Shown here: piece after piece, positions 1 to 64,000 of the stretch
Layout of the letters: each line of letters opens with the position of its first letter
Position numbering within the stretch: the first letter of the stretch is position 1
Assembly (NCBI RefSeq): GCF_030144855.1
Contig: NC_082719.1
Span: 42,346,001 to 42,410,000, forward strand
Source: Hypanus sabinus
Lineage: Eukaryota
DNA length: 64,000 bases
Direction of reading: 5' to 3'
Notes under the pieces: generated by a model
The model's database searches: none
Told to the model about the DNA's origin: nothing
What the model saw: the letters and a program-made list of their open reading frames with translations, nothing else
Made by a program: the position numbers and the translations under genes

Positions 1-562
1 ACAGGCAATCAAAGAACTTTTAGTGGGACCGGAGAAAATCACATGGAAGGCACTCAAGGGCATTCTTGAAAATGTTCTGGACAACTACAGAAGACCAAAC
101 TATGTGTAGCTGGTTGACAGCATGCTTCAAGCAAACAAACCCATGAAGTGCAACATGTCATTAAAGATTCATTTTCTGCATTCCCATTTAGACTTCTTCC
201 TCCCTGCAAATCTTGGTACTGTCAGCGACGAGCATGGTAAAAGATTTCGCCCAGACATTGCAATCACGTAGAAATGGTGTCAGGGCAACTGGAATCCATC
301 AATGCTAGCTGATTATTGTTGGACACTGAGTACAAATGAAAATCATCAACAAAACATTTTTAGCTTAGTTGAACAGTTGCAAAGCTTCAGCACTATTATG
401 CAATTAAATGCATTATATTCAATAAAAGTTCCTTTCTGTTTCTCCACATTCATATGCTTTACAAGGAGGCTGAAATTATATTTGTGTTCAGCTCCAGCAT
501 TCTATCATAAACAAAGAAAAATTCTGAGGAAGTAACACTTCTAAAAAATTGGCAGTCCAGTG
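1..562 (+). mobile_element. Chapaev3-type (CMC superfamily) DNA transposon, decayed 3' end
   Basis: Frameshifted translation gives MKCNMSLKIHFLHSHLDFF..NLGTVSDEHGKRF..DI..QGNWNPSMLADYCWTL, matching the Chapaev3 transposase C-terminus. The element ends ...CCAGTG (CAC terminus) followed by TTA, fitting a 3-bp TWA target site. Confidence 0.75.
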
Positions 563-743
563 TTACTACTGGACTGCACACATCTGTCCTTGACTGCTAT
601 TAAACACCTGGCAGACCCTGTTTCCCAAGCTCCTTTTCCTGCTTATTTTTCAAGCATCAGCTATTACCATTTGGCTTCACATCTAAATCTCAAATTGATT
701 ATATATTTCAGAAATTGAAATTTATTTTATTTTATCCATCCAG

Positions 744-886
744 ATCCTGCCGTGTGAGTTTGTCTCCTTGCACATCCCACAATGTCTCCAAACCATTACC
801 AAACTAAACACAAATTGTTTGCTCCTGAGTTAAAATTGAGTGAAGATTCCGTTCCACAAGTGTTTGTGTTGCTATTAGTACTTAAG
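744..886 (+). CDS. Candidate exon (ATG at 782; MSPNHYQTKHKLFAPELKLSEDSVPQVFVLLLVLK), gene unknown
   Basis: T-rich tract plus CAG acceptor (741-743), acaATG with A at -3, and AAG|gtaatt donor. No recognisable homology. Confidence 0.2.
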
Positions 887-1234
887 GTAATTTAATTTAA
901 TAGTTTATATTAAACTGAGCAGGTTTCTTATTTAAGATTGTTTAATGTTAATGAGAAATTTCATCATTAGGAAAACAATGTAAATAATCATTCCCTCAAA
1001 TAAGGTGAATGGAACACAAGTGATTTTTTTTAACTTCACGAAAAGGAAGTATAATTAAATAACCAAACATTAAAAATGCATGGTCATCCAAGTTTGCTCA
1101 CTAGTCATTTTCATGAAGCACATTAGGTGTAACTCTTAACCATCCACCAAGATCACAGCAGAATTACTGAAATTCCTACATAAACGATAGGATGAAATGC
1201 AGCTCTGATTGTCTTGAAAGCTCTCCACTAAAGT

Positions 1235-1307
1235 TTGGTATGAAAAATAGCAACATTCTATTTTTCATACCAACATATTCAACAATTCGTTTGCTTGTTG
1301 AATATGT
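1235..1307. repeat. Two abutting perfect inverted repeats (16-bp and 13-bp stems)
   Basis: TTGGTATGAAAAATAG(1235-1250)/CTATTTTTCATACCAA(1258-1273) and ACATATTCAACAA(1273-1285)/TTGTTGAATATGT(1295-1307). Confidence 0.95.
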
Positions 1308-1959
1308 ATGAAGCCGAAGACCAATAGTTGCAGAAGAAATTGATAAGGGATTTAAAGTGATAATGGAATATTTTGTTCTGTTCCTGGGAAATAAACCATT
1401 GAAGCAACATTGAATGGGTACAGATGCTGCAGAGTGCACTATGCTCAGTTGTGTTCGAGCAGAAGAAATCTCAAGTACGCCAGGGACATGTTGATAGTAA
1501 TAGAGCAAAGAAATGAAAATATATTTAAAATACAGTTTTTTTTCCTGGTGAAAACCAAAGACCTAAGCCTCTTAAACATGTTCTTCCACTATTCTCTCAC
1601 TGGATTTGTATTGAATAGAGAAACTGACCTATTACTCATGCAGTAGCTGAAAGAAAGAACCTGATCAGTCTCAGAAGTTTCATATGAAGTCAATCCCCAC
1701 ATTTTTATAGTTATTTTTCATATTGTTATATGTGGGTCATAAAACTGGATTTGTTAGCTAAATTTAAATAACATCTATTCATAGTTCATAAAATAATTCT
1801 CATACCACAATCATGCTAACATTATGTAGGAAAATTTTAGAGAAATTAATCCAAGGAAAATTGATCCTACTTGGAAAAATATGTTTCAATAATACAACCA
1901 GCATATACTTGCCTTTTAAAGCCAAATGATGCTTAACCAAAAAAATTGTGGCTCAACAA

Positions 1960-2260
1960 AGTAATGAGAAAGTTGATGGTAATACTGTAGTGTATTTGAT
2001 TTTGCCTGGATTGACATCTGAAAATGTTTGATAAAATTCTGCAGAATAGCTTTATCTGAAAGTTTAAAAATCTTTCTTTTAGATAGGCTTCAGAAACATA
2101 AACAAAAAAACTGATTAAGAAAGCAAGAGTGATCATGAAAGTGGTTTCACCAAACTGAATTACTTAGTGGTGTTCCCCCAAGAATGATATTTGGATAACT
2201 GCTCATTTTAATGGATATTAATAAGCTGTATTCATTTCAATTCTTTACAGATTAAGCAAT
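1960..2260 (+). mobile_element. Ancient CR1 LINE RT fragment
   Basis: Degenerate 'VY.DF..FDK' and 'SGVPQ..LF..IN.L' motifs. Further decayed CR1-like sequence at about 2700-3000. Confidence 0.55.
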
Positions 2261-2299
2261 TTCAGACAAAAAGAAACATTGGTAAATTTAAATTGGTCA

Positions 2300-2695
2300 A
2301 TTAGTTCATTATTGTCACATATACCGAGTAACAGAGAAAATCTGCAGATGCTGGAAATCTGAAGTCCTGAAGAAGGGTCTGGGCCTAAAACGTTGACTGC
2401 TTACTCTTTTCCATAGATGCTGCCTAGCCTGCTGAGTTCCTCCAGTATTTTGTGTATATTGCTACAGAGAAAAATGTTGTTTGCACGTCATCCATACAGA
2501 TAATTTCATCACATCGTTACACTGAGGTGGTACAAGAGAAAACAGAATGCAGAAGAAAGCCTTACATTTGCAGAGAAAGTGCAGTGTAGACAGATGGTAA
2601 GACCAAAACAAGGTACCTTATGAAGTCTTATTGCTCTGTACTACTTCCACAAAATAACCAATTTCATAACATATGCCAATGAGAATAAAACTGTT
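2300..2695 (-). mobile_element. Rex1/Babar LINE 3' tail fragments (host of the Penelope mini-insertion)
   Basis: ttattgtcacat...cagagaaagtgcagtg matches the tail at 56770-56980. Confidence 0.6.
2331..2463 (-). mobile_element. Penelope-like pLTR mini-insertion with internal inversion and a decayed hammerhead
   Basis: Terminal ~30 nt of the pLTR on the - strand (2331-2361) joined to the rest on the + strand (2363-2463). ACAGAGAAAA is duplicated at 2331-2340 and 2464-2473. Ribozyme remnant agtc-CTGAAGA-agggtctgggcct-AAAA-cgtt-gact. Confidence 0.85.
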
Positions 2696-4747
2696 ACAAA
2701 TTTTAGAAGAACAATAACAGAAATGGCAAATTAAATATTACATATCAGGAATGAATTAGGGTACTTTCATAGGAAAGGAAGAGAGAAGCAGTATAAATTT
2801 AGTGTAAATTGAGGTATACAATGGGAAAGGAAAAGGAAGATTGTAAATGGCTGGAAGTGGTAGGATTAATTGACAGGGCTAATAAAAAGCAAATAGATTT
2901 CTAGCCTTAGTAAATAAAGTCACAGAGTTCAGAAGGTTGGAGATTATGCTGAACTTTTCTATAGCTGGTATATGAATACAGTGGAGTACAAGGCTATATG
3001 TTTCCCTGAAAGAGAGAATAGTGCAAAACATGACAACTCACAATCTTATTGCCTCAGTAATGTTTTTATGTCCTGGGAAAAAGTTTGGCTACCCTTTCCT
3101 TGTCCTACTTCAGAAACACCCTGAAGTTGATGGGTTCCCAGCATTGCGTTAACCTCCCTAGACATAACCTTCATATTCATCCAGTACAGGACAATATGAA
3201 ATCCAGGGTGACAGGGTTTCAATTATGTAGAGAAAATTTAACAACTTGGATATTTGCTCTGCAGCAAAAAGTGCTAAGCGAAGATTTGACAGATGTGCCA
3301 ATAATCATGAAAGTTTTTTAAAAGGAACGAATTTAAGATAAACAGCCGAAGGAATGGAAGGAACTACTCTTCATAAAAGTAATCAGAATTGCATGATGAA
3401 AATAATGATTGAAGTAACTACATCAGTTGTTATAAAAAGATAATAGGACAAACACTTGAAAGCTGCAAAAATTGGATGTAAAGAGAACATTTCAGATTTA
3501 GATTTATTTACCTCAGGTGTTTTGAAACATACAGTGAAACTTGTCAGTTGTGTTAACAACCAACACACCCAAGGATGTGCTGGGGGAAGCCGCAAGTGTC
3601 GCTTCACATACTGGTGCTAATATAACATGGCCAGAGTAGCATAGAACACAACGAAACAGAATATACTAAGCGACAAATCAACAACACCCACACCAGCCCC
3701 TTTCCTCCCTCCCACCCACACTCCCACATACATTTACATCCTCTGTGGTCTTATAGTAGAAAGTTGGAGCAAACCCAATGGGCCAAATGACCTAATTCTG
3801 TTCTTATGTCTTATGGTCTTATGGACCATTCTTTCAGCCTCCAGTGGACGTGTGAATTCACAGATATTGGGACTTCTGCTTCCCCAGCAGACTAACAGAC
3901 CTTCACAGACTTGGGGATATGTCCATTGAGCCTCAACATCTGGACTTTAAATCAACCATTAGGCTTCAATCTGGACTTCCAATTGCCCTTTGGGCTTCAG
4001 TCATCAGTATCAAACCAAGACTTGCTAATGACAATGAGTGAGTACCCTGGGTAAAAACCCAAACTCCAGGCCACAAAGTCCAGACTCACTGTTCACATAC
4101 ACTGTTGCTTTTGCCTCCTACCTTCATAGAACTCCGATCCCAGAATACACCAACATCTCCTCGTCTGCTGACCCAACGTCTGACCACATCCCTGTTCTTG
4201 CTCTTTGAATGTGGAGCAGAGGCTTAGATTCTAGAATGTCCTCTAATTCCTCCATATCCTTGTTCCTAAACCCTAATTCTCCTCTCTGATCCCAAAACAT
4301 GCCTTTCATCTTAAAGAAATCTAAAATAAAGAGAAGGACAGTGGGATTAATCCAACTCATGTTTCAAGGAATTGGCACAGGCACAATGGGATTGGATACT
4401 TCCTTCTTTCCTGTTTTATTCCATGATTCCTCTGATGGAAAATATTTGCTGTTTACATGTGGATAAATCAAGAATTTAATCTATGGATTTAAAATTGCAC
4501 ATTTAATGTTAAGGATCTCTGGTCTTGAACACCATGTCCTTCAAAAGGATCTCTTTACTGAGAGCATGATTGCAATCCAGTTTAATATTTAGCTGCCAAG
4601 ATAAATGGAAAATAATTACTTACTAGTTTTTAACTGTGGTTTTAAATGTTACTAATTCAGTAAATTTAGGATGGGAAAAGTCGGTTGAAACTTGCATGTT
4701 CTAAATTTCATCTCAGGTTAATATTGGAGTTCTGAACAGGCATTGGA

Positions 4748-4945
4748 CGGCTGGTGGTGCAGTGACATCAGCGCCAGACTCCAGAATGGAGTTTCCTGGA
4801 TTCGATTCCAGTCGGGCCATTCCCTAGTGAATGAGTGAATGAGTGCCTTTGAAAAAATAAAGAAAAATACTGCAAAGTGTCTGGTGAGGAGTGGAGCGCT
4901 ACAGTCTTTCATTCCGTGCATTGTAAGGCATGAACATGCCTGACG
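4748..4945 (+). mobile_element. tRNA-derived SINE
   Basis: A-box-like TGGTGCAGTGA and B-box-like GATTCGATTCC at tRNA spacing, followed by a non-tRNA body. Confidence 0.55.
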
Positions 4946-5269
4946 CTGGCCTTTCTGGCCTGAATCAACATCATCATCAAACAGGAATATTCTGCCATAC
5001 TCAACATATACACAGGCCAAATACCTGTTCAAAATTGATTCTCAGAATGTCTTTTCACCACCCAATCCAAATTAGTGTTCATTAAAAGATAAGTAAATGT
5101 CAAAATTATGTCGATTTCACATTCTTTTTATATCTGGAATGCTGCTAAAAGCAATCCAATTCTTCACTTAGAATTTGCTGGTGTGGGAAAATTTAAGATT
5201 CATAAAAGAAGGAGAAAAGCAGAATAGAAAAGTGATGATGTTTATGCTACAACCCTGTGCTCCCCATAG

Positions 5270-5389
5270 AAGAGGAGGGAAAGGATGTTCATCTTCACTA
5301 AAGGTGCACTGACAATATTCAAAAAGTTTGCAAATGGGAGAGAAATTAGAATATTTAATTCCATCTCTCAGTGGAAAGAAACCTTTGAG
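5270..5389 (+). CDS. Candidate 120-nt phase 0-0 exon (KRRERMFIFTKGALTIFKKFANGREIRIFNSISQWKETFE), gene unknown
   Basis: ctccccatag| acceptor and GAG|gtaata donor, with an open frame of exactly 40 codons. A broken paralogous copy lies 1.27 kb downstream. Confidence 0.3.
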
Positions 5390-6116
5390 GTAATAAAGAA
5401 GACTATTAGTTGCTGTTAGTTGCACTTTAGTAGAATTAGTGCCTTTGACAAAATAACAAAATATTTAATAGTATCTTAGCAATAGGTCTGATACACAGCT
5501 TTTTATGGTATTTCAACTAAATTGACTCTAATAACTTCTGAAATATGACGCAATGCCAGTCTTATATAGGGGAGAGAAAGAAAGAAAAAAATGGATTGAA
5601 ACAGAAATGTCCATGACATTTAATTAAAGCAAACTATAAAAATGATAGCACAAATGCATCATTCTTCACAGCTGCCAGTATGGTTTGACAGCTCTGTACA
5701 CATTCATGAGTAAGTGTAGAGCAGCTGGTATTCAGAACCTATTTTATTTTCAGTCGCTTTGAGCAAGATTATGGCTGTGGGTTATTCAGAACACTCCTGT
5801 CCTTGCTCATTAGATTTGCAAGGAATGAGGAAGGGGAAAGCTAATGCCACTGGCTCCTTTTCAATTGTGGAAATATCCTCAAAACTGAGGCTCCAGAGTT
5901 GATCTGAAGGAAAGCTTGTTTTTGATGATATGCTTTTTTTTTACAATCTGTCAACCTATTTTATGTTAATGACAACTACTATTAGTTTCTGCTCTCAAGA
6001 TCCATTCCATCCAAGTTATTTTAATCCCCCTACCTACATCAACCTTGTTTCATAATGAATGTCCGATTTCTACTTTTGCAGAGGAGATGGTGCTTTCAAA
6101 TCAGGCATCCTGACTT

Positions 6117-6375
6117 TAGAACGTAGAACACAGTACAGCACAGAAATAGCCCCCTTGGGCCACAGTCCTGTACCAAACTAATTAAACTTGTAATTAGATG
6201 CCTAACTAAACTAATCCCTTTGATGTCCATATCCCCCCATTCTCCACATACTCATGTGCCTTTCTAAGGCCCTGTTAAATCTCTCAAACTTGCTTTCACT
6301 ACCACACCAAGAAGCATATTCCAGGCAACTACCATTTTCAGTGTAAGAACTAACCCCTCAGATCTTTGAATTTTC
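6117..6375 (-). mobile_element. CR1 LINE 3' end
   Basis: tagaacacagtacagcacag..cccttgggccaca tail signature. Confidence 0.7.
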
Positions 6376-6558
6376 TTAGAGTATTACACTAAAAGTTAAT
6401 GGATTCACTTCTAACATTCCTGCAAATGTGAATTTGTTAGTCCTGCCAGTTACTGAGTAAAAGAAGCTTCTCTTGCCAAAACTCAGCAAAGATTTGCCAT
6501 GATATTTTGGCTTATGCTTGTACAGCACATCACATTCCCTTCCTGTGCTGGAACTTAC

Positions 6559-6664
6559 TTTGCTAAAAGTACACTGACAACATTCAAAATGTTTGCAATA
6601 GGGAGAGAAATTTAAATATTTCACTCCATCTCATAGATAGAAAGAAACATTTGAAGTAAGAAAG
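6559..6664 (+). pseudogene. Disabled duplicate of the 5294-5398 exon-like segment
   Basis: Colinear similarity over about 105 nt, with in-frame TAA and TAG, an indel, and a retained GAA|gtaag donor. Confidence 0.5.
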
Positions 6665-7419
6665 TGGAAGACTTTATCTGTTAGATTTTTTCTCTGCTAA
6701 CAACAGTAGAATGACAATATCTCTCTTGAAATATCTTTATTCCCTCACATCTTAAAACAGAAATTAAATATAGAAAGTAGCACGGCTTCTGTTGAATGAA
6801 AAATAGTGGTTGAACAATAACATTTGAAAACTAGACCCAATGGTGCTAAAAAGTATAGATAAATTGATTGTATTTTTAACAAAATTGAAAGGATCAACTT
6901 TAATCTTTCAAGGAGGTTGGTTACTTGAGCTTCCAAAGCCCCGGTTTAAATCCAAGAATTCAAATCAATGAGCAGCATAAAATGCACAAATAAAAATTGG
7001 ATTGACAGACAGATGCAGACAAAGTGGGAGCTTATAAACAATGGGGACACAATGGAGCAGTTCACAGAATAGAGTTAGCAGTGGGAATGAATCAAAACTG
7101 GAGCTGCATACGTTAAGAGAAAAGAGGTGAAAAACAGTTTCCTGTCAGATTGTGCTGCCCGATCTGACACTATATAGCTTGGGTGATACCAGAGTTAATG
7201 CCAACCAGTTGTCACCATTTAATGGAGTGCTAACCACTTGCTTAGCTGTGGTGGAGCCTGCTGCCATGAAAGTACAGATCAATTAATATTGTCAGTGATC
7301 TGTCAGGATTACACTACCAAACACTAATCTCAGGGGTTCTCCTCTCCACTCGGGATGTGGAGAGGCTGTAATGGAAACTCACCAGGCTGTCGCCTGGGAT
7401 GGAGTGCTTCAGAAACAAA

Positions 7420-7855
7420 GAGAAACTGGAGAGGTTGTATTTGTTTTGCTTGAGCCAAGTGGATGAGGAGAGCCCTAACAGAGATACAGATTATGAGGAT
7501 CATAGATAGAGGGGATACCGAATAACCTTTCCCCATAAAGCAGATGTCTAAAATCAAAGCAGACAGGTTGAAAGTGAATGGTAAGAAAGTTAGGAGAGAC
7601 TCTGAGGAAAAATGTTCTCACCCAAAAGGTGACTGCTATCGGGAAAAATGTGTCTGAGAAGTGGTGGACGAAGGTACTTCCGTGACATTTAAAGTACATC
7701 TGGACAAGCTTCTGAATCTCCGAGGCACCAAAGGCAGGTAAGTGGGATCAGTATAGTTGGATAGTAGTAAAAGGGATTGGCATTGTTGCTACATGGTTAC
7801 CATGGACACGGTAAGTGGTAGACCATATTTCTGTTCTGTTTGACTCTTATGATTT
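7420..7855 (+). mobile_element. CR1 LINE 3' fragment
   Basis: Decayed RT C-terminus and 'ctgttctgtttgactct' tail. Confidence 0.65.
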
Positions 7856-8391
7856 TAACTTCCCACATGCTTTTGGCAACATCTGATCCTCAATCAGTAC
7901 CACTTTTTCAGGGTTTTGGTACGTCACAATTATTTATTTAAGGGCTGCAAAGAACTACGTTGTCTATCCTGGGAATGAATGATAGTGTATGAATCCAATC
8001 CTGTTTCTAAAGAAACAATCAGTCACTATAAGTGAATTATTCTTCTTGGGGCTTTATAGTGTGCACCAAATGTTCCCAATTTGTTCTCAATGTGAAGCTC
8101 AATATGTTCTATATAAGTAAATGTTTGAAGCAATCAAATGGTTTAGAGAAGTTGAACATATCTTAAAATGCTAGAGGCTCTCATTCTTCACCACTTGGTT
8201 ATTATTAATCAAGAATTCTTACATTATTCCCCTTAGCATATGACTGCTAAATGGATAAAGCGCATCAGAAATTTACCGTCATTGCAAATGACATCACACC
8301 AGTGCCCCCCTCCCCCACATAGAACATCAGCATGAGAGGTTGGAAAGAGATTAGCAGGTTAACAGTTAGCAATTAGGCTACGATAGAAATA

Positions 8392-9245
8392 CAGAGCATT
8401 ATGGTTAATTGGGTCATCAGTTAATCAGGTCAGTTGCTTATTTGGAACAATTCTCAAAGAACAAAAACAAACCAAGAATATAGCTGGAATTTCCTTCATC
8501 TATGTGGGACCCTATGCCACTTCAGCGTAGCAGAAGACTGTTGCTGGACAGTCTGTAACTAGCATCAGTCACATGCACTGTGTGGCCATTAGACACAACA
8601 TTGTATTTTGAATGAATATCATCAGTAATATCATCTGTAGAGTGTGTTTGTGTTAAAAATCAGCAATTTTTGTCACTGAAAGTTGGCAAGAAACAAGCAG
8701 TACTGTTGAAGTACAGTACCATACAGTACAGTAAAAATTCAGAACTGTTTCTTTCATTGCAGTTTCAAGTATTCAGACTTGGAGATGCCAGAAATGGCTG
8801 AGGGTGAAAAGGAAATGACTTCACTACTTTAAAAAGTTAGAAACTATGAAGAATTTGAAGATATCAACAATCATCTTAAATGTTGCAATAGTAATGAAGA
8901 TTTCGAGGTTGCAAATTGTTGCCAGCACTGTATGCAGGCAATCCATTACCTGCACTAGGTGTCTATACTGATTTTGTTCATTTCCATTCAAGAGAATGCT
9001 ACACAGATGAATTCCTCCATCGATATGTATTAGGGACTAATACTTACAGTAGCATTATAGTACTGCAGTAGCAATGCTAGTGTTCCAGTTTGTTCTGTAT
9101 TTTATTTAAATATATAATTTGTTATTCAGTTTGTCTTTTTATACCTTTTTTACAATTTCCATGAAACTTTGGCTAACTATGGCAGCCACTTAATTGGACC
9201 AAAATGTGTTGGTCCTGATGTGTCCCAGTTAACCAAAATCCACAG
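8392..9245 (+). mobile_element. Tigger/pogo-like non-autonomous DNA transposon
   Basis: Flanked by TA on both sides. Imperfect ~25-bp terminal inverted repeats (cagagcattatggttaattgggtca / tgtcccagttaaccaaaatccacag). Internal remnant IQNCF.HC.FK near 8737-8770. Confidence 0.7.
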
Positions 9246-9769
9246 TATTTTATTTCCTTGATCTTACTAAACCCAAAAATAATTCACAACAATTATTGCA
9301 GAAATTATTAAAGTTAAAATCCTTAAACAAAAAAAAATTGATTCATCTATTTTAAACAAACTGCTCCCACCATATATCATTAACATATAATAAAGACTGC
9401 ACATTAGTTCAGTGAGTACATTTCAAAAGAAAAATCTCTGGAGTTAGTGATGTTCCAGAGGACTGATTTAAACAACCTTGTTCATTTATGAGCTTTATAA
9501 AGAATCATCAACTACTTTCAGATGAATTACTGAGTGCTCGTTCACACCGATTTGGTGCTTTCAGTGTTTTAAGATTGCCAAAGTCCACAGATAGTGGTAC
9601 ACTAGGAACCAAAGGAGAGTGTCTTGTCTATATCCTAAATGAGCAAATCAAATTTCTCACCAATGATTTCAAAAAGGCGTAAAGTGCTTCTGTAGTAGAT
9701 GTTTCAAGCATAATTCCTGCTTTCCCATCTCTCTTGACAATGTTAGTTTATGAGTGGGGTAATTGCTCA

Positions 9770-10570
9770 TAGTCATAGAGCCATAGTTACGTGCATGGAA
9801 ACAGGCTTTCAGCCCAGCTAAGATGCCTATCTGAGTTAGTCCCATTTGCCTATTTTCGGAACATTACGTTCTAAATCTTTCCAATCCATGTACCTGTCTA
9901 ATTGTCTTTTAAAAGCTGTTTTTGTCCCTGCCTCAACCATCTCTTCAGGCAGCACATTCCACATTGATACCTTTTTTACCTTTGGTTAAAAAAAGTCCCT
10001 CCAGTTACTATTAAATCTTCCCCGTCTCACCTTAAACCTATACCCTCTAAATTTTGATTCCTCAGCTCTTTGCCATCATGATTTTATACACCTCTATAAG
10101 ATCACCTCTCAATCTCCTATGTTGTAAGTAATAAAGACATAGACTCTCTTACCTCTACCTATAACTCAGACTCTCAATTCCTGGCTGCATCCTTGTAAAT
10201 ATTTTCTGCATCTTTTCTCTAGCGGAACAAACTAAACCGAATACACACTGCAAATGTGGCTTCGCCAGCATCCTGCACAACTGCAGCATTACTTCCCAAC
10301 TTTTATACTCAATGCCTGACTTACGAAGACCAGTTTTCTGAAAGCCTTCTTCATCACCCTGTCTACCTGCGATTCCACTTCAGTGAATTATATTCTTGTA
10401 CTCCAAAGTTCCTCTGTTCTACAACACTCACCAGGGTCCTACTATTCACTGTGGAAGTTGTATCTGAATTTGACTCTCCAAAATGCAAAGCCTTGCACTC
10501 ATCTGAATCAAATTCCATTTGCCTTTGTCAACCAACTTGCTGAACTGGTCAAGATAATTTGATAATCTCC
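9770..10570 (-). mobile_element. CR1 LINE 3' fragment
   Basis: CR1 tail plus antisense RT C-terminal sequence. Confidence 0.75.
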
Positions 10571-11409
10571 TTCATTGTTGTAATGGGCTGGCTTGATCCG
10601 ACCCAAAAATTCGAGTGTGGTAATAAGCATACAAGCACAACAAATTAAGCCTAATTTATTATCATAAAGTAGAAAGCTCAAATAAACCTCACAAAATACG
10701 ATGTAGCAAGTCACAAAGATTTCTAAAAGGATTCAGGGATCATGCATCTCAGTCAGCACTTGCTTGTCGCTGTTGTCAGAGGAACTTTGAATTCCGACTC
10801 ACTCATGAAACCACTCAGGGCATCGATTTAGGCAAAGTCTAAAGAACTGAGGGTAAGGTATCCCAATAACTTTAGTTCCACAAGCATAGAGAGACACATA
10901 GAGACAGGCAAACTCTTTGACCTTTTGATCTCATTCCATTAATTCAGCCTGGCTTCTTTCATTCAAACAATGGATGTGTTCATTAGCACAGTGTTCAGCA
11001 CACCCTTAAAAGTCAATTAGACACTTTCATAGTCACTCCTTATCTAGCAGTCTGCCAATGTTTTGGATTTTAACATTCCTTTAGTTACAAACAAACAATA
11101 TTATCTATAGGCGATAAGCTTAAATCCAGTAAAGAAACCATCAAGTCAATTTGACAGGCACTAAGAAAGAATCCATCAACCTAGTGACCAGCAAGTATTT
11201 AGGCATCAACAAGCATCCTCATGCTAATGGTGCCTGACACTAAAGACAGAATCTAGTTGCTATCAACAAGCATTAGACATCAGAAAACCTGCAGTGTTTG
11301 CTTGTACCGACAATTTACATGCAGCAAGTTCACAAAGAGATAAATTGTCATTTTGAACTGTTCAGACATTCACCTAGTATTTTACAAAATTTAATAGAAC
11401 ACAATTGTC

Positions 11410-11660
11410 TGTCATACCAACTATTTTAGCATCATCTGCAGATTTACTAATGATGCCCTGTACGTTCTCATCCACATTGCTGATATAGATGACAAACATC
11501 AATTGGCCTAACACCAATCACTGAGACACACCACTGGTGGCAGGCCTCTGAACCATGAAACACCATCAGCCACTGCTTTCTCCCATCGAGCCAATTGCGT
11601 ATCCAAGAAGCCAGCTCTCTTTAGACTCTATGCGATGTAACTTTCCAGAGCAGCTTAACT
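11410..11660 (-). mobile_element. CR1 RT fragment
   Basis: Antisense of the 'SGV.Q.LVLG..MFVIYI' and 'SK.ADD.K' motifs. Confidence 0.6.
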
Positions 11661-11699
11661 TATTGTTGTGACACCATGTTCAACTCCCATGATGGAAAA

Positions 11700-11830
11700 T
11701 CAGAAAGCTGCAGGTGCTGGAAATGAGAAACAATAACAGACAGAACTAGAAGGAATCATCAGATCAGTCAGCACCAGTGTAACGTAAAACAGAGTTACTA
11801 CCTTTATGTTGAAGCCCCATCATCAGAACT
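11700..11830 (-). mobile_element. Old Penelope pLTR with a hammerhead relic
   Basis: ctgcaggtgctggaaat tail. The - strand reads AGTT-CTGATGA-tggggcttcaacat-aaag-gtagt-AACT. Confidence 0.55.
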
Positions 11831-12527
11831 AAGAATTGAGTAATGAATAGGTTCTGAGTAAAGAGAGAGTGGAAGAAGGTGAGTGGGACAAATTGAGTTC
11901 TTCACCAAAGTGCTCGGAGCTCACAGGAAAGATAAACAAGGCATTGTTGAGTATTCTTTCACAGAACAACATAACCAACGTTGAAGGCCCAACTTTACTG
12001 AATGTATTCACCCTATCTACATCCCTCTTAGTTCTATACACCTCTGCTGGAGTATGTAATTCATACACCCAAGACTAGATTCATGAGGCACTCTGATTTA
12101 TACTTTGTCAGAATAAGTGATTCCCAGGCAAACAGAGGTGACTTAAGTTGTGAGTTCAGAGCCTCCTCGAAAAATTGACAAATGCCCTGGTGCAAACCAT
12201 TGTTGAAGGTGAATTCTAGATAGCTTTGACAACTTTGAGATATAGTGGCTTATTGAGAAAGGCAGGAGGAATGCATTACTTCACAACTAAAATGGCAAGG
12301 AAATAATCCTCAGTGTCGATGGGCTGCTTACGACGAAAGGAAACAAACATAATGAAACTGATAATCCAACATTAAGCTGTATTCTTGAGAAACTTTGATA
12401 AGAATTGATAAAAATGTCCTGAGCTCTGAATTATAGAGGGCCAGAATTTCTTCACTAGCCTTCTGAAAGGAAATGATCAAATATTTCAGGTATGCTAACA
12501 AACATTTGTAACATTATCATTGAAATT

Positions 12528-13160
12528 AGACCATAAGACATAGGAGCAGGATTAAGACATTTGGCCCATTAAGTCTGCTCCACCATTTAATCATGGCTGA
12601 TCCTTTTGTTTCTCCTCCTCAACCCCATTTCCCGGCCTTCTCCCCATAATCTTTGATGCCATGTCCAATCAAAAACCTATCAATTTTTGCCTTAAATACA
12701 CACAACAACCTGGCCTCCACAGCTACACGTGGCAACAAATTCCACAAATTCACCACCCTTTGGCTAAAGAAATTTCTCCACATCTCAGTTTTAAATAGAA
12801 GCCCCTCTATCCTGAGGCTGTGGCCTCTTGTCCTAGACTCTCCCACCATGGGAAACATCCTTTCCAGATCTACTCTGTCTAGGCCTTTCAACTTTCAACA
12901 GGTATCAATGAGATCTCCCCTCATCCTTCTAAATTCCAGCGAGTACAGACCAAGAGCCATCAAACGTTCCTCATATGATAACCCTTTCATTCCTGGAATC
13001 ATTCTTGTGAACCACTTCTGGACCCTCCCCAATGCCAGCCCATCTCGTCTAAGATGAGGAGCCCAAAACTGTTCACAATACTCAAGGTGAGGCCTCACCA
13101 GTGTATGCTAAAGCATCAGCAACACATCCCTGCTCTTGTATTGCAGACCTCTTGAAATTA
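12528..13160 (-). mobile_element. CR1 LINE 3' end (young)
   Basis: ORFs RPHLEYCEQFWAPH..GLYSLEFRRMRGDLI and KGLDRVD..TRGHSL..FFSQRVVNLWN, plus the CR1 tail. Confidence 0.92.
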
Positions 13161-13214
13161 GTTTGAATTTATTTTATTCTAATCGCTTGCCATATTTATT
13201 TTAGGAAACAATTC

Positions 13215-13640
13215 AGTTTGAGCGGAGTGGAAATGTCTAATTTTAAGGTGACTGGAGGAAAAGATAGTAAGGATGTCAGAGGGCAATTTTTACTCAGAGT
13301 GGTGGACGTGTGGAATGCCCTGCGAGGGGTGGTGGTAAAGGCAGATACATTAGGGTCATTTAAGAGACACATAGATAGGCAAGTGGATGATAGAAAAATA
13401 GAGGGCTAGGCAGTAGGGTAATTCTAGGCAGTTACTAGAAAATGTTACATGGTCTGCACAACATTCTGGGCCGAAGAGCTGAAATGTGTTGTAGATTTAA
13501 CCATTCCATGCTCTATGTTCTAAATGGCTATGTGGCAGGGAAAGGTTAGATTGATTAGAGAAAAGGTTAAAAGATCAGTGCAACAAGAGATTGTGGGCTG
13601 AAGCACCTATACTGCACTGTCCGGTTCTATGCTCTATGTT
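13215..13640 (+). mobile_element. CR1 LINE 3' ends (two adjacent tails)
   Basis: RVVDVWNAL motif and two 'ttctatgctctatg'-type tails. Confidence 0.75.
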
Positions 13641-14094
13641 GCACATTTTACATTTACTGGCAGTAGTGTATGAGATATGGAAAGAGTAAAATATATCAAT
13701 CTACTCAGGGGGAGTATTCATGAAGATTTTTTTGGTGATTTCATTCAGTTTGAGCTAATAAATCTCTTTTGCAACACTAACTGTGTCATTTTTGTTCAAT
13801 ATAAATCGATTTAAGGTATATATTATCTGTTAAGCCAAAGGGCAGATGAAGCAAATTAATGGTAAGGGACTCTCAAGATGCAATGAAGATCTAATAAGTG
13901 TAACATGTACTGTGGTTGTGTCTGATGTCATTTTTAAGCATCCAAGCCTTGCTACATAATCAATTCTCAGTTTTGTTCTTGTACACTGTACCTGTCAGTC
14001 CCACTGTCCTTCCTTTCCTTGCTGTATCTTGTTCGCCCAATTTTGACACTCACTCCTGCTGCCTGACACTCATGGACCTCTGGCACACTGCTAG

Positions 14095-16620
14095 TGTCAC
14101 CACAGTGAAAAGTGATGTAAAGAACCCATTAGACTCATCTCCCATTTCTTTGTCCCTCATTACTACCTCATCTGTATAATTTTCCAGAACTCACTTTTCT
14201 CGCCTCCCTTTTACTCTTTATATAACTGAAAAAAATCAGTAGCCTGCTTCATGTTATTGCTAGTTTGCCACCATATTTCATATTTTCCTTTTATAGCTTT
14301 TTTAGTTGCCTTTTGTTGGATTTTAAAAGCTTCCCAATCATTTAACCTCCCACTCACTTCTGCTACCTTATATGCTCTTTGCTTGGCTTTTATGTAGTCC
14401 TTTACATTCCTTGTCAACCACTGCTGCCCATCTCTGCCACTTGAGAACTACTTCTTCTGTGGATCATATCTATCCTGCTCCTAGTGAACCCTTCTCAAAA
14501 ACTTCAGCCATCTCTGCTCTATCATCCCCGCCAGTATCCTTCTCCAATCCACCTGGGCAAGCTCCTCTCTCATGCCTCTGGAATTCCCATTATTCCATTA
14601 CGCTACTGATACATGTGACTTATGCCTCTCCCTCGCAAACTGCAATATGAATTCAATCATATTATGATCACTCTCTCCTAAGAGTTCCATTACATTACAC
14701 TCCCTAATAATATCTGTTATTACACAACACTCAATCTAAAATAGCTTTTCCCCAAATAGGTTCAAGTACAAGCTGCTCTAAAAACCATCTCATAGGTATT
14801 CAACAAATCCCTCCATTTGTGATCTGACACCAACCTTATTTTTCCAATCCCCCTGTATATTGAAGTCCCCCATTACAATTGTGACATTACCCTTATTACA
14901 TGCTTTTTCCAGCTCCCTTTGCAATCTCAACCCCACATCTTGGCTACTATTTGGATGCCTATATTATGATTCCCATAATTTTTTTTTACCCTTGCAGTTT
15001 CTGAACTCCACCCACAAAGATTCAATATTCTCTGACCCTATGCCACCTCTTTCTAAAGATGTAATTCCATCTCTTACCAACAGAGCCACACCACTGTCCA
15101 TGCCTTCCTGCCTGTCCTTTTGATACAAAGTATATCCTTTGATGTTAAGCTCCCAACTATGCCTTCTTTCTGCCACAAATCAGTGATGTCCACAGCACCA
15201 TACCAACCAATCTCTAATTATGCATCCACCTTATTCCCAATGCTATACACATTTAAATACAGCACCTTCAGTCCTGCATTCTTCACCCTTCTGAATTTTG
15301 CCTCTGTAGCACAATTTAACTCCGTGCTCTGTCTGCATTTGTACCCAGTCACTGGCATGTCCTTCCTTAAATTCATGTTTCATGCATTATCTACTTGTAA
15401 ACCTGCTGGCTCATCCTCAGCTCTAACATACTGATTCACATGTCAACAGTTTTTGTACACCTGCCTGCAAGAACGTTGGTCCCACTCAGATTAAAGTGCA
15501 ACCCATCTCTTTCCTACAGGTCATGCTTGCCCCAAAAGAAGTCCCAATGATCCAGAAATCTGAATCCCTGCTCCTGGTCCAATTCTTCAGCCACACATTT
15601 ATCTGCCACTTCATTCTATTCTTACCCTTACTGTTGTTTGGCACAGGCATAATCACGAAATTACTACCCTTGAGGTCCTGTTTCTCAGATTCCTTCCTAT
15701 CTCCCTGTATTCTGTTTTCAGGACATCCTTTTTCCTACCTATGTCGTTGGTACCAAAATGTACCATGACTTCTGGATGTTCATCCTCCCTTTTCAGGATA
15801 TCGTGGGCATGTTCAGAAACATCGCAGACCCTGGCATCTGGGATGGGAGGCAAACTACTACCCGTCTTTCTTTTTTGCATCCACAGAATAGCCTGTCTGT
15901 CCCTGTCCCCTTTTACTGCTGCCATCGTCTTCAGTTCCCTACCCTTCTGAGCCACAGGGCCAGACTAAGTGCCTTGGTGAGAGTGCCTGACATTGAAAGG
16001 CCTGTTGTTTCCCCCAGGTAGGTTGTTCCCCCCCCACCCCCCAACAGTACACAAAATGGAGTACTTATTGTTGAGGGGGATGGTCATGGGGTGCTCTCCA
16101 CTATCTGACACTGTTCCTTCCCTCTCCTGACAGTCACCTTTTTATCTGTTTCCTGTAGCCTTGGGTTGACTACCTCCCTGTAGCTTCTGTCTTTCACTTT
16201 CCCTCACAAGCCAAAGGTCATCGAGCTGCAGCTCTAGTTCCTCAACGCAGTCTCTAAGGAGCTTCATCTCGATGCACCTGGTGCAGATGTGGCCACTGGT
16301 GAGACTGGTAGTCTGCTGGAAATCCCCCATCTAACACCCAGAACAGAACGTTGGCCCTGTAGACATACCTCCTCTTATCTCAAGAGTTGAATAAGAAAGA
16401 AATAAGAAATAAGGAATGAACATACCTGCTTACCTGGCCTCTGCCTGTTCTTGCTGAAACCCTGTTGAGCCATAGCCTTACCACTCTAATTCAGACCACT
16501 ATGACAATGACCGCTCCACTAGACAGTACCCCTCTTTTCATGCACTGCAATCAATGACTCCCACAGAAGAAACTTTCTGCTTTTTAAAGCTCTTCGTCGG
16601 ACTTGCATGGAAACACTCCT
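14095..16620 (-). mobile_element. CR1 LINE 5' half: ORF1 (zinc finger/coiled coil plus SGNH esterase-like) and ORF2 APE endonuclease, decayed
   Basis: ORFs HICTRC..LRDCVEELELQLDDL, VMVHFGTNDIGRKK, and WELNIKGYTLYQKDRQ..GVALLV..ESLWVE.RN.KG. Confidence 0.88.
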
Positions 16621-16719
16621 CCCATGTCTGCGCAGTACTCCAATCAACCAATATGATAATGTTAGTTTTTTTTCTCCATCGTCGCTTAAGGTGTATATAA
16701 CTTTAAATGAGGCTTTCCT

Positions 16720-17010
16720 TGCCTTCAGTGGAAATAAAGAATGGAGATGGGGTGTGGAGGTTTTGGTTGACTGCTCATTATGCAGAACCTACTCTCTCCT
16801 TGGCAATAAAGGACCCATCAGGATCGTCACAGTGGCTTTGGAGCAAGCCACCGGATGGAGATGGATCACCAGGATGACCTGTTGACCAGTGCTGCTGGGG
16901 CCTGAGCCAGGGCTTGATCAAACCTGGGGTTTATTGCCTGATGTTGAAAGACCTGAAGCACCCAATGACCCCAGATTGCAGCTCTGATGATGTCTCCTTG
17001 CACATCATAG
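16720..17010 (+). mobile_element. HERO-like (REL endonuclease non-LTR) 3' end
   Basis: SLCRTYSLLG...ATGWRWI resembles the HERO C-terminus. 'tgatgttgaaagacc.gaa.cacccaatgaccccag...ctgatgatgt' resembles the HERO 3' UTR as recalled. Confidence 0.5.
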
Positions 17011-17420
17011 GATGTACCTCAGCTCGGAGACTTTAAAGAATATCTACCATTTCAGCACCACAGAAAGGTACATTCGCTCTCACGGAGTTTCAGCTGAGAA
17101 AGGCTGATGACTAACTCCACAATATTCACAGTACGGGAGTATTCAATGGGTTGGCAGTCTCTTTGACATTTATTTTCCGGAAATGTGATGCTGCCTTTCC
17201 ATTCTCTCAGGAATCTGTTCTCACACAGAAGACTTGCTTCTTCTTTTCAATAAAAGAAAAAGGAGTAGGAAGGTGATCATACTGAGGATATAATGTTCTC
17301 CACAAGTATTAAAAGTTACCTACTTGTTCCTCATTGAGGTCTTCCAAACTGGGGGCCACTCCAAAATTAGGCTTGCATTGACATTTGAATAAACCTTCAA
17401 TGTCCTTAGCACCTTTACAG

Positions 17421-17493
17421 ATGGTTCCCATTCTTTCCATTGCAATGCCAGGACAAGAAACTCAAATCAGCCAGACGATCAGATGCTGGAAAG
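17421..17493 (+). other. Candidate 73-nt exon
   Basis: cctttacag| acceptor and AAG|gtaaga donor. All three frames are open; no homology recognised. Confidence 0.2.
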
Positions 17494-19169
17494 GTAAGAG
17501 ATAATAACCTTCTGCTGGACTGAGTTTTCAGATAATTACTTGGCTATATTGTGGAAAAGTAATGGGAACAGGAATGGGTGCTCTTCCTGGCTACATGTGA
17601 TTATTAAAAATATTTCCATTATAAATAACTCTCCAAGTTGCTGAAGAGTTCTATTCCATGCATGAAACACTACCTTCAGGGAAGGTGAAAAGTTATTTTG
17701 GAAGCTTGACTTTATTTAAAGAGAAAAGGTAATGAAAGATAATGAGGTATAAGCAGGAAAGGGAGGCAGAGGCCTAGGGTCATTCACTTCCAGGCTGATT
17801 GGAAATTTTCACCATAGTTACCAACCAGTCCTCACTGAGAGCTGTCTGGATTTGACTGCTATAATACTGTTCACAGGAGATCAAGTGCTGCAAGTCAGAA
17901 AGTGCATGTTTCAGTACTCAAACAGGGATGCTCAGGATCTTATACAGTGATGTGGGAAGAATGAAATGAGAAGGCCCATCTGATACTTCAGCTAACATTT
18001 AAGCATGGTGGTATATTTAACACATGGAATCTAATATTTCCCACCATTTTGAAGTGATGAGAAATACATTTATTGCTGGGAGTGTCGGGGAACCTTTATT
18101 GTGAAAGGGGCAAATGATACAGTAGGGAAGCAGGATCATAACACTTGCGGTACAGCTCATTAGCACTTTTCTGGAATCTAAGGATTGACTGAATCTTCAA
18201 CTGTCTCCTCCTTCCATTGGCCACTGCCATTGGTTTATGCTCTCCATCAACTGGCCCATCAATGCCAAGAGCCACGGGACAGGCACCTGTAGCAAGACGT
18301 GATACCCTTCCAGGATAGGACAACAAGCTATCAGCTGACAAAGATTTGGAGAATGGGTGGAGGGAAGGGGAGTAAATGCAGGATGGGGAGGGAAAGGATG
18401 GAGGGGGGTTTTGGGAGCAGATGGGAAGGAGGATAGAGGACGATATATGGGAGAGAAGAAGTAAGAAGAGGAGGCAAGAACTCAAGCCCCCAGGAAAAGA
18501 ATGCTTGAAGACCTCAAATCCTGCACCAACCTTATGACTTACAAAGGAGCAATAATCTCTGCTCTCTTGTATGTATTGGAGATAGGATCAACCTACACTG
18601 TTTCTGAAGTGGTGCTCCCTCAGAGTTGAGGATGATGTCTGTCAGCCCTGATGATTCTTCAGTTGATTAAGGAGCCCAATTCTGGTGTACACATATTAAC
18701 TGCTGCTCCAAGTGGGCCCTCTTTTCTCTATCACTCCCAATCCTGAACATGATATACACCTTGATCGGCCAGTGGCACTTCGCCATGCTTGAGGGTGACC
18801 ATGAATATGTCTTGTTTATTTCTGCTCCCTTTCAAGTATTGGCAGGGAGAAATCTGCCATGGAATTCTGGTTTCAGACATTTTGACAGAGTAGCTTATTC
18901 ATTTGAGGCATATTCTTGAAGAGTAGGAATTCAATGTTGGTAGACATAACCTCAGGAAGGTTGCTCATAATGGTCTGGTGATCTGAGGGTCCAGGATTCA
19001 AAATAAGCACTGCTGGTGGAAGACCCTAATGTCTTAATGTGGTATTGCTAGGTTTTGCTACTGTAAAGTATTTGGCCATGACAGCCCTATTAACTAAGAT
19101 ATTCACTGACTTCCAAATGAAGAAATGTTAAGCTTCAGAGAGTTGTAAGCTTAATTATCTCTGTCAGAG

Positions 19170-19555
19170 GCATTAGCCTTCATAGCATCTAGGACATCTT
19201 CAAGGATTGATGCCTCAAAAAGGTAATGTCTATCATTAGGGACCCTAATCGTCCAGGGCATATCCTCTTCTTATTGTTACCATCAGGAATGAGGAACAGA
19301 ATCCTTTGAACCTTGGAAGGCACACTTTGAATTCATGAACACTACCGCACTACATCTTTAAATTTCTAATTTTGCCCTACTTATTCATTGTAACTATTTT
19401 ATGTATATAAATGTATATGTATATGTGTGTATGTGTATATATATATATACTGTAATTCAGTTTTTTTTCTCAGTTATTATGTATTGCATTGTACTGCTGC
19501 CACAAAGTTAACAAATTTCACAACATACGTTAGTGATATTCAACCTGATTCTGAT
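19170..19555 (+). mobile_element. Rex1/Babar LINE 3' end with a TA/TG microsatellite
   Basis: 'gtattgcattgtactgctgccacaaag..cctgattctga' tail shared with 36300-36390. Confidence 0.65.
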
Positions 19556-20299
19556 GTATTTGATTTTCTGCTAGACTTTTTCATTAAAGATAATCCATTG
19601 GAGAGATAATTGCAGAGTGTCCTTATCTTCATGGATGGTGTAAGAGATGCTCAGTAATGATGAGTTTTGTTCTAGTCCAGATGTGACCAGACAAACTACA
19701 ATAGGCACATGAAAGTACCCTAGACCATCAAAATTTCCTACATCAAACCTTTGTAACCTATTGTCCAGATAAGCAAATCAATGTTAGCATCCTCCCATGG
19801 GCTAACATTTACAACCTCACGGTTCACATCTCTCTCAGCCTGCTCCAAACGTCAGGCAGACACTCAACTTCAGGCTCTGTCATAACAAGCACTTTAAACA
19901 AAGTCAGAGAAAATGGTTCAAGACAATTCTCAGTCTCCTTGAAAAGATATACTATAATTCATGGAACTTTCAGGCCTAAGAAGGCTCAAACGGGTGAGTC
20001 AATGAAGGCTGACCTTGGCACAAATCACAAAGAGCAGAAGAGCGTAAAACACAGCTCAACATGCCCTCTCTAGTAGAATCTGTGGATCTTGCATAGGATG
20101 CATTAATTATCTGAATTCCAAAGATTTATAGTGTAAAGAAGTCATCTCAAATCCAGGAGACTCTTTAAAGGGTCTGCTTTGGGTTAAGAGAATATCAACT
20201 GGAGCTCCTAACATTTTCTGCAAGGCCAGGAACTTCCCAGAATTTTTAACAGCAGTTTGGAAAATTTAACAACCCTCCCATCCTGCTCCCACCCCCTCC

Positions 20300-20690
20300 T
20301 CCACATAGAACATAGAACTTAGAACAGTACAGGCCCTCTGGCCCATGATGTTTGTGACAACCTTTTAATCTATTTCAAGATCAATCTAACCCGTCCTTTC
20401 CTGTAGGCCTCCATTTTTCTTGTATCTATGTGCATATATAAGAGTCACATTCTCCCTATGTTTTCCTCCAGGCTCTTTAATATAACGCCCTTTCATATTA
20501 TCTATTGCCATCCTGGAAAAAAAAGTCCTGGCTGTCTATGCTTTGTATCATCTATTACATCTCCGTCAAGTCATCGCTTACCTTCCTTCACTCCAAAGGG
20601 AGAAGCCCTAGCTTGCTCAAACTTTCCACAGGTGGCATCCTGGTAAGTACCCCTACACCCTCTCTAAAATTTCCATGACCTTCCTATAGT
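20300..20690 (-). mobile_element. CR1 LINE 3' fragment
   Basis: catagaacatagaa..aggccctctggcccatgatg tail. Confidence 0.7.
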
Positions 20691-21929
20691 GCATGTTGCT
20701 TCCTCTCCCCTCCACACCAATGTCGGCATGGCTGGTGTCAATGTACTCCACTGGAAAAACACTTTCCAACTCCATCAATACAACAGCAGTGAGCTCCCAC
20801 TGTGTGGGTAATTCTGAATAAAGTGAAACAGGAATAAGGGAGAGGGGCTCAGGAATTCCTGCTTTCAGCACTTGGGCCAAGTGATTGCAGAATTGGCAGT
20901 GGGGTTCTTTAAATAAACTGGGTAAAGGATTTTCTGTAGTACTGGGTTCCATGACGGGATCATTGACAATTAGTCATCATGTGATTAAGTGTCACATGAG
21001 CAGGTCTCTCATGATCAGACCTCCGCGGCTGGCAACAAGAACAAAAGGCTCACTCCACACCAGAAGTGCCAACAGTACCACATCAGGCATCTTTCATCTC
21101 TCAAAGTCTCTTGGTTACAAAACTTGTGAGTCATTGTCATTGCTGTAGGAAATGTTTTCCGATGTGTCTATGTTTGATAGATGGTAAGTAGCTTGTGACC
21201 GATGGAAATGGAAATAATTTTGTAAATGCTCAGCTTCTGCAAGTGGGAGGACAAATGTTTTCTGTCAGATTTCTACCTTCTAAAGAAACTTCACAGAGAT
21301 CCACTTTCAGAAGTGCTACAATGAAGTGCTTGGGATGTCCCAGGTGACATGCAATGCACAGTGTGAAACCTAGTGTTTCTTTTCTTTTATGTCTGCTGTT
21401 TCTATTTTCTGTACACTTTCTATTCTGTTACTGAATCTTCTGTATATATTATTTATACCACACATAAGAAAACAATCAGATGAAGGGATAAGTTTTGAGG
21501 TACATTATTATTCATTTTGAATTTAGATCGATCGCAGCTCCAGCTACGTTGGGTGCTAGTTAACCCTTTGCTGAGTTGTGCTACAGTAACATAAAACCTA
21601 ACTTAACAAGACAGATAACACAAAGCTCACTCAAAGTTGAGTTTTAAAAAGTGTTATAAAGAAGGAAAGCGAAATAGCAAGGCAAAGAGGTTGAGCATTT
21701 CAGAACTTCTAGCAGGTGAAAACTTAGTCACCAAAGATAATAATCAGAAATGTAAAAGGATAACTTCACAAAAACATGAATATTATTACCATAATAATAA
21801 GTTAGGTTGTCTTCTGGTGCAGGACTAATGCCTGTGAAGGCTCTGAGTAGACTCAATTTCATATCCCATCACAACATAAACAAAACAATCTTAGCACTGA
21901 TGGACGCCAAATGTATGTAAATATCCTCA

Positions 21930-22210
21930 GCACAAGAGATTCTGCAGATGCTGTAAATTTTGAGAAACACACACAAAATACTTACAGAACTCAGCAGGTC
22001 AGGGATGGGGAAATAAACAGTCGACGTTTCAGGCCTAGACCCTTCATCAGGATTGGAAAGGAAAGAGGCAATAAGAAGGTAAGAGTGGGGAAGCAGTGCA
22101 AGCAGGCAGATGATAGGTGAGACCAGGAGGGGGGAAGATGGGTGGGTGGGGGAGGGGAAGTAAAGTAAGAAGCTGAAAGGTATTAGATCTAAGAAGTAAA
22201 GGGCTAAATT
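21930..22210 (-). mobile_element. Penelope-like element 3' end (pLTR)
   Basis: Same pLTR and purine-rich segment as 57839-58250. Confidence 0.85.
22018..22055 (-). ncRNA. Minimal type I hammerhead ribozyme, intact core
   Basis: RNA CAAUC-CUGAUGA-AGGGUCUAGGCCU-GAAA-CGUC/GACUG has both core boxes, stem II, stem I (4 of 5 bp) and a GUC cleavage triplet. Confidence 0.75.
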
Positions 22211-22619
22211 AGCCTTTTGGTTCACTGCTGTTCTGCAGAGCAGGAAATCCACCACCCTTGCCTAGCATGATTGATGAACATCTCCAGAACTATGGCAATG
22301 TAGTGAAATCTAGAATGCCTTCTGCCCAGCTGATAATGCTTGCCAGAATTTAGCGAGTAACAAAAATATTCTCCTCTTTTTGTTTGTCCAAATGACCAGC
22401 ATAAAAATTGTCCACGCCTCTGAGAAGGAAGCTTATCTTTCTTCCTCAATATCTGTCAGATTTTAAGATAAGAAGCACGAGGAACTTCAAAAGCACTAGG
22501 TAGATGGGGCACTTGTCAAAGTAGGTGAATAAGAAATGTTCTCAAACAAAACTTCCTATTGTGTAGCCTTTTCATACATATGGACTGGAACATAGGAACT
22601 TATTTATATTGCAAAACTG

Positions 22620-23260
22620 AGTGGATCTAGTGACCTCACACTCAATGTTAGCGAGACAAGGAAATAATTGTGGACTTCAGGAAGGGGAAGACAGGAGAAC
22701 ACACACCGATATTCACTGAGGAGTCAGCGATGGAAAGGGTAAGCAGCTTTTAGTTCCTTGGTGTCAACATTTCTGAGGATCTATCCTGGACCCAACACAT
22801 TAATGCATTCATGGAGAAGGTATGCCAATGGCTCTAGTTCATTAGGAGTTTGAGATTTAATATGTCATCAGAGACTCTTACAAATTTCAAGAATATTCAG
22901 TGCACAGGATCACAAGAGGCCACAGAGGGATAGAGATTCAGCCAGCTCTGTCACAAGTGCAACTCTTCCCACCATCAAGTACATCGTCAAGAGGCAGTGT
23001 CCATCATTAAGAATATCTACCTGCCCTCTTCTCATTTCCACCATCTGAGAGGAGGTATAGGACCTGAAGACAAGTACTCAATGAGTTGAGAACAGTTTCT
23101 TCTCTGCCATCAGATTTCTGAATTGTGAGTGAAACCACAAACACTACCTTGATATGCTTCTTACAATTATAGATTTTTGTTTTTGCACTGTCTTTTTGTT
23201 TTGCACTGTTTTTGTTACTGCAACACAATAAAATTTATATCATATGTGAGTGACGTGATT
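22620..23260 (+). mobile_element. Rex1/Babar LINE 3' fragment
   Basis: LNVS.T.EIIVDFRK..F.FLGVNISEDLSW motifs. Confidence 0.75.
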
Positions 23261-26009
23261 AGTGCTATAAGTGGTGGTCTACCTTTACGTTAATCAGATA
23301 CTCACAATGACAATAAGCCAAACTAGCAGATTTTAATTTAGCAGCTGTTCAATATTACAACAAATTTTTCTAAAAATCAATTAAATATGAATTACAATGT
23401 CATTTCCTTTGCTGACATATTAAGTGATTAGGGCCCCAGTCTTGTTAATAAGTAAGACTCGATCATGAAAAATAAGTGGATGGTATGGTTTTATTAATCT
23501 AATGAGCTCATTGACTGTAATGACAGCGCTCTGACAGACTAATACCAGCTTGTTTGCAAAAGTAAAAGGGAGAAAATGGAAATATTCCAGCAATCTGAAA
23601 TGAAAGCCTCAAATGTTGAAAACACAGAAGTAGTCAATGGATACACACAAAGTATTGACTCGAGTGCAAATCAAGTTCCAATGAAACTTTCCTGAAACAT
23701 TATTCTGTAATCTTTTTAACAGTTAGGAATAAACTTAATGGGAGCAAAACTGACCGACCCTCTACCTGTGCTTTGGAGATAGCTATTTTCACTCCCCATA
23801 AGTTAACTCATAACTGTGAAAAGAAATAATAAGTTAATGATACAGTTCAAATTTCACTGATTTATTTATATAACCATATAACAATTACAGCATGGAAACG
23901 GGCCATCTCTGCCCTTCTAGTCCGTGCCGAAAAAATTTGCACTTAAACAGATATTCTTTTTACGTGTACTGATTATTTCACATCTCATTACAGTACCTGA
24001 TGGTTCTTTTTCAATGGCTATATCCATTTGACCCATTGTGACAAGTAGCTAATTGTATTTGTAGGCAACCTCCACTTTTTCAATGGCTGATTAACTGGGA
24101 CTAGAAAAAATACTGGGAGTAATTTGACAACCAAACCTCACTTTGGTGGTTTGAGTTTGGGAAGCTGAACATGTAAGAGAGAACATGCCGGAGGATTTTC
24201 GGACAATGCTCAAAAACCCTTATTAGAAGATGAGAAGAGAAAAAGAGGCATCCCATTCCCAGAAAGGAGATCAAGGAAGCCCTTAAAACTCATATTCAGG
24301 AAGCAGCAGGGAAAGTCAGTGCCAGTAGAGTAACTGTTGGATAGAGATGCAGCACAAGGAAGAAGCAGCGGATGGGGGTCAGGTGTTTCAATACCAAAGT
24401 TATAGACCTGTATAACCCAGCTTCCCAACTCCCACCATCCTGGATCTTCTATTGACTCACAAGTTGCAGATGATGTAAGAATACACTCTCCACTTTCTCC
24501 TTCGGCACCCCTAATTCAACAGCGTGCAAGAATGAAAACCTCCGTAGTCAAAGGAGGAAAGGCAAGAAGACACTAAAGAAGATGAACACCTGATCCTACA
24601 CTGCGAACTTAGATATAGACACTGCACCACATCCACAAAAACTCTAAAAGCCTATATAATTGCACCTGTATAATAAAATAAATAATTCAGAAATAAACCT
24701 GTTACTCACATTGGATAGTCTTTATGTGGCAGTGTTGAGGGATAGATTATGCCACTTTCTCCAGGATCGTTGATGCAAGTTTAGTTCAGTCCATGGGCAG
24801 GAGTGTGGAAAGGCATAATGGCAAAGGTGGATTCACATTAACATTACACATGTCACTGCTCTACATACCATAAACGGTTGTTGGGTACACATGCAAACTC
24901 TTTAATGAGGCGGACAGCTTCCATACTTCTCATCAGAAATGTGTGTATAAATCTCAACCCCGCCCCCATTTCAGAGTGTCACATGGTTGAATTTCAACAG
25001 TGTATTTGTTACATTTTCTGCATCAACCAATAAAATGATTTCTTTTCAGGCATCAGTTGCACAGTTTGCCTGAAAGCTCATTGAGATATGGCACATAGTA
25101 CATCTGTGATAAAAACCTCCAGCCTGGCTATATTAGTCATTTTCTGGTCCACATTTGTCCATTGCACTCTGGAAATGCATTCACCCAGCACACACAATCA
25201 TGTCATGTCAGTGTGTACATTTCTGAAAGTTTAATAGGTGAGAGTCCATTATGCAAACCAACCTCCCATTCATTGACTCCATTTACATTTCCTGCTGCCT
25301 TGGGAAAGCAGCTAACATGGTCAATGAATCATTCTACCCCATACATGCTCTCTTCTCCCCTTGCTGTTGAAAAGAAGAAAAAGGCATGAGTGCAGGAGCC
25401 ACCAGATTAAAGGACAGCTACTATTCCACTGTTAGACCATAAAACCATTTGACAGAGGAGCACAATTAGGCCATTTGGCCCCACTAAATCTGCTCAGCCA
25501 TTCCATCATGGCTGGTTTATTATCACTCTTAATTCCATTCACCTGCCTTTTCCCCATAACATTTGATGCCCTGATTAATCAAGAACCTATCAACCTTAAA
25601 TATATCCAATGATTTATCCAATGTCACAACCGTCTGTGACAATGAATTCAACAGATTCACCCCCTCTGAAAATTTTCCTCAGCACTGTTCTAAATGGATG
25701 CATTTCCCCCTATTCTGAGGCCGTGCCCTTTGGTCCTAGACTCCACCATTATAATAAACATTCTCTCCACATCCACTCTATCTATGCCTTTCAATGTTTC
25801 TCCTCATCCACCCACCCCCTATTCTTCTAAACTGCAAGTACAGGCCCAGTATCATCAAAAACTCCTCATATGTTAACACGTTCATTTCTGGGATCATTCT
25901 CGTGAGCCTCCTCTGGGCCCTCTTTAATGTCAGCATATTATTTCTTAGGTAAGGGTCTCAACACTGTTCGCGATACCCCAAGTGTACTCTGACCAATACC
26001 TTCTAAATC

Positions 26010-27281
26010 ATAGTAACACACTCAAAATACTCAACAGGCTAGGCAGTATCCATGGAAAAGAATAAGCAGTCGACATTTTGGGCCACGACCCTTCATCTGG
26101 AAAATAAGATTAGAATCCAGAGTAAGAAGGTGGGGAAGGAAACGAAGAAGTACAAGGCAATAGATGAAACCAGGCCAGTGGGAGGGGTGAAGTAAAGAGC
26201 TGGGAAGTTGATTTATATAGGCATCCGTTAGTCTCGTGAGACCATGGATTTGCACCTTGGAAGGCTTCCAGGATTGTATGGGAGTCTGGCAGTTGCCCAA
26301 GCTGCAAGCCTTCCCCTCTCCACACCACCAATGTTGTCCAAGGGAAGGGCATTAGGATCCAAGCAGCTTGGCACCGGTGACGTCGCAGAGCAATGTGTTG
26401 TTAAGTGCCTTGCTCAAGGACACAAACACGCTGCCTCAGCTGAGGCTCGAACCATGACCTTCAGGTTACTAGTTCAATGTTTATCCACTAGGCCACACGC
26501 CAACACAGTTGATTAGTGAAAGCAATAAAGGGCTGGAGAAGTGGGTATCTGATAGGAGAGGACAGAAGGTCATGGAAGAAAGGGTAGGGGGAGGAGCACT
26601 AGAAGGAGTTGATGGGCAGGTACGGAGATAATGCAAGAGAGGGAAATGGGAATGGGGATTAGTGAAGGAAAAAGTGGGGAAAGAAATTACCAGAAGCTCA
26701 AGAAATCGATGTTCATGCCATCAGTTTGGACGCTACCCAGACAGAATATTACTCCACCAACCTTAGAGTGGACTCATCGTAGCAGTAGAGGAGACTATGG
26801 ACTGACATGTTGGAAAGGGAATGGGAAGTAGAATTGAAATGGGTGGCCACTGGGAGATCTCATTTTTACTGACAGACAGAGTGTAGATGCTCGGTGAAGT
26901 GGTCTCCCTATCTACGTTGGGTATCATTGATATACAGGAGGCCACACCGTGAGCACCGGATACAGTAGACGACCCTAATAGACTCCCAGGTAAAGTGTCG
27001 CTTCACCTAGAAGGACTGTTTGGGGCCCTGAATGGTAGTGAGGGAGGAAATGTAGGGCAGGTGTAGCACTTGTTCTACATGCAAAGCTAAGTGCCAGGTG
27101 GGAGATCAGCAGGGAGGGATGAATGGACAAGGGAGTCGTGTAGGAAGAGATCCATGTGAAAAGCAGAAAGTGGGGTGGAGGGAAAGATGTGCTTGTGATG
27201 GGTTTTCACTTTGGGTCAGGGGTATCCATTTTGTGTATTACTTTGTTTTTCATCATCTGCAGATTTTCTCTTGCTTGTGGT
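26010..27281. mobile_element. Penelope-like insertion: inverted ~1.2 kb body (GIY-YIG region and pLTR on -) plus pLTR terminus on +
   Basis: 26010-27205 is colinear with about 57865-58790. Decayed hammerhead at 26067-26099. 27225-27277 is the pLTR end in the opposite orientation. Confidence 0.85.
26214..26506 (-). mobile_element. tRNA-derived CORE-like SINE
   Basis: A box TGGCCTAGTGG, B box GGTTCGAGCC, core gtgtccttgagcaaggcactt. 8-bp TSD AGTTGATT (26206-26213 / 26507-26514). Confidence 0.8.
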
Positions 27282-28445
27282 TCAGCATTATATCCTTGCT
27301 TTTGCATTCTACTCCTCTTGAAATTAATGCTACCATTGCATGTGCTTTCCTTACCACCAACTGAAACTATGTTAACTTCTAGGAAATCCTGCATGAGAAC
27401 TCCCAAGTCCCTTTGCAACTCTGATTATTGAATTTTCTCTCCATTTAGAAAATAGTTCATGCCACCATTCTTTCTGCCAAGGTGCATGACCATGCTCTTG
27501 CCAACACTATATTCTGTCAGCCACTTCTTTGCCCGTTCTCCCAATCTGTCCAAGTCCTCTGCAGAATCCCTGCTTCCTCAACACTACTTTCCCCTCCACC
27601 TATCTTCATATTATCCACAAACTTGGCCAAAAAACCATCATTCAAATCATTGAAATAAAACATAAAAAGCATCAGTCTCAACACTGACCCCTGTGGAACA
27701 TCACCAGTCACCAGTAGCCAACCAGAAGAGGCCCCCTTTATTCTCAAAGGTTCAAAAAAAGGTTCAGAAGTTAATTTATTATCAAAGTATACAACTTGAA
27801 ATTCTTCTTCTCTGGGTAGCCATGAAACCAAGAGAGAAAAGAAAGGCAGCGTGATCATCAACCTCCAAAACTCACAACTCTCCGCACAAAAAAGACTAAC
27901 AGAAACAGACAGGCTCATCAACTCCAAAATCCCTTCCCTGCACAGAAAATAAACAAAGCGCTTTGTTAAAATTCAAGTACACAACATCCACTGATTCTCC
28001 TTTGTCTAACCTACCTGTTATATTCTCAAAGAATTCAAACAGATTTGTTAGACAAGATTTCCCCTGAAGGAAACCATGCTGACTTCAGCCTATTTTGTCA
28101 TGTACCTCCAAGTACCTTGAAACCTCATCCTTAATAACAGAACCCAATATCATTCCAAACACTGAACTCGGGCTAACAGGCCCACAATTTATTTTCTTTT
28201 GCCTCCCACCCTTCAAAAAGGGTGGCGTGACATTTACAGTTTTCCAGTCCTTCGGAACCATTGCAAAATCCAGTCATTCTTGAAAGATCCTTATTCGTGC
28301 CTCCACAATACTAGTTACGTCTTTCGGAACCCTGGGTTGTGTTCCATCTGGTCCAGCTGCCTTCAGACTTTTCAGCTTCCCAAACACCTTCTCCTTAGAA
28401 AAAGCAACAACCCTCACTTCTGCACTCTGACACACTCTTGCACTT

Positions 28446-28720
28446 CAGAATCACAATCAGAATCAGGTTTTTTTTTTATCATCGGCATGTGTCATGAAAT
28501 TCGTTAACTTAGCAGCAGTAGTTCAAGGTAATGCATAATATAGAAGAAAAAATAAAATAATAATAATAAATAAATCAATCAATTACAGTATACATATATT
28601 GAATAGATTAAAAATAGTGCAAAAAAAAGTGTTCATGGGTTCGACGTCCATTCAGAAATTTGATGGCAGGGTGGAAGAAGCTGTTCCTGAACCGCTGACT
28701 GTGTGCCTTCAGGCTCCCTT
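28446..28720 (-). mobile_element. Rex1/Babar 3' tail
   Basis: tcagaatcaggttt...gaagaagctgttcctgaa, the reverse complement of the tail at 36150-36390. Confidence 0.7.
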
Positions 28721-29651
28721 GTACACTAAAAGATGAACTCTTCATCTCCCAATTAATCCCATTGTGGCCCTTGCACTCAATCCATCTGCCTGCACTTGTA
28801 ACTATTCAATAGGACAGCACTGGTAGTACAGGAGGATTAAAGCAATGGAGAATTGAACATAAAATGCTAGGCATGAAGACTGATAACTTCACATTGCATA
28901 CGGGGTGTTGACTGCAAGTGACTAAGACGCAGGGCAGGAATTTTCCTCCCAATATTATTGTGTGATTTCTAACTCTTAAACCACTTAATGCAACCAGTAT
29001 CTTGGAGGTTTTGAGCCTGCTCCTGGACTATACTTGCTGTATTGAAGGTTCCATATCAATGTTAGATGTCGATATTGGTGTGGTTTTGATTTCATGTCAG
29101 CACGTTTGCTGACAGGCTTTTCATAATAATAATATTGCTAGCTCATAATATTGTAGAATCTATTGCAGTCAAGAGTGTGTTAACAACAGAAAGCAAGCTA
29201 CATCATATTCTGAACTTAAAATGTGACATCATACTGTTTTATAGTTCATGAATCTTGCTTGGAGGACCAGTGCAGAATAGAGTTAATTCTTGTCATAGAG
29301 GGATTATTTTATAGTAGCACCAACAAAACTGGAGATATTCAACCATTGTTAAATTGACAATGCTTCGATTTATTTTCCACCCCTGTACGTGCTACAGCCT
29401 GATAGCATGGTTAATGATGGTAATCAATCAGCTGCGGTCATTAAGCCTCTATTACAGCAACATTGCCATAAGTCTCCAAGGGATTAAAACAACTCAGCGT
29501 CTCCTCCATGGAAACAGTTACCCAGTGAGAACCAGTAAATGAGTGGTCCTAAATTTTAAATAATCAACATTACGTATGCAGCTTATCAGTATCATTGTTG
29601 TAGTTGATTATGAATGCAAGGCTCAGCTTTAAATTATATCGTTATTGGTGC

Positions 29652-29967
29652 CCTGTTTCCCAGGGCACCAATAGCAACACCAGAGGGCATATATACAAAA
29701 TTAAGGGAGGAAAGTTTAGGGGAGACATCAGGGGTAAGTTTTTTACACAGAGGGTTGTGAGTGCCTGGAATGACTTGCCAGGGATGGTGGTGGAGGCTAA
29801 AACATTAAGGGTATTTAAGAGCCTCTTGAACAGGCACATGGAAGAAAGTAAAATGGAGGGTTATGGGGTAGTGTGGGTTTAGTACTTTTTTTAAAGGATT
29901 ATATGGGTCAGCACAACATGGAGGGCTGAAAGGCCTGTACTGTGCTGTAATGTTCTATGGTTCTATA
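29652..29967 (+). mobile_element. Young 5'-truncated CR1 3' end
   Basis: NTRGHIYKIKGGKFRGDIRGKFFTQRVVSAWNDLP plus a (ttctatgg)-type tail. Confidence 0.9.
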
Positions 29968-30246
29968 GATACTCTGCTCTAAAATGAAGGCCTCATCACA
30001 TCTTAGCAATAAAATGCACTATTGATGGAATGAATTGGTTGGAAACTAATTTACAAGAAACATAAGTATTAATTGTCATTTTAGGCTTCATATTAAGAAT
30101 ACAATAACATTTTGTTTTAAATATTGTAAACTAAGCATGTATAGTTTGGGTGACAAGACATGCTGGCATATAAATGTTAAAAACTCATTTCAAAGCATTA
30201 AGGTGTCAATTTATTGACTGGATTTTGAAAAGTATATTTTCTCTAG

Positions 30247-30303
30247 GTACTCTTACCAACATTCTGTTTTTGCAAATCTGCATCAAATCAGTCCTATCAC
30301 CAG
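30247..30303 (+). other. Candidate 57-nt exon
   Basis: ttttctctag| acceptor and consensus CAG|gtaagt donor. Length is a multiple of 3 and all frames are open. Confidence 0.3.
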
Positions 30304-30353
30304 GTAAGTTGTATTAAACAGCATCACTTACCATGCTATTTGTGAAATTGGTA

Positions 30354-31055
30354 TGTAAAGGGGGTTTCTTTTTTTTTCTTTGTTACTGTTGGGAAAGGGT
30401 TTCCTTTTGTTAACTAGCAGGAATGCTAATTTACTGATAACGAGAATGGTATTCCTTTCTAAACCAAGTGGAGATTAATGTTCTTTCTTCTGAGTCTGTA
30501 AGCTTTTGTTGACGGGCTTTTGGGCAGATCGGCGCGAGGGGGTCGAGAGAGAGGACGCAATGCTCTAAGCTGGGCGAGGATCGGACCCCAAAGGGGGGTC
30601 CGAGGCCGGGAGATTCTCCGAGGAGGGGGGGGATGACGCTAGATGTGCTTGGTTGACCACTCGGAGGGTCCTGAGCTGTTTGGAGAGTCGAGGAGTTCGG
30701 AGGGTCCTGAGCTGTTTGGAGAGTCGAGGAGTTCGGAGGGGATCGAATGGTGGCCAGAAGACTTCAGTAATTGAGCTCCAATGGTTGTGCACGAAGTGGT
30801 TTGGACTTTGATAAGTTTGGCACCTTTTCTTTAATTTTCTCTTCATATATACTGTATCGTTATTAATCACTTAGTTATAGTAACCTTTATAAATTGTACT
30901 CATTTAATCGCATGTGGTGTACTGTCTGGTTTTGGGCGAGGCGGGGACATCACACAGCATCCACACCAGCTGATTACCCAGTTTGGCGGGGCCGAAGGCT
31001 GCTCCCCCTAGACAAGAATGAGCTGAGCGAGCCTGAGGCGACCCAGGGAGTTACA
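30354..31055 (+). mobile_element. Solo LTR (Gypsy-like)
   Basis: TGTAA...TTACA termini and 4-bp TSD GGTA (30350-30353 / 31056-31059). Internal 36-bp tandem duplication at 30661-30740. Strand is tentative. Confidence 0.85.
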
Positions 31056-31166
31056 GGTACAACGGAATGAACCAGATTCTCACAACGTACAACTTGTGGG
31101 TCTGCTCGTCTCTGACTTCTAAGCTCGTACTTTTCAGTTTTAAAGTCAGAAAGAAGATGGAGGTCA

Positions 31167-31440
31167 GATGTTGACACATCTGGCAATGTATACCGAAGTC
31201 TATTGTTTTGATGTTGACACATCTGGCAATGTATACCGAAGTCTATTGTTTTGATGTTGACACATCTGGCAATGTATACCGAAGTCTGTTGTTTTGATGT
31301 TCACACATCTGGCAATGTATACCGAAGTCTGTTGTTTTGATGTTGACACATCTGGCAATGTATACCGAAGTCTGTTGTTTTGACGTTGACACATCTGGCA
31401 ATGTATACCGGTCTGTTGTTTTGACGTTGACACATCTGGC
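31167..31440. repeat. 43-bp minisatellite, about 6.4 copies
   Basis: Unit GATGTTGACACATCTGGCAATGTATACCGAAGTCTRTTGTTTT at 31167, 31210, 31253, 31296, 31339, 31382 (41 bp) and 31423 (partial). Confidence 0.97.
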
Positions 31441-31789
31441 CTCCTGGTTCATGCAAGAACTCAGCACATGAGTCCAGGACTGGAGAAAGATGAACTAAGC
31501 TAAGGGTTTGGATGCCGTTTGTCACACAGGCCCTCACATAGACACCAAGGATGGATTAGAACGGGATAGCCAAATTTGATTAACCATAGGCTAGTGGTTT
31601 ATTTCCTTTATTTCATTTTATGTTTTGTTTTAATTAATGTTTAGTAGCATAAACTTGAAAGGGTATTTGTTTAATTTTATTGGATCATTGGAGTTCAATT
31701 AAACTGGTATTAAATTTCCATAATGATTGGAAACAATTAAAAAAATGTTCAAAGTCCCCTGAAAGCATAAAAACCATTGCGATCGGCAA

Positions 31790-32010
31790 AAGACTGGTAT
31801 GACAGGGGACTGCTGCCTCATAGTTACAGTGACCCAGGGTCAATCATGACCTTCAGTGCTGTCGGTATGGATTTTCATGTGCTCCCTGTGAACACATGGA
31901 GGGTGGTGGGGGCAGGGGTGCAGTGTTGTATGAGAAATAAAATGGGATTAAAGTAGGATTTGTGTAAAGATGGGTACCAGATGGTCAATACTCACTCAGT
32001 GGGCTGCATT
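31790..32010 (+). mobile_element. Decayed V-SINE (HE1-like)
   Basis: ctgctgcctca.ag..cagtgacccaggg head and a 'ggattttcatgtgctccctgtg' core remnant. Confidence 0.5.
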
Positions 32011-32510
32011 CATACTCCATAGATTAACAACTGTATTTTAGGTCAGGGCCTCAAGGTCCTCCTCCCGAGCCTGAGCTGTAACTTGCGTCGTTTTCCATTT
32101 TGAGTGGTAGCTTTGTTCAAACTCATTTGGAAATGCAGAACCACAGCAACAGTCCACAGAATTGACACCAAGCCCAGGTGTCAGGTCCAAGTGTGGGTCT
32201 GCATCTAAGAACATCGTTAAGCAGAGAAGAGCAACTTCAGACTGGAAGGGAAATAAATTACCCCAAATGCTTTAAGAAATTACTATCAGTAGACTCCTAT
32301 GTATCATATCGGCTAAGGTGAAGTGCTATTAATATGTAATGCCATTTTTTTACTAAATACCTTGAGTTTTTTGATCAGGAATACAAAACAGCACATCATC
32401 AGAATGGCATATAAAGAGACAATGGGCCTACAAACATTTGGGATGTGGACTTATGAAGGCCTCAGAACTCAAAAAGTATAACACAATTCACACAAACTTT
32501 AAGTTTACTA

Positions 32511-33342
32511 TGTTACGAAATCACGTAACTGGATCACTTACCAGCAAAAATAGAGAGGTCCGTTGAAGTCTGATGGTACTATTTTTTATTTATTGATAAA
32601 GGGTACAAAATAAGATTAATGCAAACATACAGATAATATACGTCGTCAATACTAAATCTAAAGCGCGGGTATAATAATAACCAATAAGAAATAGCTCTAT
32701 CTTTGTCTAGGGGATAATGTATTGTCCGATGGAAATATAAAAGTCACTCAGTTCATTCAGGCTGCAGCCTTTTGGTTGTCGCTGTGTTGCACTTTGTTGG
32801 AGAGAGAGAAATAGGAATAGACTGGGAACAGTTACCGCTGCGGGTTTTCCAACCTTTACGATTTCGATCCATCAGGAGTCCCGTTGGTGCGGTCGTTCAC
32901 TTGTGGCCTCTCCTTTAGCTAAAGCCGTTCTTCTGTGGTGAGGCTGCCAATCCCAGGCGAGGGAAAGGACGCACGCAAGCCCCCCACCGGCTGTCGCAAT
33001 TAAACGCTGTCACGAGATTTCTAGCGTTTCTCCTGGTGCGTCTGAAGGGGTTGTTCCCCAGACCCTCTTTTATCCTTACTCCCAGGGTCTCAGATGTCAA
33101 TCAGGTTGGGATGATGCAATCCCTCAACCAGCCCACTCTGGTCATCCCCTGAGGGGCTTCAATGAATAGTACAGTACTCAATACACAACTTGGTCTTCCG
33201 AAGACAATGGCCATGACCCGTAGCTTTACATCGCCGGGGAAATGAGACATTCTGCACGTCTCTCTCTCATTTCCTGGGCCCCTTGACCCAACCCAACAGT
33301 GATCTTGCGATTCTCACAAAGGAGGGGGCTACGGACTTAACA
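32511..33342 (-). mobile_element. Solo LTR (Gypsy-like)
   Basis: TGTTA...TAACA termini and TSD ACTA (32507-32510 / 33343-33346). GGATAAAAG and AATAAA on the - strand. Confidence 0.88.
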
Positions 33343-33594
33343 ACTATAACAGTCAAAGATTATCAAACTATAAGAAAATATTTACTTCATTATTCAATAA
33401 TAAAATGGAGAAACTCAAAAGAGGAAAATATCGACTCACCTTTGTTCCCTCTTTCAAGAGACTGTTACATAGACTGATGAATGTGCAATAGTTGGAAGGA
33501 TATTGTATTGTGCAGGCAGAAGGAATTATAGTAGCTGCACATTTGATTTCTAATGTAATTAGTTCAGCAAAACATTATGGGCTGAATGGCCTGT

Positions 33595-34375
33595 CCTGTG
33601 CCCCTACACCTCCTTCCTCACCACCATTCAGAGCCCCAAACAATCCTTCCAGGTGAGGCAACACTTCACCTATGAGTCTGTTGGGGTCACATACTGTATT
33701 TGGTGCTGTTGGTGTGGTCTCCTGTAATTGGGGAGGCCTGACATATATTGGGAGACCGCTTCACCGAGCATCTACACTCCATCTGCCAGAATGAGCAGGA
33801 TCTCCTAGTGGCTGCCGATTTTAATTCCGTTTCCCATTCCCATTCCGATATGTCCATCCATGGTCTCCTCCACTGTCGTGATGAGGCCACACTTAGGCTG
33901 GAGGAACAACACCTTACGTTCCGTTTGGGTAGCCTCCAACCTGATGGTATGAACATTGATTCTCAGATTTTCAGTAATGCCACCCCCCTACTGCCTTCAC
34001 CATTTCCCATCCCCTTTTCCTTCTCTCATGTTATCTCCTTACCTGTCCATCACCTCCCTCTGGTGCTCCTCCCCCACCCTTTTTCTCTTTCTTCAATGGC
34101 CTTCTGTCTTTCACCAATCAACTTCCAAGCTCTTTGCTTCATCCCTCCCCCTCCAAATTTCACCTAGAGGCTGGTGTTTCTCTCTCCACCGCCCCCCCCC
34201 CATCCCGCAACCTTTCAAATCTACTCCTCAGCATTTTTTCCTTCAACCTGCCGAAGGGTTTCGGCCCGAAATGCCAACTGTGCTTTTTTTCCATAGATGC
34301 TGCCTGGCCTGCTGAGTTCCTCCAGCATTTTGTGTGTGTTGCTCGGATTTCCAGCATTTGCAGATTTTCTCTTGT
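33595..34375 (+). mobile_element. Penelope-like element 3' part: GIY-YIG endonuclease remnant plus pLTR with hammerhead variant
   Basis: GDRFTEHLHSI..FNS.SHSHSDMSIHGLLHC..LEEQHL.FRLGSLQPDGMN. CTGCCGA-agggtttcggccc-GAAA at 34248-34271. Confidence 0.9.
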
Positions 34376-34509
34376 CTATGCTGTATTTGTCCTATTTTCG
34401 ATGTAGAAGTCAGAAAAAAAGTGTGGGAGGAGGGGAAGGAGCAAGGGTGGCGGGTGACAGGTGAACCCTGGACCTGGTTTCTCAAGGCTGCTAACACTGA
34501 GACTTATGA

Positions 34510-34632
34510 AACAAATCAAAAAGCTGCAGATGCTGTAAATCTGAAACAGAAACTGCTGGAAACGTACAGCAGGTCGAGCAGCATCCATGTAGGGAAAATC
34601 AGTTAACATTTTAGGTCCGGGACGCTTTGTCA
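34510..34632 (-). mobile_element. Divergent Penelope pLTR, convergent with the preceding one
   Basis: ctgcagatgctgtaaat tail and a decayed hammerhead (tgacaa-agcgtcccggacct-aaaa-tgtt-aactg on -). Confidence 0.65.
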
Positions 34633-34774
34633 ATTTTGACTTACCTCAGCAAACATCCGAGTACAGTATCAGAGAAACTGATGTCTCATCAAAGGTTCCT
34701 CTTCTAGGTTCACCAAGAAGGCCAAGTCTCTGCAGAAGTCTCTGAACAGCTACAACCAACATATCACCTGCGGA

Positions 34775-36390
34775 ATCAGAGGTGTCAACACACTTCTATC
34801 AAGGACACTTACCAAGAGGATGAAGTCTTGCAAAGTGGCAAGCTCAGATAGTATACCCGGTAGGGCAGTGAAAACCTGTGCAAACTGGCAGGTGTATTCA
34901 AGGGCATCTTCAATCTCTCACTGTTGCAGTCTGAGGCTTCCACCTGCTTCAAAAGGGTGCCAATAATACCAGTGCCCAAGAAGAACAGGATGAGCTCCCT
35001 CATTGACTATTGACCAGTTGCACACACATCTACTGTGACAAAATACTTTGGTTGGTCGTGGTCAGAATCAACTCCAGTCTAAGCAAGGACCTGGACCACT
35101 GCAAACAAGAGGAAATCTGCAGATGCTGGAAATCCAAGCAACACACACAAAATGCTGATGGAACTCAGCAGACCAGGCAGCATCTCCAGAAAACATCAGT
35201 GTCAACATTTCAGGCTGAGACCTGCCTACTTCCACAGTATGTCTACAGTGGATGCAATCTCACTGGCCATCCACTTACCCTAGAATCAATAGCAATATGT
35301 ATGTCAGGCTGCTGTTTGTTGATTACAGCTCGGTGTTCAACACCATCATACCCTCAGTACTGGTCAATATGCTCCAAAGCCTGCACCTCTGTACCTCCCT
35401 CTGTAACTGGATCCTCAGCTTCCTCATTGCGAAACCACAGTCAGTGCAGATCAGAAAATATCTCCTCCTCATTAACAGTCAATATTGGTGCCCCTCAAGG
35501 ATGCATGCTTAGCCCACAGCTCTACTCTCTCTGAACCATGACTGTGTGGCTAGGCACAGCTAAATCACCATCTTTGAATTTGCCGATGACACAAGTATTG
35601 TTGGCAGAATTTCACATAGTGACAAGGAGGCGTACAGGAGTGAGATACATTGGCTGACTGAGTGGTGTCACAATAACAAACTTGCACTCAATATGATTAA
35701 GGAATTGGTTGTGGACTTCAGGCAAGAAAGTTGAGGGGACTGACACCAGTCCTTATTTTGGGGATCAGGAGTGGAAAGGGTGAGCTGTTTTAAATTCCTG
35801 GGTTTCAACATCTCTGAAGATCTATCCTGGGCTGCCAGTACAAAGAAGGCAAGACAGTGGTTATATTTCATCAGGAGATTGAAAAGACTTGGTATGACAA
35901 CAAAGACTCCTACAAATTTCTACATTTGTGCGATGGAGCACATTTTAATTGATTGCATCACCAGCCAGTATGGAAGGGGCTGGAAGAGACAGTTGAAGGT
36001 TGTGAACTCATTCATCTCCATCATGAGTACTAGCTCAGCATCAAGGACATCTTCAAAAGGCAATGACTCAGATAGGCAGCATCCATCAACCAAGACACAC
36101 AGCAACCAGGACATGGACTTTTCTCATTACTATCATCAAGGAGGAGGTACAGGAGCCTAAAGACACATACTCCACTCTTTAAGAACAGCTTCTTCCCCTC
36201 CACCATCAAATTTCTGAATGAACCCACATATTCTACCTCAATATTCTTTTGCTCTCTTATTGCACTACTTATTTTTATACATTTCTTATTGTAATTTATA
36301 GTTTTTTTTATTATGTATTGCAATGTACTGTTGCCACAAAACAACAAATTTCACAACATATGCCAGTGATGTTAAACCTGATTCTGAAGT
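34775..36390 (+). mobile_element. Rex1/Babar LINE RT-to-3' fragment
   Basis: [36 protein letters not shown] and FKFLG.NISEDLSW motifs. Confidence 0.88.
35105..35222 (-). mobile_element. Solo Penelope pLTR inserted in Rex1, truncated inside hammerhead stem II
   Basis: The - strand begins ggtctcagcct-GAAA-tgtt-gacac and runs to the pLTR end. Confidence 0.85.
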
Positions 36391-37861
36391 CACCGTCCAT
36401 CAATCACGGAAGGAATAGATCCCATAGTAACACTTGGGGATGATTAAGGAAGTTCTCCACAACAAACTGACCAATTCTGTATTTCATCAGCAAGATTATA
36501 TGCTCATTAGTACATTATAGTTTGTGTCATTGTGATGCATGAATTAGCTACTGTGTTTCCTACATTTCAATATGTTTCAAAATTAGTTTATTGGCTTCAA
36601 AGCTATAAATGCAGTAATGTCCTGCTTGATTTCCTGAAGGTACTGAGACCACATATTATTCTATTTGCCAAAGCCTTTTCTAGGCTGGTGTTTAAAAATT
36701 AAATTTAATTCATTTATCATCAGAATGTATCCCAATAATGGCCAGGACTGGATGCAGTATATGATTGTACATATTCACGTGCTTTCTTGACCTTGTGCAA
36801 AGTATATGAGATGTATCCTATATCCGGATATCAGGAATCAATGTCTAATAATATTTTATTATTTATGTAAAATGTGTTTCACTATAAAAGGCCATAAATT
36901 AACTGGGTCAGTGGTTACATGAGCTGAGTGCTGCATCATCAGCTGGACAAACCAATTTATAGATTTACTACTTGGTCTGCATTGAGTAAATTAACCTTAA
37001 ACCAGCCTTCATATGCAAAACTAATAATAGTTTCTCTGCCCCTTGGCTAAGAATAAACAGAAACAGACAGTGTCCCTGTGCATGTTAATTATCCGGAGAT
37101 TCCTGCTGGAAGCCAACCCTGTGAAGTGAGCATCAGCAAAAGTAAAATTCTGATGGCTGCCCAGTCTGCTCAATGGCCAACAGTGAGGTTCAGGACCAGG
37201 TTAAAATTTGCAGTTTGAACTTGGGGAAAAATCGAGAGACTAGAAGTCAAGGTAGATTCACCACCCCAGTGATTTGTTATCCTTGGCCTCATTCTCATAT
37301 GCTGGCACTCACTCCTACCCAAAGTCAGTGGGTATAACCTTAATACTGGCAGGCATGAGTAGAAACAGGTGAGGGATAGTCAGCTGCCCTGGGAGTAGGG
37401 CAACTTAGAGTGTGGGGTTACTAACTGATACTTGCAGGAAGTGTCCAGCAACAATTGGGAATTTTGAACCACTGGATAGAGATAATTTGAGATATAATTG
37501 CTGTCTAGAAGGACAATAGAGAAAATAAGATAAAATCTGCTTCCCTGGACTTTCTGATATCAGTGTACTTTCTGTTAAATTTTTCTGTGTATCGTCTGCT
37601 CTCACTGAGATATGAAGCAATCATTTAAATTGTGCTCAGGCATCTCTTGTGTAGCATTTATTCTCATGTCAGATTGAAAGTCTGCTTAGCCAAGAGTGAA
37701 AATCCATTGGGTACATGTCAGGAATCCGGCTTGCCATTTTAACTTCCCCTTGCTGTAAAGTCCCTCAATGTGGATGCATCCACTGTGACTTCTTGCCGAT
37801 ATACTTAAGGAAGCCAGACTCCACCACACAGAAGTAAAGATCTTCACTTCTTTCATGAGAT

Positions 37862-38065
37862 AGGCACGGTAGTGTAGATATTAGCATAACACTTTACAGT
37901 GTCCTTCGCACGTATTCAATTCCTGCCGCTGTCTGAGGATTTCCTCCACTTGCTCTGATTTCTTCCCACATTCTGAAGTCATACGGGATAGGAGGTAGTT
38001 GGCCACTTGTGTAATAGGGCAGTGAAGGCTCTTCATCCGGGAGGGCCTGTCACTTCGCTGTATCG
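37862..38065 (+). mobile_element. V-SINE-like tRNA SINE
   Basis: ggcacggtagtgtag head and tttcctcc..tgctctgatttcttcccacatt core. Confidence 0.6.
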
Positions 38066-38089
38066 CTAAAAACAATGTACTCTCCATTT

Positions 38090-38230
38090 TGTTAGGGCAT
38101 CAAGGTGACATGGAGAAGGCTGGAAAATGCGGTTGAGTAGGATAATAAATCAGCCATGATAGAATGGTGGAGCAGACTCGATTGGGCAAAGGGCATAATT
38201 TTGCTTCTATGTCTTGTGGTCTTATGGGCT
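38090..38230 (+). mobile_element. CR1 3' tail
   Basis: aaatcagccatgatagaatggtggagcagactcg tail. Confidence 0.75.
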
Positions 38231-38679
38231 TTCAGAACAAGAGGCCAGATAATTCCAAAAATTACTGTGATTAACATGAATATGGGCAACTAATTATCCT
38301 ACATTCATCTTTTAATGGAGATATATGTATTCAAATTAACTCAAGTTCAAATCACCCATGAAAATAACTAAATCGCAATTAGGGAAAGCTGGGAGATCCT
38401 TCACAGATTAGAAGAGTTTGCTTCACTCTCGCACTGGTAAAGTGCTGGTAGCCCACCACACACAGAGGGTGGTTGTAATGTTCATTTTTCATTGCTATGG
38501 AACACACAGCACAATTAATCCAAGACACTGGTTATGGAAGTATTTTCGGAAGATCGTGAATTGAAACCTCACTCCAGAGCCTTTACAGAATCAAGAATGC
38601 CATTTCAGTGCTGTACAGAAGAATGAAGTGGTAAATCCCACCTCCCGTGAACGTAGCATTAAATCGCATTTGCCCTTAC

Positions 38680-38985
38680 AGGCGCCGCTGTAGTGTAGTG
38701 ATTAGCATAACACTATTACAGTGTTATGTACTGTAATAGTGTTAACTACTGTTGTCTGTAAGGAGTTTGTACATTCTTCTCATGAAAGCATGTGTTTCTT
38801 CCAGTTGCTCCTGATTCCTCCCACAGTCCTAAGGCATATGACTTGGGTTAGTAAGCCGTGGGCATGTTATTTTGATACTAGAAGCATGGCAGCACTTGTG
38901 CGCTGCCCCCAGCATGTCCTCTGACTATGTTGGTCGGTGATGCAAACAACATATTTCTCTGTACATTTTGATGACAACTAGAGCT
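38680..38985 (+). mobile_element. V-SINE-like tRNA SINE
   Basis: gtaaggagtttgtacattct..ttcctcccacagtcc core. Confidence 0.65.
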
Positions 38986-39039
38986 AACCATCATGATATT
39001 CACCATAAGTAAATATCGAAGACCCCATGACTGTTACAG

Positions 39040-40260
39040 GAGAGCTTTGTGCATGGACTAACCTATCTTACAGACTTTTTCAAGGAAGCTATCAGGAAAG
39101 TTGATGAAGGGAAGACAGTGGATAGTGTCCACATGAACTTTAACGTGGTCCCACATGGGAGGCTGGCTAAGAAGATTCAATCACTTGGCGCTCATCATGA
39201 GGTAGTAAACTGGATTCAACATCAATTTAGCAGGAGAAGCCAGAGAGTGGTAGTAAATAATCGCTCTTGACGGGAGGTCTGTGACTAGCAGCGCCCTTGG
39301 GGAGCAATGCTAGGTCCATTGGTTTTTGTCATCTATATCAATAGTCAGGATGACAGTGTGGTATACCCGATCAGCAGATTTGCAGATGGGAATATAGTGG
39401 ACAGCAAGGAAGGTTATCAAAGCTTGCCACAGGATCTGGACCAACTGGAAAAATGAGATGAAAGATGGCAGATGGCATTTAATACAGACAGGTGTGAGGT
39501 GTTGCCTTTTGGGGAGACAAATCAGGGTAGGATATGCACAGTAAATGGTAGGGCCCTGATGAGTGTGGTAAACCGAGTCATCTGGGAATACAGATCCATA
39601 ATTCCTTAAAGTGGTGTCACAGTGGGATAGGGTCATAAGAAGAGCTTTTGGCACTTTGGTCTTCATAAATCAAAGTACTGCATTCAGGAGTTAAGCTGAA
39701 GTTGAATAAGACATCGATGAGGCCTAATTTGCAGTATTGTGTGCCATTCTGGTCACCTACCAACAGGAAGAATAGCAATAAGACTGAAAATATAAAGAGA
39801 AAATTTACAATGACGTTGCTGGGACTTCAGAACCTGAGTTACAGGGAAAGGTTGAATAGGTTAGGACTTTATTCCCTAGAGCATAAGAGAATAAGTGGAA
39901 ATTTGATAAAGATACTGTACACAAAATTAAGAAGGGTATTGATAGGGTAAATGTAAGCAGGCTTTTCCCACTAAGTTTGGGTGAGACTAGAAGTAAAGGT
40001 CATAGGTTAAGGGTGAAAGGTGTAATATTTAAGGGGAACGTGAGGGAGAAATTTTTCACTCAGAGGGTGGTGAGAGTGTGGAATGAGCTGCCAGCAGATG
40101 TGGTGGATGCAGGTTTGATTTCAGCAGTTCAGGGAAATTTGGATATATACACAGATGGGAGGGGCTGGAGGACGATAATTTAGATGCAGGTCAGTTAGTC
40201 CAGGCACAGATTAGATGGGCTGGAAGGCCTTTTTCTGTGCTGTAGTGCTTTATGACTCTA
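39040..40260 (+). mobile_element. CR1 LINE RT-to-3' end
   Basis: LT.L.DFF..VDEGK.VD..VPHGRL, RPNLQYCV.FWSP, and FFTQRVVRVWNELP. Confidence 0.9.
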
Positions 40261-40384
40261 CGTGAGCGCTTCCCAAGCCTTGGCCGATATTTATCCCTTA
40301 ACCAATCTCACCAAGCAATACTGTAAACAATAGTCATTACTTGAATGCTGCAATATTGAATTGTGTGACTACATTAAGAAAGTA

Positions 40385-41390
40385 TAGATAGAAAGATAGA
40401 TACGTTATTGATCCCAAAGGAAATTACAATGTCACAGTAACATTACAAGTGTGCAGATATACAAATATTAGAAGAAAAGTAAGAAGAAAAAATAAGTTAT
40501 CTCGAACAGCCTAACAGGAGGGGGTCTTCACTTCCCCATCGACAGGGTGACTCATTATAGAGCCTAATGCCCGAGGGTAAGAATGACCTCGTCTAGTGCT
40601 CTCTGGAGCAGTGCAGTTGTTTTAGTCTAATACTAAATGTGCTCCTCTGTTCAGCCAAGGCGGCATGAAGAGAGTGAGAAACATTGTCCAGAATTGCCAG
40701 GATTTTCCATCGGGTCCTTTGTTCTACCACAGCCTCCAGTGTCCGGTTTGACTCCTATAACAGAGCCAGCCTTTCTAATCAGTTTGTTGTCCCTTCTGGC
40801 ATCACCAATGTTGATGCCATTGCCCCAGCACACCAAGGCATAGAAAATTGTACTGGCAACAACAGACTGGTAGAACATGTGAAAGAGAGGCCTGCATACT
40901 CCAAAGGACCTCAGTCTCCTCAGGAAGTAGAGGTGACTCTGGCACTTCTTGCACACAGCCTCTGTGTAGGTGCTCCACTCAAGTCTGTCATCCAGGTGCA
41001 CCTCCAGGTACTTGTAGGTCCTCACCACATCCACATCCTCACCATCAATAGTAACAGGGAGCAGTGCAAGTTTAGTCTTCCTAAAGTCCATCACCATCTT
41101 CTTTGCCTTGCTGATGTTGAGCTACAGATGATTCAGTTTGCACCATTTGACAAAGTCCTCCACCAGCACCCTGCATTTATCCTCCCGTCCTCCGTTTATA
41201 AACCCAACTATTGTTGAGTGATCAGAGAGTTTCTGCAGATGGCATAATTCAGTGTTGCATCCGAGGTATATAGGGTAAAACAGGAAGGAGCCAATACAGA
41301 CCCCTATGGGGCCCTATTGCTGCTTATAGCCATATCTGACGCACAGATCTGAAGCTGCACAAACTGTGCTCTACCAGTCAGGTAGCCCAC
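40385..41390 (-). mobile_element. Rex1/Babar LINE 3' fragment
   Basis: ORF MVMDFRK..YKYLEVHLDDRLEW..LYFLRRLRSF..FYQSVVASTIFYALVCWG and a (gata)n tail. Confidence 0.88.
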
Positions 41391-43269
41391 GATACTAACT
41401 GGCAGTGACTATGAAGTTTTATAGACTGCTTTGGGAATGTGAATAATGTGATGTGAACATCTATTAACTGCTGCAGAACGTATGACAGTCTTTGTAAATT
41501 GTGTCAGTAGAAAAAAAGTTATGGTCATGTTAAATAAAAATATGCACTCAATTCAGACTCCATGCAGAAATTAGCTTGATGATATTTGGAATTCTGTCCC
41601 TTCTGTAATGAAAACAGAAAAGCAATGAATGCTAGGAAAACCTTCTTTGTAATAGTTAAAATGGAGACAAAATTACAATGATTAATGATATATTCACTCC
41701 AGTTCACTTAGAGAATCTAAATATGATCATTTAATCCTTCAAGATTTTAAACAAAAAGCACTAAACTAATAAAGTCACAAATTTCCTCAATGTTCCTCCC
41801 AACATTTCACCACATCTTTGCCAGAATTATATCTGTTCATGAGTCATGTTTTCACCACATTTCTGTTAATAGCACAATGCCAGAGAGGAAATGGTTCCAA
41901 GGAAATCTGTAGCCTTTTTACTTTGTGGAAGAAATAAAGATTTTTGTGGGTGTTTACTTGACATAGCTGCAATCTCATTGTGTAAAAATATTCAAAAGAC
42001 CTTAGATTCTAATTCCAATGATTGCAGAAATTGCAATGCATTACAGCTTTGAACTTCTGTCCATGAACTTGAATGCCTAGCTATTGTGTTGTTTATTGGC
42101 TAGATGAATTATCATTGTCACTGATATTGAATGGCCACATTAAAAGTACTTAGCGCTGCTTGAGGTTGGTCTGAACTTATTAAAGGAAGTGCATACATCA
42201 AATGTTGAGACATTGAAGTATGGTAAATCATGAGAGGCACCAGTGGCAACAGGTCTACTGGTTTTAAGAAATGTAATTGAACACGACTTAATGCATTAAT
42301 TATGAATGAAGTTTATTTTGATGTAATAAAAATCATGAGAGATGACGCTTGAAAACTTGTAGCTGTACTGGTCACCTTGGATTAGCATTTGGAAAGGAGT
42401 TAGGCCCTACTAGAAGCACATTCTCATAGATACAGCAGTCAATACCCAAGAGTACCATAATTCTACCAATTGCACTATTAAGCTCCAGCATTATACCTTC
42501 ACCTCTAGCAAAATTCTTACTCAAACGGACTCATGTTACCCTCATACAGTATTAGTACTGACACAACACTCCACTAGCTGGTCAATCACAATAGCTTGAT
42601 GATTTTACTATCAGGTCAGCAATGATCACTTTCTGTGGTAGCAAGGCAGATTCAGCCATGGAAAAGCTTCCCTCTATCTTGCCAGATAAATTAATGTACA
42701 GTCATGGACAGCAAGCTAACCTGATGGAACAGGCTAAGATACGTGGAGGAGATAATACTTGGTCTTATGGTACAGCCCGGGATATTGTCTTGGCCAATGG
42801 AGGGACTGAAACCACTGAAGATGACAGCATCCTCACACTGAATCCTCTTGCTCATAGCCAAGACCTCCCATCTCACAATCACATCTAATTCATAAACTGC
42901 ATATGGTATAAGTGCAGAATTCTTCCTTTACAGTAGTTTGCCCAGTTAAATTAACAGCAAGAAAATAATCATGAAGAAGGAATGCTGTCACTTTGCAATG
43001 ATGCAGAGCAGCTTAAGTTGTGGCAAGGGTAGTGTGCAGGATGCTAGAGGGAAGGGGAGGGGGGAATTGGAGGATAGTTCATTCAGGAGTTCTCTCAATA
43101 TACTCAGTGGAATAAGCCAATGATAGTAGGTGATGGGAATGTAGTATATAAGGTGAAAAGGGAAGTATCCCAGAAACCCAAAGTCCAATCTCAAAGTGCA
43201 GGGGGAAGTCCAACACCCAATTTGCTTTCAGCAAATCTTGAAACCCATTCCTTCAGGTGGAAAATTACT

Positions 43270-43410
43270 CAAAACTGCAGACGTTGAAATATGAAACAAA
43301 AAGCTGAAAGAACTCAGCCGGTTAAGCAACATATTTGAAAGAAAAACCAGTCAAATGTTGAGTTCTTCCGGCTTTTGTTGCTGTCACAAATTTCCAGCAT
43401 CTGATTTTTC
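43270..43410. mobile_element. Tail-out inverted pair of old Penelope pLTR ends
   Basis: ctgcagacgttgaaat..gaactcag on the left and gagttct..atttccagcatctg on the right. Confidence 0.55.
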
Positions 43411-43539
43411 CCCCATTACTGTTGAATTCATTGTGATTTCTCCTCCAGTGATGACTAACTTTGAATAGTCCACCTCCATCCTCTAATAGGATCTCTGCTG
43501 GTCTCGCATGCTTCTCTTCTTGCCTCTACTAAAGTTCTC

Positions 43540-43740
43540 AGTCCACAGGAACAATACTGAGCATCAAGCTGCTGGCTATTTTAATTCACCCTCCCATTCC
43601 AACCTCTCCGTCTATGAACTTCTGCACAGCTACAACAAAACTTAATGTAAGATCGACCAACGTTATCTCTTTTTTTTGTCTGGGCATGTTACAAACTGCC
43701 AGGACTCAATTTAGAATTCTCTAACCTCAGTAAACATGCT
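43540..43740 (+). mobile_element. Old Penelope GIY-YIG C-terminal remnant
   Basis: ttttaattcaccctcccattcc...ctgggcatgttacaa..ggactcaat resembles 33820-33975. Confidence 0.5.
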
Positions 43741-43914
43741 CTTTCTTTCTATTTGAATCAGGTTTAGCTGTCGGCACTTGCCATTCCTCTCTCCATTTTT
43801 CCTTCATTTGTAATTCTGTCCTGCTCAGCCTACCAGTCAGCCAATCTATATAACATCTTCAAGAGGTTACAGAGAGAAAGGAGCTCAAATGTCTGTTCAG
43901 TGGCTACATTATAT

Positions 43915-44190
43915 CAGTGGGTGCAGAGCATTACAGCTTAGAGCATCATAATTCCAAGTTCAATCCAGGCATCCCCATAGGAATTTGTATGTCCTTCCCG
44001 TGGAACATGTGGGAGTCCTCTGTGGGCTCCAGTTTCCTCCCACGGTCCAAAGGCATACTGGTTAGTAGGTCAATTGGTCATTGTGAATTGTCCGTGATTA
44101 AGCTAGGGTTAAATCAGGAGTTGCCAATGGCACAGCTTGAAAGGTCAGAAGGGCTTATTCGGCATTTTATCTCTAAATAAACAAATAAAC
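43915..44190 (+). mobile_element. V-SINE-like tRNA SINE
   Basis: ctccagtttcctcccacggtccaaagg core and taaataaa tail. Confidence 0.65.
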
Positions 44191-44227
44191 ACATTTCAGA
44201 GACCACAGACATCCCCTTTCTACTAAA

Positions 44228-45540
44228 ATGGTGAAGCAGACTGAAGAATGGCTGAAGATCGACAAAACCGGACACCTTGGTAAATTTAAGACATGGCTGT
44301 ACTAATATAGTCCTCTACTGAAGCTGCTCTGGCTTTTCATGGTGTACGAGTTCCCCTTGACCACTGTAGGAGACATCAAGAGGAAAGACAAGCACCTGCA
44401 AGGGTGGCTGGGGAACACCCCCCCAAGTTTTTCTTCAGTGGGGCTCTACATAAGATCTACAGCTCCCATAATCATCAGTAGTGGAGGAGTTCAAGGTGGC
44501 AAAGTGTAGAGTTGTGTTAACACTGAGGGGCTCTGATGACAAGCTAATAAACCAAGCAGGAGTCACAACAAGTTCAAGCTGAAAGTGGGCCACCAGCTTG
44601 GACCTAGACTAGATAGTGAGCTCCCTGCAACTGAGAGACATCATTGGCAACCTATGCCTGGGACAGCAAGGCCTTGGCTCAGCACACTTCTAATGATAGA
44701 GGAGTACAAGTACAAGGGATAGGCGTGGCATGGTCCACGCAAATGTGTGGAACCACGTGGATGAAAGGCGGTATCAAAGACAGTGGAGTTGGGGTCTTAG
44801 GGTGCCAGGATGAACAGAGATCTTCCCAAGCACAAGATTACTCAGGCAGAGGTTTGAAGACTGGAGCCTTTCCATATTTCTTTCTTCCTGTGGTCTGCGT
44901 ATGACACTCACCCTATTCCATCGCTGCTGCAGACATGGGGTCTGAGAGAGGACCCCACCTGCAGGGTCTGTGGTAAGTGGGGTTCACTGGCACACATACT
45001 GTTAGGATGAAAAACAGCTTTAACACAAGGATGGTATAGGTGGCACCACGACAAGGTCCTGCTGTCCCTTGCTGACACATTGGAGTGGGAAAGATGTAAA
45101 GAGACCAGTTGGCAGAGAGACAAACAGGGCAGTCATTTTCATGAAGGAGAGGGCCATGCCAGTCATATCAAAGAAGCCTAAATTCAATCTGCTGCAAACT
45201 GCCAAATGATAGAAGATGGTGGTCAATGTGGGGAAGAGGTGCAAACAACACTTAGGTCAGACCTCATACCGTGGTCCACCAAAGACAAAAAATCATTCTG
45301 GTGGCGCTCACAGTACCATTGAGAGGAAGGATTTGAGGAGGCTCACGAGAGGAAGGCCTTTAAGTACCAATCCTTAGTTCAAGCATGCAGGGACAAAGGA
45401 TGGCAGACGTGGCTATTTCACATGGAGATTGGCTGTAGAGGGTTCCCAGTAACGTCAGCACGGAGGTTGCAGCCTGCACTGGGCCTTGATGAAAAAAGCA
45501 GGAACCAAGCAGCTCACAGGATGGGGAGGAAGCAGAAAGA
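44228..45540 (+). mobile_element. HERO-clade non-LTR retrotransposon fragment (RT thumb, CCHC knuckle, restriction-like endonuclease)
   Basis: IDKTG.LGKFKTWLY..LLW..MVYE. From 44900: YDTHPIPSLLQTWGLREDPTCRVCGKWGSLAHILLG*KTALTQGWYRWHHDKVL. Then LTVP*EEGFEEAHERKAFKYQSLVQACRDKGW..EIGCRGFP. Confidence 0.85.
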
Positions 45541-46246
45541 TGAATGCGGGATTCAGATTGTCTTATGCTGCACAGGTAAGCCAATGCAGAATCAAATGAT
45601 CTATCCTTCTTTTCATATGCCTCCTTTAGAGATTGTGAGAGCATGTGCTGTTGAAGATTGTGATCATTTTCCTTCAGCACACTGTGCACATGTGTGCATT
45701 TCTCACTGAGTATCACCATTACTGCTGTACCTTGACACCAATTAGCCACCCTCTGGTTTGTCAGTATCCTACAGACTTTCAGCATAGAAACGGGCCTCTC
45801 AGCCCACTAGTTCACACCAATCATCAACTATCCTACTTAAACCCCACTGTTTAAGATTCTCCGCATGTTCCCATCAACTACCACCTAGGTTCTACCACTT
45901 AGCCACATGTTAGGGTCACTATATAGTGGGCAATTAAGCAATTTAGCCTGCATGTCTTTAGGATTTAGGAGGGCACACAGTCACAGGGAGAGAACGTGAA
46001 CTCTACACAAACAGCACCAGAGGTCAGGATTGAACCCAGGTCACTGGCGTTGTGAGACAATGCACACATAACTGTAGCAAAATGAATTCCATGATACTAA
46101 GCACACCAGCGTTCAGGGATGTCACTATTTGGATTGTTGTGCTTAAGAATAGTAATACAGGTGATTGGGCAGAAGATGAATGTGGTATTCAGATTGTGTT
46201 ATGCTGCACAGAAAAGCGAATACAGAATAGGGTGATCTATCCTTCT
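45532..46246 (+). repeat. Diverged ~78-bp direct repeat (45532-45610 and 46169-46246)
   Basis: Both copies read gcagaa(a)gatgaatgYggKattcagattgtSttatgctgcacag...tgatctatccttct. Confidence 0.9.
45780..46080 (-). mobile_element. V-SINE-like SINE fragment
   Basis: acagggagagaacgtgaactctacaca..aggattgaacccaggtc, the antisense of the head and core. Confidence 0.6.
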
Positions 46247-47404
46247 TCAGTGTTGCAAATTGAATGATATCTTGCCCCGTTTGCTTTCCACTTCTCACAG
46301 TCATTTGCACAATATGGATAAGATTTGAATTGTGAAGCATTCCATAAATAAACCTATTGCAGGCATACTTTTGAGATTCTGGGAAAATCACTGCATCCAC
46401 AAAATTGGCACAAAAGATTCCTATTTCTCACGACCATTGTTAATAATCAATTTTATTGGACTATTTTTGTTGTATGTTATTTTGAATCACAAATTTGTCA
46501 AAATGAAAGAAACACTTGCAAATAAGTAGTTGTTTACTCATTATAGATTAAAATCACATTGTGCTACATTTTCAATTAATGAGTTTATATAAAATATTAA
46601 TACTTATTATTCTAGTAACAATAATCAAATTATCTTTAACAGATTAACAGCCACGATAAAATGAACAGAGAATGTTGTGATAAACATTTTCAATATTCAT
46701 AAAAAGATTTTAGGCTGTATATTTTTCAAGGTTTCTCTACTACACGGCAAATCCAGGCAATATTGTTTCTCGAGTATGACACCTGGCATATAAAATGAAA
46801 AAAATAGGCTATGATCAGCTCAGATTTGGTACATATGGCACTTGCAAGCTACATTTCTGATTGTTAACTAAAGTCATTTATATTTTTCTCCAGCTATGAT
46901 TCTGTTTACAGAATAAACTCCAGCTGTTCACAGCAGAGGCCATGAAGAAATTATATTGAAGATTCCTAAAGCATATGCCCCATGCTGTACTCATTGCACA
47001 TTCATGCTATCAAGTGAAGATTTTAATTAATTCAGAGCAAGATTACATTGAGAATCAGGAAGGCACAAAACAAAGAAATTGCATAAATTTATAATGAATT
47101 TCCTAAGTCATAAATAATCATTTCTTTAACAGAGATTTATAAGGCTGCTTTGAAATTATTGTGTGCCCACCTTATTAATGTTATTAATGGCATCCCACAT
47201 GATTGTTACAAAGCTAATTATCCATTCTTGCCCTTCTTAACCTGCCCACAACCTTTGATCCTATTATCTTCCTCCAAATGCTTCCTGCCCTGGCTGCTGG
47301 GTTTCAATCTCTCACCTGGTTCCAGTCTTATCTATTTTAGTCTCAATAAGGCAGTCACTTGCAGTGGTGTCTCTTTCTCTCCCATTTTGTCACCGTCAGT
47401 CAGT

Positions 47405-47730
47405 GGGTGGCATGGTGGTGCGGCTAGAAGAACAGCCTCCACCCAGCTCCAGTAATGCAGGTTCAATTCAGATCCCGCGTGTTGCCTGTACATTTGTACA
47501 TTTTCTCTATGACTATGTAGGCTTCCTTCAGTTACTCCAGTTTCCCAAAAACTAGTTGGTGGTTAATTATTTGGCCATTGTAAGTTGCTCATGTTGTGTT
47601 AGAACCTGGGAAGGGATTGATAGAATGATGAGGAGAGTAAAATGAGTTAGGGCAGGATTAGGGTGTTTGATTGTTGGTATGAACTAAGTGGGCCAAAAGG
47701 TCTGATTCTATGCTATTTCTCTTCATATCT
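47405..47730 (+). mobile_element. V-SINE (HE1-like) with CR1-type tail
   Basis: ggcatggtggtgcggctag..ggttcaatt head, tccagtttcc core and gggccaaaaggtctg tail. Confidence 0.55.
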
Positions 47731-48419
47731 CTATCCTCCAGACTATCTGTAGACACTTCAGCTTTAAAGTGAATAGACTTAAAATTGTACAAGATAGCCA
47801 GCTCATAAATGAGCTGGGAAATGTTTTGTTGTGATCACAGTTAGCATAACATGAACAATATGGCAGAAATGCCATTACAAAGCAGAGATGTATTATCAGT
47901 AAACTATGCTTAATATGCCGTCAACAAGAAAGTGAGTGGCTTTCTCTGTTGAAAGATGATACTTGGGATAATGGAACTTCCTCAATGCTGGGACATACTG
48001 GCTGAGATACCACCAGATGCCCTCACAAATAACCGGTAGAGGTGATTCAAAGATCTCATCACTGGGACTACATTCATGGAAAGTACTAATTAATAATGAG
48101 TCATATAAAGAATTCTAAAACATTTGTTATTTTGCTTCAGCTGCATCTATATTGTCTGACCACCTGTATGTCATCCAGTGCTCGATGAATAGAATTGTCT
48201 TCAACCAAATGCGCAGGTATGCAAAGTTACAACTACACTAAATGTCTCCAGCTACCAGCCCTTCTTTTAAGATGCTTTCACCTAGCAGATTGATCAGAAA
48301 GCTAGGTGCAAGAGAAAGTGACCATTCGGATTGAAAATTAGATTAAAAGTTGAGAGAAAGGAGAGGATAATGATCAAAGGCAGCTTTGTGCGTGGTATGG
48401 CCACACAGACTTCATTGGT

Positions 48420-48980
48420 AAGTCTGTATGAAGTACTTTGTGAATTACTTTTTAGAAGGCTTAGATATAAGTGCATCGAATAGGAACTTTGCTGATGATA
48501 CCAAGATTGTCATTATGGTTGATTGTGAGGTAGCTCTCAGCTGCATGAAGATTTGGTGTACACAGATGGAAGAAATGAAATTAAATTCAGTAAAAGTGAG
48601 GAAATACACTATGAAGACCTGATATCAAGAAGTGGAGGGGCACAAAAAAAATTCTTTTTCGTGAGTCTGCTTCCTCCAGCAGTTTGTTTTGGCACCAGCT
48701 GTGTACATTTCTGATCAGTACACTACAGAAAGTATTAAGGACATGATCAGAGATGAATAACCTTAATTATGTGGAGAAGGTAGGCTGGTGATGTTTTTTT
48801 GGACTAAGATTGAGCAGAGATTTGATCGAAGAGTACAATATCATGAGAGACCTGGATATAGGGAATGGGGAAGGACCTGAAACATATGAGACTGTAAGAC
48901 TAGGAAATTAGTGTAAATTGAATAGCATCAAATCTGGTCAATATAGATGGAAGGGACTGGATGATTTCCTTCTGTACAGT
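48420..48980 (+). mobile_element. Ancient CR1 fragments
   Basis: NFADDTKI motif. Confidence 0.5.
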
Positions 48981-51589
48981 GTCAAAGAAAAACATTAAAC
49001 GAAAGCTACTGTTTTGCAGAGCATTTGGTCAGTCTGCTCCAATATTCCTTTATGTAGATTGATTTTAACTTCTGTTGGATAAAGTGTCTTGGAATGCTTT
49101 CCTAGGTTAATGTCTCTGCATAAATACTTATTGGCGTTGTTGGTGTCCTAATGAAAGACTGATAACTTATCATCCAGTTCAAAACATAACAGGAATTCTA
49201 TCAAAATCTTTCAAATAGAACAGCCCTAAAAATCATTTTGTAACCAAGAGACAATTAAACTTGCAAACTATAATCACAGAAACCCCTTGAGAATTGCTAC
49301 TTTAATGAGAACTGCCTAAAGTACTATCCACCACACAGATGTGATTATTTTGCCTTCATTACTACTGATTAATAGTACACAGGATACATCAACAGTACAA
49401 GCAGGATTTAATCACAAGTCTGCTGTACACTGAAATCTCTGTATGTGTATACCAAGCCTATTAAAATACTAATTGCATTTTATGACAAATGGATTCATCA
49501 TGAACCTGTTGTAAGACTTTTTTTGTGGCTAACCTTCAAATGAAGTGCTGTTTTTAAAATAGGAAGAGCAGCTATTAATGTTAGCACATTATAATCAAGT
49601 TACTGGAAGATAACTTATGAGCTTTAAAACACACAGCAATATGTGCAACGTTCACATGCAGCACAATGAATAATACATTGCGTCCTTGAAAGCCCAGGGG
49701 CTGTCAGCATCTATACTGGACAGTCTTAGCAGTTAATGGCCGTATAATATCAGGTTTAAGTTCACTCTTTCACTGTGGTTACTATATAATCTTTGCAGTT
49801 GCTGCATCTGACTAAATAGAAAAAGCTTTTCTGACCATGCCCCTAAGGAATTTGACGGATATTCATGTAGCAATAATATCCTGATGCGCAATTAGAAAAT
49901 ATGTACAGTAAAAGTATGCACAGACATAATAACAAATGAGTTAATAATAATTAAAACTAAGAAGAAAAACATTCTTAATTGTAAGAGAAAATTAAATTTC
50001 ACAGTTTCTTCAGCTATAATCGCACGATAAAATATGAGAGCATTTTCTTAAGGCCAATATACCAAGTTTTTTGTTATTAATCTTGTATGATTAAATACCG
50101 GTGTTTCTTTACTGATGTTACACTGCTGTTAATACTGGATAATGCAAAAGCTGCTGGAACCAAGCTGAAGTCACACTGAGTACACTCTGAGCTGGATAAG
50201 AAGCCCACCCAAGAACATACACAGAAACAAGATCAAGGTAAATGAAGAAACTCAAGGCTAAACTCACAAATTTAAATCTTAATTTTAATTTATATAATGG
50301 TTTTAGGATTACAAAATACTGAAAGGTACTTGCTGAAAAGGGATGAATATTAACTCCAAATTGAGTATAATGGGGAACAGAATAAATTCAAATGTATAAT
50401 TCTTGGGTTATATGGTTTCAAGGAGTCCTTTTCCAAGAGTGAGGCACACACAGCAGACGGACAGGTAATTATAGCAACAATTAACCTCCATATGAGATAA
50501 TGAGTTTTCTTTGCATTGAATATTATTTTTTTTAATCTCCCAGTGCTCAGCAGCTAAAAAGTGCAAAGGAGAGACAGATGCCTCAACAACTTTGCTTGCA
50601 AGCCCTGAGATATATAAATGCTTTATCGTCCCTTCTGTCAAACCTGCTTCCCTCCAACTGTTTGAACTCTACTTCCAACTAACAATCTATCTGGCCCACA
50701 CCTCTGTCATCTCCCACCACCTTATATAGTCTATCTAAAATGTTCAGCACTGTTTTCAATTTAGAAGAGAAAATTGTCAACAGTTGGCCAGTTTTAATTC
50801 ACCAAGAGCCATGCGTTTTTACTGAAGACATGGCCACAGTGCAAGAGAATATCATCCATAAGTTCTTCATTAAATCACACACCATCCTCTTATGGAAATG
50901 TGTGTTTCATCTTCCTTGCTGAGTTTAAACCCTGAAAATCACAACCAAACTGAAATTAAGCAATGCCTTCACCAGAAGGATTGCAGTTGTTCAAGCAGAT
51001 TGTTCACCACCGTTAACTCAATAACAATCAGGTATGAACAATAAATTCTGTCCTTGACAGCAATAACCATATTCTAAATACTGAACTAATTGAAAAAAAT
51101 TGAGACATTTTATCATGTTGCAAGGAAGTCTTTCATGCAATTTGTTGTGGGGTCCAACACTTATGCCTTTAAGAAAAAGGGACAATTTTTTTAAGAGATT
51201 GTACAATAATATCCTTGTCATTGCCAACACACTTCGCAAAACACATCTTTAAATTTTCAGAGTGCACGAACAGTGTGCAAGTTTCCCAAAGTCACTGTCC
51301 ACTCAGTAAATTCCCATTCACTGTCAGTTTAGCTGTTAGCTGTATTCTTTTTCCTTTATCAAAAGCTTGTGAATTCATCTCTACCTCAAAAGTTAACACA
51401 ATGACAAATGACAAATTACATCAGATAACAAGCTAATTCCACTGTGTAGCCTATAAAGAACTCTGCAAGAGGTATCTTAACTTACAATTCCTTATACAAT
51501 ATTGCCATGTGCATGTGCAATTTATGGTCCCTGTACAGCCCATGCACCATCCTCATCTTAAATTTTAACCCTGCTGTTGATGGCATTTA

Positions 51590-52030
51590 CAAGTCAAGTC
51601 AAGTCAACTCTTATTGTCATTTCAACCATAACTGCTGGTAAAGTGCATAGTAAAAATGAGACAATGTTTTTCAGGACCATGTTGTTACATGTCACAGTAC
51701 AAAAAACTAGACTGAACTACATAATAAAAAAAACACAGAAAGCTACACTAGACTACTGACCTACACTGGACTGCATAAAGTGCACAAAAAACAGTTCAGG
51801 CATTACAATAAATAATAAACAGGACAGTAGGGCAAGGTGTCAGTCCAGTCTCTGGGTATTGAGGAGTCTGATAGCTTGGGGGAAGAAACTGTTACATAGT
51901 CTGGTTGTGAGAGCCCGAATGCTTCAGAGCCTTTTCCCAGAAGGCAGGAAAGAGAAGAGATTGTATGAGGGGTGCATGGGGTCCTTTGCAGAAGCAGCGT
52001 CTAGTGTAAGTGTCCATGATGGCAGAAAGA
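51590..52030 (-). mobile_element. Rex1/Babar 3' end
   Basis: (caagt)n tail and gggaagaaactgtt.catag signature. Confidence 0.7.
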
Positions 52031-52461
52031 GAGCACATTAGCTTTTGAGCATTATTTTTAACAGGAATTTCAGTTAATTTTCTGGCTCATCCTATTTCAC
52101 TGCGAGCTATGGATTCTTGCTGAAAGCATGAGTACCATCTTGCTGACAGATTCCACCCAAAGGAAAGGTCAGCATGTTCAAAACAGGATGCACAAACTCA
52201 TTCATCCCAAGGGAAGTTTTATAAGAATGGGAAGATAAAGTTACCTGTATAGGGGATATTTCACTGTAATGTTTTTAATGCTTTTGTCTATTTTATTTTT
52301 AATAGTTCTTGAAGGTTTCTGATTGCCAGGGGAGATAGCATTAACACAGTTGCTCTTGTCCTGCCTTAAATTTTACCAAATATGTGATGGAAAGCAAAGA
52401 TACCATTCTTGTACAGGAGGCTTATAGCCACCACGTTCTTTTTTATGGAACACTAACATAG

Positions 52462-52592
52462 GAGCAACAAAAAATCTGCTGGAAGAACTCAGTGGGTTGA
52501 GCACCATCTGTGGAAGGAAAGGAATTATCAAGGTTTCACGCTTCTCCAGCATCTGACTGTTGATTCAGCTTCTTGCTTCTGCAATCCCTTGT
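52462..52592. mobile_element. Tail-out inverted pair of Penelope pLTR ends
   Basis: tgctggaagaactcag..catctgtggaagg..gtttca on the left and ctccagcatctg..ctgcaatcccttgt on the right. Confidence 0.5.
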
Positions 52593-53280
52593 AGAGTGCT
52601 TCCAAATAAATATGGGACATCGTCAAATCTCAGGGGCAAATTTAGATAGAGAGCTGTGCATAGCAAAACCCAGTCCACTGCTTTTAGAAGTACAGAGTTA
52701 GAAACCACAAAGACACAGTGAAGCCTGTCATTCTAGAAGTCAGAAGTACATTGTTTCAAACAGATGTAACACAATTATCAGCAATTTTTTGATCAAGATG
52801 ATATTTATAAATCTTTAAGTTTATAAATTAAAGATACCTTGACTTTACTGGTCAAAACAATGTGAATGTTAAGCCAATGATAATTATACATATGTTCCAA
52901 GTGCTTCATAGAATACTTGTTTTCTTCCTATGGCATGCTCTAAAGTAGATCTGTTTCATAAATGGAACTATAGTGTTTCTAAACAGTGAATTTAAAGTTC
53001 CAGTAAGATGACTAAAAGGTTGAAAATCACATTACTGAGCATTATTCAAAGTTCAAAGTAAATTTATTATTAAAGTACATATATGTCACCACATACAGCT
53101 CTGAGATTCATTTTCTTGAGGGCATACTTAGCAAATCTATAGAATAGCAATCTTAACAAGATCAATGAAAGATCACCCAGAGTGCAGAAGACAATAAACT
53201 GTGCAAATATAAATAAATAGCAATAAATAATAAGAGCATGCGATAAAGAGTCCTTAAAGTGAGACATTGGTAGTAGGAAC

Positions 53281-53381
53281 TGTTATGAAGGATGAACAGT
53301 TCTGATGGGCAGAAGGGTGCAGAGTTGTCCATGTTCCCCCCACCCCCCTGGGAGAATCACAAACCATTACTGGTGCTATGC

Positions 53382-53435
<54 letters not shown>

Positions 53436-54251
53436 TAAAGAAAACATGCAAGAACATCTGCTACAGATAAGAGAGTTAAGAGAGGGGAGAGAGACTTGTT
53501 GATTCACCTTCTTATGACTTGTTAGGGTTATTTATCTTGTACCATTCTGTTCATTAACATTCCTCAGTGGACAGCCGGAGTGGGCTGGTTTGATGGACAC
53601 AGCCATTCAAAATTGATTGACAACTGAGACCCTTTGAGTAGGGATAAAAGTCAGGTCTGGAGAGACACCCTTCAGACACACCAGTGGACACTGATTGAGT
53701 GTTGGAACCCACGGGAAGGTGTGGGACATCAGAAACCGAACAAAGGATCGGTCAGTAAAACTCACTGTGTTATAGCAGGGCCGGTGGGGACTTGTGTGTG
53801 TCCACTCATGCCAGAGTGAAGAGTCCACTACAGAAGAACGGTCTAGCTGAAAGACAGAGGGGTCATAACTGAACGGCCACAACGATACGACGGATCAAGA
53901 ACGCAAAGGAAGGTTTGCCTGATTGTAGCTGTTTTTTCTCACTCCCTCTCTCTCTCCCCAATGATTACAACACAACAACCAATAACTACCTCAGCACGCA
54001 TGAACTGAACTGAACTTTATATTTTTCTATGACAATTCATTACCCCCTAGACATTGATAGAGCTTGTTTATTATTGCTTATTATTATTCCTACACTTTTA
54101 GGTTTATTATTGCTAACGTGTATTATCTATATATTTGCATTATTGATATTGATTTGCTTATTTTATTAATACTTTTGAATATAGTACCACCAGACTCCAA
54201 CGGATTCTTCTTTCTCTGCTGGTCAGACACCCAGTTACGGGGTACATAACA
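53281..54251 (+). mobile_element. Solo LTR (Gypsy-like)
   Basis: TGTTATG...CATAACA termini, TSD GAAC (53277-53280 / 54252-54255), and GGGATAAAAG at 53641. Confidence 0.9.
53385..53432. repeat. (GA)24 microsatellite inside the LTR
   Basis: Perfect GA run. Confidence 0.95.
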
Positions 54252-57200
54252 GAACATTTCAATGATGGGGCAAGTAAGTGTAGTTATCCCCTTTTATTCA
54301 AGAGCCTGATGTTTAAAGGGTAGTATCTGTTCTTGAACCTGGTGGCCTGATTCATGAGGCTCTTGTACCTCCTGCCTGATGACAGCCGCTAGAAGAGAGC
54401 ATAGCCTGGGTGGTGGGGATCTCTGATTATGGATGCTGCTTTCCCATGACAGTGTTTCATGAGGATGTGCTCAATGGTGGAGAGGGCTTTCCCCATGACG
54501 GACCCGGCCAAAAACATTACCTTTGGTAGGATTTTCTCTTCAAAGACTTTGGGATCTCCATACTTGCAGCCAGTCAATACACTCTCCACTACATATCTAT
54601 AGAAGTTTGTCAAAGTTTTAGATGGTATGCTGAATCTCCACTAACTCCTCAGGAAGTAGAGGTGCTGCTGTGTTTTCTTTGTAACTGCACTTACGTGCTG
54701 CGTCCAGAACAAGTCCTCTGAAATAGTAAAACCCAGGAATTTAAAGTTGCTGACCCTCTCCACCTCTGATCCTCCAATGAGGACTGGCTCATGGACCTCT
54801 GGTTTCCCTCTTCTGAAGTATATAATCAGTTCCTTGATCCTGCTGACATTGAGTGAGATGGTGTTTTTAAGACACCGCTCAAATTTTCAAGCTTCCTCCT
54901 GTATCCTGTTTCATCATTACATTTGATTCAGCCCACAACAGTGGTGTCATCCTCAAACTTGATTATGGCATTGGGGCTGAGCTTAGCTGCACAGATATAG
55001 GTGTAAAGTGAGTAGAGTAGGGGGCTAAGCACGCAGCCCTGTGGTCCACCTGTGTTGATGGAAATCATGGAGATGTTGTTGCCAATTCAAACTGACTGGG
55101 ATCTGCAAGTGAGGAAACCCAGGATCCAACTGTTGAAGGAAGCATTGAGGGCAAGGTCTTGGAGCTTACTGATTAGTTTTGAGAGGACGATGGTATTGAA
55201 TGCTGAGCTGTAGTCAAAGAGAATCCTAATGTATGCACCTTTGGTGTCCTGATGTTCCAGGGTTGAGTAACGAGTTAATGAGCTGGCATGTGCTGTAGAT
55301 TTGTTGCTCCGGTAAACAAATTGGAGCAGATCCAAGCCACCTGTCAGGCAGGAGCTGATATGTTTCATCACCAACTTCTCAAAACAGTTGATCACTATGG
55401 ATGTAAGTGCTGCTAGTCATTGAGACAGGCCACCATGCTTTCTTGGGCAATGGTATAAAAGCCTGCTTGAAGCAGGTAGATACCGCACACTGCCAATGTG
55501 AGAGGTTAAGGACCTCAGTGAACACACCAGCCAGTTGATCAACACAGGTCTTTAGTACATAGCTAGGTGCCCTGTCCAGTCAGATGTCACCTTCCTGAAG
55601 GTAGCTCACATGTCAGCTTTAGAGACTGAGATCATTGGATTATCAGGGAATGTGGGGGTTCATAATGGTTTCTCTATGTTCAATGGTCAAAGTGACCATA
55701 GAAGGCGGTGAGGTCATCTGGAAGCGAAGCCCTGCTATCACCCATGTTATAGGAGGTGATAGCATTCAAGCCCTGCCACAGCAGTCAGGTTTAATCTGGA
55801 ATTTCCTCTTCACCTGTGAGATTAATAACTGTAAAATATTCAATAGCAAAACAGTACATTATCCATCTTTTAATATATGCCAGTCCTGAGGAAATATTCT
55901 AGAAATTAAAAAGTTAATGTGAATCTCAAATTATATAATGCTAATAACGATGCCTTACCAATAGACGTGTTTATTGCTTTAATAATTTATTTCAATTCTT
56001 CAAGAGAGTTGGTTGTGGCAATGTTAAATTTATTCGAATTTTACCACTGACAAATTTCCATTATTGTCTAAATTTGTGAATTTGATCAGTCTAATATGAT
56101 GTTTCATGCATTTCAGTATAAAATTAGTGCCTAAATTAATGTGTAGTTATCTTTGCAAAGTCTCTGACCAAGGAATGGTCTTGACTTCTTTTTGAAGGCA
56201 TTCATGACTCTGATGTGCCTACAATGCTGGTTTTTAGCCAGTATCCTCAGGAGGTTTGACCACAAACACATTCCAGTAACATTAGTGGCACTTGGCATCT
56301 TGTTTTGTTTTGATACAAGTTCTATCAAGCATTCAGGCTCCAGAGGAATGTTCAGACCTGTATCAGTATTTAAGACTTTCTGATTGTTCCTGAGGTGGTG
56401 GGTATCTATAATCTTTTGTTGTTTACAGTACCTGCAGGCATCACACCTCTGTGAGTTTTTCATTGGAAACTTCCTCTGCATTTTCTCTTCCTGCTCAATT
56501 AACTCTCCAAGTTTTTGCAACCTCCATTCCATGTATGAAAATTAAGACTGAGTTGAGGCCCATGTGTAAAATTTCTCCTTGGGCTATAACAACAAAATCT
56601 CATTCTGATAGCTGGCTTCTCTGTTCCACCAGCAATGGATTGACAAATATTTCTTTAACCAGCTCAGCTTTCTCTCAACTAGATATCCTTTCATGCTGAG
56701 TAAATTAGGATGAAAGTCTTAAAGCGGAAGACCATCATGACTGTTCAAAGTAGATGGTGTGTTATGGATTTCAAATTAGCTTATTATTGTCACATGCAGT
56801 GAAAATACAGTGGAAAGCTTTGCTTGCTTGCTGTTGATATAGATCAGATCTTTGCACAGTACATAGAGGTAAAATAAGGTAAAACAAAGAAAGTGCAGAA
56901 TGAAGTGTAACAGCTACAGAGAAAGTACAGTGCCGGTAAACAATAAGATGCAAGATCATAACAAGGTACATTGTGAGGTCAAGAGTCCGACTTAAAACAC
57001 TAGGGAACTATTTAACAGTCTAACAGTGGGGTAGGAGCTGTTCATCAGCCTAGTGTTGGGTGTTTTCAGGCTTTTGTATCTTCTGCCCCATTGAAGTGGG
57101 GAGAAGAGAAAATGTCCAGGGTGGGGGAGATGTCTGATTTTGCTGGCTGCTTTACTGAGGCAGTGAGAAGTATAGACAGAGTACGTGGAGGGGAGGCTGG

Positions 57201-57838
57201 TCTCCAGGATGTGCTGAACTGCGTCCACAACTCTATGTAGTTTCTTGCCATCACATGCAGAACAAGCTGTACTGCATCCAGATAGCTCTCTGCGGAGACT
57301 TAATAAAAAATAGTAAGGGTCAATGGGGATATACCAAATTTCTTTAGCTTCCTGAGGAAGTATAAGCATTGGCCATGACCTTGATGTGGTTGGATCAGGA
57401 CAGACTACCGATGATGTTCACTCTTAAGAACTTGAAGTTCTCAAACACCTTGACCCCAACACAATTGATGTAGACAAGAGCATGTGCTCCACGCCCTTTT
57501 CTCAAGTCAGTGACTAGCCCTTTTGTTTTGCTGACATTGAGATAAAGTTTGATGTCATGGCAATCCATTGCTAAACTCTATCTCCTCCATGTACTCGGAC
57601 TCATTGTTACTTAAGGTATGGCCTAGACAATGGTATCATCTGCAAACTCGTAGATGGAGTTAGAGCAGAATGTAGCTGTGCAATCCTGAGTGTACAGGGA
57701 GTAGAGTAGGAGATTAATTGCTTAACTTTGTGAACCAAAGAATAATCATGGCAAAAGAGTTGCTGCCTCCTTTACTGATTGCAGTCTGTTGCTCTGGAAG
57801 TCAAGGATCTGGTTGCAGAAAGAGGCTCTGGAGTTTGG

Positions 57839-59845
57839 AAATCTGCAGATGCTGGAAATCCAAGCAACACATACACAATGCTGGTGGAACACAGCAGGCC
57901 GGGCAGTATCTATAGAAAGAACCACTGTCAACGTTTCTGGCTGAGACCCTTCGTCAGGACTAACTGAAAGAAAAGATAGTAAGAGATTTGAAAGTAGGAG
58001 GGGGAGGGGGAAATGCAAAATGATAAGAGAAGACCAGAGGGAATGGGGTGAAGCCAAGATCTGGAAAGCTGATTGGCAACAGGGATACAGAGCTGGAGAA
58101 GGGAAAGGATCATGGGACAGGAGGCCTCAGGAGAAAGAAAGGGGGAGGGGAGCACCAGAGAGATGGAGAACAGGCAGAGTGATGGGCAGAGAGGAAAAAA
58201 AATGGGAGGGGGGAAAATAAATAAATCAGGGATGGGGTAAGAAGGGGAGGAGGGGCATTAACAGAAGTTAGAGAAGTCAATATTCATGCCATCAGATTGA
58301 AGGCTACCCAGACAGTATATAAGGTGTTGTTCCTCCAACCTAAGTGTGGCTTCATTTTGACAGTAGAGGAGGCCATGGATAGACATATCAGAATGGGAAT
58401 GGGACGTGGAATTAAAATGTATGGCCACTGGGAGATCCTGCTTTCTCTGGCGGACAGAGCGTAGGTGTTCAGCGAAACAGTCTCCCAGTCTGCGTCGGGT
58501 CTCACCAATATATAAAAGGCCACACCGGGAGCACCAGACGCAGTATACCACGCCAGCCGACTCACAGGTAAAGTGTCACCTCACCTGGAAGGACTGTCTG
58601 GGGATCCGAATGGTGGTGAAAGAGAAAGTGTAAGGGCAGGTGTAGCACGTGTTCCGCTTACAAGGATAAGTGCCAGGAGGGAGCTCAGTGGGAGGGATGG
58701 GGGGACGAATGGACAAGGGAGTCGCGTAGGGAGTGATCCCTATGGAAAGCAGTAAGAGGAGGGGAGGGAAAGATGTGCTTGGTGGTGGGATCCCATTGGA
58801 GGTGGCAGAAGTTACAGAGAATTATATGTTGGACTCTGAGGCTGGTGGGGTGGTAGGTGAGGACAAGGGGAACCCTATCCCGAGTGGGGTGGCGGGCGGA
58901 TGGGGTGAGGGCAGATTTGCAGGAAATGGGAGAGATGCATTTGAGAGCAGAGTTGATGGTAGAAGAAGGGTAGCCCCTTTGTTTAAAAAAGAAAGACATC
59001 TCCTTCGTCCTGGAATGAAAAGCGTCATCCTGAGAGCAGATGCAGCAGAGATGGAGGAAATATGAGAAGGGGATAGCATTTTTGCAAGAGACAGAGTGAG
59101 AAGAGGAATAGTCCAGGTAGCTGTGAAAGTTAGTGTGTTTATAGTAGCTATCAGTAGATAGGCCGTCTCCAGAGATGGAGACAGAAAGATCAAGAAAGAG
59201 TAGGTGACAGAAATGGACCAGGTAAATTTGAGGGCAGGGTGAAAGTTGGAGGCAAAGTTAATGAAGTCAGCGAGCTCAGCATACGTACAGGAGGCAGCAC
59301 CAATGCAGTCATCGATGTAGCGAAGGAAAAGAGGGGGATGGATACCCGTTTAGGCTTGGAACATGGACTGTTCCACAAAGCCAACAAAAAGACAGGCATA
59401 ACTGGGACCCATGTGGGTGCCCGTGGCTACACCTTTGGTTTGGAGGAAGTGGGAGGAGCTTAAGGAGAAATTATTGAGAGTAAGAACTAATTCTGCTAGA
59501 CAGAGGAGAGTGGAGGTAGAGGGGAATTGGCTAGGTCTGGAATCCAAAAAGGAGTGGAGAGCTTTGAGACCTTCTTGGTGGAGGATGGAGGTATATAGGG
59601 ACTGGATGTCTATGGTGAAAATAAGGCGGTGGGGGCCAGGGAACTTAACATCATTGAAAAAATTCAAAGCGTGAGAAGAGTCACAAACATAGGTGGGAAG
59701 AGTTTGAACAAGGGGGGATGAAACAGTGCCAAGGTATGCAGAAATGAGTTCGGTGGGGCAGGAGCAAGCTGAGACAATGGGTCTACCTGGACAGGTAGAT
59801 TTGTGGATCTTGGGTAGGAGGTAGAAATGGGAAGTGTGGGGTGTG
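57839..59845 (-). mobile_element. Penelope/Poseidon-like retroelement, 5'-truncated (RT plus GIY-YIG plus pLTR), frameshifted
   Basis: FYLLPKIHK..PGRPIVS, TIDIQSLYTSI, QTKGVATGTHMGPSYACLF, YIDD (59319-59308) and VYCVWCSRCGLLYIGET. 9-bp TSD GGAGTTTGG (57830-57838 / 59846-59854). Confidence 0.95.
57925..57961 (-). ncRNA. Minimal type I hammerhead ribozyme (core intact, stems partly decayed)
   Basis: RNA AGUC-CUGACGA-AGGGUCUCAGCCA-GAAA-CGUU/GACAG. Confidence 0.65.
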
Positions 59846-60139
59846 GGAGTTTGGTGATGAATTTGCTTGGAATTATATTATTGAAGGTAGAACTATCGTC
59901 AATACACATTGGTCTGACATAGTTATCTTTACTGTGCAGAAGGAGATGACATCTGCCATCAAACGGTTTCAGTGAATTGCAGTGGGTCTGGGTTGGTTGG
60001 GGTTAATAGGGACTTTGCCAAGCCTCTTGAAGCACTTCATGATGCTGGATGTCAGAGCCACTGGGAGGTGCAGTAGCTAGGTAAGCAGCCAGAGATGAAA
60101 GAGGGAGATACATGGATAAGCATTGAATAAGCAATTTAA

Positions 60140-60500
60140 CATATAAGGTGCATTTGATGTCTCTGGACCCATACTCGTTGGAGTTCGGAGAGATATCATT
60201 GATCCTCCAATTACTGAAAGTCTGGAATAAAGTGGATGTGGAGAGGATAGTGTCATTAGGAGGAGAGTCTGTGAACCAAGGACACAGCCTCAAAATCAAT
60301 GGACGTCACTTTGAAACTGATGAGAAGGATCTTTTTAAACCTAATGGTGGTGAATCCATGGAATTTGTTTGCAAGAGGGCAATGGAGGCCAAGTCACTGA
60401 TTGCACTAAAGGCAGGGATTGATAGGGTTAAGGGTTATGGGGAGAAAAGGGAATTAAGGGAATGGGGTTGAAAAGAAATCAGTTCAGTTGCTCCTGAATT
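60140..60500 (+). mobile_element. CR1 3' fragment
   Basis: YSLEF..KV.NKVDVER..GHSLKI. Confidence 0.7.
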
Positions 60501-61949
60501 TTGTTTCTTTTAAACCATAAGGCTGGTCTGCAACCACAAGAGGTTGCTTTGGGTGGGGGAAACCTATTAAATGAGAAAGTTATGCTGAATAAACTGCAAA
60601 AACAGATCTTCCCTTTCTCCTTATGAACATTTCCCTACCCTTGTTTGTTTTTTCAGATAAATGAAATCCACTTTATTCATAGCTCTGTTGTTAATAAGCA
60701 CAGTACTTATTTCCCAAAAACCACTATCATTTTCAATTTCCTTATTGTTATTTGATGGTTGCAACATGTTCCTAGTAATTTAATCTATCCTTTGTTATTG
60801 CTTAGCTCAAACCAAAGAGTTGGACAACATCTCTGTTTAAATCCTTATATACTGGTCCCATCATTTGATTAATACTGAGGCTCCTACTGTTCTTTCCTAA
60901 TCTCCTCTCTCGAAAATTGTATATTCAGAATTTGATAAGGACAAATTGCAGCATTATTTAATTAGAGCTTGATGTTATAATTTAATTATTTTTGTCTATA
61001 TTTTGTTTCTCATCCATGTTTCTTTGTTTCTCTGATTTTATATATATATATTTGTTTCATTCATATTAATTTTTACTATCTTCTTCTATTTATCCTGTGC
61101 AAATGTTTTTATTTCTTCTGTGAAATCAGTGTTACTCTCTCACACAGCTCCATTTTGTGGTTCCAGTTATCCTGTTTAAACTGAATAGTTCTGTTGAACA
61201 GCTCTTCCACTGCCCAGATGAAACCCCAACCTATACGTAGCCCCTCAGGTCATTATTATTGTACTGTATATCACATGGCACAACCAGTTTATTATCATGC
61301 ACCTCCAACTCTCCTCTAAAAGCCCTTAATAAAATGAAATTCAACTTTTGCTCGATTTTAAATGGAATGTGCATTGCATTTGTTTTCTTTAAAAAAAAAA
61401 GAGAATCCCAACCTATTCCACAAGGTTCGCCACCCCCAATCCACTTTCTCAAATGTGACCACTCTACCAGCGATGTGTAGAGTTCAGCTGGCAGATAACA
61501 ATGTGATATATGGGAAGGCTGTTTGTTCTGGTTGAAGGGCAATGGGTATCAATATCTCTTCGCAAAACCCCATCAAGGAATTTATACTTACAAGGGGACT
61601 AATGAATTGGTAAAGCCATGTTTCCCTCCTTACTCTTTCATTCATAGGGCAAATTTTGTATTCACAAAAATTGTTCAGCAGTAATTTAAAATTGTTGGAA
61701 GATATCATTATTATATTTTATTTCCCTTCACAACAAGCAAATTTGGGGATTCTAATTTGTTCCTACAGATACAGGTGTATGTTCAATACATCTTTGCAAC
61801 TTATGTAGATGAGAACTGTCAGGATCAGTTATAATCAGTGATTAAGATTACCTGAAGTAAAACTGAAATAAAATCAAAATATTTTGTTAATTAAATGATA
61901 GCACCCATGATTGTCATACATTCCAGTGTAAAAACTGTCATTAACAAAG

Positions 61950-62740
61950 ACATAGAACGGTACAATAAAGGTCCTTTGGCCCATCAGCTTGTGTCAATCT
62001 TTTATCCTACTCTATCATCAATCTAACCCTTTTTTTCTATGTAGTTCATAACCCTCCACGTTTTGTTCATTCAGGTGCCTTTCTAAGCGTTTCTTGAACA
62101 TTGCTAATGTATCAGCTTCTGCCATCACCCTTAGCAATGTGGTCCAGGCACTTTTCATTCTGCGTTAAAAACCTACCTGTGATATCTCCTCTAAACTTCC
62201 CTCCCTCCTCTTAAAAGATTGTCTTCTGGTATTAGTCATTGCTTTCCTAGAAAAAAAACACATAGTTGTCCTCTCTATATCTGCTATCTATGCCTCTTGT
62301 AATCTTGTGTACCTCATTCAAGTCACCTCTTATCCTCCGTTGGTCCAAAGGAAAAAACTTCAGTTCACTCAAACCTTCCTTATAAGACATGTTCACTCAT
62401 CCAGGAAGCATCCTGATAAATCTCCTCTGCAGCATCTCTAAACATTCCACATCTTTCCTATAACGAGGCAACCAGAACAGATCACAATACAGTGTGGTCT
62501 ACCCAGAGTTTTAGAGAGCTGCAACATTACCTCACATCTCTTGAACTCAAGCCCCACCCCCCCACAGCTAATGAAGGCCAACACACTATAGTCCTCCTTA
62601 ACCATCCTATCAACTTTTGCAGCAATTTTAATGGATCTATGGATATAGATCCCAAAATTCCTTTGTTCTGCCACGCTGCTACACATCTTCCATTTACTTT
62701 ATTATCAGCCTTCAATTTCAACCTTCCAATGTGTATCACT
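61950..62740 (-). mobile_element. CR1 3' fragment
   Basis: CR1 tail and the EVMLQL.KTL.RPH motif. Confidence 0.75.
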
Positions 62741-63559
62741 TGATATAGTTTGGAAGGTCAAACCTGAAGGTAGACTATTGAATAAATAGAAGTTGATGAG
62801 GAGTGACTGAGTCATCAGGCAGGTTATTTTCTTGAGTATACTATGTACTCATATGTAGGACTGGTGAAGTGTTGTAAATGTTCTTTTATCCCATCTTTAC
62901 TTCAGGTAAAATGTACTGACAACATAAATCAGAATCCAGCTTTCATTGTTAGGAGACTTTTGGCAAAGATTCTTCACCAATGTAAAACAACTCTATCCTT
63001 TAGAAAGTTTTAAAAGTTTGCTCTAACTCATGCATTCCAATTCATGTATACATAATGAAATGAAAACTAAAACATCTGACTGTACAAACAACAGGCAACC
63101 TCACATTTTTCCACATTATACTCCACCTGCTATATTTTCATTCTGTTTGTCCTGATAAAGCTTCTTTGAACCCTTGTCACAATTCCATTGAATTTTGTAT
63201 CATCAGTTACATAAATTTAGAAATGTAGGCTTCTGCCTTCTCAGCTTAAATTTATACTCTCCAGTTTTATAAACCCTACCATGGGTAATAGACTCTGGCT
63301 ATCTCCCCTATCTATGACTCTCATAATTATTGTCAACTCTTTTCAAATCCTTGGGATGTAGATCATCAGCTTTAAACTATTATTGTAAATAGTCTCAGGT
63401 TGTGGTTTCACATAGTGAAAAAAAAACTACGTTTATTTCCTCAAAATTCTATTTATTTCTGAAAGCAACTTTCATGTGTCCAATTCTGATTTTTCCTTTT
63501 ACCAATTTTCCGTTATCATTTTCCCATTTGAGATTCCAAAGAGTTGTGTGATACTGTTG

Positions 63560-64000
63560 AATAAGTCAAGAATTGTTCAAGTTGTTGCTTGTGTCACACT
63601 TGGAATATTATGTACAATTCTGGTGTAAGGTTGCAATTAATCTAGAGGAGATGCAGGAAAGATTCGCAAGAATGTTCCTTGGACTTGAGTGCCAGAGTTT
63701 ATGAAGAGATTGGACAGCTGAGAGAGTTCTCCCTGAATAGAAAATGACAAAGATTGATCTTTTGATAATAATACCTTCATTTATACAGCACCTTTCATAC
63801 CTTAAGATTAACTTTCATACATTGGATATTTCCTACAGTCTAAGACCAGAGGACACAGTCTCAAAATAGAGGGACATCTACCTACAATGGAGATGAAGTG
63901 GAATTTCTTTAGCCAGAGAGTGGTGAATTTGTGCAATTTGTTGCCACAGGCAGCTGTCATTAGGCATATTTAAGTCAGAGGTTGATCGATTCTTGATTAG
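63560..64000 (+). mobile_element. CR1 RT C-terminal fragments (run off the window)
   Basis: HLEYYVQFW and TRGHSLKI..FFSQRVVNL.NLLP. Confidence 0.75.

What the first reader, a model, noticed from the sequence alone, without database searches (positions are those of the whole stretch)
2363..57961. Family of ultra-minimal, probably dimer-dependent hammerhead ribozymes carried by Penelope pLTRs
Seen: a ~38-nt motif recurs about 85-100 nt from the pLTR end at 2363(+), 11791(-), 22018(-), 26067(-), 34243(+), 34600(-), 35200(-, truncated) and 57925(-). Consensus RNA: CAGUC CUGAYGA A GGGU YUCG GCCC GAAA C G UC/GACUG. Established: CUGANGA...GAAA...UH is the hammerhead core, and Penelope-like elements are known to carry minimal type I hammerheads that can cleave as dimers. 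Unusual here: only two nucleotides (CG) separate A15.1 from U16.1, too few to close a monomeric stem III, yet A-C-G-U is a palindrome that could pair between two motifs. There is also an extra A between CUGAUGA and stem II. Inference: cleavage needs two motifs, for example tandem pLTRs or two transcripts. Most damage falls on CpG sites, so the ancestral motif was probably intact. I cannot tell whether this chondrichthyan variant has already been described.
Basis: partly seen in the sequence, partly recalled or inferred. Interest (0 to 1): 0.82.

Follow-up and report, generated by a model that had tools for sequence, protein, structure and literature searches.

The report
Decayed Penelope-element minimal hammerhead ribozyme relics
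The repeated 38-nt motif is the already-described "minimal" hammerhead ribozyme found near the 3' end of Penelope-like retrotransposons, present here only as mutated dead copies, so it is an ordinary new example of a known kind.

Summary
A dispersed repeat has 13 fragments in the window, and its consensus carries CUGAYGA-A-GGGU/GCCC-GAAA-CG-UC flanked by AGUC/GACU. Contigs from three organisms, laid on one copy, give the same 3' half (TCTCGGCCCGAAACGTCGACTG).

The repeat is the 3' end of a Penelope-like element. Three copies continue upstream into a decayed GIY-YIG endonuclease ORF. One of them, 57837-59845(-), also keeps RT pieces and a Cx4CxxC linker, and has a 7-bp target-site duplication. 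Three insertions have inverted head-to-head partner fragments.

The two features called unusual are not unusual. Cervera & de la Pena 2014 list the missing helix III with palindromic 15.2-16.2 (A-CG-U) and the extra nucleotide between A9 and G10.1 as hallmarks of metazoan PLE min-HHRs, fish elements included, and proposed the dimer model. Lunse et al. later reported cleavage as dimers.

No copy here is intact, and only two keep both core boxes. There is no tandem pair, no covariation and no Rfam hit. Nearest-neighbour energies do not favour the active dimer. The HHR is no better conserved than the 100 nt downstream of it.

The scan has noted the same family on at least seven other pieces of this genome. 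Verdict: a real feature, a new member of a known kind, of low interest.

The parts
57837..59845 (-). 5'-truncated, decayed Penelope-like element. RT pieces at 59353-59877 and 58688-59349, Cx4CxxC linker at 58579-58821, GIY-YIG EN at 58261-58575, then a 3' UTR of about 420 nt. It is inserted into a LINE RT and flanked by a 7-bp TSD AAACTCC (59846-59852 and 57830-57836).
   Evidence: RVT_1 E 4e-4; GIY-YIG E 0.019; atlas 0.95-0.96 to eukaryotic GIY-YIG / RVT_1 clusters; TSD
57925..57962 (-). HHR relic with both core boxes intact (CUGACGA, GAAA). The triplet is GUU, the 10.1-11.1 pair is broken (C>A) and helix I has one mismatch. The predicted cut lies between 57930 and 57929.
21905..22177 (-). 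Copy of the PLE 3' region without ORF homology upstream. It contains the best-preserved HHR.
22018..22055 (-). Best-preserved HHR relic. All core positions are intact (CUGAUGA..GAAA..GUC). Helix II has two G.U pairs after CpG decay and helix I has one C.A mismatch. The predicted cut lies between 22023 and 22022.
   Evidence: 57.9 bits
33563..34381 (+). 5'-truncated PLE copy: C-terminal half of the EN domain plus the 3' UTR. The HHR relic at 34243-34280 has A6>C and U16.1>C.
25996..27205 (-). 5'-truncated PLE copy (linker/EN remnant plus 3' UTR), interrupted by an unrelated insertion of about 330 nt near 26230-26560. The HHR relic at 26067-26104 has U4>A and G12>A. A head-to-head inverted 3'-end fragment lies at 27228-27281(+).
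2331..2464 (+). Short copy starting at the HHR 5' edge (HHR 2362-2399, G12>A). It is directly preceded by an inverted 32-nt 3'-end fragment at 2331-2362(-).
34518..34641 (-). Short 5'-truncated copy. The HHR relic at 34600-34641 is heavily damaged (C3>U, G8>A, G12>A, indels).
35100..35237 (-). 5'-truncated copy. Only the 3' half of the HHR is recognisable (35204-35223). It has the best-preserved 3' module.
11702..11836 (-). Very diverged family member. Of the motif at 11791-11832 only CTGATGA survives.
   Evidence: not found by the model
43272..43407 (.). Head-to-head inverted pair of short 3'-end fragments: 43272-43354(-) and 43356-43407(+). The forward arm begins within about 2 nt of the predicted cleavage site.
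52463..52546 (-). Short diverged fragment with a partial HHR 3' half.

Best explanation
These are old, neutrally decaying insertions of a Penelope-like retrotransposon. The RT-Cx4CxxC-GIY-YIG layout suggests the Neptune type. Most insertions are 5'-truncated, so what recurs is the element's 3' end.

That 3' end ancestrally encoded a type-I 'min-HHR' of the kind described for metazoan PLEs. It has a helix I of 4-5 bp (AGUC/GACU), the CUGAYGA box, one unpaired A, a 4-bp helix II (GGGU/GCCC with G10.1-C11.1), the GAAA box, no helix III (A15.1-C-G-U16.1) and cleavage after GUC.

By inference from published work, in active elements the ACGU palindromes of two motifs pair to form a shared helix III. 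The two motifs would come from tandem units on one transcript or from two transcripts. The result would be a domain-swapped double hammerhead, probably helped by the element's own protein or a chaperone, that cuts multimeric PLE RNA about 100 nt before the 3' end. In this window every copy is a mutated relic and none is expected to be active.
For: Shown here:
- The repeat is a real family.
- The consensus and the per-copy parse match the min-HHR.
- An independent family-wide consensus of the 3' half, and T at U16.1 in 90% of depth, come from contigs of three organisms.
- An RT, linker and GIY-YIG ORF lies upstream of the motif in three copies.
- One copy has a 7-bp TSD and 5' truncation.
- Three insertions form head-to-head inverted pairs, a PLE hallmark according to PMC8557442.
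- The HHR plus the downstream 100 nt are better conserved among copies (0.71-0.78 pairwise identity) than the upstream 3' UTR (0.40-0.67).

From the literature:
- The same architecture and the dimer model are published for PLEs, including fish Xena, Neptune and Poseidon (PMC4209133).
- Dimer cleavage is cited in PMC6765202 and PMC6466107.
Against: No copy is intact, and only 2 of 8 keep both boxes. There are no compensatory changes in either helix, and helix I is paired in only 60% of cells.

No Rfam hammerhead model matches, even at E<=10. This is expected for a motif that lacks helix III.

ViennaRNA gives the double hammerhead -19.9 kcal/mol, against -21.0 for two open monomers and -29.0 for two rod-like monomers in which G5-G8 pair with C15.2-C17. 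An inactive extended duplex reaches -37.3.

The window holds no tandem pair. The HHR is not better conserved than the 3' module downstream of it. Published PLE min-HHRs cleave poorly in vitro, and an Anolis one needs protein and is dispensable for TPRT.
Confidence: 0.85

Rival explanations
1. The ribozyme is protein-assisted rather than strictly dimer-dependent. The PLE RT/EN protein or a host chaperone binds the 3' region and holds a single motif, or a loosely paired one, in an active fold. Tandem motifs would not be required.
For: In the Anolis Poseidon element the HHR showed no cleavage without protein. It did cleave with protein, including EN-dead protein, and C3/G8 mutants abolished that cleavage (PMC11167929). 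Min-HHR dimers cleave only weakly in vitro. Here the energy model gives the double hammerhead no advantage.
Against: A single chain cannot close A15.1-U16.1 across a 2-nt CG 'loop'. Conservation of the ACGU palindrome in the consensus is what the dimer model predicts. The two ideas are not exclusive.
Confidence: 0.3
2. The motif is conserved as part of a structured 3' module recognised by the RT for target-primed reverse transcription, not for cleavage. The hammerhead resemblance would then be inherited baggage, or a 'parasite' of the PLE.
For: The 100 nt downstream are at least as well conserved as the HHR. One 54-nt bin (34294-34347) is 28-45 times deeper in laid contigs. A long-range stem AGAUGCUG/CAGCAUCU appears in the best-kept copy (z -2.2). 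HHR mutants do not affect TPRT in vitro, and no RNA-seq ends fall at the cut site in Anolis. Craig et al. suggest that HHRs may simply parasitise PLEs.
Against: All 13 core positions plus both helices are present in the consensus, and that is far more than an RT-binding stem would need. The depth contrast is partly an artefact: the CpG-rich HHR loses exact 31-mers quickly, and local alignments are clipped at indels (loose ends).
Confidence: 0.15
3. Most short copies do not come from the autonomous PLE. They come from a non-autonomous derivative (SINE-like or retrozyme-like) consisting of HHR plus 3' module, mobilised in trans.
For: Several fragments start at or near the 5' edge of the HHR (2361, 34640, 35237). 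The abundance is very high: 248,446 contigs of one DNA run were laid on 1.6 kb. The 2026 preprint derives vertebrate non-LTR retrozymes from PLE pLTRs, including one chondrichthyan.
Against: Three of the four long copies run into the EN ORF, so ordinary 5' truncation explains much of the pattern. No tandem HHR array, which defines retrozymes, occurs here. There are too few copies for a statistical test.
Confidence: 0.25
4. The resemblance to a hammerhead is due to chance.
For: The two core boxes alone are expected 0.5 times per shuffled window, against 2 observed.
Against: Both hits lie at the homologous position of one repeat and carry helices I and II, the bulged A and the ACGU palindrome. 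They sit exactly where PLE HHRs are known to lie.
Confidence: 0.01

Closest known systems
Metazoan PLE min-HHR (Cervera & de la Pena 2014, PMC4209133; dimer cleavage Lunse, Weinberg & Breaker 2016/17)
   Same: Type I topology, helix I of 4-5 bp, CUGANGA, one unpaired nucleotide between 9 and 10.1, the G10.1-C11.1 pair, GAAA, no helix III or loop 3 with palindromic 15.2-16.2, and a GUC triplet. It lies in the terminal non-coding repeat of an RT+GIY-YIG element, is very abundant, and occurs mostly as solitary copies from truncated elements.
   Different: Helix II is only 4 bp here, against 6-8 bp in the Schistosoma and Drosophila families. The host is apparently a cartilaginous fish, and I found no explicit published description for such a host. 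All copies in this window are decayed.
Anolis Poseidon PLE (PAc) hammerhead (PMC11167929)
   Same: A vertebrate PLE HHR with stems I and II only. Activity depends on factors beyond the single RNA.
   Different: In PAc the HHR overlaps the ORF start. Here it lies about 300 nt after the stop codon and about 100 nt from the 3' end. PAc belongs to the Poseidon clade, whereas the Cx4CxxC linker here points to Neptune.
Double-hammerhead RNAs with short helix III (newt satellite 2, ASBVd; Forster et al. 1988, as cited)
   Same: Helix III is too short for a monomer, a palindromic sequence allows an intermolecular helix III, and activity is expected only in multimers.
   Different: Those keep 1-3 bp plus a loop in helix III and tertiary loop-loop contacts. 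Here helix III is reduced to the bare ACGU.
Vertebrate non-LTR retrozymes (PMC7229834; bioRxiv 10.64898/2026.07.22.740005)
   Same: Type I HHRs related to PLE pLTRs, non-coding, and found in non-mammalian, non-avian vertebrates.
   Different: Retrozymes are tandem arrays with at least 2 HHRs. The window has only dispersed single copies.

Membership tests
PLE min-HHR (Cervera & de la Pena 2014) | Catalytic boxes CUGANGA and GAAA, and a U16.1-H17 cleavage triplet | tested here: met
   Met in the consensus. Box 1 is intact in 22018, 57925, 2363 and 11791. GAAA is intact in 22018, 57925, 34243 and 35200. The family-wide contig consensus reads ...CCCGAAACGTCGACTG, and 90% of depth at U16.1 is T. 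Only 2 copies keep both boxes.
PLE min-HHR (Cervera & de la Pena 2014) | Helix II closed by G10.1-C11.1 | tested here: met
   GGGU/GCCC in the consensus, with 92% of cells paired in six copies. The closing pair is G-C in 2 copies, G.U after CpG decay in 3, and broken in 1.
PLE min-HHR (Cervera & de la Pena 2014) | [quoted passage not shown] | tested here: met
   An A is present in all six aligned copies (columns 16-17 invariant).
PLE min-HHR (Cervera & de la Pena 2014) | No helix III or loop 3; positions 15.2-16.2 palindromic | tested here: met
   A-CG-U in the consensus and in 22018, 57925 and 2363. The other copies read A-TG-U through CpG decay.
PLE min-HHR (Cervera & de la Pena 2014) | Open helix I of about 4-5 bp (type I) | tested here: met
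   AGUC/GACU, plus a fifth C/U-G pair, in the consensus. Only 60% of cells are paired in the decayed copies.
PLE min-HHR (Cervera & de la Pena 2014) | Lies in the terminal repeat (pLTR) of an element encoding RT + GIY-YIG | tested here: inconclusive
   The position in the 3' non-coding end downstream of the RT/linker/GIY-YIG ORF is shown for three copies. A direct-repeat (pLTR-ORF-pLTR) arrangement is not present in the window.
PLE min-HHR (Cervera & de la Pena 2014) | Compensatory changes in the helices across family members | tested here: inconclusive
   0 pairs with changes on both sides among six copies, no better than shuffles. The copies are dead relics and too few; a genome-wide set is needed.
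PLE min-HHR (Cervera & de la Pena 2014) | Site-specific self-cleavage, as a dimer | not testable with these tools
   Only contigs were available, with no raw RNA reads, so no molecule ends could be seen (table 6: none). The energy model is neutral to unfavourable.
Rfam hammerhead families (Hammerhead_1, _3, HH9, HH10, _II) | Score at or above the family's gathering threshold | tested here: not met
   No match at gathering over the whole window. No hammerhead match even at E<=10 around the two best copies. These models expect a helix III hairpin.
Penelope-like element (EN+; Neptune-type) | RT followed by a C-terminal GIY-YIG endonuclease in one ORF, with a CX2-5CxxC linker (Neptune/Nematis) | tested here: met
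   The pieces are colinear on one strand: RVT_1 (E 4e-4, below Pfam's cutoff), then C-KRNT-C-YT-C, then GIY-YIG (E 0.019, below cutoff). Atlas feature scores are 0.95-0.96 to eukaryotic RVT_1 and GIY-YIG clusters. The ORF is broken by stops and frameshifts, so each hit is weak on its own. Clade assignment by the linker motif is an inference from PMC8557442.
Penelope-like element (EN+; Neptune-type) | Insertion architecture: 5' truncation, TSD, and an inverted 5'-truncated partner abutting the 5' end | tested here: met
   A 7-bp TSD AAACTCC flanks 57837-59845. Head-to-head inverted pairs occur at 2331-2362/2361-2464, 43272-43354/43356-43407 and 25996-27205/27228-27281.
Non-LTR retrozyme | Tandem array with at least two consecutive units, each carrying an HHR | tested here: not met
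   TRF finds no such array. All copies are dispersed.

The most novel reading that the evidence does not exclude
The HHR plus the 100-nt 3' module might be the unit of a hyper-abundant, transcribed, non-autonomous retroposon shared by many related (apparently elasmobranch) species. If so, its 5' ends and inversion junctions would cluster at the 5' edge of the ribozyme or at the GUC cleavage site. That clustering would be a genomic footprint of PLE hammerhead folding or cleavage in vivo, something RNA-seq has so far failed to show.
Probability: 0.12. Interest if true: 0.5.

Novelty: new member of a known kind. Interest (0 to 1): 0.15.

Why it matters
It matters little beyond annotation. It adds what appears to be a cartilaginous-fish lineage to the hosts in which PLE 3' ends carry the helix-III-less hammerhead. 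It also shows that the family is extremely abundant and shared across many related species.

The function of PLE hammerheads is still an open question: cleavage of tandem transcripts, protein-assisted processing, or mere hitch-hiking. A genome with this many copies could provide the covariation and 5'-end statistics needed to address it. This window alone cannot.

Tried and rejected
- Rfam at gathering over the whole window, and at E<=10 around the two best copies, gave no hammerhead hit. This is uninformative, because the models require helix III.
- An exact pattern with a strict helix II gave 0 hits because every copy is mutated.
- Pfam on the ten longest ORFs found only ALKBH8_N remnants belonging to LINEs. 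The PLE ORF was found only after following the homology upstream.
- PDB sequence searches with the RT and EN pieces gave nothing meaningful.
- Lunse et al. (PMC5785218) is not held in the library, so its content is cited second-hand.
- No raw RNA reads exist for these organisms in the service. Only contigs were laid, so the cleavage-end test was impossible.
- The 'opposite strands' joints 34331-34344 / 35134-35137 are contigs switching between two paralogous copies at the same consensus position. They are not real inversions.
- The 4-kb spacing of the same-strand copies 22018 and 26067 was checked as a possible pLTR-ORF-pLTR unit and rejected, because no EN homology lies upstream of the 22018 copy.
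- The window copies show no covariation.

Full report

Yes. At each stated coordinate the sequence carries a recognisable version of the motif. A self-comparison and an nhmmer profile show that the motif is embedded in a dispersed repeat with 13 fragments in the window:
- Four long copies: 34107-34399+, 57837-58084-, 21905-22177-, 25996-26223-.
- Six shorter copies: 35100-35237-, 2361-2464+, 34518-34640-, 11702-11836-, 52463-52546-, 43272-43354-.
- Three small 3'-end fragments: 27228-27281+, 2331-2362- and 43356-43407+.

A covariance model built from six motif copies, with helices I and II annotated, was run with filters off. It recovers those six at 45-58 bits and the truncated 35200 copy at E 0.07, and nothing else in 64 kb below E 2. 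The 11791 site belongs to the family through its flanks, but its motif is almost erased.

I obtained independent support by laying contigs of two DNA runs and two probable RNA runs, from three organisms, on 33700-35300 at 80% likeness. Thousands of clipped contigs give the loose-end consensus TCTCGGCCCGAAACGTCGACTGTTTATTC. At 34274, where this copy has C in place of U16.1, 90% of the depth reads T.

The cleavage site lies about 100 nt from the common 3' end...CTGCAGATTT(T/C)CTCTTGT.

The CpG statement is about half right. In the five best copies, 17 of 32 changes hit the ten CpG positions and 13 of them are CpG transitions. That is 34% of CpG cells changed, against 11% of other cells.

**2. 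What is it?**

Homology of three long copies continues upstream of the repeat into a decayed ORF. The copy at 57837-59845(-) shows the following parts, colinear on one strand:
- RT pieces, with weak RVT_1 (E 4e-4) and motifs such as LPKIHK, RPIVS and RYIDD. Recognising these as PLE-like rests on my own knowledge.
- A C-x4-C-x2-C linker.
- A GIY-YIG domain (VVYCVWCSRCGLLYIGET...), with Pfam E 0.019.
- A stop codon, then a 3' UTR of about 420 nt containing the motif.

The protein-atlas feature search puts the EN piece at 0.95 with eukaryotic GIY-YIG clusters and the RT piece at 0.96 with eukaryotic RVT_1 clusters. An RT followed by a C-terminal GIY-YIG endonuclease defines EN+ Penelope-like elements. 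The CX2-5CxxC linker is the mark of the Neptune and Nematis clades (PMC8557442).

This copy is inserted into a LINE reverse-transcriptase gene and is flanked by a 7-bp target-site duplication, AAACTCC. Three insertions have an inverted 5'-truncated fragment abutting their 5' end, and the same paper describes this as typical PLE architecture.

So the Penelope assignment is right. However, what recurs is the 3' end of 5'-truncated insertions. No pLTR-ORF-pLTR unit and no tandem HHR pair occur in the window.

**3. The ribozyme parse**

The consensus reads, in order:
- Helix I 5' strand (C)AGUC
- C3-A9 = CUGAYGA
- One unpaired A
- Helix II GGGU-CUCG-GCCC
- G12-A14 = GAA
- A15.1, C15.2, G16.2, U16.1
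- C17, followed by the cut
- Helix I 3' strand GACU(G)

Every conserved core position is present. A single chain cannot close A15.1-U16.1 across two nucleotides. Two motifs, however, can pair ACGU with ACGU and swap their helix I strands, which gives a nested double hammerhead.

Copy 22018-22055 keeps all core positions. Copy 57925-57962 keeps both boxes but has GUU and a broken 10.1-11.1 pair. All the others have at least one core mutation.

**4. Comparison with what is known**

Cervera & de la Pena 2014 (PMC4209133) defined this same 'min-HHR'. Their descriptor has no helix III or loop 3. [quoted passage not shown]

They found such motifs in the terminal repeats of all PLEs then available, including the fish Xena, Poseidon and Neptune elements. 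Most occurred as thousands of solitary copies from truncated elements. They proposed dimeric action and saw only weak cleavage of dimeric constructs. Lunse, Weinberg & Breaker reported that such PLE-associated variants cleave as dimers (cited in PMC6765202 and PMC6466107; the paper itself was not available).

A 2026 preprint surveys PLEs and HHR retrozymes in vertebrates, including one chondrichthyan, using a minimal type-I model. I found no paper that explicitly describes this family: only one paper holds 'hammerhead ribozyme', 'Penelope' and 'shark' together, and there 'shark' refers to the shape of the motif. This is why I class it as a new member of a known kind rather than as already known.

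**5. Evidence bearing on function**

- Among the window copies, mean pairwise identity is 0.71-0.74 across the HHR. It is 0.72-0.78 across the 100 nt downstream and 0.40-0.67 in the upstream 3' UTR. The HHR therefore belongs to a conserved 3' module of about 135 nt, but it is not the best-conserved part.
- In the laid contigs, the bin 34294-34347 is 28-45 times deeper than its neighbours. Part of this contrast is technical: the CpG-rich HHR loses exact k-mers, and alignments are clipped at indels.
- Helices I and II show no compensatory change in six copies. That is expected for dead copies and is uninformative.
- ViennaRNA energies do not favour the active dimer. The double hammerhead scores -19.9 kcal/mol, two open monomers -21.0, two rod-like monomers in which G5-G8 pair with C15.2-C17 score -29.0, and an inactive extended duplex -37.3. 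This fits the poor in vitro activity reported for min-HHRs. It also fits the finding that an Anolis PLE hammerhead cleaves only with the element's protein, is dispensable for target-primed reverse transcription, and leaves no RNA-seq ends at the cut site (PMC11167929).
- Only contigs were available for these organisms, so in vivo ends could not be examined.

**6. Abundance and spread**

One DNA run placed 248,446 contigs on the 1.6-kb stretch at 80% likeness or better, and the probable RNA runs placed 8,086 and 24,462. Runs labelled with about 20 different organism codes hold 20-43% of the sampled 31-mers of one 293-nt copy. The family, or at least its conserved 3' module, is therefore very abundant and shared across related species. 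Presence in RNA-like runs does not show autonomous transcription.

The scan's first-stage readers noted the same family on at least seven other pieces of this genome.

**7. Verdict**

The feature is real and was correctly recognised as a Penelope hammerhead. Its 'ultra-minimal, dimer-dependent' character is the published norm for metazoan PLEs, and every copy here is a relic.

The only less ordinary lead is that several short copies and inversion junctions begin at the edge of the ribozyme, and in one case (43354) within about 2 nt of the predicted cut. With so few cases this is anecdotal and needs genome-wide statistics.

Noticed in passing
window 34290-34375 (+), 35100-35200 (-): The 100 nt between the HHR cut site and the 3' end is the best-conserved part of the family. 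The bin 34294-34347 is 28-45 times deeper than its neighbours in laid contigs. In the best-kept copy a long-range stem AGAUGCUG/CAGCAUCU encloses a small hairpin (MFE -31 kcal/mol, z -2.2). It is a candidate RT-recognition element.
   Followed up: partly
window 2331-2464; 43272-43407; 25996-27281: Three head-to-head inverted pairs occur, each an inverted 5'-truncated 3'-end fragment abutting the 5' end of a forward copy. In 2331-2464 the junction sits at the 5' edge of helix I. In 43272-43407 it sits within about 2 nt of the predicted cleavage site.
   Followed up: partly
window 59846-60300 and 57760-57836 (-): A LINE reverse-transcriptase remnant (...IPSKFITKL | ...FCNQILDFQSNRLQS) is split by the PLE insertion, with a 7-bp TSD AAACTCC. 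ALKBH8_N-type (PF09004) remnants at 40651-41097(-) and 35771-36160(+) probably belong to LINEs of the same kind.
   Followed up: partly
window 26230-26560 (-): An insertion of about 330 nt interrupts the 26067 PLE copy between its EN remnant and its 3' UTR. Part of it looks like a tRNA-derived SINE (...GGTTCGAGCCTCAGCTGAGGCAG...).
   Followed up: no
window 31167-31440 and 30661-30740: There are two near-perfect tandem repeats unrelated to the PLE: a 43-bp unit in 6.4 copies at 97% identity, and a 36-bp unit in 2.2 copies at 100%.
   Followed up: no
consensus HHR (e.g. window 22018-22055): The predicted monomer MFE is a rod in which G5-A6-Y7-G8 pairs with C15.2-G16.2-U16.1-C17. This sequesters the core and the cleavage site, and could be an 'off' state that competes with the active fold.
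   Followed up: partly
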